Virus record (IMG/VR): IMGVR_UViG_3300042327_001345
Location: 1-55,621 of that record
Reading direction: 5' to 3' (one strand)
Source of the DNA: a virus
Lineage: Duplodnaviria; Caudoviricetes
DNA: 55,621 bases
Every line of letters starts with the position of its first letter. Within the stretch, counting starts at the first letter, position 1. Shown here in pieces: positions 1 through 55,621 of the stretch. The notes under the pieces are model-generated. The model did no database searches. It had not been told where the DNA came from and saw only the letters and a list, made by a program, of their open reading frames with translations. A program made the translations under genes and the position numbers.

Positions 1-167
1 ACAGGCCCTGTTGCACACAAAGCAAGCCGCCACCATCAACGTGTACGACGCTATCAGCATCATCGAGGGTGACGTTGAAAGCACCGAAGAAGAGGCGCTG
101 GCCGCATGGCAACACCTGCTTGACACCGGCGTTGTGTGGCGTTTGCAGGGCTACTACCAACGCCAGA
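1..167. repeat. Terminal direct repeat (copy 1), 167 bp; indicates circular or terminally redundant assembly
   Basis: 1-167 is identical to 55455-55621 except C127 vs T55581 (ACC/ACT, both Thr). Confidence 0.97.
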
Positions 168-208
168 TCCACGCGCTTGTGGACGCTGGCCTTGTGGAGG
201 TGCGTTAA
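1..208 (+). CDS. 3' part of a small early hypothetical protein that spans the genome junction (true start ATG 55414)
   Basis: Reading through the terminal repeat gives MNQQEFNKAVEADIQALLHTKQAAT...AAWQHLLDTGVVWRLQGYYQRQIHALVDAGLVEVR; GGGG RBS before 55414. Confidence 0.8.
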   Translation, partial: QALLHTKQAATINVYDAISIIEGDVESTEEEALAAWQHLLDTGVVWRLQGYYQRQIHALVDAGLVEVR

Positions 209-516
209 TGTCTGACCATATCGAATCAACCGGCACTTTGATGCTGTGCCGCCACTGCGGTTACAAAACCCAAATCAAGATGGGCACGTTTGCCTACGTG
301 GATTCGCAGATGGCCGCGTTCATTGAATCGCACAGATCTTGCGCCTCGCCGCGCAAGCAAAAGACCGCCTACGAAAAAGCGTTCGACGACGGAGCCGACC
401 ACACGCTTACCCACCTCGACAGCCTGAGCCGCGCCGGTCTGACTTTGGCCGAGGCCCTTGACCGAATTCGGTATAACCCCACAGATCGGTCGGGTAAGGA
501 AACCGACTCGGATTAA
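208..516 (+). CDS. Hypothetical early protein, possible Zn-binding (CRHC...HRSC)
   Basis: ATG at 208 overlaps upstream TAA (TAATG); GGAGG RBS at 196-200. Confidence 0.7.
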   Translation: MSDHIESTGTLMLCRHCGYKTQIKMGTFAYVDSQMAAFIESHRSCASPRKQKTAYEKAFDDGADHTLTHLDSLSRAGLTLAEALDRIRYNPTDRSGKETDSD

Positions 517-564
517 ACTCTGATACACTAAAGCCTCATTCATTTTTTTTAACAGCGAAGGAAA
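500..564 (+). promoter_or_regulatory. Early expression cassette copy 1: palindrome, extended -10 and conserved leader/RBS
   Basis: AAACCGA-C-TCGGATT (500-514), TGaTACACT (521-529), AAAGCCTCATTCA, AACAGCGAAGGAAA (551-564); repeated at 1876 and 55013. Confidence 0.75.
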
Positions 565-569
565 TCACC

Positions 570-1430
570 ATGTACCGTTTTGCATCATCATCTGCCCAAA
601 AAACCCTGCGTAGCCAGACCCCTCTGAGCAACGAGCAAATTGCTCACTACGCACCCAGCGTGACCGCTTTGGCTCCGCACGATCGCGTTTCCGAGCGCTA
701 CACCCACATCCCCACCATCAAGGTCATCGACGGCCTGCGCGATGCTGGCTTCTACCCGTTTGAGGTTCGCCAGACTTTGGTGCGTGACCCAAGCCGCCGC
801 GAGCACACCAAGCACTTGGTTCGCCTGCGCCACCACTCTGCCATTGAGTCCACCGGCAAAGGCGAAGTGGGCGAGATCGTATTGCTCAACAGCCATGACG
901 GCTCGTCGTCTTACCAATTGCTGTCCGGCTTCTTCCGGTTCGTTTGCTCCAACGGTTTGATCGCTGGCGACATCACAAACGACGTGCGCGTTCGCCATAG
1001 TGGCAACGTGGTGGACAACGTCATTGAGGGCGCGACGCGCATTCTCAGCGACTTGGAAGTGGCCCAGTCTCGCGTGGGCGACTACAAAAGCCTGTCGTTG
1101 ACCCATGACGAACAGCGCCTGTTTGCAAACGTGGCCTTGGGCTTGCGTTGGGAGCCAGAGTCTGCGCCCGTGACCGTGGAAAACGTGCTCCGCCCAAGCC
1201 GCTGGGCCGACGCGGGTAGCGACCTGTGGACAACTTTCAACGTGGTGCAGGAAAACCTGATCAAAGGCGGAGTCTCAGGACGCGCTAAAACAGGCCGCAG
1301 GCTGACGACCAAGGCAGTGTCAGGGGTGAGCGAAAACGTCCGCTTAAACCAGTCTCTGTGGGCCTTGGCTGATGGTTTTGCCAAGCTCAAGCAAAACGCT
1401 GTCGAAGTCGAGGAACTGGTGGCGGCATAA
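570..1430 (+). CDS. DUF932 family protein (YafZ/YfjQ/YubP-like)
   Basis: Motifs SERYTHIPT, EHTKHLVRLR, LLNSHDGSSSYQLLSGFFRFVCSNGL, DLWTTFNVVQEN, NVRLNQSLW. Confidence 0.9.
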   Translation: MYRFASSSAQKTLRSQTPLSNEQIAHYAPSVTALAPHDRVSERYTHIPTIKVIDGLRDAGFYPFEVRQTLVRDPSRREHTKHLVRLRHHSAIESTGKGEVGEIVLLNSHDGSSSYQLLSGFFRFVCSNGLIAGDITNDVRVRHSGNVVDNVIEGATRILSDLEVAQSRVGDYKSLSLTHDEQRLFANVALGLRWEPESAPVTVENVLRPSRWADAGSDLWTTFNVVQENLIKGGVSGRAKTGRRLTTKAVSGVSENVRLNQSLWALADGFAKLKQNAVEVEELVAA

Positions 1431-1439
1431 GTCAAGGTC

Positions 1440-1475
1440 AAAAGGTAGGGGGCTTTTGCCCCCCCCCTTTTTTTT
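1440..1475 (+). terminator. Rho-independent terminator after DUF932 gene
   Basis: GGGGGC-TTTT-GCCCCC hairpin followed by C run and 8 T. Confidence 0.7.
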
Positions 1476-1485
1476 GGGAGCTTTC

Positions 1486-1845
1486 ATGATTTCAAGAATG
1501 CAACACGCTATTAAGCTGGCGAACCTTTGCTGGAGCAAGGCCGCGGCTGTGGAGCCGGAATTTGTCGAGCAGTACCTTGCACTTGCCGAAGAACTGCTGA
1601 CGCACAAATCGCTGGTCACCGGCGACGAGTTCAAGCATTTTTGCGCCAGCAAGGGCCTGCGCAGACCGTCAACGCTTCACCCCAACGTCTGGGTGTCCGG
1701 CGTGCGTGCACTGCGGTCTATCGGGTGGATTCACCCCGTGACCAAGGTCGAGCCGACTCGGGCCCACAACCACATGCCCAGCGTCACACAATGGGTTTCC
1801 ATGCTGTACCAAGCCAACCCCAACCAATACCTTTTGCGGCTTTGA
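1486..1845 (+). CDS. Hypothetical early protein
   Basis: GGGAG RBS before ATG 1486, in frame with ORF 1372..1845. Confidence 0.65.
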   Translation: MISRMQHAIKLANLCWSKAAAVEPEFVEQYLALAEELLTHKSLVTGDEFKHFCASKGLRRPSTLHPNVWVSGVRALRSIGWIHPVTKVEPTRAHNHMPSVTQWVSMLYQANPNQYLLRL

Positions 1846-1875
1846 AAATAACCCGCAAAGTTGTACGGAAATGTA

Positions 1876-1935
1876 AATCCGAGTCGGATTAGAGTGTGCT
1901 AAGATAAAGCCTCATTCAACAAACAGCGAAGGAAA
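1876..1935 (+). promoter_or_regulatory. Early expression cassette copy 2
   Basis: Perfect palindrome AATCCGA-G-TCGGATT (1876-1890), TGcTAAGAT (1897-1905), AAAGCCTCATTCA, AACAGCGAAGGAAA (1922-1935). Confidence 0.75.
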
Positions 1936-1940
1936 GCGAA

Positions 1941-2540
1941 ATGGAAGAAAGCCACATTCAGTACCCAGAAGCGTATGCCGCCGCCCGCAGACGCAACATC
2001 ATCCACAACGCACGCAAAACTTGGTTGGCGAGCACGCCGCGTGCCCACGAAATTCTTGACGCGGTTGACGAGGCCCGCAACTACAACGGCAGGGGTGCCA
2101 CAACCTACAAAGAAGGCTTTGCTGGCGCTATGGCCTTTGCCCTTGACACCTATGGCAAGCTCACGCCAAAGCAGTCTGAGGCCGTCTTAAAGGGCATTGA
2201 TGCCCGTGCCGCCCGTAAGGCAGAGTGGGCCAGCAAGCAAGCCGCGCTGGACGCTGATCGGGCGCATGTGGGCGCAGTTGGCGTGAAGGTCACCCTGAAC
2301 CTGACGTGCGTTCACGTTATCAGTTTTGAAAGCAGTTTTGGTACTGTGTTGATCAACATCTGCGAAGACGATGACAAAAACGTAATCATTTACAAGGGTT
2401 GTGCACAGGGCTTTCCCAGCAAGGGCGAAACGGCCACAGTCACCGCCACAGTCAAAGAGCACGGCGTGCGCAATGGTGTCAAGCAAACCGTCATCCAGCG
2501 CCCTAAGGTCGCCAAACAAGCTGAAGAGGTGGCGGCATGA
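1941..2540 (+). CDS. Hypothetical early protein with probable C-terminal OB-fold-like beta domain
   Basis: 199-aa ORF behind cassette 2; HVGAVG...GETATVTATVKEHGVRNGVKQTVIQRPK pattern. Confidence 0.7.
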   Translation: MEESHIQYPEAYAAARRRNIIHNARKTWLASTPRAHEILDAVDEARNYNGRGATTYKEGFAGAMAFALDTYGKLTPKQSEAVLKGIDARAARKAEWASKQAALDADRAHVGAVGVKVTLNLTCVHVISFESSFGTVLINICEDDDKNVIIYKGCAQGFPSKGETATVTATVKEHGVRNGVKQTVIQRPKVAKQAEEVAA

Positions 2541-2752
2541 ATTACGGTGGCCACCACGCAGTTTTTACCAACAAGGTCAAAGAATACGACGCGCACACCT
2601 GCACGCGGGCTTTGGCCGACTGCCATCAAACGCTGGCACTTCACCGTGACCTGCCGACCGACGACCCCTATTACATCAAGCTGTGGGCCGAGATCGACGC
2701 ATTACGCGAACGGCAACTGGCCTTGCAGAAAAAAGCCAAAGCATCCCAATAA
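2537..2752 (+). CDS. Hypothetical early protein
   Basis: ATGA overlap with upstream gene; GAGG RBS. Confidence 0.7.
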   Translation: MNYGGHHAVFTNKVKEYDAHTCTRALADCHQTLALHRDLPTDDPYYIKLWAEIDALRERQLALQKKAKASQ

Positions 2753-2782
2753 ACCCTGAATTCAACAGAGAAGGAAAACCCT

Positions 2783-3151
2783 ATGTACACATCAGTAACC
2801 ATGCACAGAGTAGTTTCCGTGCAAGACCGCACAGTGGATCATTACCAAGAAATGACCGGTCGGAGTTTTTTTGTCAGACATTTTGATATTGAATTTGAAG
2901 ACGGCTCAACGCAATACATTGCCCTGTACGCCAATGAAGAAAAGAACTTGGCATCGTGGAACGTGCCTTCGGAGCCGAACCTGCAATCGGAAGCCAGAAT
3001 CATGGTTCAGGCCGTGCCCGATGACGGCTTGGCCAAATACCGCGAAGACTTGATCGCGCAGATTTCGTACGTGGACGACGAGAGCGCCAAGCACAGCGCC
3101 CGCATGTTGGAATACATAAAAGTTATAGACAGACGATTGGCTGTCGTTTAA
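2783..3151 (+). CDS. Hypothetical early protein
   Basis: Preceded by leader variant AACAGAGAAGGAAA (2764-2777). Confidence 0.75.
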   Translation: MYTSVTMHRVVSVQDRTVDHYQEMTGRSFFVRHFDIEFEDGSTQYIALYANEEKNLASWNVPSEPNLQSEARIMVQAVPDDGLAKYREDLIAQISYVDDESAKHSARMLEYIKVIDRRLAVV

Positions 3152-3160
3152 AATAAAAAC

Positions 3161-3235
3161 AGCGCGGTAGCTCAGTGGTAGAGCGCTCGGTTCATACCCG
3201 AAGGGCCGGAGGTTCAAATCCTCCCTGCGCAACCA
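3161..3235 (+). tRNA. tRNA-Met (CAT) with encoded CCA and A1:A72 mismatch
   Basis: Cloverleaf: AGCGCGG/CTGCGCA, D-arm GCTC-AGTGGTA-GAGC, anticodon loop TTCATAC, T-arm GGAGG-TTCAAAT-CCTCC, ACCA end. Confidence 0.9.
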
Positions 3236-3240
3236 TCAAG

Positions 3241-3339
3241 ACGCATGGGGATTGCGGCTCAGGGCTAGACCGAAAGGATGCTACGCCGTGGACGGGGAGA
3301 GAAGAAGCCCTAGACCGTCCGTGAACAGTCCCCAGCCGT
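3241..3339 (+). ncRNA. Candidate structured RNA between tRNA-Met and the tRNA-like element
   Basis: Nested helices ACG/CGT, TGGGGATTG/CAGTCCCCA, GCGG/CCGT, AGGGCT/AGCCCT, CC-GAAA-GG tetraloop; no credible ORF. Confidence 0.5.
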
Positions 3340-3412
3340 GTTGGTGTAGCTCAGGAGGAGAGCGACCCGGGTTTGGCCGGGGATGACGGAGGTGCGAATC
3401 CTCTCGCCAACA
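3340..3412 (+). tRNA. tRNA-like element or pseudo-tRNA, anticodon undetermined
   Basis: Acceptor GTTGGTG/CGCCAAC, D-arm GCTC-AGGAGGA-GAGC, CCCGG-GTTTGG-CCGGG (6-nt loop), T-arm GGAGG-TGCGAAT-CCTCT; no encoded CCA. Confidence 0.6.
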
Positions 3413-3482
3413 ACCTATAGCGCCCCGAAAGCGAATCGAATACACTGCTAGCATTCGTTCACATTCACGGGGATTACGGGTT

Positions 3483-4082
3483 ATGCCAGAAACCAAGCCA
3501 AAGACGCGCAAGGCCACGCGCCAAGAGAAGATCATCAAGCCGGGCGTTTACGAGACACCAGTAGATGCTCCCGCGCCCGCAAAGGCCCACAAAAAGACAG
3601 GCCGACCTTCCAAGTACGACCCTGAAATAGCCCGGATCATCTGTGAGCAATTAAGCGAAGGTGTTCCCTTGCGCCAGATATGCAGAGACAACGACGGCTT
3701 CCCAGCTTGGCGTACGGTTTACGATTGGATGGGTAAAGATAAAGCGCTTTCCGCATCCATCGCACGCGCACGCGACATTGGCTATGACGCGCTGGCTGAA
3801 GAATGCCTGCTGATTGCTGACACCGTCCAGTTTGGCCAAAAGCAGGTGATGACTGACGAGGGCACAGCGACGACCATCGAAGACATGCTGGGCCACCGCA
3901 AGCTTCAAATCGAGACGCGGCTCAAGCTGTTGGCCAAGTTCCACCCAACCAAATACGGCGACCGCGTGGCCATCGAGGGCGTGGAAGGCGGAGCGTCCAT
4001 TAAGACCGAAGACCTGACGACCACCAGATTGTTTGACATTATTCGCAATATGGAGATGAAGACCCGTGTTGGATCTGCTTGA
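3483..4082 (+). CDS. terS: Terminase small subunit (Sf6 gp1-like HTH)
   Basis: GRPSKY...ICEQLSEGVPLRQIC...PAWRTVYDW...KLQIETRLKLLAK..PTKYGDR; directly upstream of terL. Confidence 0.88.
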   Translation: MPETKPKTRKATRQEKIIKPGVYETPVDAPAPAKAHKKTGRPSKYDPEIARIICEQLSEGVPLRQICRDNDGFPAWRTVYDWMGKDKALSASIARARDIGYDALAEECLLIADTVQFGQKQVMTDEGTATTIEDMLGHRKLQIETRLKLLAKFHPTKYGDRVAIEGVEGGASIKTEDLTTTRLFDIIRNMEMKTRVGSA

Positions 4083-5484
4083 TCGCGACACGGCGACGGA
4101 GTACGAGAACCGACCCGAAACCGACAGGCTGGCAATTGTCAAACATTTGGAATGGGTGGCCAGCGCCAGCCCGCACCAGATTCCGCCTGATCTTGAGCTT
4201 GACTGGGCCGTGTGGCTCCTGTTGGCCGGTAGGGGTGCAGGAAAGACCCGCTGTGCCGCTGAAACGCTATGGTGGTGGGCGTGGATCCACCCGGGTAGCC
4301 GATCGCTTGTGTTGGCCCCTACGTCGAACGACATCAAGCACACATGCATTGAGGGCGAGAGTGGACTGCTGTCGTGCATCCCGCCGCCGCTGTTGAAGCA
4401 TTACAACAAACAAGATCACCTGATAACGCTGGCCAACGGCTCAACCATCCGCGGCATTAGCGCCGACAGCTACGAGCGCCTGCGCGGCCCGCAGTTCCAC
4501 TTCGCGTGGTGCGACGAGCTAGCCGCCTTTGAATACCTGCAAGACGCATGGGACATGATGACGTTTGGCCTGCGCCTTGGCAGAGCGCCCCGGGTCATCG
4601 CCACCACAACGCCTAAGCCAAAAGATCTAATCCTCGAGCTTGTGTCCCGTGAGGGTAAAGACGTGGTGGTAGACCGGGCTTCGACCTACGCCAACATCAG
4701 GAACTTGGCTGAGAAGTTCACCAACAGCCTCGAGCAGTACCGGGGTACAAAGCTGTACAACCAAGAGGTGCTGGGCGAGCTTGTGGATCTGGAAGACGGC
4801 AAGGTCATCAGCCGTGACATGTTCAGCCTGTACCCGGCGTACACCGAAGACGGCCACCCGAACCCGTTCCCCAACTTTGAATACATCGTCATGTCGCTGG
4901 ACTGTGCGTTTTCTGAGAAGACCCACAACGACCCGACCGCCTGCACCGTGTGGGGCGTGTTCAAGCCGCTGGACGGCCCCATGTCCGTGCTCTTGATCGA
5001 CGCATGGGCCGAGCACTTGAGCTTCCCCGACCTGAAGCCGCGGGTCATTGAAGAGTTCCAGACCGCCTATGGCGAAGGCCGTGACGCTAAGCGGCCAGAC
5101 ATCATGGTCATTGAAGACAAGGCCGCAGGCATCAGCCTGATCCAAGAGCTTGGCCGGGCGGGTTTACCCTGTAGGGCGTACAACCCCGGGCGGGCCGACA
5201 AAATGCAACGCCTGCAAATAGCCGCGGCCATCATCACCACCGGGCGCGTATGGATCCCCGAGTCAGAGTCCCGGCCAAACTACGTCAAGACGTGGGCCGA
5301 GGGCTTCGTGGCCCAGATCTGTGCATTCCCGGACGCTGTGCACGACGACTACGTTGATACGGCCACACAGGCACTGCGCATCTTGAAAGACGCTGGTTGG
5401 CTCGACATTGACCCCGCTCCGCGATATGATGACGATGACTTTGTAGACACAAAGCCTGCGCGTGTAAACCCATACTCAGCATAA
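4066..5484 (+). CDS. terL: Terminase large subunit (Terminase_6-type ATPase plus RNase H-like nuclease)
   Basis: Walker A LLAGRGAGKT, LRGPQF, Walker B AWCDE, TTTP coupling motif, nuclease SLDCA and HDDYVD. Confidence 0.95.
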   Translation: MLDLLDRDTATEYENRPETDRLAIVKHLEWVASASPHQIPPDLELDWAVWLLLAGRGAGKTRCAAETLWWWAWIHPGSRSLVLAPTSNDIKHTCIEGESGLLSCIPPPLLKHYNKQDHLITLANGSTIRGISADSYERLRGPQFHFAWCDELAAFEYLQDAWDMMTFGLRLGRAPRVIATTTPKPKDLILELVSREGKDVVVDRASTYANIRNLAEKFTNSLEQYRGTKLYNQEVLGELVDLEDGKVISRDMFSLYPAYTEDGHPNPFPNFEYIVMSLDCAFSEKTHNDPTACTVWGVFKPLDGPMSVLLIDAWAEHLSFPDLKPRVIEEFQTAYGEGRDAKRPDIMVIEDKAAGISLIQELGRAGLPCRAYNPGRADKMQRLQIAAAIITTGRVWIPESESRPNYVKTWAEGFVAQICAFPDAVHDDYVDTATQALRILKDAGWLDIDPAPRYDDDDFVDTKPARVNPYSA

Positions 5485-5488
5485 GACC

Positions 5489-8400
5489 ATGGCCAAAATC
5501 AAACCACTAGCTCGAGCCGCGGATACAAACCCATCAGTCGTCATGTCATTGGCCGACGAGGTGCGTGCAGAGATGGCCGCTGACAAGGCGGCGAAGCTGG
5601 ACAAGAACCAGCTTGAAGCAAAGCGCAAACAGTACGAAGCCAGCAGACCGCCGGTCAAAGCCTCCGAGGCATACGGCCAGCATGAGGGTTCATACATCAA
5701 GCCCATCTTCTACGACCGCATGCAAGTGGATCTGTCCAAGGGCAAGTTTGGTGGCCCCGGATTCTCAGGCATCCAACTGGTTGACCCGGAATATCAAAAG
5801 GCGCGGGCGGTGGCCGGTGTAACCGACCAAAAGATGGCGACACGCCTCATCAACCGCAACAAGGCGCAGGTGCCCAAGGGTGCAAAGGTTATCTGGACAC
5901 CGTCAGTTGGTGGACTCGAGCAACACAAGTCCAACTCCACCATGTTCAGCGAGTTTGCCGACATCTTTGCCAATCAGCGCAAGAACATGTCGCCTGAGGA
6001 GATCCAGAAGCTGAGCGACCGCGCCAGCACCATGACCGACAACAATGGCCGCTTAATCTTTCCCAATGGGATTGACTTAAGTTCGCGCAACTTCCGCAAG
6101 GCTGTCAAAACCTACGACCAACGCGCATTGATGGCCGACATCTTCGCTGGCCGTGGTGTGGGTGGCGAGAAGGGCCGCACGGTTCCGATGGAAGAATTGC
6201 TCCAGAAGAACCTTGACCCCAACATGGCGCAGGCTGGCACGCTCGACTTGGGCAACCGGCTGTTCCGTCTGGACGACAACGTCATAGACCGGCCCGACCT
6301 GCACAGTGATTACCCCAAGATCCTGACGGGCGAAGATCTGGATGTGAACTACCTGCCCACGCCCATTGCCACGGTGTTCGAAGACTTTAAGACGGCCAAG
6401 GAGTTAGAAAAGGGCCGCGACATCACGTTGATGGACTACACCAAAAACGACCCAACCCAATTGCTCACGGAAGATCTGCTGACCAGAATGCAAAAGGCCG
6501 GATACCGTAAGGGTGGGCTGGCCCGCATGAACAAGGGCGGAGCGATGAAGCGACTGTTCGGTATGGGTGACGAATCAGCGCCAGCAATCCGCTCAGGCCA
6601 GACCAGCTTTGATCAGGCCCCGGCCAAGGTGTCGCCACTGTCGATCATGCGCAACGAGCAAACGCCGCTCCCGGTCAATTTCAATGACGAGGAGTTTCGC
6701 AAGCAGGTTGGCCAAGCACTGACCCCATACCCGCCACACTACGAAGCCGCCGCGCTTCGGGCCATTGAAGATCTTGAGGCCGCAAAGATTAAGTTCCCCG
6801 AACAAGCGGCGCACACCCAAGAGCAAATCGATAGGCACGTCAACAACCTGAAGGCCGACCGCGCCGCCCGGCAGTTCGGTGGTAGCCAGTTGTCCAACTA
6901 CATGATCAAGAAAATGGGAACCCCAAGCGATCCCATGCGCAAGTTGGCACAGCAGGGCATCTCGGCAGTTCCGACAGAACTGAAAAAAACCCCCAACGCA
7001 ATTGCAACAAGGGTTGCCGGTAGAAATCCAATGGACGTTGCCAACAAACGGGTAATGACAGCCAACGCCGGACTTCACAGCGCAGGCGTAGAAGGACAGG
7101 TTGCAAAAGAAGCCGGAAAGCCTTTGATACAGGCTCTGAGAGATCCGCAAACAGCCTTGGCCGCAAACATTGAATACGGTCTGGACAGCATGCTTCAGCC
7201 CATTGCTCGCAAAAACGACCTGAGCGCGTCACCAGAGCAGTTGAAATATTTTAAAGAAGATGAAGTGTTTGTCCAGCCTGAGGTGAACCCCCAAGCGTTT
7301 GAAGCGGTTGGATTCACCCGGCTGAGCAAAGAACTGCAAGACGCAATCATCTCCGGCGAGATCCGGCCAGAGCAGGTGTCCAAGATTTCGATGGAAGACT
7401 TGACGCGACGCGTGCACAAAGGCGATGTCAAGCGCGAGCAAGAAGCGCTGGCCGAGAAGAAGCGGTTGGCCGGTGGCCTGTTGACGCATGAGACATATGG
7501 CAACGGGTTCAGTTGGCAAGAGTTCGCCCCCAAGCGCGAGCTACCAGAGGGCTACACGCAAGATGCCTCCGGCGCGTTCATCGACCCCAAAGGTAACAAG
7601 TCTGTAATTCACCCGGGCTACGACAATTTGCAACGGCAACTTGAGGCCGAAGGCGAGATGATGGGCCATTGCGTGGGTGACTACTGCGACAAAGTATGGG
7701 GTGGCGAAACGCGGGTGTTATCACTGCGCGACAAAAATGGCGATCCGCACGTAACCGTCGAAGTCAAACCCAACGGGGATGTCAACCAAATTTACGGCCA
7801 CGGCAACGAAGATGTGATCCCCAAGTACACGGAATATGTGAAGGACTACCTGAACAAAGGTAGCTTTGGGAATGTCGATCTGAGCACCGTCCCCGGCCTC
7901 TATGACACGGAATTCAGGGTGTATGGCGGCGCTCGATACGAGCCACTGCCGGGCCATAAACCCCTTTCGCTTGATAAGCATTCAATCAAGCCAATGATCC
8001 GCGACATACTCAAAGGCAAGGGCTTCAACGTCAACCGGTTTGTGAACGAAAAAGAGCGAGCAGAGGTGCGCAAGGCACTCAGCGAAATAACCGAAGACGA
8101 CTACAACAGGTACATGGACGCAAAGTTTGGGGCAGGCTCCGAACGGTTGCCTTTCCAGACCGCGATGCCGCAAGAGTTCAACAAAGGTGGCCTTGCAAAG
8201 AAATTGCTTGGCGCGGCCAAGGAGCCGAAATCCTACGGCGCAGTCGATGAGATGGTTGCCAAGGTTGGAGCCGAAGGCCGGTCACCAATCGTGCCGGTTC
8301 CCAATCGCTGGTTCCTGTACCCCGACAAGTTCCCCAACCAACAAAAGCTGGTGGAGCGCATTCTGGCCACCACCGGCAAGCGTCGCTTGGATTTCCCCTC

Positions 8401-9706
8401 CGGCGCATTCATTGATCCCCGCACTGGGCAGGTGTTGGATGCCAACATTGTCGAAGACTTGGGCGTGGTCATTGATCCTAAAACCAATCGGCCCATGATG
8501 TCGTCCGGCGCACAGTCGCAGATCGAGGTGCTGGATCCAAAGACCGGCTCGTACACCAAGAGCAATTTGGTGCGTAAGGGCCTGTTCAAGCCCGAGGGCG
8601 GCGATCCATTGCTCAACGACCTGAACTTCATCGCGACCATCGAGAAGGGCGACGTTGGCCACAAGTACGGCCTGTCAACGGAATACGCCTCACCAACGGA
8701 ACTGTTCAACACCCAGACTGGCGCAAACCCCACGCTCCGCCCACGGAGCCGCGGTGACCTGTTCGGCATGGGTGAGGTTGTCGGGCGCGTGAAGATCGGC
8801 AGGAGTGAGCCGCATGATGTGTATGAGAAGCTATTCGTGGCCCCCAAAGGCTCCGATGTGCCCGGCAAGAAGCTGAACAAGGCCAAGGGTGGTCTGGCTA
8901 GGGCGGCGGTCACCAAGGCCCCCAAGCCCCCATCAGTAGTCCAATCGCTGGCTGATGAAGTCCGCGCCGAAATGGCCGCAGAAAAAGAAGCCGGGCAACT
9001 CAGCGCCAAGGCGCGTGCCGATCAAAGTCTCAAAGAAGCTTCAATGGGCATGACGCGCACCGTGCCCAGAGAGCAGGCCGACCTGAACCTCAAAGACTTT
9101 TTGGCTGAGAGCGTTGACAAAAACAGGTACTACCACGGCACGTTCAGGGATCCCGCCTCCGACAGGGGCAAAGGCTTCAAAGAATTCCGTACCGGCCAAG
9201 CCGACTCCTCATTCCTAAGCCCTGACCCCACATTCGCTGGTGGCTACGCTGGTGGCACGTTGATGCCGCTCAAGCCAGAGTTCCAAAAGCATGGCAAGTT
9301 TCAGATGCCCGATCCAGACAGATACCAGATGCCTGAAGGCACTCGTGTGATGCCCGTCTATGCTCAGGTCAAAAAGCCGTTTGATTATGAAAACCGTGAG
9401 CACGTCAAAATGTTGGCCGAGCACCTGCGCCAGCAGGGCGTGCCCGCCAGTCAGATCATGCGTGACATCAAAGTCATCAGCGCCCCAGACGAGGCCAACA
9501 ATTGGATGGCTTTGGAAAAGGGCTACATCGTCAGGGCTTTAAAAGATCTAGGCCATGACGGCATGTACGTCAAAGAGCTTGATACCAAAAACTTGGGCGT
9601 ATTCAACCCCAACGTAATCAAGTCTGCCATTGGCAACAAGGGCACGTACGACACAAGCAAAAAAGACATAACGCAAAAGAAGGGTGGCCTCGTTGGAACA
9701 CTATAA
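5489..9706 (+). CDS. 1405-aa polyvalent (multi-module) protein with PcfJ-like domain (~7510-7860) and C-terminal ART-PolyVal-like ADP-ribosyltransferase (~9128-9673)
   Basis: EGEMMGHCVGDYC...SLRDKNGDPHVTVEV; YYHGT...FLSPDPTFAGGYA...VMPVY...LGHDG...VFNPNVIKSAIGNKGTYD; modules separated by xKGGL motifs. Confidence 0.8.
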   Translation: MAKIKPLARAADTNPSVVMSLADEVRAEMAADKAAKLDKNQLEAKRKQYEASRPPVKASEAYGQHEGSYIKPIFYDRMQVDLSKGKFGGPGFSGIQLVDPEYQKARAVAGVTDQKMATRLINRNKAQVPKGAKVIWTPSVGGLEQHKSNSTMFSEFADIFANQRKNMSPEEIQKLSDRASTMTDNNGRLIFPNGIDLSSRNFRKAVKTYDQRALMADIFAGRGVGGEKGRTVPMEELLQKNLDPNMAQAGTLDLGNRLFRLDDNVIDRPDLHSDYPKILTGEDLDVNYLPTPIATVFEDFKTAKELEKGRDITLMDYTKNDPTQLLTEDLLTRMQKAGYRKGGLARMNKGGAMKRLFGMGDESAPAIRSGQTSFDQAPAKVSPLSIMRNEQTPLPVNFNDEEFRKQVGQALTPYPPHYEAAALRAIEDLEAAKIKFPEQAAHTQEQIDRHVNNLKADRAARQFGGSQLSNYMIKKMGTPSDPMRKLAQQGISAVPTELKKTPNAIATRVAGRNPMDVANKRVMTANAGLHSAGVEGQVAKEAGKPLIQALRDPQTALAANIEYGLDSMLQPIARKNDLSASPEQLKYFKEDEVFVQPEVNPQAFEAVGFTRLSKELQDAIISGEIRPEQVSKISMEDLTRRVHKGDVKREQEALAEKKRLAGGLLTHETYGNGFSWQEFAPKRELPEGYTQDASGAFIDPKGNKSVIHPGYDNLQRQLEAEGEMMGHCVGDYCDKVWGGETRVLSLRDKNGDPHVTVEVKPNGDVNQIYGHGNEDVIPKYTEYVKDYLNKGSFGNVDLSTVPGLYDTEFRVYGGARYEPLPGHKPLSLDKHSIKPMIRDILKGKGFNVNRFVNEKERAEVRKALSEITEDDYNRYMDAKFGAGSERLPFQTAMPQEFNKGGLAKKLLGAAKEPKSYGAVDEMVAKVGAEGRSPIVPVPNRWFLYPDKFPNQQKLVERILATTGKRRLDFPSGAFIDPRTGQVLDANIVEDLGVVIDPKTNRPMMSSGAQSQIEVLDPKTGSYTKSNLVRKGLFKPEGGDPLLNDLNFIATIEKGDVGHKYGLSTEYASPTELFNTQTGANPTLRPRSRGDLFGMGEVVGRVKIGRSEPHDVYEKLFVAPKGSDVPGKKLNKAKGGLARAAVTKAPKPPSVVQSLADEVRAEMAAEKEAGQLSAKARADQSLKEASMGMTRTVPREQADLNLKDFLAESVDKNRYYHGTFRDPASDRGKGFKEFRTGQADSSFLSPDPTFAGGYAGGTLMPLKPEFQKHGKFQMPDPDRYQMPEGTRVMPVYAQVKKPFDYENREHVKMLAEHLRQQGVPASQIMRDIKVISAPDEANNWMALEKGYIVRALKDLGHDGMYVKELDTKNLGVFNPNVIKSAIGNKGTYDTSKKDITQKKGGLVGTL

Positions 9707-11225
9707 ACTTTTAGAAGGCTGGGGCCACGGCGATCTGGTCAAGCACATGAAGGCTGGCGGATCCGCCGATTCATTCGACCCCGAGAAGCCGTCACCCATT
9801 TATGTCCCGGCGCTGGCCGAACTGCGCGAAACGTTTGCTGGCATGAAAAACCCAATCGCTGACGGAACCAATGTTCAGTCCTACGCAGAGGCTGGATTCG
9901 TCGAGCCGTTTGGCGTGGATTCGTCCCCGCCAGAAGACGAAGACTCTGAATTCATGCGACGCATGGCCAAGAAGCTGAGCGAAAAATTTGGCCGGGAGGT
10001 CAAGACGCTGGCCACCAAGCCCCGGGCATTGGCTGATTTCATCGTAGATGACATTGGCGCAAACATGGCCGGTGGCATGGGCGACTACATGAACATGCCG
10101 CTGGAAGCCATTGATTATTTGCGAGAACAAGCCGCAGTCCAGAACAAGCGTGGCTACGTGCCCGAGTCCGTAATGGGCGGCAAGATGGTTCCCCCAAAGG
10201 TCAACAAGCTGGCCATGCCTGAGGATCGCAACTTTTCATCCAAAGGCGCAAAGGCACTGAACAAGAAATACGGCTTGAGTTCCGGTAAGAATGAAACCCC
10301 GATGCTGAGCGACGTGGCATCGTTTGTGGCCGATCCCTTGCTGGTAGCTGGCCCGCTGGGCAAAGCCTCCAAAACAATCATCCAAGAGGGCTTACCCCGG
10401 GCAACCGAGATGGGCATGAACGCCGCCTACCCGGCCATGCGCAGGCCATTCACCCCGGTTGACATCACGGTAGAGGGTGTCGGCCCGGATCTGGGCAAAT
10501 ACAAAAGCCCAGCGTTTCAGGACTACATCACCAAGCAAAGCGTTGGCGAGGGCACGGAAGTCCCAATGACCACGATTGGCGGACGCAAGGCCAAAGAGCG
10601 CAAGGGTCAGGGCGTTTACATGAACGAGGACACCCCGCCGACACTTGAAACCAATCCGATGAAAGCGTTCAGCGTGCGTAGCGGCGACTTGTCCACCGAC
10701 AAGAAGCTACGAGCCGATGTAGCCACCGCTGGCCGCAGTTTGAACCAAGAGGCCATGGCCGCACACCGGTTCTTGCCAATCGCCACGAACAACATAAAGG
10801 ACGCGTCGGCAATGCTGATTGGAAGCAAGTCTGGCAGGCCGTTGACCAAAGAAGAAGTGATTCTGATTGGCCAACAATTGCCCGGCATGATCGTGTCGCA
10901 TAACCCGCGCACAGGCTCGGTGTTTGTTGCTCCGTTTCAATCCAAGGCAAACGCGGTTGACAAAGAACTGCTGGACGCGCAAGCCGCCGCTCGCAACGTT
11001 TTAGGCAAAGATGCCAAGACGCAATTGGGCCGTGCGGACGAGAAAAAAGACCTGATGTATATGCATAGCTCTACTTACGCAGAAGAAGGTGCCCGACCAA
11101 TTGACCCAGCCGCCAAGGCCAAGAGGGACGCTTTGCGGAAGATGGATCGTTCGTTTGTTGACCCTTCAAAATTGCGTCGCGTGCCAAGTAATGCGAAGCC
11201 TTTGCCTGCCAATACAGCCAATTAA
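9684..11225 (+). CDS. Hypothetical 513-aa protein with N-terminal MKAGG tag; putative virion cargo or effector
   Basis: Long ORF overlapping the upstream gene end; lies between terL and portal. Confidence 0.75.
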   Translation: MASLEHYKLLEGWGHGDLVKHMKAGGSADSFDPEKPSPIYVPALAELRETFAGMKNPIADGTNVQSYAEAGFVEPFGVDSSPPEDEDSEFMRRMAKKLSEKFGREVKTLATKPRALADFIVDDIGANMAGGMGDYMNMPLEAIDYLREQAAVQNKRGYVPESVMGGKMVPPKVNKLAMPEDRNFSSKGAKALNKKYGLSSGKNETPMLSDVASFVADPLLVAGPLGKASKTIIQEGLPRATEMGMNAAYPAMRRPFTPVDITVEGVGPDLGKYKSPAFQDYITKQSVGEGTEVPMTTIGGRKAKERKGQGVYMNEDTPPTLETNPMKAFSVRSGDLSTDKKLRADVATAGRSLNQEAMAAHRFLPIATNNIKDASAMLIGSKSGRPLTKEEVILIGQQLPGMIVSHNPRTGSVFVAPFQSKANAVDKELLDAQAAARNVLGKDAKTQLGRADEKKDLMYMHSSTYAEEGARPIDPAAKAKRDALRKMDRSFVDPSKLRRVPSNAKPLPANTAN

Positions 11226-11385
11226 ATGATGTACAGCAACGCAACGCATGTGCGCGAGTCATATAAGCCCCAACAATCTCGCTTGTCGGGACAAACAGCA
11301 CGCCCCAGTTTTCGGTGTCCAAAGGCACAACGACGTGTGGGTAGCCTTGCTTGTAATGCTCGCTGAAGTCAATTTGATAGCTCAT
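11071..11385 (-). CDS. Small antisense gene, probably leaderless; candidate immunity or regulator
   Basis: Fills the gap 11226-11414; minus-strand TGtTAAAAT (11400-11392) ends 6 nt before ATG 11385. Confidence 0.5.
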   Translation of the reverse strand: MSYQIDFSEHYKQGYPHVVVPLDTENWGVLFVPTSEIVGAYMTRAHALRCCTSFNWLYWQAKASHYLARDAILKGQQTNDPSSAKRPSWPWRLGQLVGHLLLRK

Positions 11386-11414
11386 AAACAAATTTTAACA
11401 TAAGGTTACACAAA

Positions 11415-13907
11415 ATGGCCACCAAACCCCCAATTACCTCAGAAAACGACGGAGAATACAACAGTGTTGTAGTTAATGAACTGGACGACGAGCTTGAGGA
11501 GGAAGTGGAAGTCGAGGCTCCCGAGGTCGAAGACGAGGACGTAGTTGAAACGCCTGATGGCGGCGCAATTGTGCGTATGCCCGACGAGTTCAAAGGCCCG
11601 CGGGAAGACGGCGAGTTCTACGAAAATCTGGCCGAGACGCTCGACATCTTTGATTTGTCCGACATTACGATCCGCTACCTTGACCTTGTTGACAAAGACA
11701 AGGAAGCCAGAAAGAAGCGCGACAAACAGTATGAAGACGGCATCCGTCGCACCGGTTTGGGTGATGATGCCCCGGGCGGCGCGTCGTTTATGGGCGCAAG
11801 CAAGGTGGTGCACCCCGTAATGGCTGAGGCTTGCGTGGACTTTGCGGCCAGTGCGATGAAAGAAATGTTCCCGCCAGACGGCCCTGTGCGTACACACATT
11901 CTGGGCGAGCAGACTGACGAAAAGGTTGACCGAGCCGAGCGCAAGCGCGACTACATGAACTGGCAACTCACGGAGCAAATCCAAGAATTCCGCGACGAGC
12001 AAGAGCAGTTGTTGACCCAATTGCCTTTGGGCGGCAGTCAGTACATGAAGATGTGGTACGACGAGAACCTTGGCCGTCCGTGCGCGGAGTTCATTCCGAT
12101 CGACAACATGCTTTTGCCCTTTGCGGCATCCAATTTCTACACCGCACAGCGCGTGTCGGAAATCCAAGACATCACGGAATGGGAATTTGAGCGACGCATC
12201 GAGTCGGGTTTGTACCGAGACATCACGTTTGTGCGGGCCTCAAGCGAGCCAGAAGAATCTGGCGCGGAAAAAGCCTCAAACAAGATCGAGGGGCGCGAAT
12301 TCAACGACAACGAAGACGGCTTGCGTCGTGTTTTCCACATTTATACGTGGCTCGAGCTTAAAGACGACAAATATGCAAGCGGCAAATCAGCCCCTTATAT
12401 CCTGATGATCGATGAATCGTCACTTAAAGCCGTGGGTTTGTATCGCAACTGGGAAAAAGGCGACGCTCGCATGACCAAGCTGGACTGGCTGGTCGAGTTC
12501 AAGTTCATCCCTTGGCGTGGCGCGTACGCAATCGGCTTGCCCCACCTGATTGGCGGGCTGTCTGCGGCCCTCACAGGCGCTTTGCGGGCCCTTTTGGACA
12601 CCGCCCACGTCAACAACTCGCTGACCATGCTCAAGCTCAAGGGCGGGCGCAACAGCGGCCAGACCCAACAGCCTGAAATCACGCAGGTCACGGAGATTGA
12701 AGCGGCTCCCGGCATCGATGACATCCGCAAAATTGCCATGCCCATGCCTTTTAACCAGCCAAGCCCGGTTTTGTTCCAGTTGTTGGAATGGCTGAGCAAC
12801 GCGGCTAAGGGTGTTGTGAGCACGGCAGAGGAAAAAATCGCTGATGTCAACAGCAACATGCCCGTTGGCACGACTCAGGCGCTTATCGAGCAAGGCGCTA
12901 AGGTTTTTAGTTCAATTCACGCCCGTATGCACGACTCGCAACGCCGAGTTTTGCAAATTTTGGGTCGGATCAACCGCTGGTACTTGGATGAACAGTACAA
13001 AGGCGAGATGGTCGAGGATTTGCAGATTTCAAAGTCGGATTTTGATCGCAACAGCGACATCGTTCCCGTTTCTGACCCGCACATCTTCAGCGAAACACAG
13101 CGCATGGCCCAAATGCAGGCGGTTATGCAGTTGATGGCCACTTATCCACAGAGTTTTGACCAAAACGCCGTGTTGAGCCGCGTTATGAAGCAACTCAAGA
13201 TCCCCAACGCCAACGAATTGATGCCATCACAGACAAAAGCGCAGGAAATGGACGCGTCAAACGAGAATGCGGCTATGGCGCTTGGTAAGCAAGCGTTCGC
13301 TTACGCCAGACAAGACCAGTTGGCCCACATTCAGACGCATTTGGACTTTGCTTTGGATCCAAACTTGGGGTCAAACCCTTTGATTGCGCAGACTTACACG
13401 CCATTGGTGATGGAACACATCAAACAGCACATGATGCTGTGGTACACAAACCAGATGGAAACCTACGTCACGGCTGGCAGTTCCGTGGAACTGGGCAAAT
13501 ACGAAGACAACAAGCTGGCCAGCACGCTGGACAAGGCCATGGCAATTGCCGCCGCACACGTCAAGCTGGACTCGGCAGAAACGTTTGCCAAGGTCGTGCC
13601 AGCCCTCCAAGAGCTTGGAAAGCTTATGCAAGGCTTCCAGCAAAAGCCGCCACTGGACTCAGATGCCGAGGCCGTGTTGCAGGCTTCGTTGGCCGAAACA
13701 CAGCGTCGTGCGGCGCGAGATCAAGCCGACATCGAACTGAAAAAGCGGGATCAGGAAATTAAGGTTGCCATGAACGCCGAAAACAACCTTACAACAGAGC
13801 GCATCAAAACAGCCGATATTTCTGCTGACGAGATACGACTGCGTAGCGAGCAGGAAAAAACTGCCATTCAACTTAACCAGCAAGCACAACGTGATTTAAG
13901 GAGTTAA
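11415..13907 (+). CDS. Portal protein (podovirus-like, with coiled-coil C-terminus)
   Basis: 830 aa, largely helical, between terminase and scaffold/capsid; HPVMAEACVDF, LPLGGSQYMK, PVGTTQALIEQG, IVPVSDP motifs typical of this phage group. Confidence 0.78.
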   Translation: MATKPPITSENDGEYNSVVVNELDDELEEEVEVEAPEVEDEDVVETPDGGAIVRMPDEFKGPREDGEFYENLAETLDIFDLSDITIRYLDLVDKDKEARKKRDKQYEDGIRRTGLGDDAPGGASFMGASKVVHPVMAEACVDFAASAMKEMFPPDGPVRTHILGEQTDEKVDRAERKRDYMNWQLTEQIQEFRDEQEQLLTQLPLGGSQYMKMWYDENLGRPCAEFIPIDNMLLPFAASNFYTAQRVSEIQDITEWEFERRIESGLYRDITFVRASSEPEESGAEKASNKIEGREFNDNEDGLRRVFHIYTWLELKDDKYASGKSAPYILMIDESSLKAVGLYRNWEKGDARMTKLDWLVEFKFIPWRGAYAIGLPHLIGGLSAALTGALRALLDTAHVNNSLTMLKLKGGRNSGQTQQPEITQVTEIEAAPGIDDIRKIAMPMPFNQPSPVLFQLLEWLSNAAKGVVSTAEEKIADVNSNMPVGTTQALIEQGAKVFSSIHARMHDSQRRVLQILGRINRWYLDEQYKGEMVEDLQISKSDFDRNSDIVPVSDPHIFSETQRMAQMQAVMQLMATYPQSFDQNAVLSRVMKQLKIPNANELMPSQTKAQEMDASNENAAMALGKQAFAYARQDQLAHIQTHLDFALDPNLGSNPLIAQTYTPLVMEHIKQHMMLWYTNQMETYVTAGSSVELGKYEDNKLASTLDKAMAIAAAHVKLDSAETFAKVVPALQELGKLMQGFQQKPPLDSDAEAVLQASLAETQRRAARDQADIELKKRDQEIKVAMNAENNLTTERIKTADISADEIRLRSEQEKTAIQLNQQAQRDLRS

Positions 13908-13909
13908 CC

Positions 13910-14080
13910 ATGAGCACAAACGGAAAAATTGGCGGTACACCACCCGGCCCTACACGACAGCACTATCGTCTGGCCACAGGTCAAAGCGTCAATGAAATGC
14001 AATCACAAACAGCGACCACGGCGAACAAAAAGAGCATGGGCGGATTGGCCGCTCTCAAACAGCCCAAAGGCAAAAAGTAA
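13910..14080 (+). CDS. Small basic protein (56 aa) with KSMGGLAAL tag; not in ORF track
   Basis: AAGGAG RBS; MSTNGKIGGTPPGPTRQHYRLATGQSVNEMQSQTATTANKKSMGGLAALKQPKGKK*. Confidence 0.75.
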   Translation: MSTNGKIGGTPPGPTRQHYRLATGQSVNEMQSQTATTANKKSMGGLAALKQPKGKK

Positions 14081-14082
14081 GT

Positions 14083-14265
14083 ATGCGTCTTGTCAGCGAT
14101 TTAATTAGCGCTATCAAAACTCGCCAGTCGGACTTGAAAGACTCATTAGCCGGGGGTTATGCCCTGAACATTGAGTCTTACAACCGAATGGTTGGTCAAT
14201 ACGCAGGCTTGCAAGAGTCGTTGGATATTCTTGAACGTTTAATGGATGAAGAAAATGATGAGTGA
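14083..14265 (+). CDS. Small helical hypothetical protein adjacent to GroES
   Basis: 60 aa; ESYNRMVGQYAGLQESL; closely coupled to flanking genes. Confidence 0.75.
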   Translation: MRLVSDLISAIKTRQSDLKDSLAGGYALNIESYNRMVGQYAGLQESLDILERLMDEENDE

Positions 14266-14692
14266 TAGCACGGTAGCGGGTTATGCCGCTGATGTAGAGG
14301 AGGCTTTTCCTCTTGTAGACCCCGGAGCAAGACCACTTGGCGCACGAGTTTTAGTACAACTGCGTCGGACAAAAAAGACAGTCACTGCAAGCGGGATTGT
14401 GTTGGTTGAAGAAACACGGGAAACCGAAAAATGGCAAAACATGGTTGGCAAAGTTCTTATGTTGGGCCCTCTGGCCTTTCGTAAGCGCGACTCCATGGAG
14501 CCGTGGGTGGAAGGTGTGTGGGTAAAAGAAGGCGACTTCGTGCGCGTGCCCAAGTGGGGCGGCGACCGCTGGGAGGTTCCTATGCCCAACGCTGAACACG
14601 ATGATGACCCCGTCCTTTTTATGGTTCTCAACGACCATGAATTGATCGCCACCGTCACTGGCAACCCACTTGCAATGAAGGCATTCATATGA
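14258..14692 (+). CDS. groES: GroES/Cpn10-like co-chaperonin
   Basis: RPLGARVLV...TASGIVL...GKVLMLGP...VKEGDFV..PKWGG...VLNDHELIATV. Confidence 0.88.
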   Translation: MSDSTVAGYAADVEEAFPLVDPGARPLGARVLVQLRRTKKTVTASGIVLVEETRETEKWQNMVGKVLMLGPLAFRKRDSMEPWVEGVWVKEGDFVRVPKWGGDRWEVPMPNAEHDDDPVLFMVLNDHELIATVTGNPLAMKAFI

Positions 14693-15675
14693 GCACAGAA
14701 CAAAATACCCAAGAGGTTATGTACATTCAGGAGGCCGCGGATGGTGGTGCAGTCGTTGACTTGCCGCCAAGCATTCCAAGCCCAGAAGCCCAGCAAAACG
14801 AATCGGTTGATCCAGTAGAAACCGATGACGATGATGCGGCGGCGGAAGCCGCTGAGATACAAGCCAATGGATTCGTAGATCCAGAAGCACAAGCCATTCG
14901 CGAAGCTAAACGCGCAAAACGTCGCTCACGCAAGGACTACCATCGCTCAGTACAGGCAGAAAAAGATGCCAAGCTGGCCATGCTGGAACAGCAAAACCGA
15001 CAGTTGTTGGAGCGCGTACAGGTTGTCGAGCGCAAAGCCTTAGGGCAAGACTTGGCACGACTGGACAAGCGCATCAGCGACGAACAGAACAGCATCATTT
15101 ACGCAAAACAAAAAATTAAAGAAGCCGCTGATACCGGCAACGGCGATTTGATGGTGAGCGCTCAAGAACTGCTGTTAGAAGCCTCGCGTAACTATGAAAG
15201 TTTAGTTAATCAAAAACGCAGGTTCACAACTCCGCCGCCACAAAAAGAAGAAGCGCCAGACCCCATGGTCACGCGTCATTCACAACGGTGGATTTCAAAA
15301 AACACTTGGTACAACCCCCGGGGCCAAGACCGCGATTCCAAAATCGCCTTGGCCGAAGATCAACAGCTTGTCAGCGAAGGGTACGACCCGTCGTCACAAG
15401 ATTATTGGTTTGAGCTTGACAAACGCTTGCAAAAAGTCTTGCCCCATAGGTATACTGATGACATGGACGAAAATCCAGTGAGGACTCAAAGGCCAAGAAA
15501 TTTTCAAACAGGATCAGGCCGCGAACATGCATCGTCTTCAGATGGTCGAAACACCATCACGCTATCACCCGAAAAGGTGAGAGCAATGAAAGATGCAGGT
15601 ATGTGGGACGATCCCGTCAAACGAGCAAAGATGATTAAACGATACGCGCTCGAAGCAAAAAATTTAAATACCTAA
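14689..15675 (+). CDS. Putative capsid scaffolding protein
   Basis: Acidic N-terminus, long coiled coil, C-terminal LSPEKVRAMKDAGM; upstream of capsid genes. Confidence 0.65.
   Translation: MSTEQNTQEVMYIQEAADGGAVVDLPPSIPSPEAQQNESVDPVETDDDDAAAEAAEIQANGFVDPEAQAIREAKRAKRRSRKDYHRSVQAEKDAKLAMLEQQNRQLLERVQVVERKALGQDLARLDKRISDEQNSIIYAKQKIKEAADTGNGDLMVSAQELLLEASRNYESLVNQKRRFTTPPPQKEEAPDPMVTRHSQRWISKNTWYNPRGQDRDSKIALAEDQQLVSEGYDPSSQDYWFELDKRLQKVLPHRYTDDMDENPVRTQRPRNFQTGSGREHASSSDGRNTITLSPEKVRAMKDAGMWDDPVKRAKMIKRYALEAKNLNT
15427..15456 (+). promoter_or_regulatory. Candidate sigma70 promoter inside scaffold gene, facing capsid genes
   Basis: TTGCAA-18 nt-TATACT. Confidence 0.4.
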
Positions 15676-15687
15676 GGAGTTCAAAAA

Positions 15688-16233
15688 ATGGATAAACGTC
15701 TAAAGAAAAACCTTTCTGCTGGTGGACGCGAAGATCGCGCAAGTCTTGACTCAAGTCGAGAGGCCCCAGAGAAAACGTTCGTATCAACCGATGAGCATTT
15801 TGCAGAGCAAATGTGGAAGGATGAATGGACACAACAGGCATTGCCCACTGCCCCCCAGATACCCGGGTTCCATGTGACTTGGTTATCTACCACGAACAGT
15901 TACGACAGTATCGATAAACGAATCCGACTTGGATACACACACGTCACGGCGAATGAGGTGTCCGGTTTTGAAAATTATCGAGTAAAAGCTGGTGAGCATG
16001 TAGGTTTCGTAGCGTGTAATGAAATGCTTTTGTTCAAAATCCCGAATGGGCTTTACCAAAAGATCATGAAGCATTTTCACCACGATGCGCCGCTTGAAGA
16101 AGCGAACAAGATTCGTCTTGACGCGACAAAACAAGTGGCACGAGATAGCTCAGGACGTAGGCTCGGAGTGGTTGAAGGTGAGGGTATGGACAATATTGAT
16201 GCACCCGTTGCTTGCCCAACTTTTGAAGGCTAA
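15688..16233 (+). CDS. Hypothetical head-module protein
   Basis: AAGGAG RBS; between scaffold and capsid genes. Confidence 0.75.
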   Translation: MDKRLKKNLSAGGREDRASLDSSREAPEKTFVSTDEHFAEQMWKDEWTQQALPTAPQIPGFHVTWLSTTNSYDSIDKRIRLGYTHVTANEVSGFENYRVKAGEHVGFVACNEMLLFKIPNGLYQKIMKHFHHDAPLEEANKIRLDATKQVARDSSGRRLGVVEGEGMDNIDAPVACPTFEG

Positions 16234-16263
16234 GCAAAGTTTTTTTAAACAAGGAGTGAGACT

Positions 16264-16848
16264 ATGTCTTCAACTAATGCTCCGTTCGGTATGCGCCCGT
16301 CGTTCCACCCTTCTGGTTTGGATCGTGCACAAGCGCTTGCTGGCGGAATCGCGTCTGGCTTATCCTCGAACATCTTGAAGGGTCAGCCCGTCAAGTATGT
16401 AGCGTCGGCGGGAACAATCACCCCTGTCACTGGCACTGAAGCTTTTGCTGGTGCCTTTGCTGGTGTGGAGTACACCGATGCAACAGGTTTGCGTCGTGTA
16501 AATAACCAATGGCCCGCCAACACCACTTACCTAGCCGGTTCGTGCGTAGCGTATTTCTACAACGACATCAACATCGTTTATGAAATTCAGGCTGATGGTT
16601 CAGTTGCACAAACTTCAATTGGCAACGAAGCCAACTTCACTACCGCCAATTTGGCGGCAGGCTCGCAAGTCACTGGTTTGTCCGCGGCCACCCTGTCCAA
16701 CTCTTTGGTTGGTAACGGTGTCCAAGGTCAAATGCGTATTGTTGACATTTCGCCCGACTTGAACAACGCGTGGGGCGATGCCTTCACCATTGTTCGTGCC
16801 GTTAATGCAGAATCACAAATGTTCGGTAGCTTCACCGCATTTGCTTAA
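16264..16848 (+). CDS. Putative capsid decoration or minor capsid protein
   Basis: AAGGAG RBS; beta-rich, NAPFGMRP start; immediately upstream of MCP. Confidence 0.6.
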   Translation: MSSTNAPFGMRPSFHPSGLDRAQALAGGIASGLSSNILKGQPVKYVASAGTITPVTGTEAFAGAFAGVEYTDATGLRRVNNQWPANTTYLAGSCVAYFYNDINIVYEIQADGSVAQTSIGNEANFTTANLAAGSQVTGLSAATLSNSLVGNGVQGQMRIVDISPDLNNAWGDAFTIVRAVNAESQMFGSFTAFA

Positions 16849-16864
16849 TTAGGAGGACTAAAAA

Positions 16865-17779
16865 ATGGCCGCTCCAATGCGCAGTACGGACTTTAGAAGC
16901 ATCGTTGAACCAATTCTCAACGAGTGCTTCGATGGAGTCTATGACCAACGTACCGATGAATGGTCACGAGTTTTTCGTGAGTCTGAAGGTATTCCTCGTA
17001 ACTATCATGAAGAGCCTGTCCTTTATGGATTTGGTGCCGCTCCTCAGTTGCCTGACGGTTCACCCGTTAGCTACCAACAAGGCGGCGTGCTGTTCCTGAA
17101 GCGCTATGTGTACAACGTTTATGGCTTGGCCTTTGCGTTGACCAAAGTGCTTGTGGAAGACGGCGACCACATCCGTATCGGCAATGTTTACGCTCGACAC
17201 TTGGCCCAATCTTTGATTGAAACCAAAGAAACCTTGTCGGCTAACATTTTGAACCGCGCCTTCAATGCCTCCTACCCCGGCGGTGATGGTGTTCAACTTA
17301 ACTCCAACGCGCACCCAATCGTTAGCGGCACCGCTAGCAATTTGTTGTCCACCGCGGCGAACTTGTCTCAAACATCTCTCGAACAGATGCTGATTCAAAT
17401 CCGTCAAGCTGTTGACAACAACGGTAAGCGTATTCGTTTGGTTCCCAAGCAATTGGTGGTTGCCCCCGGCAACATTTTCCAAGCGGAAGTTTTGTTGAAA
17501 TCTGTCCTGCGTAGCGGTACAGCAAACAACGACATCAACCCTGTTAAAGCCATTGGTCTGCTTGACCAAGGTGCCGCAGTGTTGTCTCGTTTGACTTCGC
17601 CCAACGCATGGTGGGTTCAGACTGACGCGCCCGAAGGCATGAAGCTTTTGATGCGCCGTAAGCTGGAGAAAACCATGGAAGGCGACTTCGAAACTGACTC
17701 TATGCGCTACAAAGCGACTGAGCGTTACGACGTTGGCTTCACCGACTGGCGTGCCATGTACGGCACACCGGGCGTTTAA
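16865..17779 (+). CDS. Major capsid protein (HK97 fold)
   Basis: AGGAGG RBS; 304 aa; GDGVQL...[29 protein letters not shown]; followed by terminator. Confidence 0.85.
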
Positions 17780-17793
17780 CCGTAGTGCAAAGT

Positions 17794-17824
17794 GGGGCGG
17801 GACAAAAATCTCGCCCCTTTTTTT
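17794..17824 (+). terminator. Rho-independent terminator after MCP
   Basis: GGGGCGGGA-CAAAAA-TCTCGCCCC followed by T7. Confidence 0.8.
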
Positions 17825-17855
17825 AATTTTCGTCAAGCTTTTCAAGGAGAAGACG

Positions 17856-18842
17856 ATGCCTCAATTTTCAGACGACTTATATTTGGGTGCGGCCCCAACT
17901 TATCAAAATTTGACCCAGTACCCCACATCCGCAACCTTTACCGGTTCAATCGCAACCACAGTGCTGACTGTCACTGCAATTTTGACGGGTGACGTTATTC
18001 AGCTTGGCCAACAAGTGAATGGAACTGGTGTTACTGCCGGTACGTTCGTTACTGGCTTTTTGACTGGTACAGGCGGCATTGGCACTTACTCTGTCAACGT
18101 TTCACAAACAGCCTCCAGCACAACCATGACCTTGTCTGGTAATGCTGTATTTGGCGATCCATCGCAAATGGATACAGGTGTTGGCCCTATGGGTCGAATC
18201 TACGTCTTTGACGTGGTTCCCTTGACTTCCAACACGGCAAATATTTGCGCCAGCCAAACACCTGCGGCGGCTGGCAACCTTTCCTTGCTTAACACCAGCT
18301 TGCTTGGCAACCGTTACGTCGTCCGCGCCGACGGCACACCTGTTGTGCAGTTGGATTGCCCTCGCAACGTTAACGTCACTTTGGCGGCTGGTGGAACTGC
18401 TCAAGTGCACACAGTCACCGGCTGGGATCTTTACGGTCAGGCCATGTCAGAAGCCATTACGTCGGTTGCAAACAGTACCGTGCAAGGCAAAAAAGCCTTC
18501 TTCCAAATTGCCAGCGTAGCAACTGCTGGTGGAAGTACAACTGCTGTCACCGTCGGAACTGGTCAGCTTCTTGGCGTACCTGTTCGTATCACAAGCGGCG
18601 TGTACATCTGTCACGTAGGCTGGGATTCCGGCTTTGCTTTGGACACCGGCACTTTGGCTGTGGCCGATACAACCAACCCCGCAACCACCACCACTGGTGA
18701 CGTGCGCGGTACGTTTTCGCCAACTTCCGCCCCTAACGGCATCCGACGCTTGGTGCTTGGCATCATGCTTCCCGCTATTGCCGCTGGCCCCAACGCGACT
18801 CGACTGGGTGCGTTTGGTGTAAATCAAAACCTTGCAACCTAA
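17856..18842 (+). CDS. Virion structural protein (Thr/Gly-rich, beta)
   Basis: AAGGAG RBS before ATG 17856 ([11 protein letters not shown]). Confidence 0.7.
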
Positions 18843-18854
18843 TAGGGGAATGTC

Positions 18855-19757
18855 ATGGGTCAATTTAAACCAATGGTGAAAATGGAAACCACTGAGCCAT
18901 CAGTGATTCTGAAGCTGAAAAAGGGTGGCCACGTCAATTACAAAGACGGCGGTCAAGCCGAAAGCGGTCACACAAAAATGGCAGGCGGCGGCAAGATGAG
19001 AGGCGCTTTGCAAATGAGCGCTGAGCCTGCTTTCAAGGGTAAACCAGTTGTGAATGCATCTGTCAAAAATCCTTTGACCAAATTGACCAAGGCCCTAAAG
19101 CCAGTAGTCAAAGCCGCCACAGGTGTTACAACACGCACCGTCGATCCAATCGCCCGAAAAGAGCAAGACCAAGCTCGGTTGAAAGCATTGGATGATAGTG
19201 CGGTTAGGCTCAAAGCGGCTCAGCCAATGCGAAGAGCCAAGGGCGGTAAGGCTGACATGGCGCAAGATAAGGCCATCGTCCAAAAGGCTATGAAGCAACA
19301 CGACACGCAACAGCATGCAGACAAAACAAAGCTGAAGCTCAAGCATGGCGGCAAAATGGCAACTGGCGGTGTGGCAATGAGCAATGCAGGCGGTTACAAA
19401 ACTGGCGGTGTTGTGAACAACAAACCCGGCGGTTACAAGACTGGTGGCGTAGCTATGGCCAACGCTGGCGGTTACGCCAAAGGCGGCATGGTTGATACCG
19501 GTAAGGCTGAAAAAATGCCCCAAGGTATGAAAAAGCCATCACCTCCTGCTACCGGCCAAATCAACTTCTCTGGCGCTTATGCAAACGGCGGTAGAGCAAC
19601 TATGGCCAAACCGATGGCGAAACCGATGGCAAAGTCCTCTGCACCTATGGCTGTAAATCATTCTTCACGCGCTTTGCGTGATGAGGTTTACAAGCCTCAG
19701 GCAAAGCAGATGCGCACGCGAGTCTATAAAAAAGGCGGCAACACAGAAATGTGTTAA
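18855..19757 (+). CDS. Basic low-complexity protein with 11 xxxGG motifs
   Basis: LKKGG, YKDGG, MAGGG, RAKGG, LKHGG, MATGG, YKTGG x2, YAKGG, YANGG, YKKGG. Confidence 0.8.
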   Translation: MGQFKPMVKMETTEPSVILKLKKGGHVNYKDGGQAESGHTKMAGGGKMRGALQMSAEPAFKGKPVVNASVKNPLTKLTKALKPVVKAATGVTTRTVDPIARKEQDQARLKALDDSAVRLKAAQPMRRAKGGKADMAQDKAIVQKAMKQHDTQQHADKTKLKLKHGGKMATGGVAMSNAGGYKTGGVVNNKPGGYKTGGVAMANAGGYAKGGMVDTGKAEKMPQGMKKPSPPATGQINFSGAYANGGRATMAKPMAKPMAKSSAPMAVNHSSRALRDEVYKPQAKQMRTRVYKKGGNTEMC

Positions 19758-19780
19758 TTTTCAAGTTGCGCGTTGATTCA

Positions 19781-19808
19781 TGCAAGGGCTGTGGCCCTTG
19801 CAGTTTTT
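19781..19808 (+). terminator. Hairpin, probable terminator
   Basis: TGCAAGGGC-TGTG-GCCCTTGCA followed by GTTTTT. Confidence 0.6.
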
Positions 19809-19821
19809 GCAAAGGAATGTC

Positions 19822-22449
19822 ATGTCTGTACAAGTAGCACAAAATCACCCGATACCACGTAATGAAAACCAAGGTAACACCCAAGCCTCGGCTCGGTCAC
19901 ACGCATACGATGGTGTTGACAAGCTTCGCGTTTCATTGCCGCAATCGCTGATTGACACGGATTTTGAATACGGCCTACAACCCACCAAGTGGGAATCCGT
20001 TTCTTTGCAAAATAATCGGCAAAGTATTTATTTCGACCCACAAGTGCCGTTGCCAATAGTTTTCGGCACAGGCATAACCTCAGACGGCGCATCTCCTCGT
20101 TCACTGATCACGGTGAATGTGACTTCTAGCGCCCCATCAGTTGGCCAGCCAGTAGTTATTCAAAACGCACTCGACGTAAACATAAACGGCACTTGGTACG
20201 TACAGTCAACCTCGGGCGGTACAAGCTTCACGTTTTATGCGGGTGGTGTTGTGCCTGCAAGCGTTAATTACGCCAATCCAGCAAACACATATGCGTATAC
20301 CGGGAACTTCTTCTCGCGATGCGGATTTAACCTTGCCTTAAGCGCGTTCACCGCTGTCGGCCTAACGGTCACGGTGACTACGGTCACGCCTCACGGCCTC
20401 AGCCGGGGCAATCAAATTTACATTACAGGCTTGACCGGCACAAACCCTCCAAATGGAGCGTGGACTGTCGATTCTGCCGCAACCGCGAATACATTTACTT
20501 TCACATCAATTCTTGCCGCCAGCGGGATTACAAACTCGGCAGGCACGTCAAACGTCTTTTCAAGACCCGCTGGATTTCTTGTTAATCGACCTTTTGACGG
20601 CGGTGTTGCGTTTACGTCTGGCGCGTCTGTGCCAAACGCTCAACTGATTCGACAAACCCGAAGATATTTCCGGTATCAATCAGGAAAGTCTATTCAATTC
20701 TCTACCGGCTCATCTATGATGCCGTCTTTGCCTGTTCAGTCAATAACTTCGTCTGGACAAACAGTCACGGTAACAACTGTCGGAGCGCACAATTTAGCGG
20801 TGAGCACTGTTGTTCAAATTTCCAATGCAAATCAAACTGCATACAATGGAAACTTTCCAATTTTAACAACCCCAACATTAAATACGTTTACGTATCAGGC
20901 AATCACTCCGCCGGGAGTTACCCCCGCAACAACAAACACCTTGTTTAGATTGTGTCCTATCAGTTGGTACGGTAGCGTCAACAGAATGGGCATTTTTGAT
21001 TTGCAAAACGGTGCATTCTTTGAATTTGACGGACAGAATCTGTTTGCCGTCAGACGCAACAGCACATTGCAAATTTCTGGAACTGTTCAAGTCACGCTTG
21101 GATCAGGTACTGTGACAGGCATCGGTACATCTTTTGCAACACAACTCACCGTACGCGATTACATCGTCATTCGCGGGCAGTCGTATCGTGTTTTGAACAT
21201 CGAGAGCAATACCGTATTGCATATTTCGCCAGAGTATCGCGGCGAGTCCTATAGCGGGTCTGCCATTGGCGGATTTACGGTTTCACGCACACGAGATTTG
21301 CGGATTCCTCGCTCGCAGTGGCAAGACCCACTTGATGGCACGGGCCCGTCAGGATTCAACATTGATTTGACGCGCATGCAAATGTGGTTCGTTGACTACT
21401 CATGGTATGGCGCTGGCGTAATTCGCTGGGGCGTGAGAGCCACTGGCGGCGCAATTATTTATTGCCACACGCTACAGAGTAGCAACATCGAATACGAAGC
21501 GTACATGCGGTCAGGCAACTTGCCTGCTCACTACGAGGTTGACGGCGTTTCTCCGTCAACCCAAACTACCGCAACATATTCAAACACTGAAGTTGCAGGC
21601 TCAAGCATTTTTGTAACCACAACTGAGGGATTCCCACCAAGCGGATCAATTCGGGTTCAAAACGCTGGCGTAAGCGGAAGTGCGGAGGTGATGACCTATT
21701 CGCTCAAAACCCCAACAAGTTTTGTGATAAGCGGACGCGCCCAAACTGGCGGCTCTTTATCTCAACAAAACTTCCCTTTTAGTTCAACCGCCTCAGTCGG
21801 AATTGAATACGTTTCGCCTGACACAACCGTTGTGCTTAACCACTGGGGTTCGTCGGTCATCATGGATGGACGATTCGATGAAGACAAATCATTGATTTTC
21901 AATTTCGGCTCAACTTCAACGGTTAGCATTCCTGCGGGACAGACTGTTCCAATTATTGCTTTGCGAATAGCCCCGTCGGTTGATAGCGGCACAACGGGCT
22001 TGTTTGGCGCAAAAGAAGTTGTGAACCACATGCAATTACAACCATACGAATTGGGTGTTATCACAAGCGGCCCGTTTTTGATTCAATTGACCTTAAATGC
22101 CTTTGTTACGGGTTTTACGGGATCTTTTGTTCGGCCCGTTACTGGCACGCAAATCAGTTCTTCGTTGGCGCAAATTGCTTTAAACACAAGCGGATCCGCA
22201 ACCATTACGGGTGGCGAATCGGCTATTGCGGCTTTTACCAATACCAATGGTGAAACAACATTGGATTTGCGAGACGTGCGAGATTTAGGCAACTCAATTT
22301 TGGGCGGCGGATTTTCAAACACAGCGTCAACAAACCGTGGCGGCTTCTACCCCGACGGCCCCGATGTTGTTTACGTGTCAGCCACTAACACCGGCGCGGC
22401 GGCGCAAACAATCTTGGCGCGTCTATCTTGGAAAGAAGCTCAAGCCTAA
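19822..22449 (+). CDS. Large virion structural protein with three small beta-sandwich repeats
   Basis: AAGGA RBS; repeats of VTVTT..xHxL..G..V.I......NG.W/F.V......TFTF/Y. Confidence 0.7.
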   Translation: MSVQVAQNHPIPRNENQGNTQASARSHAYDGVDKLRVSLPQSLIDTDFEYGLQPTKWESVSLQNNRQSIYFDPQVPLPIVFGTGITSDGASPRSLITVNVTSSAPSVGQPVVIQNALDVNINGTWYVQSTSGGTSFTFYAGGVVPASVNYANPANTYAYTGNFFSRCGFNLALSAFTAVGLTVTVTTVTPHGLSRGNQIYITGLTGTNPPNGAWTVDSAATANTFTFTSILAASGITNSAGTSNVFSRPAGFLVNRPFDGGVAFTSGASVPNAQLIRQTRRYFRYQSGKSIQFSTGSSMMPSLPVQSITSSGQTVTVTTVGAHNLAVSTVVQISNANQTAYNGNFPILTTPTLNTFTYQAITPPGVTPATTNTLFRLCPISWYGSVNRMGIFDLQNGAFFEFDGQNLFAVRRNSTLQISGTVQVTLGSGTVTGIGTSFATQLTVRDYIVIRGQSYRVLNIESNTVLHISPEYRGESYSGSAIGGFTVSRTRDLRIPRSQWQDPLDGTGPSGFNIDLTRMQMWFVDYSWYGAGVIRWGVRATGGAIIYCHTLQSSNIEYEAYMRSGNLPAHYEVDGVSPSTQTTATYSNTEVAGSSIFVTTTEGFPPSGSIRVQNAGVSGSAEVMTYSLKTPTSFVISGRAQTGGSLSQQNFPFSSTASVGIEYVSPDTTVVLNHWGSSVIMDGRFDEDKSLIFNFGSTSTVSIPAGQTVPIIALRIAPSVDSGTTGLFGAKEVVNHMQLQPYELGVITSGPFLIQLTLNAFVTGFTGSFVRPVTGTQISSSLAQIALNTSGSATITGGESAIAAFTNTNGETTLDLRDVRDLGNSILGGGFSNTASTNRGGFYPDGPDVVYVSATNTGAAAQTILARLSWKEAQA

Positions 22450-22465
22450 ATTTGGAGCGGACAAC

Positions 22466-22645
22466 ATGAAAAAAAAGGGACTTTATGAAAATATTCATGC
22501 AAAACGTGAGCGGATTTCTGAAGGCTCTGGCGAAAAAATGCGCCGAGTGGGTAGCAAAGGTGCGCCAACGGCTGATGCCTTCAAGCAGTCAGCCAAAACA
22601 GCCAGAATGAAATCAGGCGGCAAGATGACCAAGTCCTGTTGGTAA
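22466..22645 (+). CDS. Small basic protein with MKSGG tag
   Basis: GGAG RBS; MKKKGLYENIHAKRERI...RMKSGGKMTKSCW. Confidence 0.75.
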   Translation: MKKKGLYENIHAKRERISEGSGEKMRRVGSKGAPTADAFKQSAKTARMKSGGKMTKSCW

Positions 22646-22648
22646 AAC

Positions 22649-22900
22649 ATGGCAAAAAATCCATCCTTATCAGTTGGCCGCGGAGAAAAACTTCCGCAGT
22701 CAAAAGGCGCTGGATTAACGGCCAAAGGTCGCGCCAAATACAACCGCGAGACTGGGTCAAACTTAAAGGCTCCACAGCCACAGGGCGGCTCACGCAAAGA
22801 TTCATTCTGCGCTCGGATGAGCGGTGTTGTAGAGCATTCAAAGGGTGACGCTCCCCGCGCAAAGGCTTCGCTAAAGCGCTGGGATTGTCCGGGATGGTGA
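22649..22900 (+). CDS. Small basic protein, DUF6321-like
   Basis: GLTAKGRAKYN..TGSNLKAP...RKDSFCARMSG...SLKRWDC pattern. Confidence 0.7.
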   Translation: MAKNPSLSVGRGEKLPQSKGAGLTAKGRAKYNRETGSNLKAPQPQGGSRKDSFCARMSGVVEHSKGDAPRAKASLKRWDCPGW

Positions 22901-22930
22901 TTTGGTTAACAATGTTGAGTAGGAAGATTA

Positions 22931-24004
22931 ATGTCGTATTCAGGAACCATTGGAACCACCGTCATAGACGTACAGACACTGATTGAACACGGTGCGCGTA
23001 GATGCGGAAAATTGGCTGAGGAGCTTACATCTGAACAGCAGGTGTCAGCAAGGGAGTCGCTGTTTTTCTTCTTGAGCCACCTTGCCAATCGCGGCATACA
23101 GTATTGGTGTATCCAGAAAAATATTCTGGGCGCAAGACCCGAAGAATACATTTATTCGTTGCCAGCGGGCACCGTTGACGCTTTGAATGTTTTGTACAGA
23201 ACCATGGATCGCCCAACCGGAACGGTTGCATCTTCTGCTGGCGGCGTGGCGGCAAACGCATTTGACGGCGACACCAGCACATTTTGTCAGCAAGGCTCAG
23301 CCGCCGGAAACATTTCAATCGATTACGGCGCTGGCCAAAACATATACGTAGCATCGGTTGGCTTCTTGCCATACGTTGCTGGCGGAGGCTCGCAAACATG
23401 GAGCTACGTTTTTGAATCGTCCACTGACGGCATTACGTGGAACACTTTGTACACCGGCACAAACGTCGCCATCACTGACAACACTTGGGTGTGGCAGGAC
23501 ATCGACCCGGGCGCGAGCGTGCCTTACTACCGTATGAGAGCGACGGGCGCAACTACCTTGTCCTTGCGTGAGCTTTATTTCGGCACAAACGGACGTGAGA
23601 TACAAATGTCGCGCCTTAACAGGGACGACTACACCAACCTGCCAAACAAAAACTTCCTTGGCAATCAGCCATTTCAGTTTTGGTTTGATAGAACGATCCC
23701 GTTGCCAACCATTTACGTTTGGCCAGTTCCGGACAATGCGTTTGTTCAGATTGTTGCTTGGTGTAGCCGCCAAATCATGGATGTTGGCGCTTTGTACAAC
23801 GAGGTTGAGATCCCTCAACGTTGGTACGAGGCTGTGCTGATGAATTTGGCGCACCGCATGTCCATGGAGCTACCCAACGTTCCGACAGACAAAATCCAAT
23901 ATCTCGAGACTCAAGCCGTCAAGTTTTTGCTTGAGGCTGAACAAGAAGAGCGTGACCATTCGCCTATTTATTGGGCACCAAATATTTCTGTGTACACGAG
24001 GTAA
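22931..24004 (+). CDS. Head-tail adaptor-like protein with inserted discoidin (F5/8 type C-like) domain
   Basis: Helical N- and C-terminal halves (IYVWPVPD, EIPQRWYEA) flank ANAFDGDTST...SSTDGITW...YYRMR...ELYF. Confidence 0.6.
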   Translation: MSYSGTIGTTVIDVQTLIEHGARRCGKLAEELTSEQQVSARESLFFFLSHLANRGIQYWCIQKNILGARPEEYIYSLPAGTVDALNVLYRTMDRPTGTVASSAGGVAANAFDGDTSTFCQQGSAAGNISIDYGAGQNIYVASVGFLPYVAGGGSQTWSYVFESSTDGITWNTLYTGTNVAITDNTWVWQDIDPGASVPYYRMRATGATTLSLRELYFGTNGREIQMSRLNRDDYTNLPNKNFLGNQPFQFWFDRTIPLPTIYVWPVPDNAFVQIVAWCSRQIMDVGALYNEVEIPQRWYEAVLMNLAHRMSMELPNVPTDKIQYLETQAVKFLLEAEQEERDHSPIYWAPNISVYTR

Positions 24005-24006
24005 TC

Positions 24007-24282
24007 ATGCCTAGATTTTTAAACACAGAAGGTTTGTCGGTCATAGCCATCGCAGTTTGCGATAGGTGCAAGATGAAGCGACCGTTGATTGCGTTATCAC
24101 AGGATCGTAACTCCCCCGGTCTGCGTGTGTGTGACCAAGGTTGCAACGACGAGAAAGATCCTTACAGGTTGCCAGCAAGGCAAACAGAACGGATTAATTT
24201 AAGATTTCCGCGACCCGATCTGCCTCTCAATGGTGAGGACAATCAGTCGCCGCTTTACCGCGGCAAGTACGGGCCGACATAA
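24007..24282 (+). CDS. Small Cys-containing protein (CDRC...VCDQGC)
   Basis: GAGG RBS, ATG 24007. Confidence 0.7.
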   Translation: MPRFLNTEGLSVIAIAVCDRCKMKRPLIALSQDRNSPGLRVCDQGCNDEKDPYRLPARQTERINLRFPRPDLPLNGEDNQSPLYRGKYGPT

Positions 24283-24291
24283 AGGATAAAC

Positions 24292-27200
24292 ATGGCACAG
24301 GCAGGCTTTACCCCAATCCAACTGTTCTTTTCAAACACCGCAACCAACGTCCCTGCGGCGTTGGCTAACGGCGAATTGGCTATCAATCAAGCGGATGGAA
24401 AACTGTATTACAGAAACAATTCCGGAGTGGTGACGCAATTTTCGTCTGGCGGCGGAACTGTATCCAGCGTTGCGTTTTCCACAGGAACAACGGGTTTAAG
24501 CGTCACAGGTAGCCCAATTACAACCTCTGGCACGATAACGCTGGCGGGCATTTTGATTGCCGTCAATGGCGGTACAGGCATCGGAAGCTACGCCCAAGGT
24601 GAAATGCTGTACGCCAACACCACCACAACGTTGGATAAGGTTTCGGCAAACACCACGGTCACCAAGAAATTTCTAAGCCAAACTGGCAACGGAACAGCAG
24701 GCTTGGCCCCGTCATGGGCGCAACCGGCGGCTACTGACATCACGGGATTGGCCCCATCCGCAACAACTGACACAACCAATGCGTCAAACATTACAAGTGG
24801 CACGTTGAGTGTTTCTGTTGGCGGTACTGGTCAAACAACGTACACCGATGGCCAATTATTGATTGGCAACAGTACTGGTAACACGCTTGCAAAATCTACC
24901 TTGACCGCAGGTTCTGGCATCACCATTACCAACGGCTCGGGTTCAATCACAATCGCCGCAAGTGGCGGCGGCGGTACTGTTACTTCCGTTACTGGCACAT
25001 CGCCCGTGGCATCTTCAGGCGGCGCAACGCCAGACATCAGCCTGTCTGCCGGATATGGCGACACCTTAAACCCGTACGCAAGCAAGACAGCAAACTTTGT
25101 ACTTGCCGCGCCAGACGGCACTGCTGGAGTTCCAACATTCAGAGCATTGGTTGCGACTGATGTGCCTACGTTAAATCAGAATACAACAGGCACAGCCGCC
25201 GGATTGTCAGCAACCCTTGCAATTGGAAGTGGCGGCACGGGGCTGGCCACAACGCCCACAAACGGGCAATTGTTGATAGGTAATGGCACCGGCTATACCC
25301 TAGCATCTTTGACTGCCGGATCGGGCATTACAGTAACTCCGGGCGCTGGAAGCATAACCATTGCCGCAACTGCTGGCGGTGGCGGTACGGTGACTAGCGT
25401 GGATATGTCGGTGCCAGCCTTCTTGTCCATCTCCGGAAACCCCATCACCACTTCCGGCACTTTGGCCGTTGGCCTTTCTGGAACAGCGCTTCCAGTTGCA
25501 AATGGCGGCACAGGGCAAACTACCTACACAAACGGTGAGTTATTGATCGGCAATAGCACCGGCAACACCCTGACAAAAACAACTCTGACCGCTGGGTCTG
25601 GAATATCGATCACCAACGGAACAGGATCGATCACCATTGCTTCTACCGGCGGCGGAGGCTCGGTAACCAGTGTGGACATGACTGTGCCAGCATTTTTGTC
25701 CGTATCTGGTAACCCTATCACAACGTCTGGCACGTTGGCTGTGACTCTGTCAGGGACGGCGCTTCCAATTGCAAACGGCGGTACTGGGGCAACAACACAG
25801 CAAGCGGCCATTAACGCGTTAGCCGGTACTCAGACCAACAACCGCGTTTTGCGCTCGGACGGAACAAATACAACACTGTCCCAAGTGGCGCTTGGCACTG
25901 ATGTGTCTGGTATTTTGCCTGTTGCAAACGGTGGCACGGCACAAAATACCTATGTAAATGGCGAATTGCTGATTGGCAACACGACCGGAAATACGCTCAC
26001 AAAAGCAACTTTAACCGCCGGGACTGGAATATCAATTACCAACGGTACGGGATCAATTACCGTTGCAACCTCTGGCGTAGTTACGTCAGTTACAGGAACA
26101 TCGCCTGTTGTCTCGTCAGGTGGCACAACACCCGCAATTAGCTTGGCATCAGCTTATGGCGACACGTTGAATCCATATGGAAGCAAGACGGCAAACAACT
26201 TCCTTGCGGCCCCCAACGGATCTGCTGGCGTGCCTAGCTTCCGCGCAATCTTGGCGGCTGACATCCCTACACTGAACCAAAACACCACTGGAACAGCAGG
26301 CGGGCTATCATCAACTCTTGCGGTCACAAGCGGCGGTACGGGACAAACTACCTACACAGATGGCCAGTTGCTGATTGGCAATTCCACTGGCAACACGCTC
26401 ACAAAATCAACGCTTACGGCTGGCTCTGGCATTACTATCACCAACGGTTCGGGCGCAATCACCATCGCCGCATCAGGTGGTGGCGGGGTGACTGGTTTTA
26501 CAACCGCACTGAACACAGCCGCACCAAATGCCACCAACAACGTTAGCTCGATTACAGCCAGCGGCGGAACAACCAATCAATACTTTGCAATCATCCCCAA
26601 AGGTACGGGCGGTGTTATAGGCGCTATCCCTGATAGCACTTCAACAGGCGGCAATGTTCGCGGCACTTATGCTATTGATCTTCAATTTACAAGAACTGCG
26701 GCAACTCAAGTCGCGTCAGCACAAGACTCAATAATCATCGGCGGCTTCCAAAATTCGGCAACCTCACAAGGCGCAATGGTATTTGGAGGTGGTGTAAATA
26801 GTTCAGGCGGCATTAGGTCGGTGATCTTGGGTGGAGATAACAATACCTTAACGGGGGCGGGGGCGGCGTGTGTAGGTGGCGCTTATGGCAACGATAGGGG
26901 TCTGCAATATGCAATTGTGAGCGGCTCGGGTAAGTCTACATCTACAGGGTCTAACCAGACTCGAACAATCCAATTATCGCTTGAAACAACAAACGCCACC
27001 ACCGCAGTAGCAACGAGTAATTCAAGTCCCGCGTCCAGTTTCAATCAGCTTAACTTAGTAGACGCAACAGCTTTTGCATTTAGAGTTCAAATAATTGCGT
27101 CTGTTAAAACTTCAGGCGGAAATGCAAAAGCGTGGACTATCACAGGCGCTATAAAACGTGGGGCTGGAGTGGGTACAACTGTATTGGTGGGCACGCCTAC

Positions 27201-27360
27201 AGTTAACGTTGATGCCGCAGATTCAGGCGCATCGTCATGGACTGTGACGGCTACCGCTGATACAACAAATGGCGCTTTAAGCATTAATTGCACAGGTCAA
27301 GCTTCAACAAATATTCGCTGGAATTGTGTTGCGACTTCAAGTGAAGTAATTGCCGCGTAA
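24292..27360 (+). CDS. Tail fibre protein with internal Gly/Thr-rich repeats
   Basis: N-terminal LANGELAINQADGKLYY anchor; about 5 copies of L.V..GGTGQTTYT.G.LLIGN.TGNTL.K.TLTAG.GI.ITNG.GSITIA. Confidence 0.8.
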   Translation: MAQAGFTPIQLFFSNTATNVPAALANGELAINQADGKLYYRNNSGVVTQFSSGGGTVSSVAFSTGTTGLSVTGSPITTSGTITLAGILIAVNGGTGIGSYAQGEMLYANTTTTLDKVSANTTVTKKFLSQTGNGTAGLAPSWAQPAATDITGLAPSATTDTTNASNITSGTLSVSVGGTGQTTYTDGQLLIGNSTGNTLAKSTLTAGSGITITNGSGSITIAASGGGGTVTSVTGTSPVASSGGATPDISLSAGYGDTLNPYASKTANFVLAAPDGTAGVPTFRALVATDVPTLNQNTTGTAAGLSATLAIGSGGTGLATTPTNGQLLIGNGTGYTLASLTAGSGITVTPGAGSITIAATAGGGGTVTSVDMSVPAFLSISGNPITTSGTLAVGLSGTALPVANGGTGQTTYTNGELLIGNSTGNTLTKTTLTAGSGISITNGTGSITIASTGGGGSVTSVDMTVPAFLSVSGNPITTSGTLAVTLSGTALPIANGGTGATTQQAAINALAGTQTNNRVLRSDGTNTTLSQVALGTDVSGILPVANGGTAQNTYVNGELLIGNTTGNTLTKATLTAGTGISITNGTGSITVATSGVVTSVTGTSPVVSSGGTTPAISLASAYGDTLNPYGSKTANNFLAAPNGSAGVPSFRAILAADIPTLNQNTTGTAGGLSSTLAVTSGGTGQTTYTDGQLLIGNSTGNTLTKSTLTAGSGITITNGSGAITIAASGGGGVTGFTTALNTAAPNATNNVSSITASGGTTNQYFAIIPKGTGGVIGAIPDSTSTGGNVRGTYAIDLQFTRTAATQVASAQDSIIIGGFQNSATSQGAMVFGGGVNSSGGIRSVILGGDNNTLTGAGAACVGGAYGNDRGLQYAIVSGSGKSTSTGSNQTRTIQLSLETTNATTAVATSNSSPASSFNQLNLVDATAFAFRVQIIASVKTSGGNAKAWTITGAIKRGAGVGTTVLVGTPTVNVDAADSGASSWTVTATADTTNGALSINCTGQASTNIRWNCVATSSEVIAA

Positions 27361-27396
27361 TATGCTTAGAAAATTTTTGTTTAAGGAATAAAAACA

Positions 27397-28149
27397 ATGC
27401 CTATTCAATTTGACAATACAAGTCCAAATACTGGCACCATTAACCTAAAACCCGGAACGAGTGGAAACTTCACGCTAGTCTTGCCAACGTCAGATGGCAC
27501 GGCTAACCAAGTTCTACAAACAAATGGCGCAGGAGTTTTATCGTTCGGCACGCCCGCTTCTGGCGTGTCAACCATAAGCTTTGGCACAACTGGGCTGACT
27601 CCTTCGACAGCAACAAGCGGAGCCGTTTCGGTGAGCGGTCTATTGGTGCCGAGTTTTGGTGGCACTGGGATTGCAAACAACAACGCCAGTACGATTGCAA
27701 TAATTGGCAATTTTGCTTCGACCTTCAGCGTTTCAGGCGCGTACACCTACACCTTCCCCGGTCAAAGTGACACTCTGGCTGGATTGGCGACAACACAAAC
27801 ATTCACAAACAAAACCCTCACAAACCAAACCGTCACAAATTATGTTGAGACTACGTTTTCTGCCACAGGCTCGTCATTCGTTGTTGATTTTGCCAACGGA
27901 ACTGTCCAGCAATTCACAACAAACGCAAACACAACAATAACGTTACCTTCCGCTGTTGTGGGCAAGGCCATGATCATTCGCGTAATTTATGGCGGAACGC
28001 ACACTTTGACATGGGCGGGTGGAACGCTCATAAAATTCCCCGGGGGAACTGCACCAACAGCCACTTCTGTCAACGGAAAAATAGATGTCTTTTCTGTTTT
28101 TCAAAACGCCACAGCAACCTTTATTACAGCCGTAGGATTGAACTACTAA
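27397..28149 (+). CDS. Tail fibre-associated protein
   Basis: LPTSDGTANQVLQTNGAGVLSF; TQTFTNKTLT; C-terminal KFPGGTAPT...KIDVFS domain. Confidence 0.7.
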   Translation: MPIQFDNTSPNTGTINLKPGTSGNFTLVLPTSDGTANQVLQTNGAGVLSFGTPASGVSTISFGTTGLTPSTATSGAVSVSGLLVPSFGGTGIANNNASTIAIIGNFASTFSVSGAYTYTFPGQSDTLAGLATTQTFTNKTLTNQTVTNYVETTFSATGSSFVVDFANGTVQQFTTNANTTITLPSAVVGKAMIIRVIYGGTHTLTWAGGTLIKFPGGTAPTATSVNGKIDVFSVFQNATATFITAVGLNY

Positions 28150-30329
28150 TGGCATTTTCATCAACATCAGCAGGCGGCAGTTCAGGTTCTGCGCCACTCC
28201 CACCGGCCACAAACCCGGATTTTCGTAACGTCGAGCTACTGTATAACTTTGATGGCGCGTCTGGCCAAAATCTTACCTCTGGCATTACCAGAGACGCGGG
28301 ATCTTTGACTAGCGTACAGGCAAGCCTCGTGGGCGCACCTACGTCCATGTTCACAACCAACACTACAGGCAATCCATTTAAGCAAAGCTACAGCTACGAA
28401 TTTAGATCATCGGATAACTGCGCTCTTAGCACTGCGTTCAGTACTGCAACTTATGCAATGGGAACGGGAGATTTTTGTATTGAGTGGTGGATGTACCCAA
28501 CTGATACAAACAAGGGAACAATAATTAATATCGACGACAACAATAGCGCAGGCCGTCTCGTCATATTTTTTAACCAAACTAGTTTTGCCAACAGAATATT
28601 TGTGGGGGTAGGCCCGACACCAACGCAAGTTTATTGCGACGCAACAACCGTTTCTTACTATCAATGGACGCATATAGCGCTTGTGCGAATTGGCACAAAC
28701 ATGCGCATGTTTTTTAATGGAGTGGCTGGCGGAACAGTAACCAACTCTACGAACTTTACATGCACAGCCGGAAGGGTGTTTTGGGGTTGCTCGTCAATTC
28801 CAGCCGCAACAGCTAATGACCCCTATAACGGTTTAATCTCAAACTTCAGGATAACTAAAGGCAATGGTGTTTACACGGGCGCTTTCACAGTGCCAAACGG
28901 CCCATTACAAACTACACAAGCGGCTGGTACAAACATAAATGCAATTACAGCCGGGCAATGTACCGTTTTGATGACAAAGCGGCCATATATTGCAAATGAA
29001 CTAAACTTGCCCAACTTAAGCACCTTTGTTAGAGGTAACACCACCAACACTCAATTGTCGCCGCGAATAGTTTCAAAAATTCCGTTTGTAAATCAAACGT
29101 TCGGAAGCGCAACACCATCGGTAGGCATAGCTTGGAGTGGCGCATCATTTGCCGGTAATTTTTCGTCAACCGGAACAAATGGCGTTCGCATGCAAACCAT
29201 TGGCACCATTCCTGCCTATGGAAGTGCCACTCTTTTTACATGGACGTGGTGGGCTTATTTGGCTGACGATACAGCAACGTCTCAAATTTGGAATTACTCT
29301 GACGGCGCAATTAACTACGTCAGTATTCAAGCGACCACCGCAGGCAATTTGACAGCTTCAATCCTTGGCACAGCAATGACGGTGCTAAACACAATTGCGA
29401 CAAAATATTTGGCTGGACAATGGAACCACTTTGCCTTGGTAAGGACAAGTGGCACGGTTATGACGTTATATGTAAACGGCCAAGGCGCTTACCGAAGAAC
29501 CACCGCCGCAAATATGGCATCAACCAACCCCGATTGGCAATCTGGAGAAACTCTACTTAACAGATCAAAAATATGCAATTTTAGCGCTATATCTGGTACG
29601 GCGGTTTACACTGCGGACTTTGTGCCTCCAACCGCCCCTGTGGCCAACCCCGCAAATTTACAATGGCGCTTGGATCCAGACCCAATTGGCATAATTGATT
29701 GGTCGCAAAAACAAGATTATCTTTTCAGTACGACATTTAATAATAGTTTAAATACCTCGCAAACTAAATTTGGCACATCATCTTTGCGGTTGGCGGGCGC
29801 TATAAATGATCCGCTTGTTACCCGTGGCGTAGCGCAAAATAACCAAAATTTGCGTTTTTTAAAGGGGCCGTTTACTGTTGAATTCTGGTTGTGGATTGAT
29901 CCAGCCGCTACTGGCGCACAAAAAGGCATCTTGCAAATCGGGGATGCGTCCGCGGGGTTTGGCGGCGGAGGTTTGGCAATTGAACAGTCGTCCGCCAACG
30001 CTTTAACGGTCTACAGAGCCGGATCAGGAATTGCCGGAACCGCGGGCAAATTGGTGCCTAGCTCTTGGATACACATTGCCGTGGTCAGAGAAGTTCCTGC
30101 TGGCGCTGGTATTGGCACGCAATTCATGCGGGTTTACATCAACGGCATACTTGACTCCGCATTAAATACAACCGACACAACAAACTACACCGGCGGCTAC
30201 TTAACAATTGGCGGCGCAATTAATTCTACGCAAAACATATCGGGTTATATGTCCAACTTGCGGGTTTCTTCGGTTGCGGTTTACACGGCAAATTTTGCAG
30301 TTCCGACTGCGGCCTTTCCAAATGTCTAA
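28149..30329 (+). CDS. LamG/concanavalin A-like lectin-domain tail protein (three domains), probable receptor binding
   Basis: DFCIEWW...WTHIALVR, WNHFALVR, FTVEFWLW...WIHIAVVR...YTANFAVPTAAF; TAATG overlap at 28147-28151. Confidence 0.82.
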   Translation: MAFSSTSAGGSSGSAPLPPATNPDFRNVELLYNFDGASGQNLTSGITRDAGSLTSVQASLVGAPTSMFTTNTTGNPFKQSYSYEFRSSDNCALSTAFSTATYAMGTGDFCIEWWMYPTDTNKGTIINIDDNNSAGRLVIFFNQTSFANRIFVGVGPTPTQVYCDATTVSYYQWTHIALVRIGTNMRMFFNGVAGGTVTNSTNFTCTAGRVFWGCSSIPAATANDPYNGLISNFRITKGNGVYTGAFTVPNGPLQTTQAAGTNINAITAGQCTVLMTKRPYIANELNLPNLSTFVRGNTTNTQLSPRIVSKIPFVNQTFGSATPSVGIAWSGASFAGNFSSTGTNGVRMQTIGTIPAYGSATLFTWTWWAYLADDTATSQIWNYSDGAINYVSIQATTAGNLTASILGTAMTVLNTIATKYLAGQWNHFALVRTSGTVMTLYVNGQGAYRRTTAANMASTNPDWQSGETLLNRSKICNFSAISGTAVYTADFVPPTAPVANPANLQWRLDPDPIGIIDWSQKQDYLFSTTFNNSLNTSQTKFGTSSLRLAGAINDPLVTRGVAQNNQNLRFLKGPFTVEFWLWIDPAATGAQKGILQIGDASAGFGGGGLAIEQSSANALTVYRAGSGIAGTAGKLVPSSWIHIAVVREVPAGAGIGTQFMRVYINGILDSALNTTDTTNYTGGYLTIGGAINSTQNISGYMSNLRVSSVAVYTANFAVPTAAFPNV

Positions 30330-30338
30330 AGGAAAATC

Positions 30339-30797
30339 ATGCACATAGCTTTACTGACCGACCCAATCACCGTAGATGATTACAGAGTGTTGTTTCCAAA
30401 CACGAGCTTTGCATCACAGGGGCCAAACGACGAATTTCTTTTGCAAAACAATGCTCGAAACGTTTCGTACACAAAGACTTGCAACTATTCTGTGGAGCGA
30501 CTACAAGGTTGTGATCCGTATTTGGAAGGCGATATTGTTTACATGGTGGCTGTAGTGCCATTAACTGAAGAAGAAAAGCTTATAGTGAGAAACAGCAATC
30601 TGGTGAACGTGCGTGCACAGCGAAATCGGTTGTTGGCCGAAAGCGACTGGACGCAAATGGCAGACGCTAATGTCAGCAACAAAGCGGAGTGGGCGGCATA
30701 CCGAGACATCCTGCGAAACCTGCCCGATACAATTGTGGATCCGTTAACGGATTCGGTTGTTTATCCCGAACAGCCGCCAGTTGTAAAACTCACTTAA
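30339..30797 (+). CDS. Tail fibre assembly chaperone
   Basis: VRAQRNRLLAESDWTQMAD...WAAYRDILRNLP. Confidence 0.85.
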   Translation: MHIALLTDPITVDDYRVLFPNTSFASQGPNDEFLLQNNARNVSYTKTCNYSVERLQGCDPYLEGDIVYMVAVVPLTEEEKLIVRNSNLVNVRAQRNRLLAESDWTQMADANVSNKAEWAAYRDILRNLPDTIVDPLTDSVVYPEQPPVVKLT

Positions 30798-30807
30798 AGG
30801 ACTGCAA

Positions 30808-30984
30808 ATGAAAAAACTGTTTTTTACCGTAGAAAACGTAAATCAAATTTTTGCTTATTTGGGCCAAAGACCTTATCAAGAGGTTTACCAATTGGTTGAC
30901 ATGATGCAAAAAGCCGTTGCTGATCAACAGCAAGAACCAACAACTGAAGTGCAAGTTGAAACACCGGGAGAAAACAATGACTGA
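30808..30984 (+). CDS. Small hypothetical protein (58 aa; not in ORF track)
   Basis: AAGGA RBS; MKKLFFTVENVNQIFAYLGQRPYQEVYQLVDMMQK... Confidence 0.75.
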   Translation: MKKLFFTVENVNQIFAYLGQRPYQEVYQLVDMMQKAVADQQQEPTTEVQVETPGENND

Positions 30985-31138
30985 AGAAAACAAGATCGAC
31001 GACAAGGTAGAAGATCAAGCGCCTGAACAAGTTGAGGTGCAGGCTGAGGTTGCCGAAAAACCCGCAAAGGTCGCAAAGGCTGACCCGCAGGCTGATATCC
31101 CTCCAGAAAACCGCGTCTGGCCACCTCCCGCCGCCTGA
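30977..31138 (+). CDS. Small acidic hypothetical protein
   Basis: GGGAG RBS before ATG 30977. Confidence 0.6.
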   Translation: MTEENKIDDKVEDQAPEQVEVQAEVAEKPAKVAKADPQADIPPENRVWPPPAA

Positions 31139-31140
31139 TC

Positions 31141-31335
31141 ATGGAAGACACCGCAACGAAATTGGCAGTGCACGAAGCTGTGTGCCAAGAGCGATACAAC
31201 ACGGTTCATTCGATTTTGCGCGAGGGCGACAAGCGCATGAGCAAGATTGAATACCTGTTGTACGCGGTGATCCTCTGCGTCTTGTTTGGCCCGGGCGTGG
31301 CTGGCGAGTTCATCAAAAAACTTTTAGGGTTATGA
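31141..31335 (+). CDS. Small membrane protein (holin-like)
   Basis: HEAVCQERY coiled segment plus C-terminal TM helix; first gene of lysis cassette. Confidence 0.7.
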   Translation: MEDTATKLAVHEAVCQERYNTVHSILREGDKRMSKIEYLLYAVILCVLFGPGVAGEFIKKLLGL

Positions 31336-31336
31336 G

Positions 31337-32011
31337 ATCGATCCGCTCAGTCTGTTGCTGGCCGCAAACGCCTGTTGCGCCGCCATCAAGGAAGGTGCCG
31401 AACTTTACCGACAGGCCAAAAGTGCGTTTGTGGAGGTTAAGTCCACTGTTGACGAAGTTGCTGGTATTGCCGCAGAGGTCACCGGATTCTGGCAAAAGCT
31501 CTTTGGAGCAAAGCCAAAAGCCAAGCCTGTGGCGAAAGCGGCAAGGAAAACGACAAAATATGTAGCGATCGACGAACATCAGGTGATGTCTGACATCGTC
31601 GCTCAGTTGACAAATTTTTTCAAAATCCAAGAGCAGTTAATTGAGCACTTGAGGCTCGAAGAACAAAAATCGCAGACGGAGGTTGACACAAATCATTCGG
31701 TCATGGAATCCGCTCTCCAGCGCGTGCTGATTCAAGATCGACTGGCTCAACTGGAAACTGAAATTCGCGAGGCGATGATCTATAACACCCCGCCGGAGAT
31801 GGGTGCGATGTGGTCAAAAACCCTCAAGATGCGTGACGTAATAAAACTGGAGCAGAACAAGGCCCGGAAAAAGCGAGATGAAGATGCATGGTTACGAAAA
31901 GAGCGGGAGCGACTTCACCAAGAAAAGTTGGCGTATCTAATAGTAACTATCCTATGCCTCCTCTATCTGTGGATGCTCCTCGTCGTCTTAAGCAAGATTG
32001 GGAAAGTGTGA
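31337..32011 (+). CDS. Coiled-coil protein with C-terminal TM helix; likely non-AUG (ATC) start
   Basis: Frame opens after TAG 31325 and reads ...IDPLSLLLAANACC; C-terminal LAYLIVTILCLLYLWMLLVVL. Confidence 0.7.
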   Translation: MDPLSLLLAANACCAAIKEGAELYRQAKSAFVEVKSTVDEVAGIAAEVTGFWQKLFGAKPKAKPVAKAARKTTKYVAIDEHQVMSDIVAQLTNFFKIQEQLIEHLRLEEQKSQTEVDTNHSVMESALQRVLIQDRLAQLETEIREAMIYNTPPEMGAMWSKTLKMRDVIKLEQNKARKKRDEDAWLRKERERLHQEKLAYLIVTILCLLYLWMLLVVLSKIGKV

Positions 32012-32277
32012 TGGGTTGGATAGCCGCTTGCGTTTTGGTAGCCTTGCTCCTGCCCTTGGTCGGCATGATGCTGTTGGACAATTTGACAATTGCTAACAGA
32101 GCCGAAAAAGCTTTGGAAAAAATTGAAAAAATTGAAAGACAAATTGAAAAGGAACGACGTGAAAAAAATCGCAAAAAGCCTGATTCTTACGACGGCAATC
32201 TTGTTTTTGACAGGATGCGACGATCGATTCCGCTACCCGTGCCAAGACCCAACGAATTGGGAAAAACCCGAATGTAA
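32011..32277 (+). CDS. N-terminal TM plus coiled-coil protein (i-spanin-like)
   Basis: MGWIAACVLVALLLPLVGMML followed by AEKALEKIEKIERQIEKE. Confidence 0.6.
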   Translation: MGWIAACVLVALLLPLVGMMLLDNLTIANRAEKALEKIEKIERQIEKERREKNRKKPDSYDGNLVFDRMRRSIPLPVPRPNELGKTRM

Positions 32278-32347
32278 GCCGCCAATCTGCACCGCTTCTG
32301 GCACATGCCCTGAGATGCTCATCAAACCTGAACAGGAGAAAAAATAA
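32159..32347 (+). CDS. Cys/Pro-rich lipoprotein (o-spanin-like)
   Basis: AAGGA RBS, GTG start, signal KKIAKSLILTTAILFLTG-C, mature CDDRFRYPCQDP..W..PECKPPIC...GTC. Confidence 0.75.
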   Translation: MKKIAKSLILTTAILFLTGCDDRFRYPCQDPTNWEKPECKPPICTASGTCPEMLIKPEQEKK

Positions 32348-32661
32348 TGCCTACCGTCGCCTACAAAACAAACAACCGCTTGAGCGCAGATGAAATTGAG
32401 GTCAGGGTCTGGGCGTTTGTCATCGTGGTCTTGGTGACCATTCTGCTGGCTTCCATGGGGATGTTTCTCTACTCAGTTTCGTTCGTACAACAGCCCATGA
32501 ATGGCCAAATGGCGGCTATCGACCGCGTATATACCCAACAAATCTCCACCATCATGGTGTTTATCACGGGTGTCTTGGGTGGCGTTGCCGGGCGATCTGG
32601 GGTCAAGGCGGTGGCCAACGCTATGGCCAAAGCTGAGGCCAACGACAATGAAACGCCATGA
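32347..32661 (+). CDS. Two-TM membrane protein, putative holin
   Basis: AGGAG RBS; two hydrophobic helices. Confidence 0.65.
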   Translation: MPTVAYKTNNRLSADEIEVRVWAFVIVVLVTILLASMGMFLYSVSFVQQPMNGQMAAIDRVYTQQISTIMVFITGVLGGVAGRSGVKAVANAMAKAEANDNETP

Positions 32662-33116
32662 GAGGGCTTCTATCTGGCCTGATTGCCTTGCTGATAGCCT
32701 TCGGCGGGGGCTACTGGTACGGCACGCATCGTGAGGCCAAAGCCCAGCAGGCCGAGGTTGACCGCTTAAACGCCGAGGCCCGGGTCAAGGAAAAAGCTCT
32801 GACATCCGCCGTAACAACAACCGCAACCGCATTGAGGACAACAAATGAACGTGCAAAACTGGTTATTGAAAGGCGCAACGCTGATATTGAGTCTGGCCGT
32901 ATTAGGTTGCGCGTCCAAACGACCTGCCCCGTACAAGCCGCCGACGATTCCGCCGCTCCCGCCGGAAATAGCGTTCAAGCAACAGCCGAACTTGACCCAG
33001 CGCTTGCTCAACGAATTGTCAGTATCACCGACCAAGGAGACGCAAATACCCGGCAACTGAATGCCTGTATTGATGCGTACAACGAAGTTTATAAAGCCCT
33101 TAAGGAGAAACCATGA
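32658..33116 (+). CDS. Rz: Rz-like i-spanin
   Basis: N-terminal TM, coiled coil, GRIRLRV..CP, AELDP..AQRIVSIT..GD...RQLNAC. Confidence 0.85.
   Translation: MRGLLSGLIALLIAFGGGYWYGTHREAKAQQAEVDRLNAEARVKEKALTSAVTTTATALRTTNERAKLVIERRNADIESGRIRLRVQTTCPVQAADDSAAPAGNSVQATAELDPALAQRIVSITDQGDANTRQLNACIDAYNEVYKALKEKP
32845..33060 (+). CDS. Rz1: Rz1-like o-spanin embedded in Rz (+1 frame)
   Basis: GAGG RBS; lipobox VLG-C; Pro-rich mature part (PAPYKPPTIPPLPPE). Confidence 0.78.
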   Translation: MNVQNWLLKGATLILSLAVLGCASKRPAPYKPPTIPPLPPEIAFKQQPNLTQRLLNELSVSPTKETQIPGN

Positions 33117-33541
33117 ACCTGTCACCCAATTTCACCCTTGAAGAATTGACCCATACCGATCACCGCGAGCACGACAACACGCCAAACGACGAAGAGATTG
33201 CCAACTTAGTCCGGCTGGCGGAGTTTTTGGAATTGGTGCGCGATGTGGTTGGCGACAAACCCATAATGGTGAATTCTGCATTCAGATCCGAATCGGTTAA
33301 CAAGGCTGTGGGCTCGAGCGATCGGTCACAACATCGACGGGGCTGTGCTGTTGATTTCCGTGTAAAAGGCATGACCCCAAACGAGGTTGTCACGGCAATT
33401 ATTGAGTCCGGCCTTGAGTACGATCAGGTCATCCGAGAGTTTGACCGTTGGACGCACCTTTCGATCCCCAACACGGAAGATGCCAAGCCTCGTAAACAGG
33501 CCCTGATTATTGACAAACAGGGCACTCGAGCGTTTGCGTAA
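33113..33541 (+). CDS. Endolysin, peptidase M15 family (Peptidase_M15_3-like)
   Basis: LSPNFTLEEL, VNSAFR...VNKAVG...SQH..G.AVD, DQVIREF..WTHLS. Confidence 0.9.
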   Translation: MNLSPNFTLEELTHTDHREHDNTPNDEEIANLVRLAEFLELVRDVVGDKPIMVNSAFRSESVNKAVGSSDRSQHRRGCAVDFRVKGMTPNEVVTAIIESGLEYDQVIREFDRWTHLSIPNTEDAKPRKQALIIDKQGTRAFA

Positions 33542-33562
33542 ACCGGGTATACAACCTAAAAT
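33534..33562 (+). promoter_or_regulatory. Candidate sigma70 promoter for tail/ejection operon
   Basis: TTGCGT-17 nt-TAAAAT upstream of 33603. Confidence 0.45.
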
Positions 33563-33602
33563 GAAGCAGGTGTAGGGGCTAACAAGCGAAAGGCAACCGG
33601 TT

Positions 33603-34238
33603 ATGGCAACAGCAGTGGCGCAGACTTACAACAACCTAGTCACCAGCGTTGAGGCTTATCTGGAGCGAACAGACGCAACGACGATAGCGTACATCCCGAC
33701 TTTCATCATGTTGGCCGAGCAAGTGCTCGCCGCAGACTTGAAGTTTTTGGGCAACCTGAACGTTGGTAATTTCACGCTTGTCCCCGGCCAATCCGTAATA
33801 CAAAAACCGGCTCGTTGGCACAAAACCGTTTCAATGAACATGACGGTTGCCGGTGATAGACAGCCTTTGTTTCTGCGCAAATACGAATTCATGCGCGAAT
33901 ACTGGCCGTCAACCACCGAAACAGCCGTGCCCAAATATTACGGCGACTACGACTACACGCACTGGCTGGTTGCTCCCACCCCTGATCTTGCTTACTCCAT
34001 GGAAGTCAGCTACTACGAGCGCGTACAGCCATTGGACAGCACCAACCAAACCAATTGGTTCACTCAGTATGCCCCGCAGGCCATGTTGTATGGCACATTG
34101 TTACAAGCAATGCCCTTCCTCAAAAACGACGAGCGTTTACAAATGTGGCAAGCACAGTATTCGCAAATCATCACCGCATTGAAGGAAGAAGACAAATCCC
34201 GGATTGGTGACCGACAAGCTATAGCTCTCGACTCATGA
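33603..34238 (+). CDS. Tail adaptor or tubular protein A-like
   Basis: TYNNL...YLER.D...IPTFI.LAE, P.YY, LVAPTPD..Y, TNW....P..LYG.L..A.PFLKNDER. Confidence 0.7.
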   Translation: MATAVAQTYNNLVTSVEAYLERTDATTIAYIPTFIMLAEQVLAADLKFLGNLNVGNFTLVPGQSVIQKPARWHKTVSMNMTVAGDRQPLFLRKYEFMREYWPSTTETAVPKYYGDYDYTHWLVAPTPDLAYSMEVSYYERVQPLDSTNQTNWFTQYAPQAMLYGTLLQAMPFLKNDERLQMWQAQYSQIITALKEEDKSRIGDRQAIALDS

Positions 34239-35473
34239 CTTCATATATTTCACCATTTACAGGGGATGTCGTTGTCCCTACGGATGTAAGTTATGTCAGC
34301 TATACGCTGGCGGCATCTTTGCAGTTGACGTGGCCAGCGAATGGCACGGATGCCGACAATGTTGCGGCTCGCATCATGGATGTCCAAACGCCAAACTTTG
34401 CGTTCAAGCTAAAGATGCCTCCAGCGAGTCAAACCTCCGTTGGTACGGATGCCTTGATCAGAAACACCGGCGCAGTCAATCTGGAAGTTACGAACACCAA
34501 TCTGGGCACAATCACGACGATTCTGCCCGGGGTGGCCGCATACATCTACTTGACCGACAACACCACGGCAAACGGCGTTTGGGGCGTGTTCACGTTTGGC
34601 GCGGGCACATCCACAGCCAACGCGGCAACCTTGGCCGGTTACGGAATTTTGGCGGCAGGCTTAACGCTGAATCAAAGCCATCCGGTCACAAATTTGACGG
34701 CTAGCTATGTGTTCAGCGCCGCCGACAGGGCGCAAGTATTGGAGTGGCCAACATCAGGCGGCACCACAACGGTGACCCTTCCCCTTGCGAGCACGCTGGG
34801 CAACAACTGGTTCTTCATGTTCAAAAACAACGGGACTGGAATTGTGAACCTAGCCACCACGTCCGGTGAGCTTTTAGATGGATCGGCCAGTTCAAAAACG
34901 TTTGCCCCGTCAGAGTCTGCATTTATTATTTGCAACGGGACTGCTTTCATTACGGTCGGATACGGCGTTAGCACGTTGTTCAACTTCACTGCCGCAACAA
35001 AAGTGCTGTCAACCGGAACGGTCACCCTGTCCGCCTCGGAGGCATCAAACACTATCCAAACATTTACCGGAACACTCACCGGCAATGTGACGGTTTATTT
35101 CCCTCCTGTGGTCAACTTGTATGTGGTGAGCAATCAAACCACGGGCCCCTACACAGTTACGATTGGAACGACTCTTGGTTTGACGGTCGTAGTTCCGACG
35201 GGAACGCAAGCAACTGTAGTGTGCGACGGAACAGACTTCTTGAACGCAAACACCACAACAATTGTGGGTTCAGCGGTTTCATTTATTGACGGATCCGCCT
35301 CAAATCCCGCGGCGTTTTTTGCTTCAGAAACCAACACGGGTATTTTTAGATCTGCCCCGGGCGAGTTTGCTATTTCTATTTTGGGAACAAAAAGAGGAGC
35401 TTTTACAGCAACTGGATTTGAAATTACCGGAACCGGTAACTTTACAGGCGGAATATCGGGCGGGTCTTTCTGA
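34235..35473 (+). CDS. Tail structural protein
   Basis: ATGA coupling; beta-rich; DGSASNPA..F..ETNTGIFR fibre-like motif. Confidence 0.65.
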   Translation: MTSYISPFTGDVVVPTDVSYVSYTLAASLQLTWPANGTDADNVAARIMDVQTPNFAFKLKMPPASQTSVGTDALIRNTGAVNLEVTNTNLGTITTILPGVAAYIYLTDNTTANGVWGVFTFGAGTSTANAATLAGYGILAAGLTLNQSHPVTNLTASYVFSAADRAQVLEWPTSGGTTTVTLPLASTLGNNWFFMFKNNGTGIVNLATTSGELLDGSASSKTFAPSESAFIICNGTAFITVGYGVSTLFNFTAATKVLSTGTVTLSASEASNTIQTFTGTLTGNVTVYFPPVVNLYVVSNQTTGPYTVTIGTTLGLTVVVPTGTQATVVCDGTDFLNANTTTIVGSAVSFIDGSASNPAAFFASETNTGIFRSAPGEFAISILGTKRGAFTATGFEITGTGNFTGGISGGSF

Positions 35474-37467
35474 TGGCCGACAAAATCTTTTCGTTAGACA
35501 CAAAGCCGGGAATACAAAGAGACGGAACAATCTTTGACCACGATTTTTATGTCAACGGACAATGGGTTAGGTTCCAACGAGGTCGGCCTCGCAAGATCGG
35601 AGGCTACCGGCAAATAACTGCCGATCTGGCCGGGCCTTCACGCGGCTTGTTTGTTGAGCCAAACAACGGATTTAATACCATCTACAGCGGGTACGCTGAC
35701 GGCTTGCAATCAATCACAATTGACCAAGCTGGTATTGGATCCGGTGTCGTGGACTTCACGCTTTCTGGCTTTACCTCGAACCCAAACAACTTGTGGCAAT
35801 TCGAAGCAACTTTTGATGCAGACGGCACAGGTGCCGAAAACATTATCGCCCACCCGGGACAAAACTTAGGCACAATTGACAACACGGTCAACACGCGTGT
35901 TTTGTTTGGCTCCACAACTGGATCAAGTGTTGCGCCTGTTGGAGTCTTTACGCTGTCAGCCACAACAAATGCAACCACGACTATCACGGTGGCCTCAACG
36001 GCCCTGATTGGCGTTGGGCAATCAATCACGGGATCCAATATCCCGGCTTTAACAACAGTGGTTTCCATCACAAACGCGACGACGTTTGTTATCTCAAACG
36101 CCGCCACATCTTCGGCAACTGTGACTATCACCATAGACAACAACGTCTCAGTGTCTGGCGGCATAGTGATGCTCTACCCATACCTGTTCACGTATGGGAA
36201 TTTTGGCCTGATCAAAAACTCTGGCCCCGCCAATTTAAACGATTGGGTGTCGCCAACGGCGAACGAGGTAAACATCACGGCCACAAAAATTGTCAAGGGT
36301 TTGCCAGTGCGCGGTGGTTCAGCCGCGCCATCAGGATTGTTTTGGTCTTTGGATTCATTGATCAGGGTTAGCTTTACACCAACAACAACTACATCTGGCA
36401 GTACAAGCTCAACGTTTTTTTGGCGCTATGACGTAATCTCATCGCAGTCATCCATCATGTCTTCGCAGTCGGTGATTGAGTATGACGGCGTGTACTACTG
36501 GTGTGGCGTTGATCGTTTCCTGTTGTACAACGGAACGGTCATGGAGATCCCAAACACATTTAATCAAAACTACTTCTTCGACAACCTAAATTACAACCAG
36601 CGTCAAAAGGTTTACGCCATGAAGGTTCCTCGGTATGGGGAAATTTGGTGGTTTTACCCACGCGGTCAAGCAACAGAATGCACCGACGCTATTATTTACA
36701 ACACGCGAGAAAAATGCTGGTACGACGCAGGCCAAGCCGTTGGAGCGCGTAGAAGCGCCGGATACTTCTCTCAGGTTTTCCCCTATCCGGTTAACGCGGG
36801 CTATGAACCAACCGCTGTTGGAGGTGTGTCAACCGCAACAATCACCAACGGTGGAACGCTTTACACAAACGGCTCGTACCCATCTATTGCATTGACTGGC
36901 GGATCAGGAACAGGCGCAAGCGCAAACTTCGTTGTCTCCGGCGGAATAGTTACTGGCATCTCCATTTATGCTCGCGGTATAAATTACGAAGCTCTGGACG
37001 TATTGAGCGCAACATTGCCGGGCGGTAGCGGCCTGACCGTCCGAGTAGATACGCTGATGACTTTCACAAGCCTTTGGCAACATGAGATTGGTGTGGATAG
37101 CATCACGAACACTCAAATTGCCGCTATTGAAAGTTTCTTCGAGACTGGCGACCTTGGATGGGTGGCTGGCGGGCCTAACGAAAATTCATTGGTTGGCCTG
37201 AACAGGTGGCTAAGAATTGAAAGGCTTGAGCCAGATTTCATTCAAACCGGAGACATGCAATTGACGGTAACTGGACGACCTTATGCGCAAGGTCAAGATG
37301 TAGTTTCTCCGGTATTTACCTTTTCACCCACAACTGGAAAGATTGACATGAAAGAACAACGGCGCGAATTGCGTTTGCGTTTTGTGTCAAACGTCGCTGG
37401 CGGTAATTATCAGCTTGGCCGCGTTTTGGTCAGCGCAACCATAGGAGATGTACGTGGCTACGAGTAA
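35473..37467 (+). CDS. Tail tubular protein B or P22 gp10-like stabilisation (nozzle) protein
   Basis: KPGIQRDGT, WVRFQRGRPRKIGGY, YYWCG.DRF..YNG, EIWWFYP, LERLEPDF-like motif; two inserted beta modules. Confidence 0.65.
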   Translation: MADKIFSLDTKPGIQRDGTIFDHDFYVNGQWVRFQRGRPRKIGGYRQITADLAGPSRGLFVEPNNGFNTIYSGYADGLQSITIDQAGIGSGVVDFTLSGFTSNPNNLWQFEATFDADGTGAENIIAHPGQNLGTIDNTVNTRVLFGSTTGSSVAPVGVFTLSATTNATTTITVASTALIGVGQSITGSNIPALTTVVSITNATTFVISNAATSSATVTITIDNNVSVSGGIVMLYPYLFTYGNFGLIKNSGPANLNDWVSPTANEVNITATKIVKGLPVRGGSAAPSGLFWSLDSLIRVSFTPTTTTSGSTSSTFFWRYDVISSQSSIMSSQSVIEYDGVYYWCGVDRFLLYNGTVMEIPNTFNQNYFFDNLNYNQRQKVYAMKVPRYGEIWWFYPRGQATECTDAIIYNTREKCWYDAGQAVGARRSAGYFSQVFPYPVNAGYEPTAVGGVSTATITNGGTLYTNGSYPSIALTGGSGTGASANFVVSGGIVTGISIYARGINYEALDVLSATLPGGSGLTVRVDTLMTFTSLWQHEIGVDSITNTQIAAIESFFETGDLGWVAGGPNENSLVGLNRWLRIERLEPDFIQTGDMQLTVTGRPYAQGQDVVSPVFTFSPTTGKIDMKEQRRELRLRFVSNVAGGNYQLGRVLVSATIGDVRGYE

Positions 37468-37714
37468 TGTACCTCCGTTGGTTTATGACCCCAGATACCA
37501 CACGTTCAATTCGTGGGCTAGCCTGATGTGCGAGCTATACGCTGATCAGCAACTGACAATACCCAGCGATTCAATCGACTGGAAAGCTTGGGGTAGTGCG
37601 TTAAAAGGCATTGACAGCTTTGCAAGAGAAGCGGTGCCAGACCCCGCTTTGTTTGATGACTGGTCTGATTGGGCCACTGTATTAGTGGGGGCGGTTAACC
37701 CGGCACGCGCATGA
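37448..37714 (+). CDS. Hypothetical Trp-rich protein
   Basis: Coupled ORF; AGGAG RBS suggests GTG 37454 as alternative start. Confidence 0.65.
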   Translation: MYVATSNVPPLVYDPRYHTFNSWASLMCELYADQQLTIPSDSIDWKAWGSALKGIDSFAREAVPDPALFDDWSDWATVLVGAVNPARA

Positions 37715-38127
37715 AACAAGAAACAACACAAAACATTATCAAGCGCTCGAAATCTACCAAGCTTTTGGCAGAAGAGTGGGAACACGTCTACATTGACATC
37801 TACAGAAAACTCAACGAAACAAAAGAGTGGCGATCACTTCGTGCAAACAACACAATTTTCATCTTCAAAAAGGTGGACAAAATTGCCGCAGGTTACGTCT
37901 TCACTGTAGACCCGCCTTTGTTGCAGGGCAAGAATTTTGTTGAGTTTGCAAAATCTTTAGGCAAGGCTGGCTTCGAGCATTTTTCAACTTACGTCAACAA
38001 CCCGATTCCGTTGAAATTTGTGCAAGACGCTGGCTACGAGGTAGAGATTGGAGAAATCATCGGCGACGACGAATTTGCTGAGGTTGCAATAAGCACGACC
38101 CCGGCCCAAGGAGAGCCTCGTGAGTAA
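37711..38127 (+). CDS. Hypothetical protein preceding ejection genes
   Basis: ATGA overlap; 138 aa. Confidence 0.65.
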   Translation: MKQETTQNIIKRSKSTKLLAEEWEHVYIDIYRKLNETKEWRSLRANNTIFIFKKVDKIAAGYVFTVDPPLLQGKNFVEFAKSLGKAGFEHFSTYVNNPIPLKFVQDAGYEVEIGEIIGDDEFAEVAISTTPAQGEPRE

Positions 38128-40747
38128 GTTTTTCAGAGCCCTTGGGCAAACAATCCAAAACCCCGGTCGTATTTTTTCAAATCCAATTGGCGTTTTGCGT
38201 GACGTTGGCGGCGGTCTCATCAAAGATATTTTTGGGGTTGCAAAAGACGTTGGATCATTTACTGGCAACGTTGCTAAAAAAATTGTTGTAGGCACTGGGA
38301 AGGCAATCAAGGCCACCGCCACAACTGTTTACAACACGGCAAAGGCAATCCTAAAAAATCCTTTGCCCACAATTTTGACCATCGGCCTAAGCGCTGTTGG
38401 GGTTCCGTATCCGATTGCAAGTGCGGCTGTATCTGTGTTGAATGGCGGCGACTGGAAAGAGGCCGCAATTAATTTGGCCATGTCGTACGTTGGAGCGCCA
38501 GCCACAAACAAAGAGCTATACAAGCAAGTTTTGATTAGCGCATCAGTTCCTGCTGGCATGGTGGCTCTTAAAGGTGGCACAGCAAAACAAATTCAAGATG
38601 CCGCTATTGCTGGCGCGGTGACAGGATACGTGACAGGCACGCTCACCAAATCAGTAGCCAACGGCGGTTATGGCTTCAAGCCGGGCGAATTAGATACAAA
38701 GATGATTCAGAACGCTACCACCGCGGCTACGCGAGCAATTCTGAATGGCAAAGACATTGGCGAAGCGGTTGTTAATTCAGCCGCTGTAACAGCTTCTGCG
38801 CATTACGTAGCTTCGTTTGCAAACAACCTGACAAAAAATTCTGAGACTTTGCAAGCAACACAAAAATTTATCGACGAGTCAAAAGCAAAGCTTCAAGATG
38901 TGCTCGGCATCACAAGAGAAAAAGAAAAAGCTGTAAACGACAAGGCGAACAAAGCAAAACAATCGGGCGAGGAATATAACAAGTCGGTTGAAACGGCAAA
39001 CAGGATAGCTAAAGGAACCACGGACACGACCGGCATGAGTGATCGGGAATTGAATTTGGTGAACAATATCATGACCACCAATCCCGACAAAGCTCGCGAA
39101 AAATATGAAAACGACAAGTTGGAATATTTGAAAGAATACAACGACTACAGCAAGTTTGTGAATGAGACGTACAACCCGGCAAAAGAAGATTACGAGTCTC
39201 ACGTTCTGGAATACAACCAACAACTGAAAAACCAAGACGTTTTTGCCGACGCTTACGCAACCCACGTTGACCTGTACGAAAAGGCTGTCAAAGATTCGTT
39301 CGATGAATTTCAAGACGCTATATTGAAGCAGGCCGAGTTGGACTTGGCCAAGCAAGCGCCCACGGAAGCGGAGCGTTTACGCAGGGACAAGGAAGCCTTT
39401 GATGCGCAATTGCCTAAAGCGCCGCCTACAACTGCGCCTTCCGGCGAACCCGCTGTTAACAACACCAGTTCGAGCTACAACCAAACAAGCTCAAGCTCAA
39501 CACCGCCAGATCCGTCAAACCCCATTCCAGACACTGGGTCGTCGTCTTATACCGGGCCAATCACAAATCCGGATTTTGGCCAGAACGTCATGCCCAAGGT
39601 TGACACTTCGCCAAAAGCCCCGCCCCCGCCAAAACAAACGGACGTTGGCAAATACTTGACCGATACGGCCACAAAATCCACGGTAAAAGCGGTGAGCGAA
39701 GAATTGAACCCGCCGCCACCGCGGCCAGACATGCCCCCGCCACCTCCTCGGCCAGATATGCCTCCGCCGCCTCCACGGCCTACGCCTCCCCCTGCGCCGC
39801 CCAAGCCACCTGCGCCACCTAAGAGTCCGCTTGATCCGGACAACATTCCTGACCAGCCTAAACCACCGGCAATCAAACCGCCGCCACCACCACCGCCAGA
39901 AATCAAGCCGCCGCCACCCCCGCCGACTCCGCCAAGACAGCCGGGTGACGCAATCAATCTGATGGATCCCAAGTCAAAATTGACTTCCGAAGAGGTGATG
40001 ATTAAGCCGCCTCCCGCGCCACCTACGCCGCCCCGCAAACCGGGCGACGCGCTTAACATTTCCGATCCAAAGGCCAAACTCACCTCGGAAGAGGTGATGA
40101 TTAAGCCTCCGCCACCACCGCCACCACCACCACGTAAACCGGGTGATGCTTTTAATGTGCGGGATCCAAATGCGAAATTGACTTCGGAAGAAGTCATGAT
40201 CAAGCCCCCTCCGCCACCGCCACCCCCGCCTCGCAAGACGGGTGAGGCAATTAATTTGGCCGATCCAAACGCCAAGCTGACGGCGGAAGAGATCATGATC
40301 AAACCGATTGCACCGCCGCCTCCGCCTAATTTGACAAGCAAGGTTGTTGATCCAATCAAAGATCCATACAACATTCCTGCTGAAATCAAAGCGCCGCCAC
40401 CAGCACCCAAACAGCCGGGTGATGTGGGCTATTCACCGCCTGTTGCGCCGCCTCCAACGTCTGTTCTGGATGCCAACTTGACCAGCACCACAACAGCCCC
40501 GCCAACAGTGGCTGAGCAACAAAAAACTTTTGCCGATGCGCAAAAAGTTGTGGCCAAATACACGCCGCCGAAGCCAACAACAAACGTGATGGGCGTGAGG
40601 ACACCGCCGCCTCCACCGCCTCCACTGACTTCAGCACAAAGAACCCAGTTGACTTTGGCGCAAAACGCCCGCAAGGTAGATTCCCGTGGGAACCCTATCA
40701 AACCTATGGGCTTCGATGCAACAGGCAACCCAATTTACGCGACATAA
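38120..40747 (+). CDS. Putative ejection or internal virion protein: hydrophobic Ala/Gly N-terminus, coiled coil, polyproline repeats
   Basis: AAGGAG RBS, GTG start; position between tail genes and SLT gene. Confidence 0.7.
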   Translation: MSKFFRALGQTIQNPGRIFSNPIGVLRDVGGGLIKDIFGVAKDVGSFTGNVAKKIVVGTGKAIKATATTVYNTAKAILKNPLPTILTIGLSAVGVPYPIASAAVSVLNGGDWKEAAINLAMSYVGAPATNKELYKQVLISASVPAGMVALKGGTAKQIQDAAIAGAVTGYVTGTLTKSVANGGYGFKPGELDTKMIQNATTAATRAILNGKDIGEAVVNSAAVTASAHYVASFANNLTKNSETLQATQKFIDESKAKLQDVLGITREKEKAVNDKANKAKQSGEEYNKSVETANRIAKGTTDTTGMSDRELNLVNNIMTTNPDKAREKYENDKLEYLKEYNDYSKFVNETYNPAKEDYESHVLEYNQQLKNQDVFADAYATHVDLYEKAVKDSFDEFQDAILKQAELDLAKQAPTEAERLRRDKEAFDAQLPKAPPTTAPSGEPAVNNTSSSYNQTSSSSTPPDPSNPIPDTGSSSYTGPITNPDFGQNVMPKVDTSPKAPPPPKQTDVGKYLTDTATKSTVKAVSEELNPPPPRPDMPPPPPRPDMPPPPPRPTPPPAPPKPPAPPKSPLDPDNIPDQPKPPAIKPPPPPPPEIKPPPPPPTPPRQPGDAINLMDPKSKLTSEEVMIKPPPAPPTPPRKPGDALNISDPKAKLTSEEVMIKPPPPPPPPPRKPGDAFNVRDPNAKLTSEEVMIKPPPPPPPPPRKTGEAINLADPNAKLTAEEIMIKPIAPPPPPNLTSKVVDPIKDPYNIPAEIKAPPPAPKQPGDVGYSPPVAPPPTSVLDANLTSTTTAPPTVAEQQKTFADAQKVVAKYTPPKPTTNVMGVRTPPPPPPPLTSAQRTQLTLAQNARKVDSRGNPIKPMGFDATGNPIYAT
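39902..40306 (+). repeat. Four 99-bp (33-aa) tandem repeats IKP(n)RKPGDAxNxxDPxAKLTSEEVM
   Basis: Units start 39902, 40001, 40100, 40199; partial fifth at 40298. Confidence 0.92.
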
Positions 40748-40756
40748 GGGGCAAAA

Positions 40757-43738
40757 ATGGCCAACCCAAAACTTACAAAAAAACGAAGCACGCTCTATTT
40801 GCAAAAGAAGCCAGCAAAAACTACGGCTTTGCAAGATTTTTTGCCAACGCAAAACACGGGCACTTCTTCGCTGACTTCGGTGGTTGGCACTGACACATCC
40901 AGCGGAAACATGGTTGGCCCAAGCGGCGGCTCATCGACAAGCACGACATCCGGCAAATCAGACAGCACAGTTAGCGACCTGATCAAGGCAGGCTTGGTGA
41001 CTGCTGGTGGGGCGTATTTGGTTGATAAGGTGCTGGACGAAATCAACAAGCCCACAACACCAACCACCCCTACCACCCCAACGGCTCCAAAGACTCCGAC
41101 GACTCCGCCTACTTCTATCGTAATACCGCCCAAAACGCCCGTGACGGATCCCGACAGCCCTGATTTCGTGGGGCCAAAAATTCCCGTCAACAACGAGTCA
41201 TCAGGCTACTACAAGCCGCCTGTCACAGATCCGGACGATCCAGCTTTTATGGGGCCAAAAGTACCTGTAAACAATGAATCTTCTGGTTATTACAAGCCGC
41301 CAGTAATTCCTGTAAATAACGAGTCGTCCGGTTACTACAAGCCACCGGTCACCAATCCAGACGACCCTGACTTCATGGGGCCTTCATTGCCTGTGAATAA
41401 TGAAAGCTCTGATTATTCAGCGCCCCCGGTCAACAACGAAAGCTCCGGCTATTACACGCCGCCAAACAATGAGTCTTCAGGCTATTACACCCCGCCTGTA
41501 AGCCCCCTGTCACCGACAGAGCCGCCGGTCAATAACGAGACTTCGAGCTATACCCAACCGCCCGTGAGTCCATTAACACCAACTGAGCCGCCGCCTAACA
41601 ACGAAAGCTCAAGCTACTACACAAGCCCAGCGCCGGTGACTACGCCAGTTGCGCCGCCAACGACTACGCCATCTTCGCCGCTGTCGCCGGTAAATTTGAC
41701 ACCCACTCCAACACCCACGCCAGAAGTGCCTGTGAACAACGAGAGTTCGGGCTACTACACGCCTCCGGCAAGCCCGCTGTCGCCCACACCAGAGACACCC
41801 GTTAACAACGAGTCTTCCAGCTACACGCCGACACCCGCACCAACGCCCGCACCATCTCCCGTCGATGATGCGATGGCGGCAAAGGCCGCGCTGTACGGCA
41901 TGAGCCTTGATGAATACAAGTCATACGTGGACTATTACGGCGAAGAATATTTGGATAACTATTACGCTGGTGTATACGATGAAACGCCGGTCAACAATGA
42001 GTCGTCCAGCTACACGGATCCATCCACAACGCCGCCAAAAACCGTAGCCGAAGAATATGGCATGACGGAAGAAGAATACGCGGCCTACGAAGAAGAGTAC
42101 TACAGACAATATTACGAAGACTATTACAAAAATTACTACGACACCACGCCTGTAAACAATGACTCATCCGATTACACAAATTACGAACCGCCAGTCAACA
42201 ACGAAAGTTCTGGCTACACACAAGAGCAGGCCGACTACGATGCGCAGGTTGCCGAGTACAACCGCTATTTGGAAGAGCAAGCCGCCTATGAAAAATACTT
42301 AGACGAGCAAGCCGCTTACGACCAGTACCTTAAAGAGCAAGCTGAATACGATCAGTACTTGGCTGACCAAGCCGCGTACCAACAGTATTTGGAAGACCAA
42401 GCCGCTTATCAAGAGTATTTAGACCAACAGGCCGCGTACGACCAATACTTGGCTGACTTGGCCGAATACACAAACTCGTCCGGTTACTACAATAACAACT
42501 ACGACGCGAACAATGACACGTCAAGTTACACCGATTCTTATGTGAACAACAGCAGTTCAGGTTATTACAAAAAAGGCGGGAGCATCAAGATGAAAAACGG
42601 TGGTTTACCAAGATTTGAAGAAGGCGGCACTACCGACTACGACAGAAATTATTACAACGAATCTTCCAGCTACTACGTGCCTGATGATGCGTACAACACA
42701 ACTTCCAGCTACTACACCGAGCCGGACGTGAACAACACATCGTCAGGTTACTACGACAGCACGCCAGTCAATAACGATCAATCAAGCTACTACACCGATT
42801 CGGATGTAAACAACACCTCATCTGGTTATTACGACAACACACCCGTGAACAATGACACGTCGGGCTATTACAACAATGAACCTGTGAACAATACCAGTTC
42901 CAATTACAACCAACAAAGTCCGGCGTACACCGCTCCGAATCCAGCGAATCCAATACCGATCAACGCCCCCACAAGCGCACCAGCCACGCCAAAATCTGGC
43001 GATAACTTATTCAGCAATTTCACATCAACAGACGCATTGAAAACCGGGCTTGGCTTAACCGCGCTTTATCAGCTTATCAAGGCGTATGAAGGCAAAGACG
43101 ACATAAAAAACAACGCAACTATGCCCGCGTTTCAATCACCCGCAAGCCGAACCACTCCTTTTGGCATGGGTGCGGCTAGATCTGTGGCTACGGGCAATAT
43201 CCCTTACCAGTTCCCGGGCGCAATGGACAAGCAAAACCTGTATTCAAATCTGGGCGTGCCGGGCTATGAGCAGGACTACGAAGATCCCGTAGAGCCAATG
43301 GAGGGTATGGCCGCAGGCGGTATGGCATCCAATCCGGACGACATGCCGTATTTCACCTACGGCAAGCCAACAGACCCCATGTCGATCATGGGCATGACCG
43401 CCCCGGTCAACAAAATGGCCAAAGGCGGCCTGCCTCGCGCTGAGCAAAAGCTTCCCCCAATGGTCGAAGGCCGGTATGATTACAGGCAGAGCCGGGCCGT
43501 TGTTGGTGAGGGCGATGGCCAAAGCGACGATATCCCAGCCATGCTGGCCGACGGCGAGTATGTTTTTGATGCCGATGTCGTTGCCGCCTTGGGTAACGGA
43601 TCCAACAAAGCTGGTGCAGAAATTTTGGACGAGTTTCGCGAAAAAATACGCGCTCACAAAAGGTCAGCGCCTATTGATGAAATTCCACCAAAAGCCAAAT
43701 CGCCTTTGGCATACATGAAGGAGGTGTCTCGTGGCTGA
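40757..43738 (+). CDS. Putative ejection protein with about 23 VNNESSGYY-type repeats, Tyr decad repeat, five xxxGG tags and C-terminal SDDIPAMLADGEYV domain
   Basis: Direct translation; position in ejection cluster. Confidence 0.75.
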   Translation: MANPKLTKKRSTLYLQKKPAKTTALQDFLPTQNTGTSSLTSVVGTDTSSGNMVGPSGGSSTSTTSGKSDSTVSDLIKAGLVTAGGAYLVDKVLDEINKPTTPTTPTTPTAPKTPTTPPTSIVIPPKTPVTDPDSPDFVGPKIPVNNESSGYYKPPVTDPDDPAFMGPKVPVNNESSGYYKPPVIPVNNESSGYYKPPVTNPDDPDFMGPSLPVNNESSDYSAPPVNNESSGYYTPPNNESSGYYTPPVSPLSPTEPPVNNETSSYTQPPVSPLTPTEPPPNNESSSYYTSPAPVTTPVAPPTTTPSSPLSPVNLTPTPTPTPEVPVNNESSGYYTPPASPLSPTPETPVNNESSSYTPTPAPTPAPSPVDDAMAAKAALYGMSLDEYKSYVDYYGEEYLDNYYAGVYDETPVNNESSSYTDPSTTPPKTVAEEYGMTEEEYAAYEEEYYRQYYEDYYKNYYDTTPVNNDSSDYTNYEPPVNNESSGYTQEQADYDAQVAEYNRYLEEQAAYEKYLDEQAAYDQYLKEQAEYDQYLADQAAYQQYLEDQAAYQEYLDQQAAYDQYLADLAEYTNSSGYYNNNYDANNDTSSYTDSYVNNSSSGYYKKGGSIKMKNGGLPRFEEGGTTDYDRNYYNESSSYYVPDDAYNTTSSYYTEPDVNNTSSGYYDSTPVNNDQSSYYTDSDVNNTSSGYYDNTPVNNDTSGYYNNEPVNNTSSNYNQQSPAYTAPNPANPIPINAPTSAPATPKSGDNLFSNFTSTDALKTGLGLTALYQLIKAYEGKDDIKNNATMPAFQSPASRTTPFGMGAARSVATGNIPYQFPGAMDKQNLYSNLGVPGYEQDYEDPVEPMEGMAAGGMASNPDDMPYFTYGKPTDPMSIMGMTAPVNKMAKGGLPRAEQKLPPMVEGRYDYRQSRAVVGEGDGQSDDIPAMLADGEYVFDADVVAALGNGSNKAGAEILDEFREKIRAHKRSAPIDEIPPKAKSPLAYMKEVSRG
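42257..42469 (+). repeat. About seven 30-bp (10-aa) repeats YxxYLxxQAA
   Basis: YNRYLEEQAA YEKYLDEQAA YDQYLKEQAE YDQYLADQAA YQQYLEDQAA YQEYLDQQAA YDQYLADLAE. Confidence 0.9.
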
Positions 43739-44705
43739 TTTATTCCAAGGTCAACCGTTACCAAGCCTGAAAACTCAGGAGCAAAAGCAAACCATTGCTC
43801 CTCAGTACCTGACGGACTACCAACAAGACATCATTAATTTGGGCAAAAACGCTGTGCAACAAGGCGGCGTTGCCGGTCTGTCACCGCTTACCCAGCAAGC
43901 CCTGAACATGGCTCCGCAAATGACGCAGGCGGGTGCTGGATCAACCGGAACCGCGCAAGATCTGTTGACGCAAAGCGGTTACACGGGCGCAAATCAAATC
44001 GTTCAGAACTACATGAACCCGTACACCAAAAACGTGGTTGATGAAATGTCTCGCTTGAGCCAGCGTGACGTGCGCGATAACGTAATGCCTATGTTTGACA
44101 CGGCCTCGATCGGGTCTGGCAACTTTGGCGGGTCAAGAGCGGGCATGATGAAAGGCCAAACACTGGCCGACATTCAGTCTGATCTGCTGGGTAAGCAATT
44201 CGGAGCGCTCAACACCGGCTACAACCAAGCCATGGGCTATGCGCAAGGCGACCTAAGTCGTGGAGTGCAGGCTGGTCAAGCGCTGAATCAAACAGCGCAA
44301 GTACAAAACCAAATTGGCTCCGGCGCGTTGAAGCAAATGGCGGATCTTGGCTCAATCGAGCAAAAGCAACAGCAAAATCAACTTGACTATCCAATGGCAC
44401 AGGCCAAGGATTTTGCAACGCTGATGCAGGGTCAGAATGTACCAACAGGATCTTCGCAAACAACAATTGCCCCGGGCGAAGCAAACAAATACGGATTGAG
44501 TCCTTTGGAGCAAATGGTTTCTTTGGCCGCGCTTTACAAATCGTTTACCGATCCAAATGCAAGCGTGCCTTTCATCTCGGACAAACTGCCAGCGAAAGCT
44601 CAAGGCGGTAGCGTTTTCCAAGATCAACAGATGATCCCTGAGGGGGCTGTTTTCTATGACGAAGATGGCAATTTTTATGACACTGAAGGCAACGTCTTGG
44701 GGTAA
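43731..44705 (+). CDS. Putative DNA-ejection (pilot) protein
   Basis: GGAGG RBS; Gln/Gly-rich, YMNPYT..VVD, GNFGGSR motifs; KAQGG tag near C-terminus. Confidence 0.7.
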   Translation: MADLFQGQPLPSLKTQEQKQTIAPQYLTDYQQDIINLGKNAVQQGGVAGLSPLTQQALNMAPQMTQAGAGSTGTAQDLLTQSGYTGANQIVQNYMNPYTKNVVDEMSRLSQRDVRDNVMPMFDTASIGSGNFGGSRAGMMKGQTLADIQSDLLGKQFGALNTGYNQAMGYAQGDLSRGVQAGQALNQTAQVQNQIGSGALKQMADLGSIEQKQQQNQLDYPMAQAKDFATLMQGQNVPTGSSQTTIAPGEANKYGLSPLEQMVSLAALYKSFTDPNASVPFISDKLPAKAQGGSVFQDQQMIPEGAVFYDEDGNFYDTEGNVLG

Positions 44706-44711
44706 TAAGTT

Positions 44712-46484
44712 ATGGCCATTCAAAGTCCGTTAGAACAAGTTAACAACGAATCCTCGTCTTATACCGGCGGACGGAATGTTTCGCCCTTGGCGCAAGAACA
44801 GCCTGTGACGCAAGATGTGATGCAAGACGAGGCTGAGGACGAATTGCCGTCTGCGCAGGCATCGCCGCCAGCAGTTGCGCAATTGACAGATCCCATTGCC
44901 GCGCAAATGGAAAAGTTTCGCGCCGGTCGGCAAGCCCTTGACGCGCAAATAACAAAGATGAAGGCCGCTTTAGCCGAGCGCCAAAAATTACCGTTTGACC
45001 CAGTCATGTTGGCAGTCGCCCAAGCCGCGGCAACCCCGTCCAGCACGGGCAGTGGCATTCAGGGTCTTGGCCGTATAGCTGGCGCGTATGGCGACGCTTA
45101 TTCAAAAGAGCGTCTGCGTCAAGAGGCAAACGCAAAAGAGCAATTAGCGTTATCTGAAAAACAATATGACTTGCTGAAACAAGAAGCGGGCCAAGAAGCG
45201 CTATACAAATTTGCTACCGGCCAAGGTCAGCAAGGCGTGCCGCCACAGGGCGGAACAAATGTAGCCGCGCTGACCACGCAAAGCACGAGCGCGCCACCAG
45301 TAGCTGATATTCCACCAACCGGAGGTATGCGACGCATCACCGATCAAGACATCATTCAATTGGCGATTGCCAATCCCGAAGCGGCTGAGATGTTGCGTCA
45401 GACTGCAAAAATGCAAAGGGATGCACTTGTTGTGACCGCTGAGGGTGTGTTCAACACAATTACCGGCAAGTTCGAAGTGAACTTTGAGATGCCGATCAAG
45501 CGGCCCGTGCGCGTGCTTGGCGAAGTTGACATGACCAAAGGTCAGTCGAAGCAGTACGACACTTTGATGAACAGATTAATGCAATCTGGAGCCACTGACG
45601 AACAGCTAGACCAAGCCGCGGCAAGCTTCGCGGCGCAAAACGGTATTGGCGGCGTACGCAAAAAACCAGACGGCACGTTCTCTGGGTTTGCAAGCCCACG
45701 CGAAAAGGCCAATATTGCTGAGCAAGACAAGGCGACAATTGCCAACCGAGCAGAAGAAAACAAGGCGGCTCGCACATCTATTTACGGCGCTGGGCAACGC
45801 GCACAAACCGTCGTACAGCAATCAAAAATTCTGTACAACCTTTCAACCGACCCTACAACAAGAAATGCGTTTGGTGTGTTGAATAAGCCGGGCGTGTTGA
45901 ACGCGTTTGCCCAAGCGGTATCGCAGGGGGTACAAGCTGGCGGCTCAACGATTGCGTTTCCCGGACTTGAGACTGCGGTGCGTAACGCGGGCGGCACACA
46001 GCAAGAAATCAATGCGGCAATCATTGCGGCGCAAGCTCAATCTGTATTGCAATTGATGGCCGCGCAAGATTACTTAAAAGGCCAAGGCGCGGTGTCCGAC
46101 GCGGAGCGTAGGCTGATCAGCAATCTTGCTGGTTCGTTGTCCGACACACCACAAACCATGGCCATGAAAGCTAAGGTAATCGAAGCGCGGGCAAATTACG
46201 ACAAGATGGTATCGGACGCTTTTTACAAATACGAAGAAACCAATCCAAACGCGACAGTGCAAGAGTTTTATCGCAAGTCACCTGAATTTAAAAATTTGTT
46301 CGAAGCTTACGACTCTCACATGGAGAAGTTGTATGGCCACTACTTTGGATCAAAATCCAGCACTAAACCTGCCGCCCCATCCACAAATCAAGCTCCGTCA
46401 AAAGCCCCGGCAAATGCGCCAAATCAAAATAGAACACCCGGCCCGCTGGAACAACGGATCATTGACGGTAGGAAGAAAAACTAA
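44712..46484 (+). CDS. Putative ejection protein (helical)
   Basis: 590 aa; KGQGAVSDAER motif; N-terminal SPLEQVNNESSSY. Confidence 0.7.
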   Translation: MAIQSPLEQVNNESSSYTGGRNVSPLAQEQPVTQDVMQDEAEDELPSAQASPPAVAQLTDPIAAQMEKFRAGRQALDAQITKMKAALAERQKLPFDPVMLAVAQAAATPSSTGSGIQGLGRIAGAYGDAYSKERLRQEANAKEQLALSEKQYDLLKQEAGQEALYKFATGQGQQGVPPQGGTNVAALTTQSTSAPPVADIPPTGGMRRITDQDIIQLAIANPEAAEMLRQTAKMQRDALVVTAEGVFNTITGKFEVNFEMPIKRPVRVLGEVDMTKGQSKQYDTLMNRLMQSGATDEQLDQAAASFAAQNGIGGVRKKPDGTFSGFASPREKANIAEQDKATIANRAEENKAARTSIYGAGQRAQTVVQQSKILYNLSTDPTTRNAFGVLNKPGVLNAFAQAVSQGVQAGGSTIAFPGLETAVRNAGGTQQEINAAIIAAQAQSVLQLMAAQDYLKGQGAVSDAERRLISNLAGSLSDTPQTMAMKAKVIEARANYDKMVSDAFYKYEETNPNATVQEFYRKSPEFKNLFEAYDSHMEKLYGHYFGSKSSTKPAAPSTNQAPSKAPANAPNQNRTPGPLEQRIIDGRKKN

Positions 46485-48289
46485 TGGAAGACCTTGACAA
46501 CCTATCTGAAAGCCAGCGCAAGGTAGCCCTGATGATCGCCGAAAAAGCGCGTGAGGCTGGTGTGGATCCTGAGTTGGCCTTAGCGCTTGCCTTTGTCGAA
46601 AACCGCTTCAGGCCAAAAGGCGTATCGCCAAAGGGGGCTATTGGCCCAATGCAAATCATGCCGGTAACGGCCAAAGCCTACGGCTATGAGGCCAAAGATT
46701 TGTACGACCTTGAAACAAATGTCGAGCTTGGCTTAAGAATCTTCAAAGACAACTTGGTCAATTACAACAACAACACGCGTGCCGCGCTAGCAAACTACAA
46801 CACGACTACGGCCAGAACAAAAAAATTCATCGAAGGCGGTGAAGATTTCAACGCGTTGTTGCCTGAAACTCAAAAATTCTTGGAAGATATTGACGCTATA
46901 CGCAACACTGATGCGCCCGGATTGATTGGTGTTGCGGCAACAAAACGTGCGCCTATTGATTTTGGCTCTTTGCCCAATGAGGAGCCGCCAGCCGCAGGTG
47001 CACCACAACCCGCGCCAGAAGAAGCGCCAGCAATAGATACCGAAAGCATGTTTGGCCCGATCGACGAAAACGATGCCGTTGGCCAGCCGCCCCCACCTGA
47101 GGCCCCGCCGGAGCCAAAATCTTTGCTTGGCCAAGCGGAAGAAGCTGTGATGGCTGGCATGAAAACAGTCAACGCAAACCCAGAGATTGCCGGGGCTACA
47201 GCGGCTGGAGCGGCTTTGGGATACAAGGCCGGGTCTGCCGGTATGGATTCTTTGAAATCTATGCAGGCCGGTGTTGAAAAGGCGCAGGGCAATCTGTTGG
47301 ATGCCCAAACCAAGCAAAACGCAACGCAAGTGGCCAAGCCACAGCTTTCGCAAGCCATCGACAAAACCTACGCCGAAATCGACGACACGGTAAAACAGCG
47401 GCAAGCCAAGCTTGATGCCATGAACAAAATGGTCATGGATCTTGACGAAGAAATCCAGCGCAAATCACCGCCCGAATTACGCGGCTCGCAAAAGTACGTT
47501 GACACGTTGGCTGGCGACGACCTGCCGTACAACCAAAAAACCATGGCCGACAACATGCGGTCAAACAACGCCACCGGCGGGCAACGGATCATCAACCAAA
47601 ACGCCGCCGCCAAACAAAAACTTGCCGGAATGGGTCTGGGTAATTACCAGCTTACAACCCCACAGCCGGGTCAGCTTGCTTTGCCGCCGGAACTGGCCGC
47701 AGAAGAGAATCGCAGAAACGCCGTGGCCGACAAAGCCCGCCGTCAGGCATTGTTGCAAGCCCAAAAAAGAGCCGAAGAAGCCAAGGCAAGCTTGGAAAAC
47801 GCCCAGCGGATGAAGGCTTTGCAAGAAAAGAACCGGGCATTGACCCAAACAAACTTAGAGTCTGACACTATCAAGGCCCAAGCCAACACACAAGCCGCTC
47901 AAGATGCCCTCAAGCAAGCAAAGGCCAACGCCCCGCGTGGGCTGGGTAAAGTTGGCGCGGCGGCTCAAACGGTTGCCGGTAAAACCTTAGGCGTTTTGGG
48001 TGGCGTAGCCGCACCATTGACAGCCGCAGAGGCTTTGGACAGATACCAAAAAGGCGACACCTCAGGAGCGGTCATTTCGGGGTTTGAGTCACTTTTTGCG
48101 GCCATGTCCATGCTACCCCCGGGCACGCCGCTCACGGCCTTCCTGAAGGGCTTGGGGATCACGGGTGGGCTGGCTACCGCGGCAATTGACTTATATCGCC
48201 AGCGCTCGCAACAGAAAGCCCCTCCGCCCCCACCTGCACCAAAATCACCGTTAGCTCAATCAAACACCTCTCCGATAGAATTAACGTAG
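46484..48289 (+). CDS. Internal virion protein with N-terminal lytic transglycosylase (SLT) domain
   Basis: GVDPELALALAFVENRF....SPKGAIGPMQIMP.TA...NVELG...ALANYN; hydrophobic Gly-rich C-terminus. Confidence 0.87.
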   Translation: MEDLDNLSESQRKVALMIAEKAREAGVDPELALALAFVENRFRPKGVSPKGAIGPMQIMPVTAKAYGYEAKDLYDLETNVELGLRIFKDNLVNYNNNTRAALANYNTTTARTKKFIEGGEDFNALLPETQKFLEDIDAIRNTDAPGLIGVAATKRAPIDFGSLPNEEPPAAGAPQPAPEEAPAIDTESMFGPIDENDAVGQPPPPEAPPEPKSLLGQAEEAVMAGMKTVNANPEIAGATAAGAALGYKAGSAGMDSLKSMQAGVEKAQGNLLDAQTKQNATQVAKPQLSQAIDKTYAEIDDTVKQRQAKLDAMNKMVMDLDEEIQRKSPPELRGSQKYVDTLAGDDLPYNQKTMADNMRSNNATGGQRIINQNAAAKQKLAGMGLGNYQLTTPQPGQLALPPELAAEENRRNAVADKARRQALLQAQKRAEEAKASLENAQRMKALQEKNRALTQTNLESDTIKAQANTQAAQDALKQAKANAPRGLGKVGAAAQTVAGKTLGVLGGVAAPLTAAEALDRYQKGDTSGAVISGFESLFAAMSMLPPGTPLTAFLKGLGITGGLATAAIDLYRQRSQQKAPPPPPAPKSPLAQSNTSPIELT

Positions 48290-48305
48290 CAGTTGCCCTC
48301 TCCTT

Positions 48306-48332
48306 AACCCGCTCTAGTGGCGGGTTTTTTTT
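48306..48332 (+). terminator. Terminator between convergent arms
   Basis: AACCCGC-TCTAGTG-GCGGGTT with an 8-T run. Confidence 0.8.
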
Positions 48333-48583
48333 CAGTCTTTTACGTAAGCATCGAGCTTCTTCAGTTCAAGCTTTGACCAAACAGCTAGCTGGTCTGCAAC
48401 GTTGCCGTTCATGGTTCGACATTCGCTGATGGCGGCATCCAGCACAGTTTTGGCCAACGAATAGGCCACGGCTCTTTGCACTTTTTCTGCAAATTGCTGG
48501 TAGTCCACATCCACGGCCAACACCGCGCCCGGACGGGGTGCAGATGCAAAAAAAATGTTTCTGACTTGATCTTCGGTCAACAT
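48332..48583 (-). CDS. Hypothetical protein
   Basis: GAGG RBS on minus strand; last gene of leftward operon. Confidence 0.7.
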   Translation of the reverse strand: MLTEDQVRNIFFASAPRPGAVLAVDVDYQQFAEKVQRAVAYSLAKTVLDAAISECRTMNGNVADQLAVWSKLELKKLDAYVKD

Positions 48584-48592
48584 GCTGTTTCC

Positions 48593-49390
48593 TCACGTAT
48601 GTTTGTTTTTCAATTGCCAATACATCAACAGATGCGTAAACATCTCCCACCCGCGCTTCAGATCCTCCTCTGTCCACTCTTTGAACACGACAAGAGACGG
48701 AATTTTGCGCGATACAAACAGGTTGCCGCACCGGGCTTCGGGCACGCCCAAGCCAACCCGGTAGGCCGCGAGTTGCAGTAGGTGCTCGTCATAAGCAACA
48801 ACATCGGCCTCGCTGTAAAACTCTTTGGTTTTTATGTCAACGACGATGCCCTTGTTGTTTTCGCTAGCTGGCAGGTACAGGTCAGTCTTGCCGCCAAACC
48901 CTAGCTCGTGCGCAAACGATCGCTCGCTGATCCACTCCTGAACACCAAAAACCTCTTCGAGCTTCTTGTCGGTTGCAAAGACACTGTGATGGTGCTTGTG
49001 AACCGGCTTCTTCTCAAAAAAGTTTTGGATAGATGCATGTATGTCTGTACCTGCATCTGCCGCGGATCGCCCTTGCTCTTTGCTGTCATCGATGATGCGG
49101 CTGATGTAATCGGCCTCAGGCTCACCCTCCAAGCGAGGCAAGGTTAGAGCGGCAAGCAACACTTGCTTTTGCAACCATGCCGTGAGCGCTGGCTTGGCCG
49201 CAATGTTCAACACCGTGGTAACGCTGGGCACAAGACTCTCTACCCGGGCATCCCGCAGGGTTGTATTGCGTTCTTTGCCGTTTTTGCCGGTGACCGTATA
49301 GCGAGGCACGCCATCACGCGTATACCAGTGGGTGCTTTCACTGGCGCGGATAGTAATGCCTGAGTCTGTATCGTTGTCAGTCATGTTCAT
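48593..49390 (-). CDS. PD-(D/E)XK exonuclease (phage recombination exonuclease)
   Basis: PSVTTVL, GTDIH, ER...GFGGKTDL...VVDIKT, LQLAAY. Confidence 0.87.
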   Translation of the reverse strand: MNMTDNDTDSGITIRASESTHWYTRDGVPRYTVTGKNGKERNTTLRDARVESLVPSVTTVLNIAAKPALTAWLQKQVLLAALTLPRLEGEPEADYISRIIDDSKEQGRSAADAGTDIHASIQNFFEKKPVHKHHHSVFATDKKLEEVFGVQEWISERSFAHELGFGGKTDLYLPASENNKGIVVDIKTKEFYSEADVVAYDEHLLQLAAYRVGLGVPEARCGNLFVSRKIPSLVVFKEWTEEDLKRGWEMFTHLLMYWQLKNKHT

Positions 49391-49782
49391 CCCAATCTCA
49401 AGACTTCAATTGTTTTGTTTTCCGGCCTGTAGCACACGGTTGAATTACCCGGCCCCCAAGCCTGAACACCCCAAGAAGATGTCTGTGAAAGGATTTTGAT
49501 TGGCTCATAAATATCCACAGGCACATAGCCAACCTCATTGACTTTTAAGGAGGCAATATGCGAACGAATATGTTTTGCCCTTTGTCCATGGGGGTAGCGC
49601 GGGTCGTTTGTTTTTGACTTGACCTTTTGAGGCTTCAAAGAATGCTTGTCCACGATGCTCGCATCCCCAAGCACCTGCTGACCGTTGCCATCACCAAGAT
49701 CAACGACAACGGCAAACTTGACCGGTAGCGCACCAAGCATTTTGATGGCGCGCTCCAATGTGGTTTTTTGTATCAGTTCCAT
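49387..49782 (-). CDS. Hypothetical protein
   Basis: AAGGAG RBS before ATG 49782 (MELIQKTTLER). Confidence 0.7.
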   Translation of the reverse strand: MELIQKTTLERAIKMLGALPVKFAVVVDLGDGNGQQVLGDASIVDKHSLKPQKVKSKTNDPRYPHGQRAKHIRSHIASLKVNEVGYVPVDIYEPIKILSQTSSWGVQAWGPGNSTVCYRPENKTIEVLRLG

Positions 49783-49792
49783 TTTTTTCTCC

Positions 49793-50455
49793 TTAAAAGG
49801 GAATGTCGTCGTCCATGTCGTCAAAGCCGGAAGATGCGGCTTGCTTCTGGGCTTTGGCCGATTGGTTTGGCACATCGCCGCCTCTTGACTGCCATTCAGG
49901 AGATGCTGAAATCTTTTCGCGCAAGCTATTGCTGAACGAATTGAACAAATCCATATCTGGATTGGTGATTGAAAAAATTGCGGCAGGGTTATGCGGAACC
50001 GGCAACGTGTCTTTCAAGACCTTGGGGACTGGGTTCAAGTTGAGAATGTTGGTATATGTTTTGCCGTCTTTGCCTATTGCTGTTCCAACCGCAATCATTG
50101 CCCACTTACCCAAAACCTTACGGATGTCAAACCCGCGCAATTCCTCAGCATTAAACGCCTCACCGCGCCATGCCTGCAAATCGGCACGCAACGTTGCCTT
50201 GTCGCTCAAGCTCAGGGTGTAGTTCTTGGAGATTGACATTGGCTCCCCCTTTGGAGTCACCAGCGGCGCACCTTTGTCGTCTTCGCCGTGCACTTCAAAC
50301 TGAAGCATGATCTTGTGTTGGTGTTTGAGTTCGCCATTGAATGTTGTTTTTTGCGTGCCCAAATCCACAATCCGGTAGCAACGGGCCATGTGTAGACCCG
50401 GTGGAACTGGTGTGAATGAAGAGCCGCCGCCGCTTTCAGACGCTATAAGAGACAT
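49793..50455 (-). CDS. Phage ssDNA-binding or annealing protein with SSB-type acidic tail
   Basis: FTPVPPG.H.ARC..IVDLGTQ, YTLSL..KA.LR, C-terminal FDDMDDDIPF. Confidence 0.8.
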   Translation of the reverse strand: MSLIASESGGGSSFTPVPPGLHMARCYRIVDLGTQKTTFNGELKHQHKIMLQFEVHGEDDKGAPLVTPKGEPMSISKNYTLSLSDKATLRADLQAWRGEAFNAEELRGFDIRKVLGKWAMIAVGTAIGKDGKTYTNILNLNPVPKVLKDTLPVPHNPAAIFSITNPDMDLFNSFSNSLREKISASPEWQSRGGDVPNQSAKAQKQAASSGFDDMDDDIPF

Positions 50456-50630
50456 GAGTGTTTCCTTTGGTGATGGTAAAAAAATGACCTTCCGGCATGC
50501 CGCATTCCATGCGGATCAACGCCCAGTCGGTCTTGGTAGCCGCGCCAGTCTCAGCCCTTTGCAGGGCCTCCTCTAACGCATGCATTCTTGAAAAATTCAA
50601 ATCGCTCAATTCGCTGTCGTGTGATTTCAT
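50436..50630 (-). CDS. Hypothetical protein
   Basis: 64-aa ORF in leftward operon. Confidence 0.6.
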   Translation of the reverse strand: MKSHDSELSDLNFSRMHALEEALQRAETGAATKTDWALIRMECGMPEGHFFTITKGNTHVSYSV

Positions 50631-50646
50631 AGTTTTGTCAGTTTTG

Positions 50647-50805
50647 TCAGTTGATCAGGTAAGCAATTGCCAGCGCTACGCCGCCCAAAATCGCGGTGGC
50701 TATGGCCAACAAGCCAGCCCGATCAAAGTCAGACATAACTTTGGGCTTGGCTAGCAGGGCAGATTGCAAACGGTTTTGGTCGGAAACGTCGGGATCTTCG
50801 CGCAT
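50647..50805 (-). CDS. Small membrane protein
   Basis: AAGGAG RBS before ATG 50805; C-terminal TM helix. Confidence 0.7.
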   Translation of the reverse strand: MREDPDVSDQNRLQSALLAKPKVMSDFDRAGLLAIATAILGGVALAIAYLIN

Positions 50806-50822
50806 GTTAAACTCCTTTAATT

Positions 50823-50871
50823 TATGATACCACAAAAAGTTTTATAACCTTTTTTGAGGTAGTGTATCATA
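50823..50871. promoter_or_regulatory. Back-to-back divergent promoters
   Basis: TATCAT -10 boxes on both strands (50824-50829 minus, TG-extended; 50865-50870 plus) within inverted repeat TATGATAC...GTATCATA; AT-rich spacer. Confidence 0.65.
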
Positions 50872-50893
50872 GCGACACAAATGGAGGTAATCG

Positions 50894-51103
50894 ATGACTT
50901 TGGCAGAATATTTTAAAGATAAACCGAAAGGCGCTCAGTCCATGCTGGCCAAGCAATTGGAGATCAGCGTTACTTGGCTCTCGTTGGTTCGCGTTGGAAA
51001 AAAGCTTCCCAGCGCAAAATTGGCGGTCAAAATTGAAAAGGCAACTTTGATGGTTGTTAAACGATCTGACCTGCGACCTGATATATTTGGAAAAGCAAAA
51101 TGA
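50894..51103 (+). CDS. Cro-like HTH regulator (YdaS-like)
   Basis: GGAGG RBS; GAQSMLAKQLEIS..WLS...PSAKLAVKIEKAT...V...DLRPDIF. Confidence 0.85.
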   Translation: MTLAEYFKDKPKGAQSMLAKQLEISVTWLSLVRVGKKLPSAKLAVKIEKATLMVVKRSDLRPDIFGKAK

Positions 51104-51435
51104 GGTGGCATAAGTTCGACATTGAAAAACACTACGAGCGGGCCGGGGGGCTATCGGTGGAGGATGACATGGCCTTGCGGCGTTTGATTGACATCTACTA
51201 CCTGTACGAAGAGCCGCTGTCCGCGGATGTGCAAGAGCTAGCGGAGTCGATTGACCTGCCAAGCGCAAATTTGGCCTACCTGTTGGTAAAGTTTTTTGAG
51301 TTTGACGGAGAAGCAAACTGTTGGCGCGACCCGGAAATCGATCGCGACCTAATGAAGCGAATACATCAGCGAAAGACAAACCGCCGCCTTGCCTTGCTGG
51401 GCGGTAGACCCAAAAAACAACCTAAAAGCGCATGA
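51100..51435 (+). CDS. DUF1376 (YdaU-like) protein, short paralogue
   Basis: MRWHKFDI..H......LS.EDD.A.RRLID.YY..E.PL...GGRPKK. Confidence 0.78.
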   Translation: MRWHKFDIEKHYERAGGLSVEDDMALRRLIDIYYLYEEPLSADVQELAESIDLPSANLAYLLVKFFEFDGEANCWRDPEIDRDLMKRIHQRKTNRRLALLGGRPKKQPKSA

Positions 51436-52181
51436 ACTACTTTCAATTCCACATTGGTGATTACAGAGCCGCCACAGCCCATCTTTCCAACGAAGAAGAC
51501 TTGGCGTACCGTCGTCTCATTGAGATGTACTACGACACTGAAAAACCTATCCCATTGGATACCCAGTGGGTTGCCAAACGGTTGCGAGTGGATAGCGAAG
51601 TCGTTAAGGCGGTTTTGCAGGACATGTTCTGTCAGACAGAATCTGGGTGGTCGCACAAAAGGTGCGATTCGGTCATCGAGCAATACCATTCGATGGCAGA
51701 AAAAAACAGGGCAAATGGGCGGCTTGGCGGAAGAAAAAAGAACCCAGTGGCTACCGACTGGGAACCCATCGCTAAGGCAACCAATAACCATGAACCAATA
51801 ACCAATAACCAATTAATTAAAGATGCTGGCGCATCTTTGGCGGAAACGAGGTTTCCACCTTGTCCACAACAGGCATTGATTGACCTTTGGAAAAAAAAAC
51901 TGCCACACCTACCGCAACCCCGGGTTTGGGAGGGTGCCAGACAGGGCCATATGCGGGCACGATGGGTGCAAGCGGCCAAACCGTCCAGCTTCTCCAAAGA
52001 CGGCTACAACACCATCCAGAGCGGTCTGGCGTGGTGGGAAAGCTTCTTTGCCTACATCGCGGATGACACGACGCTTTCGGCTGGCTACGAAACCCAAGGG
52101 CGCAGATGGGTGCCCGATCTGGTCTGGGTGGTGAACCCAACCAACTTCCAAAAAATCATTGACGGGAAATATCAAAAATGA
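51432..52181 (+). CDS. DUF1376 (YdaU-like) replication initiator
   Basis: MNYFQFHIGDY...TAHLS.EEDLAYRRL..MYY.TEKP, NG..GGR; C-terminal DL.WVV...NF.KIIDGKY. Confidence 0.85.
   Translation: MNYFQFHIGDYRAATAHLSNEEDLAYRRLIEMYYDTEKPIPLDTQWVAKRLRVDSEVVKAVLQDMFCQTESGWSHKRCDSVIEQYHSMAEKNRANGRLGGRKKNPVATDWEPIAKATNNHEPITNNQLIKDAGASLAETRFPPCPQQALIDLWKKKLPHLPQPRVWEGARQGHMRARWVQAAKPSSFSKDGYNTIQSGLAWWESFFAYIADDTTLSAGYETQGRRWVPDLVWVVNPTNFQKIIDGKYQK
51779..51813 (+). repeat. Five tandem 7-bp AACCAAT repeats plus AT-rich tract, candidate origin iterons
   Basis: AACCAAT AACCATG AACCAAT AACCAAT AACCAAT followed by TAATTAA inside initiator gene. Confidence 0.55.
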
Positions 52182-52414
52182 GCTTTGAAAAACCAAACCT
52201 GAACAAGTTCGACCGCGACGAAAGCGAAACCAAATCTCTGATGTGTCAAGAGCCGGGTTGCAAAAGCCGGTGGTCAGTCAACATGGGCTGGCGCAAATGC
52301 TCCCAGCACGCATGGGGTAAGTCATCAGACTTCGGACTGAGTGCACCCAGCAAGGTTGTGTTCACTCAGCCGCCTGTGCGCCCGTACACAGAAGTCGATG
52401 ACGAGATTTATTGA
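52178..52414 (+). CDS. Hypothetical protein with C-x4-C...C-x2-H motif
   Basis: ATGA overlap. Confidence 0.7.
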   Translation: MSFEKPNLNKFDRDESETKSLMCQEPGCKSRWSVNMGWRKCSQHAWGKSSDFGLSAPSKVVFTQPPVRPYTEVDDEIY

Positions 52415-52626
52415 TGAACCGGTATGAAGCAAACCAAATCCTCGACAAAGCCCGCGAGGGCCATCCTTGCTCAGAGGCTCGCGCCCTCCAATGTTTGTAT
52501 ATCACCGGAGACGCTGGAGTACATGCGCCAGTGCGAAGCGAGGGAGTGGATGATGAGGCATCGCCGGAAGATTGGCGAGGTCGGATCAGAAGCCGCGCAA
52601 TTGTGGTGGGCAGGAGTAAAAAATGA
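52411..52626 (+). CDS. Hypothetical protein (ALQCLYITGD), overlapping next gene
   Basis: Coupled ORF. Confidence 0.5.
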   Translation: MMNRYEANQILDKAREGHPCSEARALQCLYITGDAGVHAPVRSEGVDDEASPEDWRGRIRSRAIVVGRSKK

Positions 52627-52729
52627 CATTGATAAGCGTCGAGGAGTTGGAGCGAGCGCTGAACTTGTTAAAAGAATGGAGGTCGAGCGTGCAAAGCGAA
52701 ATAGTTCTACCGTGGCCACCAAGCGTTAA
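52523..52729 (+). CDS. Hypothetical protein (CEAREW...RG motif common in phage replication arms)
   Basis: GGAG before ATG 52523. Confidence 0.6.
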   Translation: MRQCEAREWMMRHRRKIGEVGSEAAQLWWAGVKNDIDKRRGVGASAELVKRMEVERAKRNSSTVATKR

Positions 52730-53060
52730 CAAATATTGGCGGACGTATCAAGGGCGTATGTTGGTTAGCGAAGAGGGTCGCAACTACATAGCCACCGTTG
52801 CTGATCAGATTTTGTTGCAGGGGTTTCGAAAAAACAAAACGTACGAAAACAAAATCATCGTACAAATTCAAGCCTACCGGCCAGACGAAAGAAAGCGCGA
52901 TCTTGACAACTTGTTTAAAGCTCCGCTTGACGCATTGGCCAAGGCGGGTGTTTACAAAGACGATAGTCAGATTGTTGACCTGCGAATCTTTTGGGCCAAA
53001 GAAAAAGGCGGAATGTTGAAAGTTTTAATAAGCGAGGTTGACGATGCACATAGTGATTAA
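52689..53060 (+). CDS. rusA: RusA-like Holliday junction resolvase
   Basis: LPWPPSVNKYWR, PD.RKRDLDNL.K..LDAL..AGV..DDSQI; GGAGG RBS before GTG 52689. Confidence 0.92.
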   Translation: MQSEIVLPWPPSVNKYWRTYQGRMLVSEEGRNYIATVADQILLQGFRKNKTYENKIIVQIQAYRPDERKRDLDNLFKAPLDALAKAGVYKDDSQIVDLRIFWAKEKGGMLKVLISEVDDAHSD

Positions 53061-53139
53061 CGTGTTGCTGATTACGGGCTTGCTCGTTTGGTTGGTCGTA
53101 CCAGTTTTGTTGGTCATTTTTGTATGGAGGAAAACATGA
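53044..53139 (+). CDS. 31-aa single-TM peptide (not in ORF track)
   Basis: GAGG RBS; MHIVINVLLITGLLVWLVVPVLLVIFVWRKT; ATGA overlap with next gene. Confidence 0.55.
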   Translation: MHIVINVLLITGLLVWLVVPVLLVIFVWRKT

Positions 53140-53468
53140 CGAAAGAACGTGATCCGCACAAAGCGGTTGATTACATTTTGTTGCACGCCACAAAATTTGC
53201 TGAAGCAAAAGCGCGGCGCACTGAGCTTGAGTATTTCTCAAAATCATTGAAGGCAATTCTGATGAAGCAAAGCGGCGAGTCAAGTATTGCCGCGCAAGAG
53301 CGTGAGGCGTATGCCCATAAAGATTACGAGATTCATATAGCAGGCATCAAAGACGCTACCGCGATAGAAGAAAAGCTTCGCTGGGATCTAAAGGCCGCGG
53401 AATTACGCGTTGAAATTTGGCGCACAGAACAAGCTAATGCGCGACAAGAATTTAAGGCAACCGTATAA
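53136..53468 (+). CDS. Helical hypothetical protein (AQEREAYAH motif)
   Basis: GGAGG RBS before ATG 53136. Confidence 0.75.
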   Translation: MTKERDPHKAVDYILLHATKFAEAKARRTELEYFSKSLKAILMKQSGESSIAAQEREAYAHKDYEIHIAGIKDATAIEEKLRWDLKAAELRVEIWRTEQANARQEFKATV

Positions 53469-53479
53469 AAGAGGCGGAA

Positions 53480-53743
53480 ATGATATTAGACCCAGAAGAC
53501 GAAGCGTTCAACGAGATTGAACAACGGGCCAAGCAACGCAAGGAGGCTGTGAGAAAGTCTTTGAGTTTGGAGGATGCGAGACAGCAAATCCAAGCCATGA
53601 CACAAGACCGATCAACACTTCTAGCTATTAACCCATATCGTGACCATGTGATTGAAGAGGTGGCGCAGGCCATTTTGAAGATGGAAGGCTTTGGTCAGGA
53701 CACGCTGAACAGCTTTGCTATTTACATTCGAGGTTTGAAATGA
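53480..53743 (+). CDS. Hypothetical protein
   Basis: GAGG RBS; EDEAFNEIE, VIEEVA...FG.DT..SFAIYIR. Confidence 0.7.
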   Translation: MILDPEDEAFNEIEQRAKQRKEAVRKSLSLEDARQQIQAMTQDRSTLLAINPYRDHVIEEVAQAILKMEGFGQDTLNSFAIYIRGLK

Positions 53744-53765
53744 CACAAGTTGAAGGAGAACAAGC

Positions 53766-54146
53766 ATGATTGAAGCAATGATGCAGGCATATCAATTGCT
53801 GTTGACCGAGCCGCATGCGCCAACAGTTTGTGACAAGCTTGAGGTTATTTTTCGCCGAGCGATTGCAGAGTTTGAAAGCCAAGAACAAAACTTCTGTTCA
53901 CGATGCGGCAAACGCTCAAAGGACATTCACACTTGCACACCACCACAGCGCACAGAGCAAGAGCCACAGATTGCAATTAACGCTCAAGTCGTTGGCTATG
54001 TTGAGCCACAGCGCACATGGGTAGGGCTGACGCAAAATGAAATTAAGAGTTGCTGGTTGGGATACGAGGCCAGAGGCTACCCCCCAGAACGGGTAATGAT
54101 GTTTTATAAATTGGTAGAGGTAATGTTAAAGGAGAAGAACACTTGA
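53766..54146 (+). CDS. Mosaic hypothetical protein (nin-like region)
   Basis: AAGGAG RBS; NFCSRCGKR, PQRTEQEP, PQRTWVGLT, LKEKNT modules. Confidence 0.7.
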   Translation: MIEAMMQAYQLLLTEPHAPTVCDKLEVIFRRAIAEFESQEQNFCSRCGKRSKDIHTCTPPQRTEQEPQIAINAQVVGYVEPQRTWVGLTQNEIKSCWLGYEARGYPPERVMMFYKLVEVMLKEKNT

Positions 54147-54352
54147 TAAGCCGAATCATTTTTTGTGTGATGCTGGGTGTGATGGGATTGATTGGTTTGT
54201 TTCCTGCAACACAAGAGCCGCCCAAACCTTTGACAGGTGCGCAGATACAAATGAAAAGCAAGTTGCGGTCAATCAACACAATGTGCGAAAAACGCAAAAG
54301 CAAAAAACCAAACAAATTTTGTAACAGTCTAAAAAGGACAAAAAATGCATGA
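54143..54352 (+). CDS. Small N-terminal TM protein
   Basis: AAGGAG RBS, TTG start overlapping upstream stop. Confidence 0.6.
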   Translation: MISRIIFCVMLGVMGLIGLFPATQEPPKPLTGAQIQMKSKLRSINTMCEKRKSKKPNKFCNSLKRTKNA

Positions 54353-54539
54353 AATGATTTATGAGTTGGCGTTTTTTCTGGTTGGTGTCATTGTTGGCGC
54401 TGGTCTTTACCGGTTCAGCGACTACTACATCGTGGCCAAGATTTTGCAAAACCAAGCAAAAGATTTTCCGACCTTCACCAAAGAAGAGGTTTTAGAGGCG
54501 ATTGCTCGGGAGGAGCAACATGCCGCGAAAACCAAGTGA
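54345..54539 (+). CDS. Small membrane protein
   Basis: AAGGA RBS; TM helix. Confidence 0.6.
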   Translation: MHEMIYELAFFLVGVIVGAGLYRFSDYYIVAKILQNQAKDFPTFTKEEVLEAIAREEQHAAKTK

Positions 54540-54699
54540 CATCACAGGCTCAAAAAAGCAAATTGCTGTGCGCGTTTCGGCGGGCCACGCGCTTGCGTTC
54601 AAACAGCTTGGTGGGTCGCAATGGCTCCGAAAGATTTTGTCTGACCATTTGAAAAGCCAGCATCAAAAAATACACGAGCCGGAAAAGATCAGCCAATGA
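54520..54699 (+). CDS. Small putative ribbon-helix-helix DNA-binding protein
   Basis: GGAGG RBS; MPRKP...IAVRVS.....FKQLGGSQWLR. Confidence 0.65.
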   Translation: MPRKPSDITGSKKQIAVRVSAGHALAFKQLGGSQWLRKILSDHLKSQHQKIHEPEKISQ

Positions 54700-54986
54700 C
54701 CACGCTCAAAGAAAAAAAGCACATGAGCACGGTGGCTGAGTTGGGTTGCGCCGTATGCCGCCGTATGGGCTACCCGGGCACGCCCGCTGAGATCCACCAC
54801 AAAAGGGCCGGAACCGGGGCCGGAAGGCGCTCAAGCCACATGGAGGTCATCCCACTATGCCCGGAGCACCACAGGGGCAAGACGGGCCTCCACGGGCTTG
54901 GCACAAAGGGATTTCCCAAGCATTGGGGGTTTGACGAGGACGATCTGCTGGCCGACGTTAACAGCCTGTTAACCGAGGGAATTTGA
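54696..54986 (+). CDS. Ref-like (DUF968) HNH-type nuclease
   Basis: LGCAVC...PAEIHH.R.G.GAG.RSSH..VIPLCPEHHRG..G.H. Confidence 0.82.
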   Translation: MTTLKEKKHMSTVAELGCAVCRRMGYPGTPAEIHHKRAGTGAGRRSSHMEVIPLCPEHHRGKTGLHGLGTKGFPKHWGFDEDDLLADVNSLLTEGI

Positions 54987-55012
54987 TTAACCCCATGTTT
55001 TAGTAGGGTTTG

Positions 55013-55089
55013 TAATTGAGTCGATTAATTTAATGTTACACTTTTGCACCGACACAGCATTTTGCACAGTCGGTTAACAGCGAAGGCAA
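55013..55089 (+). promoter_or_regulatory. Early expression cassette copy 3
   Basis: TAATTGA-G-TCGATTA (55013-55027), TGtTACACT (55034-55042), hairpin ACCGAC...GTCGGT, AACAGCGAAGGCAA (55076-55089). Confidence 0.65.
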
Positions 55090-55093
55090 CATC

Positions 55094-55399
55094 ATGAAAA
55101 ACGACTTAAACATCTCCGAAATCGACAAGCTTGGCGAATTGCTGGCCCAGATCAAAGATCTGACCGAGCAGGCCGACAAAATCAAAGACGAAATCAAAGA
55201 AGCTGGCGCTGACGGCCTGCTGGCTGTGGACGACGAGGGCGTTCGTTTTGTCGAAGGCAGTCTCTTCCGCGCCGTTTACATCGAGTCCAACCAATCGAGG
55301 TTTGACAGCAAGAAATTCATCGCCAAGTTTGGCGCAGACGTGTACGCCGAGTACACCAAAACATCCGCTTATTTCAGCGTCAAAGTCACCGCACGTTAA
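55094..55399 (+). CDS. Hypothetical early protein
   Basis: Behind cassette 3; IDKLGELLAQI..L...AD.IK coiled N-terminus. Confidence 0.75.
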   Translation: MKNDLNISEIDKLGELLAQIKDLTEQADKIKDEIKEAGADGLLAVDDEGVRFVEGSLFRAVYIESNQSRFDSKKFIAKFGADVYAEYTKTSAYFSVKVTAR

Positions 55400-55413
55400 T
55401 CAGGGGAACGATC

Positions 55414-55621
55414 ATGAACCAGCAAGAATTTAACAAAGCAGTGGAGGCCGACATACAGGCCCTGTTGCACACAAAGCAAGCCGCCACCATCAACGTGTAC
55501 GACGCTATCAGCATCATCGAGGGTGACGTTGAAAGCACCGAAGAAGAGGCGCTGGCCGCATGGCAACACCTGCTTGACACTGGCGTTGTGTGGCGTTTGC
55601 AGGGCTACTACCAACGCCAGA
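55414..55621 (+). CDS. 5' part of junction-spanning early gene (continues at window start)
   Basis: ATG 55414; open into the terminal repeat. Confidence 0.8.
   Translation, partial: MNQQEFNKAVEADIQALLHTKQAATINVYDAISIIEGDVESTEEEALAAWQHLLDTGVVWRLQGYYQRQ
55455..55621. repeat. Terminal direct repeat (copy 2)
   Basis: Matches 1-167 with one mismatch. Confidence 0.97.

Follow-up and report, generated by a model that had tools for sequence, protein, structure and literature searches.

A short peptide motif with the consensus [M/Y/F/L]-[K/A]-x-G-G-x-V, whose last position is [V/A] in a looser form, is conserved, as judged from sequence comparison, at the protein level across a large clade of uncultured podoviruses. 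The motif is confined to a few protein classes, namely polyvalent cargo, small post-portal, multi-copy, DUF6321 and ejection proteins. We tentatively predict that it may act as a multivalent docking (sorting or tethering) tag of internal and ejected proteins. The window, i.e. the whole 55.6-kb stretch of DNA that was analysed, is a complete podovirus-like phage genome, and the genes listed below with their coordinate ranges are encoded on its + strand.

Proteins carrying the motif

Between the terminase and the portal is encoded a 1405-aa polyvalent cargo protein (5489..9706) with five GG tags. It presents Pfam matches to PcfJ (aa 717-781; 42.1 bits, cut-off 25) and ART-PolyVal (aa 1214-1386; 37.7 bits, cut-off 31.2), thus joining unrelated effector-type domains in one polypeptide, with families first described by Iyer et al. 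(2017) among them, as defines polyvalent proteins. The tandem tags YRKGG (6503-6517, aa 339) and MNKGG (6527-6541, aa 347), 8 aa apart, mark the end of its first module, and a cluster of homology breakpoints lies beside them at aa 346. FNKGG (8177-8191, aa 897) is followed by LAKKLLG; KAKGG (8879-8893, aa 1131) is followed by LARAA...PSVVQSLADEVRAEMAA, which extends to 8980 (helix 8945-8980); and the C-terminal QKKGG (9674-9688, aa 1396) is found five residues ahead of the stop. The helix element SLADEVRAEMAA occurs twice, and the cassette KAKGG-LARAA-...-SLADEVRAEMAA duplicates the N-terminus of the same protein (helix 5546-5581), which suggests that the ART module was once a separate tagged unit and was fused later.

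The 513-aa protein (9684..11225), for which Pfam and PHROG scans returned no known family, has an N-terminal MKAGG (9747-9761, aa 22) that is retained in the relative L001. A 56-aa post-portal protein (13910..14080) carries KSMGG (14030-14044, aa 41) followed by LAALKQPKGKK, and the small post-portal proteins of relatives G003 and G005 have 3-4 tags. The scaffold-like 328-aa protein (14689..15675), with an acidic N-terminus, a predicted helical middle and a basic C-terminus, presents a degenerate AADGGAV at 14734-14754, where some relatives have the full tag. The 300-aa multi-tag protein (18855..19757) belongs to a family with 4713 uncharacterised homologues, is predicted to be disordered (Atlas model pLDDT 0.43) and ends in YKKGGNTEMC; its 11 tags start at 18915, 18939, 18978, 19233, 19338, 19356, 19395, 19434, 19473, 19578 and 19725. 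A 59-aa mini-protein of the GLYENIHAKR... type (22466..22645) has the C-terminal tag MKSGG (22607-22621). The 83-aa DUF6321 protein (22649..22900; Pfam DUF6321, 62.9 bits, cut-off 28.5) begins with MAKN-PSLSVGR where its relatives have MAKGG-PSLAVGR, which indicates that the tag was lost in the window.

Five tags are also present in the 993-aa ejection protein (40757..43738): YKKGG at 42566 (aa 604), MKNGG at 42590 (aa 612), the weak FEEGG at 42614 (aa 620), MAAGG at 43307 (aa 851) and MAKGG at 43415 (aa 887). Its doublet YKKGGSI.MK.GGLPRF is kept in the relatives P0122 and P0125-P0127, and its C-terminal 'GEYV' module, VVGEGDGQSDDIPAMLADGEYVFDADVVAALGNGSNKAG...KIPPKAKSPLAYMK, occupies 43499..43735. 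The 324-aa ejection protein (43731..44705), assigned to PHROG 4287 'DNA ejection protein', carries KAQGG (44595-44609, aa 289) at the same position as in 6/6 aligned homologues. We infer from gene position, domain content and homology that the tagged proteins are in the virion.

Enrichment and distribution of the motif

The original prediction had located each listed tag, and re-translation with an arithmetic check showed all of these coordinates to be correct. The enrichment over shuffled controls that it anticipated was also borne out, since its regular expression, [MYFLKRQ][KANRES].GG, gave 33 matches over 61 window ORFs against about 13 expected (13.0 in whole-protein, 13.4 in 40-aa block and 13.4 in 20-aa block shuffles), a number reached by 0/500 shuffles under each of the three schemes. 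The 59-aa ORF is outside the 61-ORF list and is hence left out of these tests. Six of the proteins named in the prediction hold 24 matches (3.8 expected; 0/2000 shuffles), and still 13 when the 300-aa repeat protein is set aside (3.06 expected; 0/2000 shuffles); the remaining 55 proteins hold 9 (9.1 expected), which 280/500 shuffles reach. Taken alone, the 300-aa protein (11 vs 0.75 expected), the 993-aa protein (5 vs 0.37) and the 1405-aa protein (5 vs 1.5; 16/1000 shuffles) are significant, and the single copies in the 513-aa (397/1000 shuffles), 56-aa (146/1000) and 324-aa (372/1000) proteins are not. The codons beneath the motif differ (GGC/GGT/GGA/GGG, AAA/AAG and all GCN), and therefore it is the peptide, rather than a DNA word, that is under selection.

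The clade was surveyed with the tight motif [MYFL][KA].GG in + strand ORFs of 72 related loci, 68 of which have at least one copy. The counts were 153 against 14.6 expected in the polyvalent family, 131 against 15.9 in unassigned small ORFs and 20 against 2.0 in the DUF6321 family (72 loci each); 330 against 9.6 in the multi-copy family (34 homologues); and 16 against 0.3 in the scaffold-like family (50 homologues). The disordered multi-copy protein, encoded after the capsid genes, has 5-17 tags. Over the same 72 loci no tight motif was found in the portal (5.2 expected), the MCP (2.0) or the GroES-like protein (0.9), and TerL showed no enrichment (2 vs 2.0). Five whole relatives present the same tagged classes, ejection proteins included. 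Thus, in the window and its relatives, the tag goes with the variable proteins of cargo and ejection rather than with those of the shell, motor, tail fibres or replication, as had been proposed. In one relative (L063) the cargo slot holds two untagged ORFs, which counts against the docking reading. Caulobacter phage RW has an MCP with 77% identity and homologues of the 181-aa, 194-aa, GroES-like and scaffold proteins, yet no tag expansion (2 motif matches in 33 CDS), so that none of these proteins is sufficient to explain the tag.

Consensus and placement

An unbiased logo of 2562 GG contexts showed M/Y/F enriched at -3 and K/A at -2. Positions on both sides of the GG carry information (hydrophobic at -3, V at +2), and the x position accepts acidic as well as basic residues inside one genome. 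Copies are frequently tandem, the spacing distribution having maxima at 8-9 and 12-13 aa, and a short amphipathic stretch often comes next. Frequent locations are module junctions and the very end of the protein. Many copies lie 2-7 residues from the C-terminus; the N-terminal 30 aa hold 61/606 copies, and most of the others are internal or C-terminal.

A GG in the last 30 aa is present in 51/64 distinct cargo proteins of relatives (shuffle expectation 12.1, maximum 21 in 200 shuffles) against 47/475 other ORFs, as well as in 32/32 multi-copy proteins. The composite 'GG + amphipathic helix' occurs at 11/64 cargo C-termini (0.06 when shuffled). In addition, homology breakpoints fall at most 10 aa from a motif in 18% of 742 clusters, compared with 7% at random. 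These preferences for breakpoints and protein ends support the earlier suggestion that the tag sits at module boundaries. Its suggested location in basic, disordered linkers is borne out only for the 300-aa protein, because in the polyvalent family hydropathy and disorder-promoting residues of the flanks did not differ from those at random positions (140 flanks vs 860 positions, a crude test), which also counts against the docking reading.

GEYV module and tape-measure proteins

The GEYV module has invariant columns and a conserved segment, G-x-G-x-(S/T)-D-(D/S)-I-P-A-x-L-x-x-G-E-(Y/F/H)-V, near the C-terminus. It matched 8212 representative clusters at E<=0.001 and was C-terminal in every one of the 150 cluster matches listed. 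The motif accompanies the module, at most 150 aa upstream, in 114/126 representatives (196 motifs observed in the 126 vs 10.0 shuffled), which makes the module a reasonable lead as a candidate reader of the tag. A monomer model of the GEYV region plus tags gave no confident fold (pLDDT 51.1).

By tblastn, the module of the window matched the TMP in 14 records of Arthrobacter siphophages, with 62.5% identity across 32 aa (E ~9e-4). The statement that [FY]AxGG occurs in the C-termini of siphophage tape-measure proteins holds for lambda gpH (FATGG 733-737 and YATGG 778-782) and for gp19 of Arthrobacter phage Richie (FATGG 949-953). Both have a GxGxSD(D/S)IPAxLxxGE(Y/F/H)V-type module with flanking [F/Y]A[T/S]GG motifs, the likeness of arrangement between gpH and the GEYV proteins being judged by eye. 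The motif appears, from these sequences, to be older than this podovirus clade. On the other hand, tape-measure proteins reside in the tail tube and not in the head, and only in this clade was a spread of the motif to cargo and a hub protein seen.

Search for a protease

As originally predicted, no prohead protease was detectable: scans of 39 window ORFs by Pfam and 30 by PHROGs (48 distinct) showed no protease domain besides the endolysin. Nor did 37 of the clade's cargo proteins match any peptidase family, MPTase included, at E<=0.001. The PHROG 'protease' matches of the MCP span only the capsid part of fusion profiles. ORF 15688, once proposed as reader or protease, could be assigned no fold, and neither structural nor sequence comparison linked it to a protease; it also occurs in tag-free phages and is conserved in phage RW, which lacks the tag expansion, and the proposal is thereby weakened.

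The idea that the tag is a maturation cleavage site lost ground as well. No evidence of cleavage was found in these analyses, and a cut following GG would put the hydrophobic residue, three before GG, at P5. Tandem arrays with a spacing of 8-13 aa, and tags lying 2-7 residues short of the C-terminus, are more readily understood as docking motifs than as sites of cutting. Processing beside G-rich motifs is documented elsewhere, which makes cleavage possible, and able to coexist with docking. According to its record note, P22 gp7 loses 20 N-terminal residues to host OpdA (...SYPE↓KGGKGG), lambda gpH is cut in a glycine-rich region by a catalyst given as unknown (PMC12617516), and T5 pb2 is also described as cut during tail assembly (bioRxiv 10.1101/2022.09.20.507954).

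Possible functions of the motif

In the docking reading, which is quite possible though less than even in our estimate, the tag would recruit otherwise unrelated proteins into the procapsid interior and/or hold them on the ejection apparatus, from which they would exit together with the DNA. Its origin would be an older motif associated with the GEYV module found at the C-terminus of ejection and tape-measure proteins; within this clade, cargo proteins and a hub protein (5-17 copies) would have acquired it. Candidate readers are the GEYV module, the portal and the interior surface of the capsid protein. A more specific version, which we hold as a doubtful possibility, is that the motif is the ligand of a peptide-docking system organising the capsid interior through one common receptor, with a hub and single tags. 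The disordered hub might then play a role like that of CsoS2 in carboxysomes, the hub and the singly tagged cargo, scaffold and ejection proteins binding one receptor (GEYV module or capsid inner face), and effectors strung to the ejection machinery would be loaded and delivered as a chain. If so, the same interaction would account for the conserved [F/Y]AxGG-GE(F/Y)V region in tape-measure proteins, and perhaps for the site of lambda gpH processing.

It is unlikely that the motif is instead a maturation site cut by a host protease or by an unrecognised phage protease. Such cutting would release polyvalent effector modules and split the multi-copy protein into small internal peptides, and could act jointly with a targeting function in a T4-like way; the tags at module junctions, the OpdA site adjoining KGGKGG and the cutting of T5 pb2 are in its favour, and the cargo C-terminal 'GG + amphipathic helix' might represent a site of cutting ahead of a targeting peptide that can be removed. 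These points are opposed by the protease scans of the window and of the 37 cargo proteins, by ORF 15688 not being protease-like, by the information on both sides of GG, by a hydrophobic residue one position farther from GG than in the adenovirus-type consensus, and by how little would be achieved at near-terminal copies or in closely spaced arrays. We regard as improbable that the motif has no dedicated reader and is a structural or biophysical element of disordered internal proteins, e.g. a GG turn or hinge whose flanking hydrophobics aid extension, self-association into a core or condensate, or refolding after the tail channel, and which would owe its recurrence to the ease with which such segments duplicate. 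That the C-terminal position is almost universal among cargo proteins which are unrelated points rather to a recognised signal than to generic linker chemistry. Strict class restriction (portal 0 vs 5.2 expected) and the position-conserved single copies of non-repetitive proteins, as in all six homologues of the 324-aa protein, argue in the same direction, against the predicted disorder of the multi-copy protein, the regular 8-13 aa periods, the lack of a confident fold in the GEYV region and the tolerance of both charges at x. Also counted for this alternative are the G-flanked aromatics, which we take to resemble self-associating low-complexity segments.

That the motif is a chance or compositional artefact of K/A/G-rich low-complexity sequence is extremely improbable. 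The regular expression is loose, its 13 expected proteome matches and the 9 outside the listed proteins being at chance level, and three listed single copies are not significant alone; but block shuffles preserving local composition (0/500), the 10- to 30-fold excess of several families over 72 loci, C-terminal placement, the fixed position of the 324-aa tag and the varied codons contradict it.

To our knowledge, little is understood, T4 apart, of how short-tailed phages choose the proteins that they pack and inject, anti-defence effectors (ADP-ribosyltransferases, for instance) among them. If the docking reading is true, a portable 7-residue tag common to cargo, core and ejection proteins would be a sequence rule predicting injected effectors in metagenomic phages, reaching the 4713 homologues of the multi-copy family alone, and could be used to load foreign proteins into capsids. 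It would also be a lead on the function of the C-terminal region conserved in tape-measure and ejection proteins (8212 clusters). Non-exhaustive full-text searching on motif strings, without supplements, found no published description of the motif.

Comparison with known systems

Encapsulin cargo-loading peptides and microcompartment encapsulation peptides are short, terminal and G-rich, with spaced hydrophobics or amphipathic helices, and dock cargo inside a protein shell, which in encapsulins has the HK97 fold. The carboxysome protein CsoS2 is disordered and has many repeats of a short shell-binding motif. The C-terminal peptide on cargo (51/64 vs 47/475 in others) resembles the former, and the disordered multi-copy protein with its repeated short motif the latter. 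The differences are another consensus, the setting in an infectious phage, the marking of ejection proteins too, and the putative status of any binding to the capsid protein.

In T4, the capsid targeting sequence (CTS) is present once, at the N-terminus, and is cleaved off by the prohead protease gp21. Like the CTS of IPI-III, the present motif is a short peptide common to otherwise unrelated internal proteins, but it is mostly C-terminal or internal, often multi-copy, and also found on ejection and scaffold-like proteins, with no detectable prohead protease. T4 internal proteins are described as diverse and rapidly evolving, sharing only this sequence, packed in the head and ejected (PMC3012670). 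Another short-tailed phage, P22, has an ejection protein, gp7, whose N-terminus contains KGG (YPEKGGKGG) and is processed there by a host enzyme (oligopeptidase A); it differs in its single N-terminal site, cut before KGG and not after GG. The sequences of P22 gp20 and gp16 have no comparable motif set.

The adenovirus protease consensus, (M/I/L)XGG↓X, has its hydrophobic residue at P4, two before GG. Its known sites and those of ASFV pS273R share with the motif a hydrophobic-preceded GG on internal virion proteins. In this clade, counting from the first G, the hydrophobic residue occupies -3 (Phi-x-x-G-G) and not -2, tandem arrays and terminal copies occur, and the scans of the 48 distinct ORFs detected neither a clan CE protease gene nor one of another kind.

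Polyvalent proteins were proposed by Iyer et al. (2017) to be delivered with the DNA and possibly proteolytically processed, and the words 'linker' and 'glycine' are absent from that text (PMC5512222). The 1405-aa protein resembles them in its ART-PolyVal and PcfJ domains and in adjoining packaging genes. The zincin-like MPTase, put forward there as the processing enzyme, or an assemblin-like peptidase, frequent but not obligatory in those proteins, is absent from the 37 cargo proteins, among which ART-PolyVal is present in 13 and PcfJ in 9.

Occurrence of the GG motif in the virus genome

The window covers the entire virus record of 55,621 bases, and its head and ejection genes are on the + strand. 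The Sf6-type small terminase (3483–4082) and the large terminase (4066–5484) are followed by the gene of a 1405-aa protein (5489–9706) with PcfJ and ART-PolyVal domains, and directly after it by that of a 513-aa protein without family. The portal protein (11415–13907; PHROG 1216) precedes two mini-proteins; then come a GroES-like co-chaperonin (14246–14692; Pfam Cpn10), a charged scaffold-like protein (14689–15675), conserved proteins of 181 and 194 aa, the HK97-type capsid protein (16865–17779), an Ig-like protein, and a 300-aa repeat protein (18855–19757). Adaptor, fibre and lysis genes are located after the latter; the ejection module encodes proteins of 875, 993, 324, 590 and 601 aa, of which the 601-aa one has an SLT domain.

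The original prediction described a short GG peptide recurring in seven proteins, and on translation all of its coordinates were correct. The loose pattern [MYFLKRQ][KANRES].GG matched 33 times in 61 ORFs, a set that excludes the 59-aa ORF (the seventh listed protein), vs 13.0–13.4 expected from shuffled controls, which confirms the observation. When 20-aa blocks were shuffled, keeping local composition, 33 matches were reached in 0 of 500 trials. The six remaining listed proteins hold 24 matches vs 3.8 expected (0/2000 shuffles), and 13 vs 3.06 (0/2000) once the 300-aa repeat protein is left out; the other 55 window proteins present 9 vs 9.1 expected. The excess is confined wholly to the listed proteins. 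None of the 513-aa, 56-aa and 324-aa proteins reaches significance alone with its one copy; for the motif as a whole, these shuffles make a chance origin extremely improbable. The codons beneath it are varied, so the constraint acts on the peptide, and an origin at the DNA level was rejected on this diversity. The location in basic, disordered linkers, as also proposed, held for the 300-aa protein, which is predicted to be disordered, and failed for the polyvalent family (that of the 1405-aa protein) in a crude test of flank composition.

The motif in related loci

A portal search gave 72 IMG/VR loci with portal identity of 57–94%, whose + strand alone was searched for ORFs, by a crude rule that takes the longest; five whole relatives were also read. 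In an unbiased logo built from 2562 GG contexts, position −3 was rich in M/Y/F, −2 in K/A, and +2 after GG in V. The tight consensus, [M 0.38, Y 0.26, L 0.20, F 0.16]-[K 0.55, A 0.45]-[K/D/E/T]-G-G-x-[V 0.45], derives from 606 copies in distinct proteins; distinct sequences were likewise used for cargo ends and placement. The residue at x is mixed within single genomes, and the features of the motif vary continuously.

Counted per family with near-identical relatives retained, and in mutually related loci whose counts are non-independent events, the tight motif ([MYFL][KA].GG) was observed 153 times vs 14.6 expected in the polyvalent family, 330 vs 9.6 in the family of the 300-aa protein (hereafter multi-copy), 131 vs 15.9 in unassigned, mostly small ORFs, 16 vs 0.3 in the scaffold-like family and 20 vs 2.0 in the DUF6321 family. 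Terminase and capsid proteins had been said to lack it, and across the loci the portal family presented 0 vs 5.2, the capsid protein 0 vs 2.0 and TerL 2 vs 2.0; the GroES-like, 181-aa, 194-aa and adaptor families had 0 each, with about 1–2 expected. The whole relatives also carry the motif in their counterparts of the 993-aa and 324-aa ejection proteins, and in the 324-aa family it occupies one alignment position in six of six sequences.

At least one copy was found in 68 of the 72 loci. The tag-free four are two fragments limited to genes without tags; L066, where the strand examined shows no recognised head genes; and L063, a real exception. In its cargo slot (L063:4407–9301) are two untagged ORFs of 420 and 1209 aa without similarity to the window's cargo protein, and its portal is 67% identical over the part present. 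The 'GLYENIHAKR'-type and DUF6321 mini-proteins (22466–22645 and 22649–22900, respectively) form an adjacent pair upstream of the adaptor gene, and in relatives a GG tag is often fused to them or precedes them.

Position of the motif within proteins

Most cargo proteins, encoded between terminase and portal, carry GG near the C-terminus: 51 of 64 distinct ones have it within their final 30 residues vs 47 of 475 other ORFs (≥150 aa), and shuffling gave 12.1 expected with a maximum of 21 in 200 shuffles. In the multi-copy proteins a tag lies at the C-terminal end in 32 of 32 distinct sequences, typically as KKRGGxxC. Most of these proteins have a cysteine in the last three residues (the window's ends in ...KKGGNTEMC), and they share an invariant-looking N-terminus, MGQFKPMVKM.TTEP. 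Successive copies are spaced with peaks at 8–9 and 12–13 aa. The expected placement at module boundaries was also seen in the polyvalent proteins, where a motif lies within 10 aa of a homology breakpoint in 18% of 742 clusters vs 7% at random.

In several relatives a short amphipathic stretch follows the GG, for example GG-x(3-10)-DDMRxELLRN at the extreme end. The composite of terminal GG and this stretch, counted at cargo termini only, is present in 11 of 64 cargo proteins vs 0.06 expected; a second, looser 'helix' pattern was set aside as too loose. The polyvalent protein contains two copies (5546–5581 and 8945–8980) of a helix-like element of 12 residues, SLADEVRAEMAA. This element resembles the DDMRxELL-type cargo ends of relatives and is N-terminal in L039, L051 and L064; a role as a second signal is possible. 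At aa 1131–1164 of the 1405-aa protein, KAKGG-LARAAVT...PSVVQSLADEVRAEMAA is a repeat of the protein's N-terminal sequence, MAKIKP-LARAADT..PSVVMSLADEVRAEMAA, which points to the ART module as a formerly independent tagged unit that was later joined by fusion.

Phyletic limits and the GEYV module

In cultured relatives the motif is not expanded. In Caulobacter phage RW, whose portal and capsid proteins are 47% and 77% identical to those of the window, 33 CDS give two motif matches and neither the polyvalent nor the multi-copy gene is present; the 45 CDS of Roseobacter phage CRP-901 give none. RW retains one copy (MARGG) immediately ahead of the GEYV module, the last ~80 residues of the 993-aa protein. 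Matches to this module number 8212 representative clusters at E≤0.001, and it is C-terminal in all 150 among the matches listed. A motif lies within 150 residues upstream of it in 114 of 126 usable representatives, where 196 motifs were counted vs 10.0 in shuffled sequence, a density of 1.04 per 100 aa vs 0.12 in the remaining protein; in 97 of the 126 a motif ends 10–45 aa before the module. By tblastn, 14 Arthrobacter siphophage records also have the module in their tape-measure proteins, and in phage Richie KKAGGG and FATGG flank it. [FY]AxGG had been said to occur in siphophage tape-measure C-termini, and lambda gpH does read FATGG-...-GIVHRGEFVF-...-YATGG, with FATGG at 733–737. The motif therefore seems to be an old companion of this ejection and tape-measure element, and its spread to cargo and multi-copy proteins appears to be what is special to this clade. 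The multi-copy family has 4713 homologues; all 120 among the matches listed are unnamed or 'hypothetical' and without a Pfam domain.

Possible role of the motif

From synteny, domains and homology, the tagged proteins are probably virion-internal. We tentatively propose that the motif is a docking or sorting tag common to internal proteins, a quite possible reading that best fits the distribution because of the restriction to proteins presumed to lie inside the head, the terminal or junctional placement, the multivalency and the existence of a hub-like protein. Tagged proteins would be sorted or docked inside the head via this tag, with the multi-copy protein as hub. In structure, the nearest parallels are the targeting peptides of encapsulins and microcompartments, and CsoS2. 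Functionally, the T4 capsid targeting sequence comes closest (PMC3012670), and the paper on polyvalent proteins (PMC5512222) favours, in general terms, the packaging of effectors of this sort. Its text contains neither 'linker' nor 'glycine'. Full-text searching of the literature for motif strings gave nothing relevant; motif tables may exist in supplementary files. On this basis the system appears undescribed; in kind it would belong with capsid-targeting peptides.

Cleavage at the motif is a serious rival to docking, or its partner, and is rather unlikely. Host OpdA trims P22 gp7 beside KGGKGG, an unknown catalyst cuts lambda gpH in its G-rich region (PMC12617516), and T5 pb2 is likewise cut (bioRxiv 10.1101/2022.09.20.507954). 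The window had been described as devoid of a canonical prohead protease, and a scan of 48 distinct ORFs (Pfam on 39, PHROGs on 30) agreed, with the cell-wall endolysin as the sole protease-family exception; the capsid protein's PHROG 'protease' matches cover nothing but the capsid portion of fusion profiles. The 37 clade cargo proteins presented ART-PolyVal (13), PcfJ (9), GH108 (1), DUF7178 (1) and DUF6973 (1) domains and no peptidase. A structural role of the motif without a dedicated reader is rather unlikely too. ORF 15688, suggested as protease or reader, was rejected as a specific candidate: its 30-homologue profile matched no PDB sequence at E≤10, the ORF had no Pfam match at E≤5, its AF2 model (pLDDT 70.1) had a top Foldseek PDB match of E 0.16 and none ≤0.001, and a homologue exists in tag-poor RW. 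Its 194-aa neighbour had no PDB or Pfam match. Considered as a self-standing reader domain, the GEYV region (aa 840–993) was poorly folded when modelled as a monomer (AF2, 30 rows, pLDDT 51.1), and phmmer against PDB gave one chance-level match (E 0.38). A complex prediction of the capsid protein with multi-copy residues 160–215, from a 34-row alignment and without controls, scored 0.00 with a mark of 0.32, an outcome that weighs on neither side of the binding question. The sole lead of an Atlas search, DUF6496 at 0.76, was below threshold. Mimicry of the GroES mobile loop was dismissed by eye, the phage loop being canonical TASGIVL and the tag having no hydrophobic triplet.

The capsid protein has a mean column identity of 93% over 34 sequences whose portals are 57–94% identical. 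This conservation would be compatible with many binding partners and proves nothing. With RW included (capsid protein 77% identical, portals 47–94%), the protein still stands out from its neighbours by a much higher conservation.

Other features of the genome

The GroES-like gene lies within the head module, with the portal on one side and the scaffold on the other; its product, with mobile loop KTVTASGIVL, is kept in 52 ORFs of related loci and in RW and CRP-901. Regions 570–1430, 51100–52181 and 52623–53060 contain tag-free early/accessory genes, including those of a DUF932 protein, two DUF1376 proteins and a RusA resolvase. Megablast against phages returned one distant record only. The 875-aa protein (38120–40747) carries a proline-rich repeat of 99 nt × 4 (KPPPPPPPPPRKPGDA.N..DP.AKLTSEEVMI), and the 993-aa protein (40757–43738) about 15 'PVNNESSGYY'-type units and a 'LEEQAAYEQY' array of 30 nt × 6. 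As listed, the ORFs of 250 aa (27397–28149) and 772 aa (28011–30329) overlap by 139 nt, and the 772-aa tail protein probably begins further downstream.

What the first reader, a model, noticed from the sequence alone, without database searches (positions are those of the whole stretch)
43415..43700. Tape-measure-type GG...SDDIPAMLADGEYV domain in a phage with no tape measure: candidate reader or protease for the GG tags
MAKGG is followed by VVGEGDGQSDDIPAMLADGEYVFDADVVAALGNGS. This resembles the [FY]AxGG...G.G...SD.IPA.LS.GE[FY]V segment I recall from siphophage tape-measure C-termini; lambda gpH has a related ATGG...GEFV...ATGG stretch near its maturation cleavage (recalled, needs verification). 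Only one copy of the domain exists here, versus about 25 free tags. Inference: tags bind this domain in trans (strand complementation), or it is an (auto)proteolytic module, linking podophage cargo ejection with tape-measure processing.
Basis: partly seen in the sequence, partly recalled or inferred. Interest (0 to 1): 0.75.

Follow-up and report, generated by a model that had tools for sequence, protein, structure and literature searches.

The report
Tape-measure end module on podophage protein
The last ~110 residues of a hypervariable virion protein of a short-tailed phage carry the same small, uncharacterised module that sits near the far end of the tail tape measure proteins of long-tailed phages, which points to a shared docking or processing element of proteins injected ahead of the DNA, not to a protease.

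Summary
MAKGG starts at 43415, in the C-terminus of a 993-aa gene (40757-43738). That gene lies in the ejection-protein cassette of a complete 55.6-kb podophage-type genome with no tape measure, tail-tube or sheath family. Residues 917-967 (43505-43657) form a near-invariant G-x-G-x-SDD-IPAML-x-DGEYV plus helix-hairpin element. It is the constant end of proteins of about 300 to over 4000 aa (3993 clusters).

The link to tape measure proteins (TMPs) is real:
- A profile of 9 TMP elements aligns at 98.3% probability.
- A TMP-only HMM finds this site alone in the window (E 4e-10).
- 45 of 60 sampled weak tblastn hits lie in annotated TMP genes.
- Douge gp16, JBD30 gp46 and lambda gpH 731-783 carry the element.

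In TMPs it is bracketed by h-A-x-GG tags. It was not resolved in the cryo-EM structures I checked.

The "reader or protease" idea is not supported. No peptidase family matches, SD is missing in lambda, and AlphaFold gives only a helical hairpin behind an unstructured invariant strand.

Best reading: a non-enzymatic docking/anchor module of proteins expelled through the tail. A role on the substrate side of maturation cleavage is the main rival. Function is untested.

The parts
40757..43738 (+). Gene for the 993-aa carrier protein. Hypervariable N-terminal 833 residues (Pro/Asn/Ser/Tyr-rich, 17 VNNESSxY repeats) plus a constant C-terminal module.
   Evidence: ORF. The N-part is conserved in 6 of 80 related loci, while all 80 loci were fetched through the C-terminal piece. 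No Pfam family at E<=1.
42563..42628 (+). Cluster of three internal tags: YYKKGGSIKMKNGGLPRFEEGG (residues 603-624).
   Evidence: A similar cluster is seen in homologs P0006 and P0055.
43307..43321 (+). Tag MAAGG.
   Evidence: 'MA.GG' appears in the consensus of alignment A1.
43349..43363 (+). Conserved aromatic motif YFTYG between the tags.
   Evidence: Consensus YYTYG in A1.
43415..43429 (+). Tag MAKGG, the upstream tag of the element.
   Evidence: G57 and G58 are nearly invariant and L59 is invariant in A1.
43430..43504 (+). 25-residue spacer with conserved G-R-x-D-Y-R. TMP forms mostly lack it; the Vibrio phage CAU_VPP01 TMP has a comparable insert.
   Evidence: R73 and R77 are invariant and D75 is nearly invariant in A1. 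TMP alignment.
43505..43657 (+). Core TMP-type element: GEGDGQSDDIPAMLADGEYV, then helix (ADVVAAL), GNGS loop and long helix (residues 917-967).
   Evidence: Invariant block. hhalign against TMP elements 98.3%, E 1.4e-14. TMP-only HMM E 4e-10. AF2 pLDDT 86-92 for the GEYV-to-helix part and 56-64 for the invariant strand.
43658..43735 (+). Conserved basic tail KRSAPxxxIPPKxKSPLxYxK. It takes the place of the downstream tag of TMP forms.
   Evidence: K135, R136, I143, P144, P145, K148 and Y153 are invariant in A1.
43731..44705 (+). Next gene (324 aa). Its start overlaps the stop of the carrier gene. Matches phrog_4287 'DNA ejection protein'. Ends with one tag (AKAQGGSVF).
   Evidence: A homolog is present in 77 of 80 related loci.
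44712..48289 (+). Rest of the cassette: a 590-aa protein and a 601-aa protein with an N-terminal SLT transglycosylase domain.
   Evidence: Homologs in 64 and 51 of 80 loci respectively; some loci are cut short.
33603..37467 (+). Upstream short-tail genes: SU10-type adaptor (211 aa), a 412-aa protein and a 664-aa protein (phrog_3287).
   Evidence: Homologs in 59, 68 and 70 of 80 loci.

Best explanation
The flagged stretch is the constant C-terminal module of a hypervariable virion protein. The gene sits in the ejection-protein cassette of a short-tailed phage.

Its core is the same element that long-tailed phages carry near the far end of their tape measure proteins: G-x-G-x-SD-x-IPA-x-L-x-x-GE[FY]V plus a helix hairpin, preceded by an h-x-x-GG tag.

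Most likely it has no enzymatic activity. I read it as a docking/anchor piece. Its invariant extended strand would become ordered only against a partner in the DNA exit path (tail or nozzle lumen, or a neighbouring ejection protein). That would fix one end of the protein in the virion, or in the open channel, while the variable part is free to differ.

Shown: the homology, the position and the constancy. Inferred: docking as the function and the identity of the partner.
For: Identity of the element:
- hhalign of the podophage profile against 9 TMP elements gives 98.3% probability, E 1.4e-14, over 51 columns.
- Column shuffles: 29 of 30 score <=13.1 against 78.3 for the real alignment. One shuffle gave a 3-column artefact. 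The reversed control gave E 0.26.
- An HMM built from TMP elements alone hits only this site in the window (E 4e-10).
- A PDB profile search hits Douge gp16 TMP twice (E 6.7e-5) and JBD30 gp46 (E 0.3).
- 7 of 9 weak PHROG hits are TMP families.
- 45 of 60 sampled weak tblastn hits lie in annotated TMP genes.

Constant end on a variable body:
- The N-part is conserved in 6 of 80 related loci.
- Host proteins range from about 300 to over 4000 aa.
- The neighbouring genes are conserved in 51-77 of 80 loci.

Near-terminal position is general:
- In an IMG/VR scan for the motif, 70 of 76 instances with an intact ORF end lie within 135 aa of that end.
- In TMPs of phages of Gram-negative hosts the element lies 85-135 aa from the end.

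Carriers are channel or head-internal proteins:
- True TMPs: L113, L130.
- Ejection-cassette proteins behind phrog_3287: 4 of 4 loci examined.
- Proteins directly after the portal: 5 of 5 loci examined.

Structure:
- AF2 with 105 sequences gives a confident helix-loop-helix (pLDDT 86-92). The invariant strand stays at 56-64. That pattern is typical of a segment that folds on a partner.

Literature (passages read):
[quoted passage not shown] They proposed that it anchors the TMP in the baseplate (PMC11445458).
- In T5 the last 43 residues of pb2* wedge between opened hub subunits (PMC10038345).
Against: - No partner is identified.
- Podophage nozzles and siphophage hubs are not known to be homologous, so a common partner is not obvious.
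- In actinophage TMPs the element is internal and sometimes repeated: 420-780 aa from the end in Hestia, DirkDirk, Hail2Pitt and ReqiPine5, and twice in Douge. That does not fit a simple end anchor.
- The F116-like phage D14I carries it at the N-terminus.
- T5 pb2, the only TMP with a solved post-ejection anchor, shows no significant similarity (E 0.12-0.6).
- The JBD30 hook is itself only a prediction.
- The element is unresolved in the JBD30, Douge and lambda structures.
Confidence: 0.5

Rival explanations
1. Processing-site module. The element and its GG tags form the substrate side of a maturation cleavage. A host or virion protease cuts at or beside a tag and separates a leading fragment (as gpHC or pb2C) from the body. 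Free tags in other virion proteins would then be further cut sites that release cargo domains.
For: - The one mapped TMP cleavage, T5 pb2 after R1127 (PMC10038345), falls directly before AEGG.
- R-A-x-G-G is kept in 5 of 6 aligned T5-family TMPs.
- Lambda gpH is cut in its Gly-rich region just upstream of FHFATGG(731). The site and the catalyst are both unknown (PMC12617516).
- In the Hail2Pitt TMP an SLT domain (378-452 of the fetched piece) lies between tag-like sites at 246 and 471.
- In the window's 1405-aa ART-bearing protein, the stretch after the tag at ~1134 repeats the protein's own N-terminal leader.
Against: - No cleavage has been mapped at a canonical tag.
- T5 has no recognisable element.
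- In the window protein only a 26-residue tail follows the element, so nothing substantial would be released.
- ReqiPine5, the second TMP checked, has no Pfam-recognised enzyme after its tags.
Confidence: 0.2
2. The element is a reader that binds free GG tags of other virion proteins in trans by strand complementation, or it is an (auto)proteolytic module acting on them.
For: - TMP forms have a tag on both sides (9 of 9). The podophage form lacks the downstream tag, which leaves a possible open edge.
- Tag-rich proteins exist in the same genome.
Against: - No peptidase or other family matches.
- Foldseek against PDB finds nothing at E<=0.001.
- SD is absent from lambda gpH and from the second half-repeats.
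- No globular fold is predicted.
- One element against some 28 tags gives an odd stoichiometry.
- Most TMPs have the element without any free tags.
Confidence: 0.1
3. Envelope-engaging leading end. The module is the first part to leave the virion. It folds or binds on contact with the cell envelope (peptidoglycan, membrane, or divalent cations), and so helps to ratchet the protein out.
For: - In TMPs of phages of Gram-negative hosts the element sits close to the end that lies at the tail tip (papers).
- The hosts range from actinobacteria to proteobacteria and cyanobacteria, so a universal target is needed.
- By eye, G-x-G-x-x-D-D-I recalls a single RTX-type turn. That comparison is recalled, not tested.
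Against: - No match to any peptidoglycan-binding or calcium-binding family.
- No hydrophobic segment in the module.
- Post-portal carriers need not be the first proteins out.
Confidence: 0.15

Closest known systems
Lambda gpH, residues ~731-783 (inside fragment gpHC; within TIGR01541, outside both Pfam domains of gpH)
   Same: - Tag, GE[FY]V strand, short helix with G-x-G, then tag, near the C-terminus of a protein expelled before the DNA.
- A TMP-element profile built without lambda aligns to gpH 710-795 (66.8%, E 5.3e-5).
   Different: - Lambda lacks the G-x-G-x-SD-x-IP part (KYEPAGIVHRGEFV).
- Direct comparison with the podophage profile is weak (E 0.027, probability 1.85%).
- Lambda keeps a downstream tag and a further 70 residues that plug into gpI.
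- The window module does not reach TIGR01541.
JBD30 gp46 'hook' (residues 1022-1066) and Douge gp16 (963-1003, 1412-1449) tape measure proteins
   Same: Full G-P-G-T-G-x-SD-S-[IM]-x-x-x-x-S-N-x-E-F motif with an upstream [FY]A-x-GG tag. For JBD30 the authors predicted two helices plus a beta-hairpin and proposed an anchoring role.
   Different: - These are parts of true rulers in long tails.
- They are unresolved in the maps.
- Douge has two internal copies far from the end.
T5 pb2 (cleavage after R1127; pb2* end anchors in the opened hub pb3)
   Same: It works like what I propose: a near-terminal piece of an expelled protein that lodges in the exit channel. The cut lies directly before a tag-like AEGG.
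   Different: No significant sequence similarity to the element. Membership is not shown.
Podophage ejection / internal virion proteins (P22 gp7/gp20/gp16, T7 gp14/gp15/gp16)
   Same: Gene cassette behind the tail genes, with an SLT-bearing member and a phrog_4287 'DNA ejection protein'.
   Different: - The 993-aa protein has no detectable homology to any characterised ejection protein.
- The review PMC8954989 uses 'tape measure' only once, and the one passage of it that I saw describes no shared element.
Polyvalent / cargo proteins of phages (ART-PolyVal-type)
   Same: Large modular proteins near the portal or packaging genes that carry the same tags. The window has one (5489-9706). Roseobacter phage CRP-9 gp54 carries element plus tags after the portal.
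   Different: The flagged protein carries no recognisable enzyme domain.

Membership tests
TMP-type near-terminal GG / GE[FY]V element | Core motif G-x-G-x-(x)-SD-x-[IV]P-A-x-L-x-x-G-E-[FYH]-V followed by A-x-x-V-x-x-x-G | tested here: met
   GEGDGQSDDIPAMLADGEYVFDADVVAALG. In 105 aligned sequences D, I, P, A, L, G, E and V are invariant, partly because the scan pattern required them.
TMP-type near-terminal GG / GE[FY]V element | Profile-level similarity to elements inside annotated tape measure proteins | tested here: met
   hhalign 98.3%, E 1.4e-14, with controls. TMP-only HMM E 4e-10. Douge gp16 E 6.7e-5. The 8 TMPs were picked from hits to this same query, so the test is partly circular.
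TMP-type near-terminal GG / GE[FY]V element | h-A-x-GG tag upstream of the G-x-G | tested here: met
   MAKGG at 43415, but with a 25-residue spacer. 9 of 9 TMP elements have the tag, 8 of them without a spacer.
TMP-type near-terminal GG / GE[FY]V element | Second tag ([P]-x-[FY]-x-x-GG) downstream of the helix | tested here: not met
   Replaced by the basic tail KRSAP...KSPLAYMK and the stop codon. Present in 9 of 9 TMP elements.
TMP-type near-terminal GG / GE[FY]V element | Position near the C-terminus of the carrier | tested here: met
   The core ends 26 residues before the stop. 70 of 76 scanned instances lie within 135 aa of the ORF end.
Tail tape measure protein (TIGR01541, PF06791, PF09718, PHROG TMP families over their length) | Match to a TMP family beyond the short element | tested here: not met
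   Pfam gave 0 families at E<=1. NCBIfam gave none. PHROG TMP hits cover residues ~908-957 only.
Tail tape measure protein (TIGR01541, PF06791, PF09718, PHROG TMP families over their length) | Gene set of a long tail (tube, chaperones, distal tail protein, hub) around it | tested here: not met
   No such family in the 99%-complete genome. A SU10-type adaptor is present instead.
Tail tape measure protein (TIGR01541, PF06791, PF09718, PHROG TMP families over their length) | Length tied to tail length (a ruler) | tested here: not met
   Carriers of the same module in closely related ~55-kb phages range from ~300 to over 4000 aa.
Podophage ejection / internal virion proteins | Gene in a cassette after the tail genes together with a lytic transglycosylase-bearing protein | tested here: met
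   The cassette is conserved in related loci and in MW202545 and GB2A.
Podophage ejection / internal virion proteins | Present in the virion and expelled into the host before the DNA | not testable with these tools
   Needs virion proteomics and infection assays.
Peptidase / autoproteolytic module | Match to a known peptidase family or fold | tested here: not met
   Pfam, NCBIfam and PDB sequence searches. Foldseek against PDB found no match at E<=0.001. BFVD returned only uncharacterised homologs.
Peptidase / autoproteolytic module | Candidate catalytic residues kept in all members | tested here: not met
   SD is missing in lambda gpH and in the second half-repeats of P0018, P0053 and D14I.
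Peptidase / autoproteolytic module | Autonomous globular fold | tested here: inconclusive
   AF2 mean pLDDT was 50.6 with 25 sequences and 68.1 with 105. Only a helix-loop-helix of ~30 residues is confident.

The most novel reading that the evidence does not exclude
The tag-plus-GE[FY]V element is a universal 'handle' of phage proteins that travel through the portal and tail channel ahead of the DNA. It is shared by tape measure proteins, podophage ejection proteins and post-portal cargo proteins. The element docks the protein in the exit path. The h-x-x-GG tags mark where virion or host proteases cut the chain, so free tags define a cargo-release code. On this reading podophage ejection proteins and tape measures share a common modular origin, and the unknown cleavage of lambda gpH happens at its FATGG tag.
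Probability: 0.2. Interest if true: 0.8.

Novelty: new variant of a known kind. Interest (0 to 1): 0.55.

Why it matters
How short-tailed phages organise and expel their internal proteins is poorly understood. So is what the unresolved ~100 residues before the terminal plug of tape measure proteins do.

The Ur-lambda paper says that the cleavage site of gpH and the way it is catalysed are unknown.

One small module is shared, almost letter for letter, between thousands of uncultured podophage proteins and the tape measures of lambda-, JBD30- and Douge-type phages. That gives a concrete, mutable target in well-established systems (lambda, JBD30, the Caulobacter phages).

It also warns annotators. 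The Caulobacter phage GB2A homolog is named 'tail length tape measure protein', and the shared short element may be the reason.

I found no description of the element in print. My searches were motif strings, 'polyvalent protein/tape measure/ejection' and passages of the ejection-protein review. They covered open-access text only.

Tried and rejected
- **Complex prediction, three copies of the 160-aa C-terminal piece.** The verdict was 'no answer' (scores 0.00 and 0.01; controls not run). It carries no weight either way.
- **T5 pb2 as a member.** Single sequence: E 0.6 and 0.12. Six-member family alignment: E 0.33 and 0.14. Rejected as a member and kept only as a functional analogy and a cleavage lead.
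- **Direct podophage profile against lambda gpH.** Weak: E 0.027, probability 1.85%. The link needs the TMP profile as an intermediate.
- **My by-eye guesses of an M15 peptidase after the Hail2Pitt element and an NlpC/P60 domain after the ReqiPine5 tag.** Pfam did not confirm either. It found only an SLT domain further on in Hail2Pitt, and nothing in ReqiPine5.
- **PDB phmmer hit 5foh (polysaccharide monooxygenase; E 0.42 and 0.11).** Judged chance.
- **ESM Atlas.** Only unnamed viral clusters. crAss_CARG1 at 0.84 is below the lead threshold, and Pfam does not support it.
- **Foldseek against PDB.** Nothing at E<=0.001.
- **tblastn of the tag-rich 300-aa protein, to test co-occurrence of tags and element.** It found only the nearest relative, so no test was possible.
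- **megablast of 20 kb of the window against phages.** No match.
- **Earlier-findings look-ups by place and by sequence.** Empty.
- **hhalign shuffle control.** One of 30 shuffles gave score 131 over 3 columns. I treat it as a program artefact.
- **The search of protein representatives.** Not used. TMP-type hits (~27 bits) would not be significant in a library of that size.
Full report
**1. What is there**

MAKGG starts at 43415. It lies in the C-terminus of a 993-aa ORF (40757-43738, + strand). After a 25-residue spacer comes GEGDGQSDDIPAMLADGEYVFDADVVAALGNGSNKAGAEILDEFREKIRAH, then a basic tail and the stop.

The window is a whole virus record of 55,621 bases, 99% complete by CheckV. It encodes:
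- small and large terminase, a portal, and a Mu-gpT/Phage_capsid_4-type capsid protein;
- fibres and lysis genes;
- a SU10-type adaptor.

It has no tape measure, tail-tube or sheath family.

The 993-aa gene sits in a run of + strand genes behind the short-tail genes. These encode proteins of 138, 875, 993, 324 (phrog_4287 'DNA ejection protein'), 590 and 601 aa (N-terminal SLT transglycosylase). So this is a podophage-type genome, and the gene is in its ejection/internal-protein cassette.

**2. The module is real and constant**

The last ~110 residues match:
- 2005 clusters of 546-1738 aa;
- 166 longer clusters (up to ~4000 aa);
- 1822 shorter clusters, some on ~55-kb contigs.

595 of 599 pattern-matched IMG/VR stretches encode a relative.

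I aligned 24 of the 80 loci kept with the window. Residues G84-V103 of the 160-aa piece are invariant but for one position, and the tail HKR...IPP..K....Y is also fixed.

The rest of the protein is not conserved: its N-terminal 833 residues have a relative in 6 of 80 loci. The neighbours do have relatives:

| Neighbour | Loci with a relative (of 80) |
|---|---|
| 324-aa protein | 77 |
| 664-aa protein | 70 |
| 412-aa protein | 68 |
| 590-aa protein | 64 |
| adaptor | 59 |
| SLT protein | 51 |

Some relatives carry the strand-plus-helix unit twice (P0018, P0053).

Only one copy exists in this genome. Among 1100 six-frame fragments the next best hit has E>=0.49.

**3. The tape measure link**

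Sequence-search evidence:
- PHROGs give seven weak TMP families among nine hits for the 160-aa piece; the best is phrog_6090, E 2.7e-5.
- A permissive tblastn with 82 residues that exclude the tag found 314 phage records. Of the 60 rows sampled across the ranking, 45 lie under an annotated tape measure gene.
- A profile of the podophage module hits Douge gp16 TMP twice (963-1003 and 1412-1449; E 6.7e-5) and JBD30 gp46 (1008-1056; E 0.3) in the PDB sequence set.

I then fetched 8 of those TMP hits, from phages of Gordonia, Arthrobacter, Vibrio, Pseudomonas, Burkholderia, Nitrincola, Rhodococcus and Mycobacterium, plus lambda gpH. Results:
- The podophage profile aligns to this TMP set at 98.3% probability, E 1.4e-14, over 51 columns.
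- Controls: 29 of 30 column shuffles scored <=13.1 against 78.3 for the real alignment. One shuffle produced a 3-column artefact. The reversed control gave E 0.26.
- An HMM of the TMP elements alone finds only this site in the window (E 4e-10).
- These TMPs were chosen through similarity to the query, so the test is partly circular. The tags that flank them were not part of the query, and all 9 have a tag on each side.

Lambda gpH has a divergent copy (FHFATGG 731, HRGEFV 752, GYATGG 777):
- The TMP profile built without lambda aligns to gpH 710-795 at E 5.3e-5.
- The direct podophage-to-lambda comparison is weak.
- TIGR01541 spans gpH 472-813. Pfam covers only 54-256 and 627-701.
- The window module reaches neither.

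**4. Where else the element occurs**

The 80 listed loci gave 81 matches and 80 distinct segments. Of the 76 with an intact ORF end, 70 lie within 135 residues of that end.

I scanned 45 ORFs from 13 of these loci against PHROGs. This showed three settings:
- true TMPs (L113, L130);
- proteins one or two genes behind phrog_3287, as in the window (L103, L107, L127, L150: 4 of 4);
- 300-600-aa proteins directly after the portal (L106, L114, L118, L126, L164: 5 of 5). In all 4 of these with downstream sequence, phrog_13678 and the major head protein follow.

Two further podophage records carry it:
- the F116-like phage D14I, at the N-terminus of a protein next to a 3851-aa 'DNA methyltransferase';
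- Roseobacter phage CRP-9 gp54 (1395 aa, one small gene after the portal).

In TMPs of phages of Gram-negative hosts the element lies 85-135 aa from the end. In actinophage TMPs it lies 420-780 aa from the end.

**5. What is known about it**

In the structures I could check it is not resolved:
- JBD30: only the last 33 residues of gp46 were built.
- Douge: residues 1658-1699.
- Lambda: residues 818-849.
(Passages read.)

[quoted passage not shown] They speculated that it anchors the TMP in the baseplate after the terminal domain leaves, by analogy with T5.

In T5, the last 43 residues of pb2* wedge between opened pb3 subunits, and pb2 is cut after R1127. That cut falls directly before AEGG. 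T5 nevertheless has no significant similarity to the element.

For lambda, the Ur-lambda paper states that a ~14-kDa piece is cut off in the Gly-rich region, that the exact site is unknown, and that it is unknown how cleavage is catalysed.

Peptide maps there could bear on the cleavage model.

**6. Structure**

| Run | Sequences in alignment | Mean pLDDT |
|---|---|---|
| AF2, first | 25 | 50.6 |
| AF2, second | 105 (diverse) | 68.1 |

In the second run, residues 933-962 (GEYV, helix ADVVAAL, loop, long helix) score 86-92. The invariant GDGQSDDIPAML strand stays at 56-64 with no assigned secondary structure.

Foldseek finds nothing in the PDB at E<=0.001 and only uncharacterised homologs in BFVD.

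**7. Reading**

The protease/reader idea has no support:
- no family match;
- SD is missing in lambda and in the half-repeats;
- no globular fold is predicted.

Several facts fit a non-enzymatic docking or anchor piece in the DNA exit path:
- a constant end on a body that varies about ten-fold in length;
- conserved neighbours;
- a near-terminal position in most carriers;
- carriers that are all channel or head-internal proteins;
- an invariant strand that does not fold on its own.

That reading is inference. The partner is unknown, and the internal, repeated copies in actinophage TMPs do not fit a simple end anchor.

The main rival is a substrate-side role in maturation cleavage at the tags. 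Evidence for it is the T5 cut before AEGG, the lambda cut upstream of FATGG, and an SLT domain between tag-like sites in 1 of 2 TMPs checked. Trans binding of free tags stays open.

**8. The tags**

By eye, 29 tag-like GG sites lie in five proteins. A strict [FYML]xxGG pattern is enriched only in the 300-aa protein (10 vs 0.63 expected) and in the 993-aa protein (5 vs 0.66). In both, 0 of 300 shuffles reach the observed count.

**9. Earlier notes of this scan**

Three AI notes from other genomes describe the same element on podophage proteins and on a giant tape measure. They agree with this report but are not independent evidence. I checked one of their claims, TIGR01541 coverage of the lambda element, and it holds.

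Noticed in passing
window 41189-42887 (17 copies), 39458, 44742: A second short repeat, [PV]-V-N-N-E-S-S-x-Y. It occurs 17 times in the 993-aa protein, once in the 875-aa protein and once at the N-terminus of the 590-aa protein. It contains an N-x-S sequon. Its meaning is unknown.
   Followed up: partly
window 5489-9706 (+): A 1405-aa protein between the large terminase and the portal, with PcfJ-like and ART-PolyVal (ADP-ribosyltransferase of polyvalent proteins) domains. It carries K-GG-L type tags at ~342, 350, 662, 900, 1134 and 1399 and ends in KKGGLVGTL. The stretch after the tag at 1134 repeats the protein's own N-terminal leader (PSVV.SLADEVRAEMAA), as if a cassette had been fused on.
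   Followed up: partly
window 18855-19757 (+): A 300-aa protein two genes after the capsid gene with 14 GG sites, most of the YKTGGV / YAKGGM type (10 strict tags vs 0.63 expected). Its only relative in the phage collection is in MW202545.
   Followed up: partly
window 38120-40747 (+): An 875-aa protein with a Gly/Ala-rich N-terminal part and four proline-rich repeats (...KLTSEEVMIKPPPPPP...). No family found.
   Followed up: no
window 43703-43720, 48250-48270, ~39820, 44721-44800: By eye, a K/Q-S-P-L-[AED] motif recurs at the C-terminal tails of the 993- and 601-aa proteins, inside the 875-aa protein and at the N-terminus of the 590-aa protein. Not tested against chance.
   Followed up: no
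L106, L114, L118, L126, L164 (IMG/VR loci): A separate family of 300-600-aa proteins directly after the portal, followed by phrog_13678 and the major head protein in the 4 of these 5 loci that have downstream sequence. They carry the element ~85-110 aa from their end, with an own conserved lead-in LS.IFDKV...EF.G.G.
   Followed up: partly
L094 6941-9028; L095 4412-8599: The F116-like Pseudomonas phage D14I has the element plus a half-repeat at the N-terminus of a protein next to a 3851-aa 'DNA methyltransferase'. Roseobacter phage CRP-9 gp54 has element and tags in mid-protein.
   Followed up: partly
L001 10525-12267 (Caulobacter phage GB2A): The homologous gene is annotated 'tail length tape measure protein', while the same gene in RW, RLK and KcrB is 'hypothetical protein'. 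The name may come from the short shared element; I did not check how it was assigned.
   Followed up: no
window 14246-14689 (+): A GroES/Cpn10-like gene between the portal and the head genes.
   Followed up: no
script control: hhalign with -norealign returned probability 99.7 and score 131 for a 3-column alignment of a shuffled profile. This is a numerical artefact to keep in mind when using such controls.
   Followed up: yes
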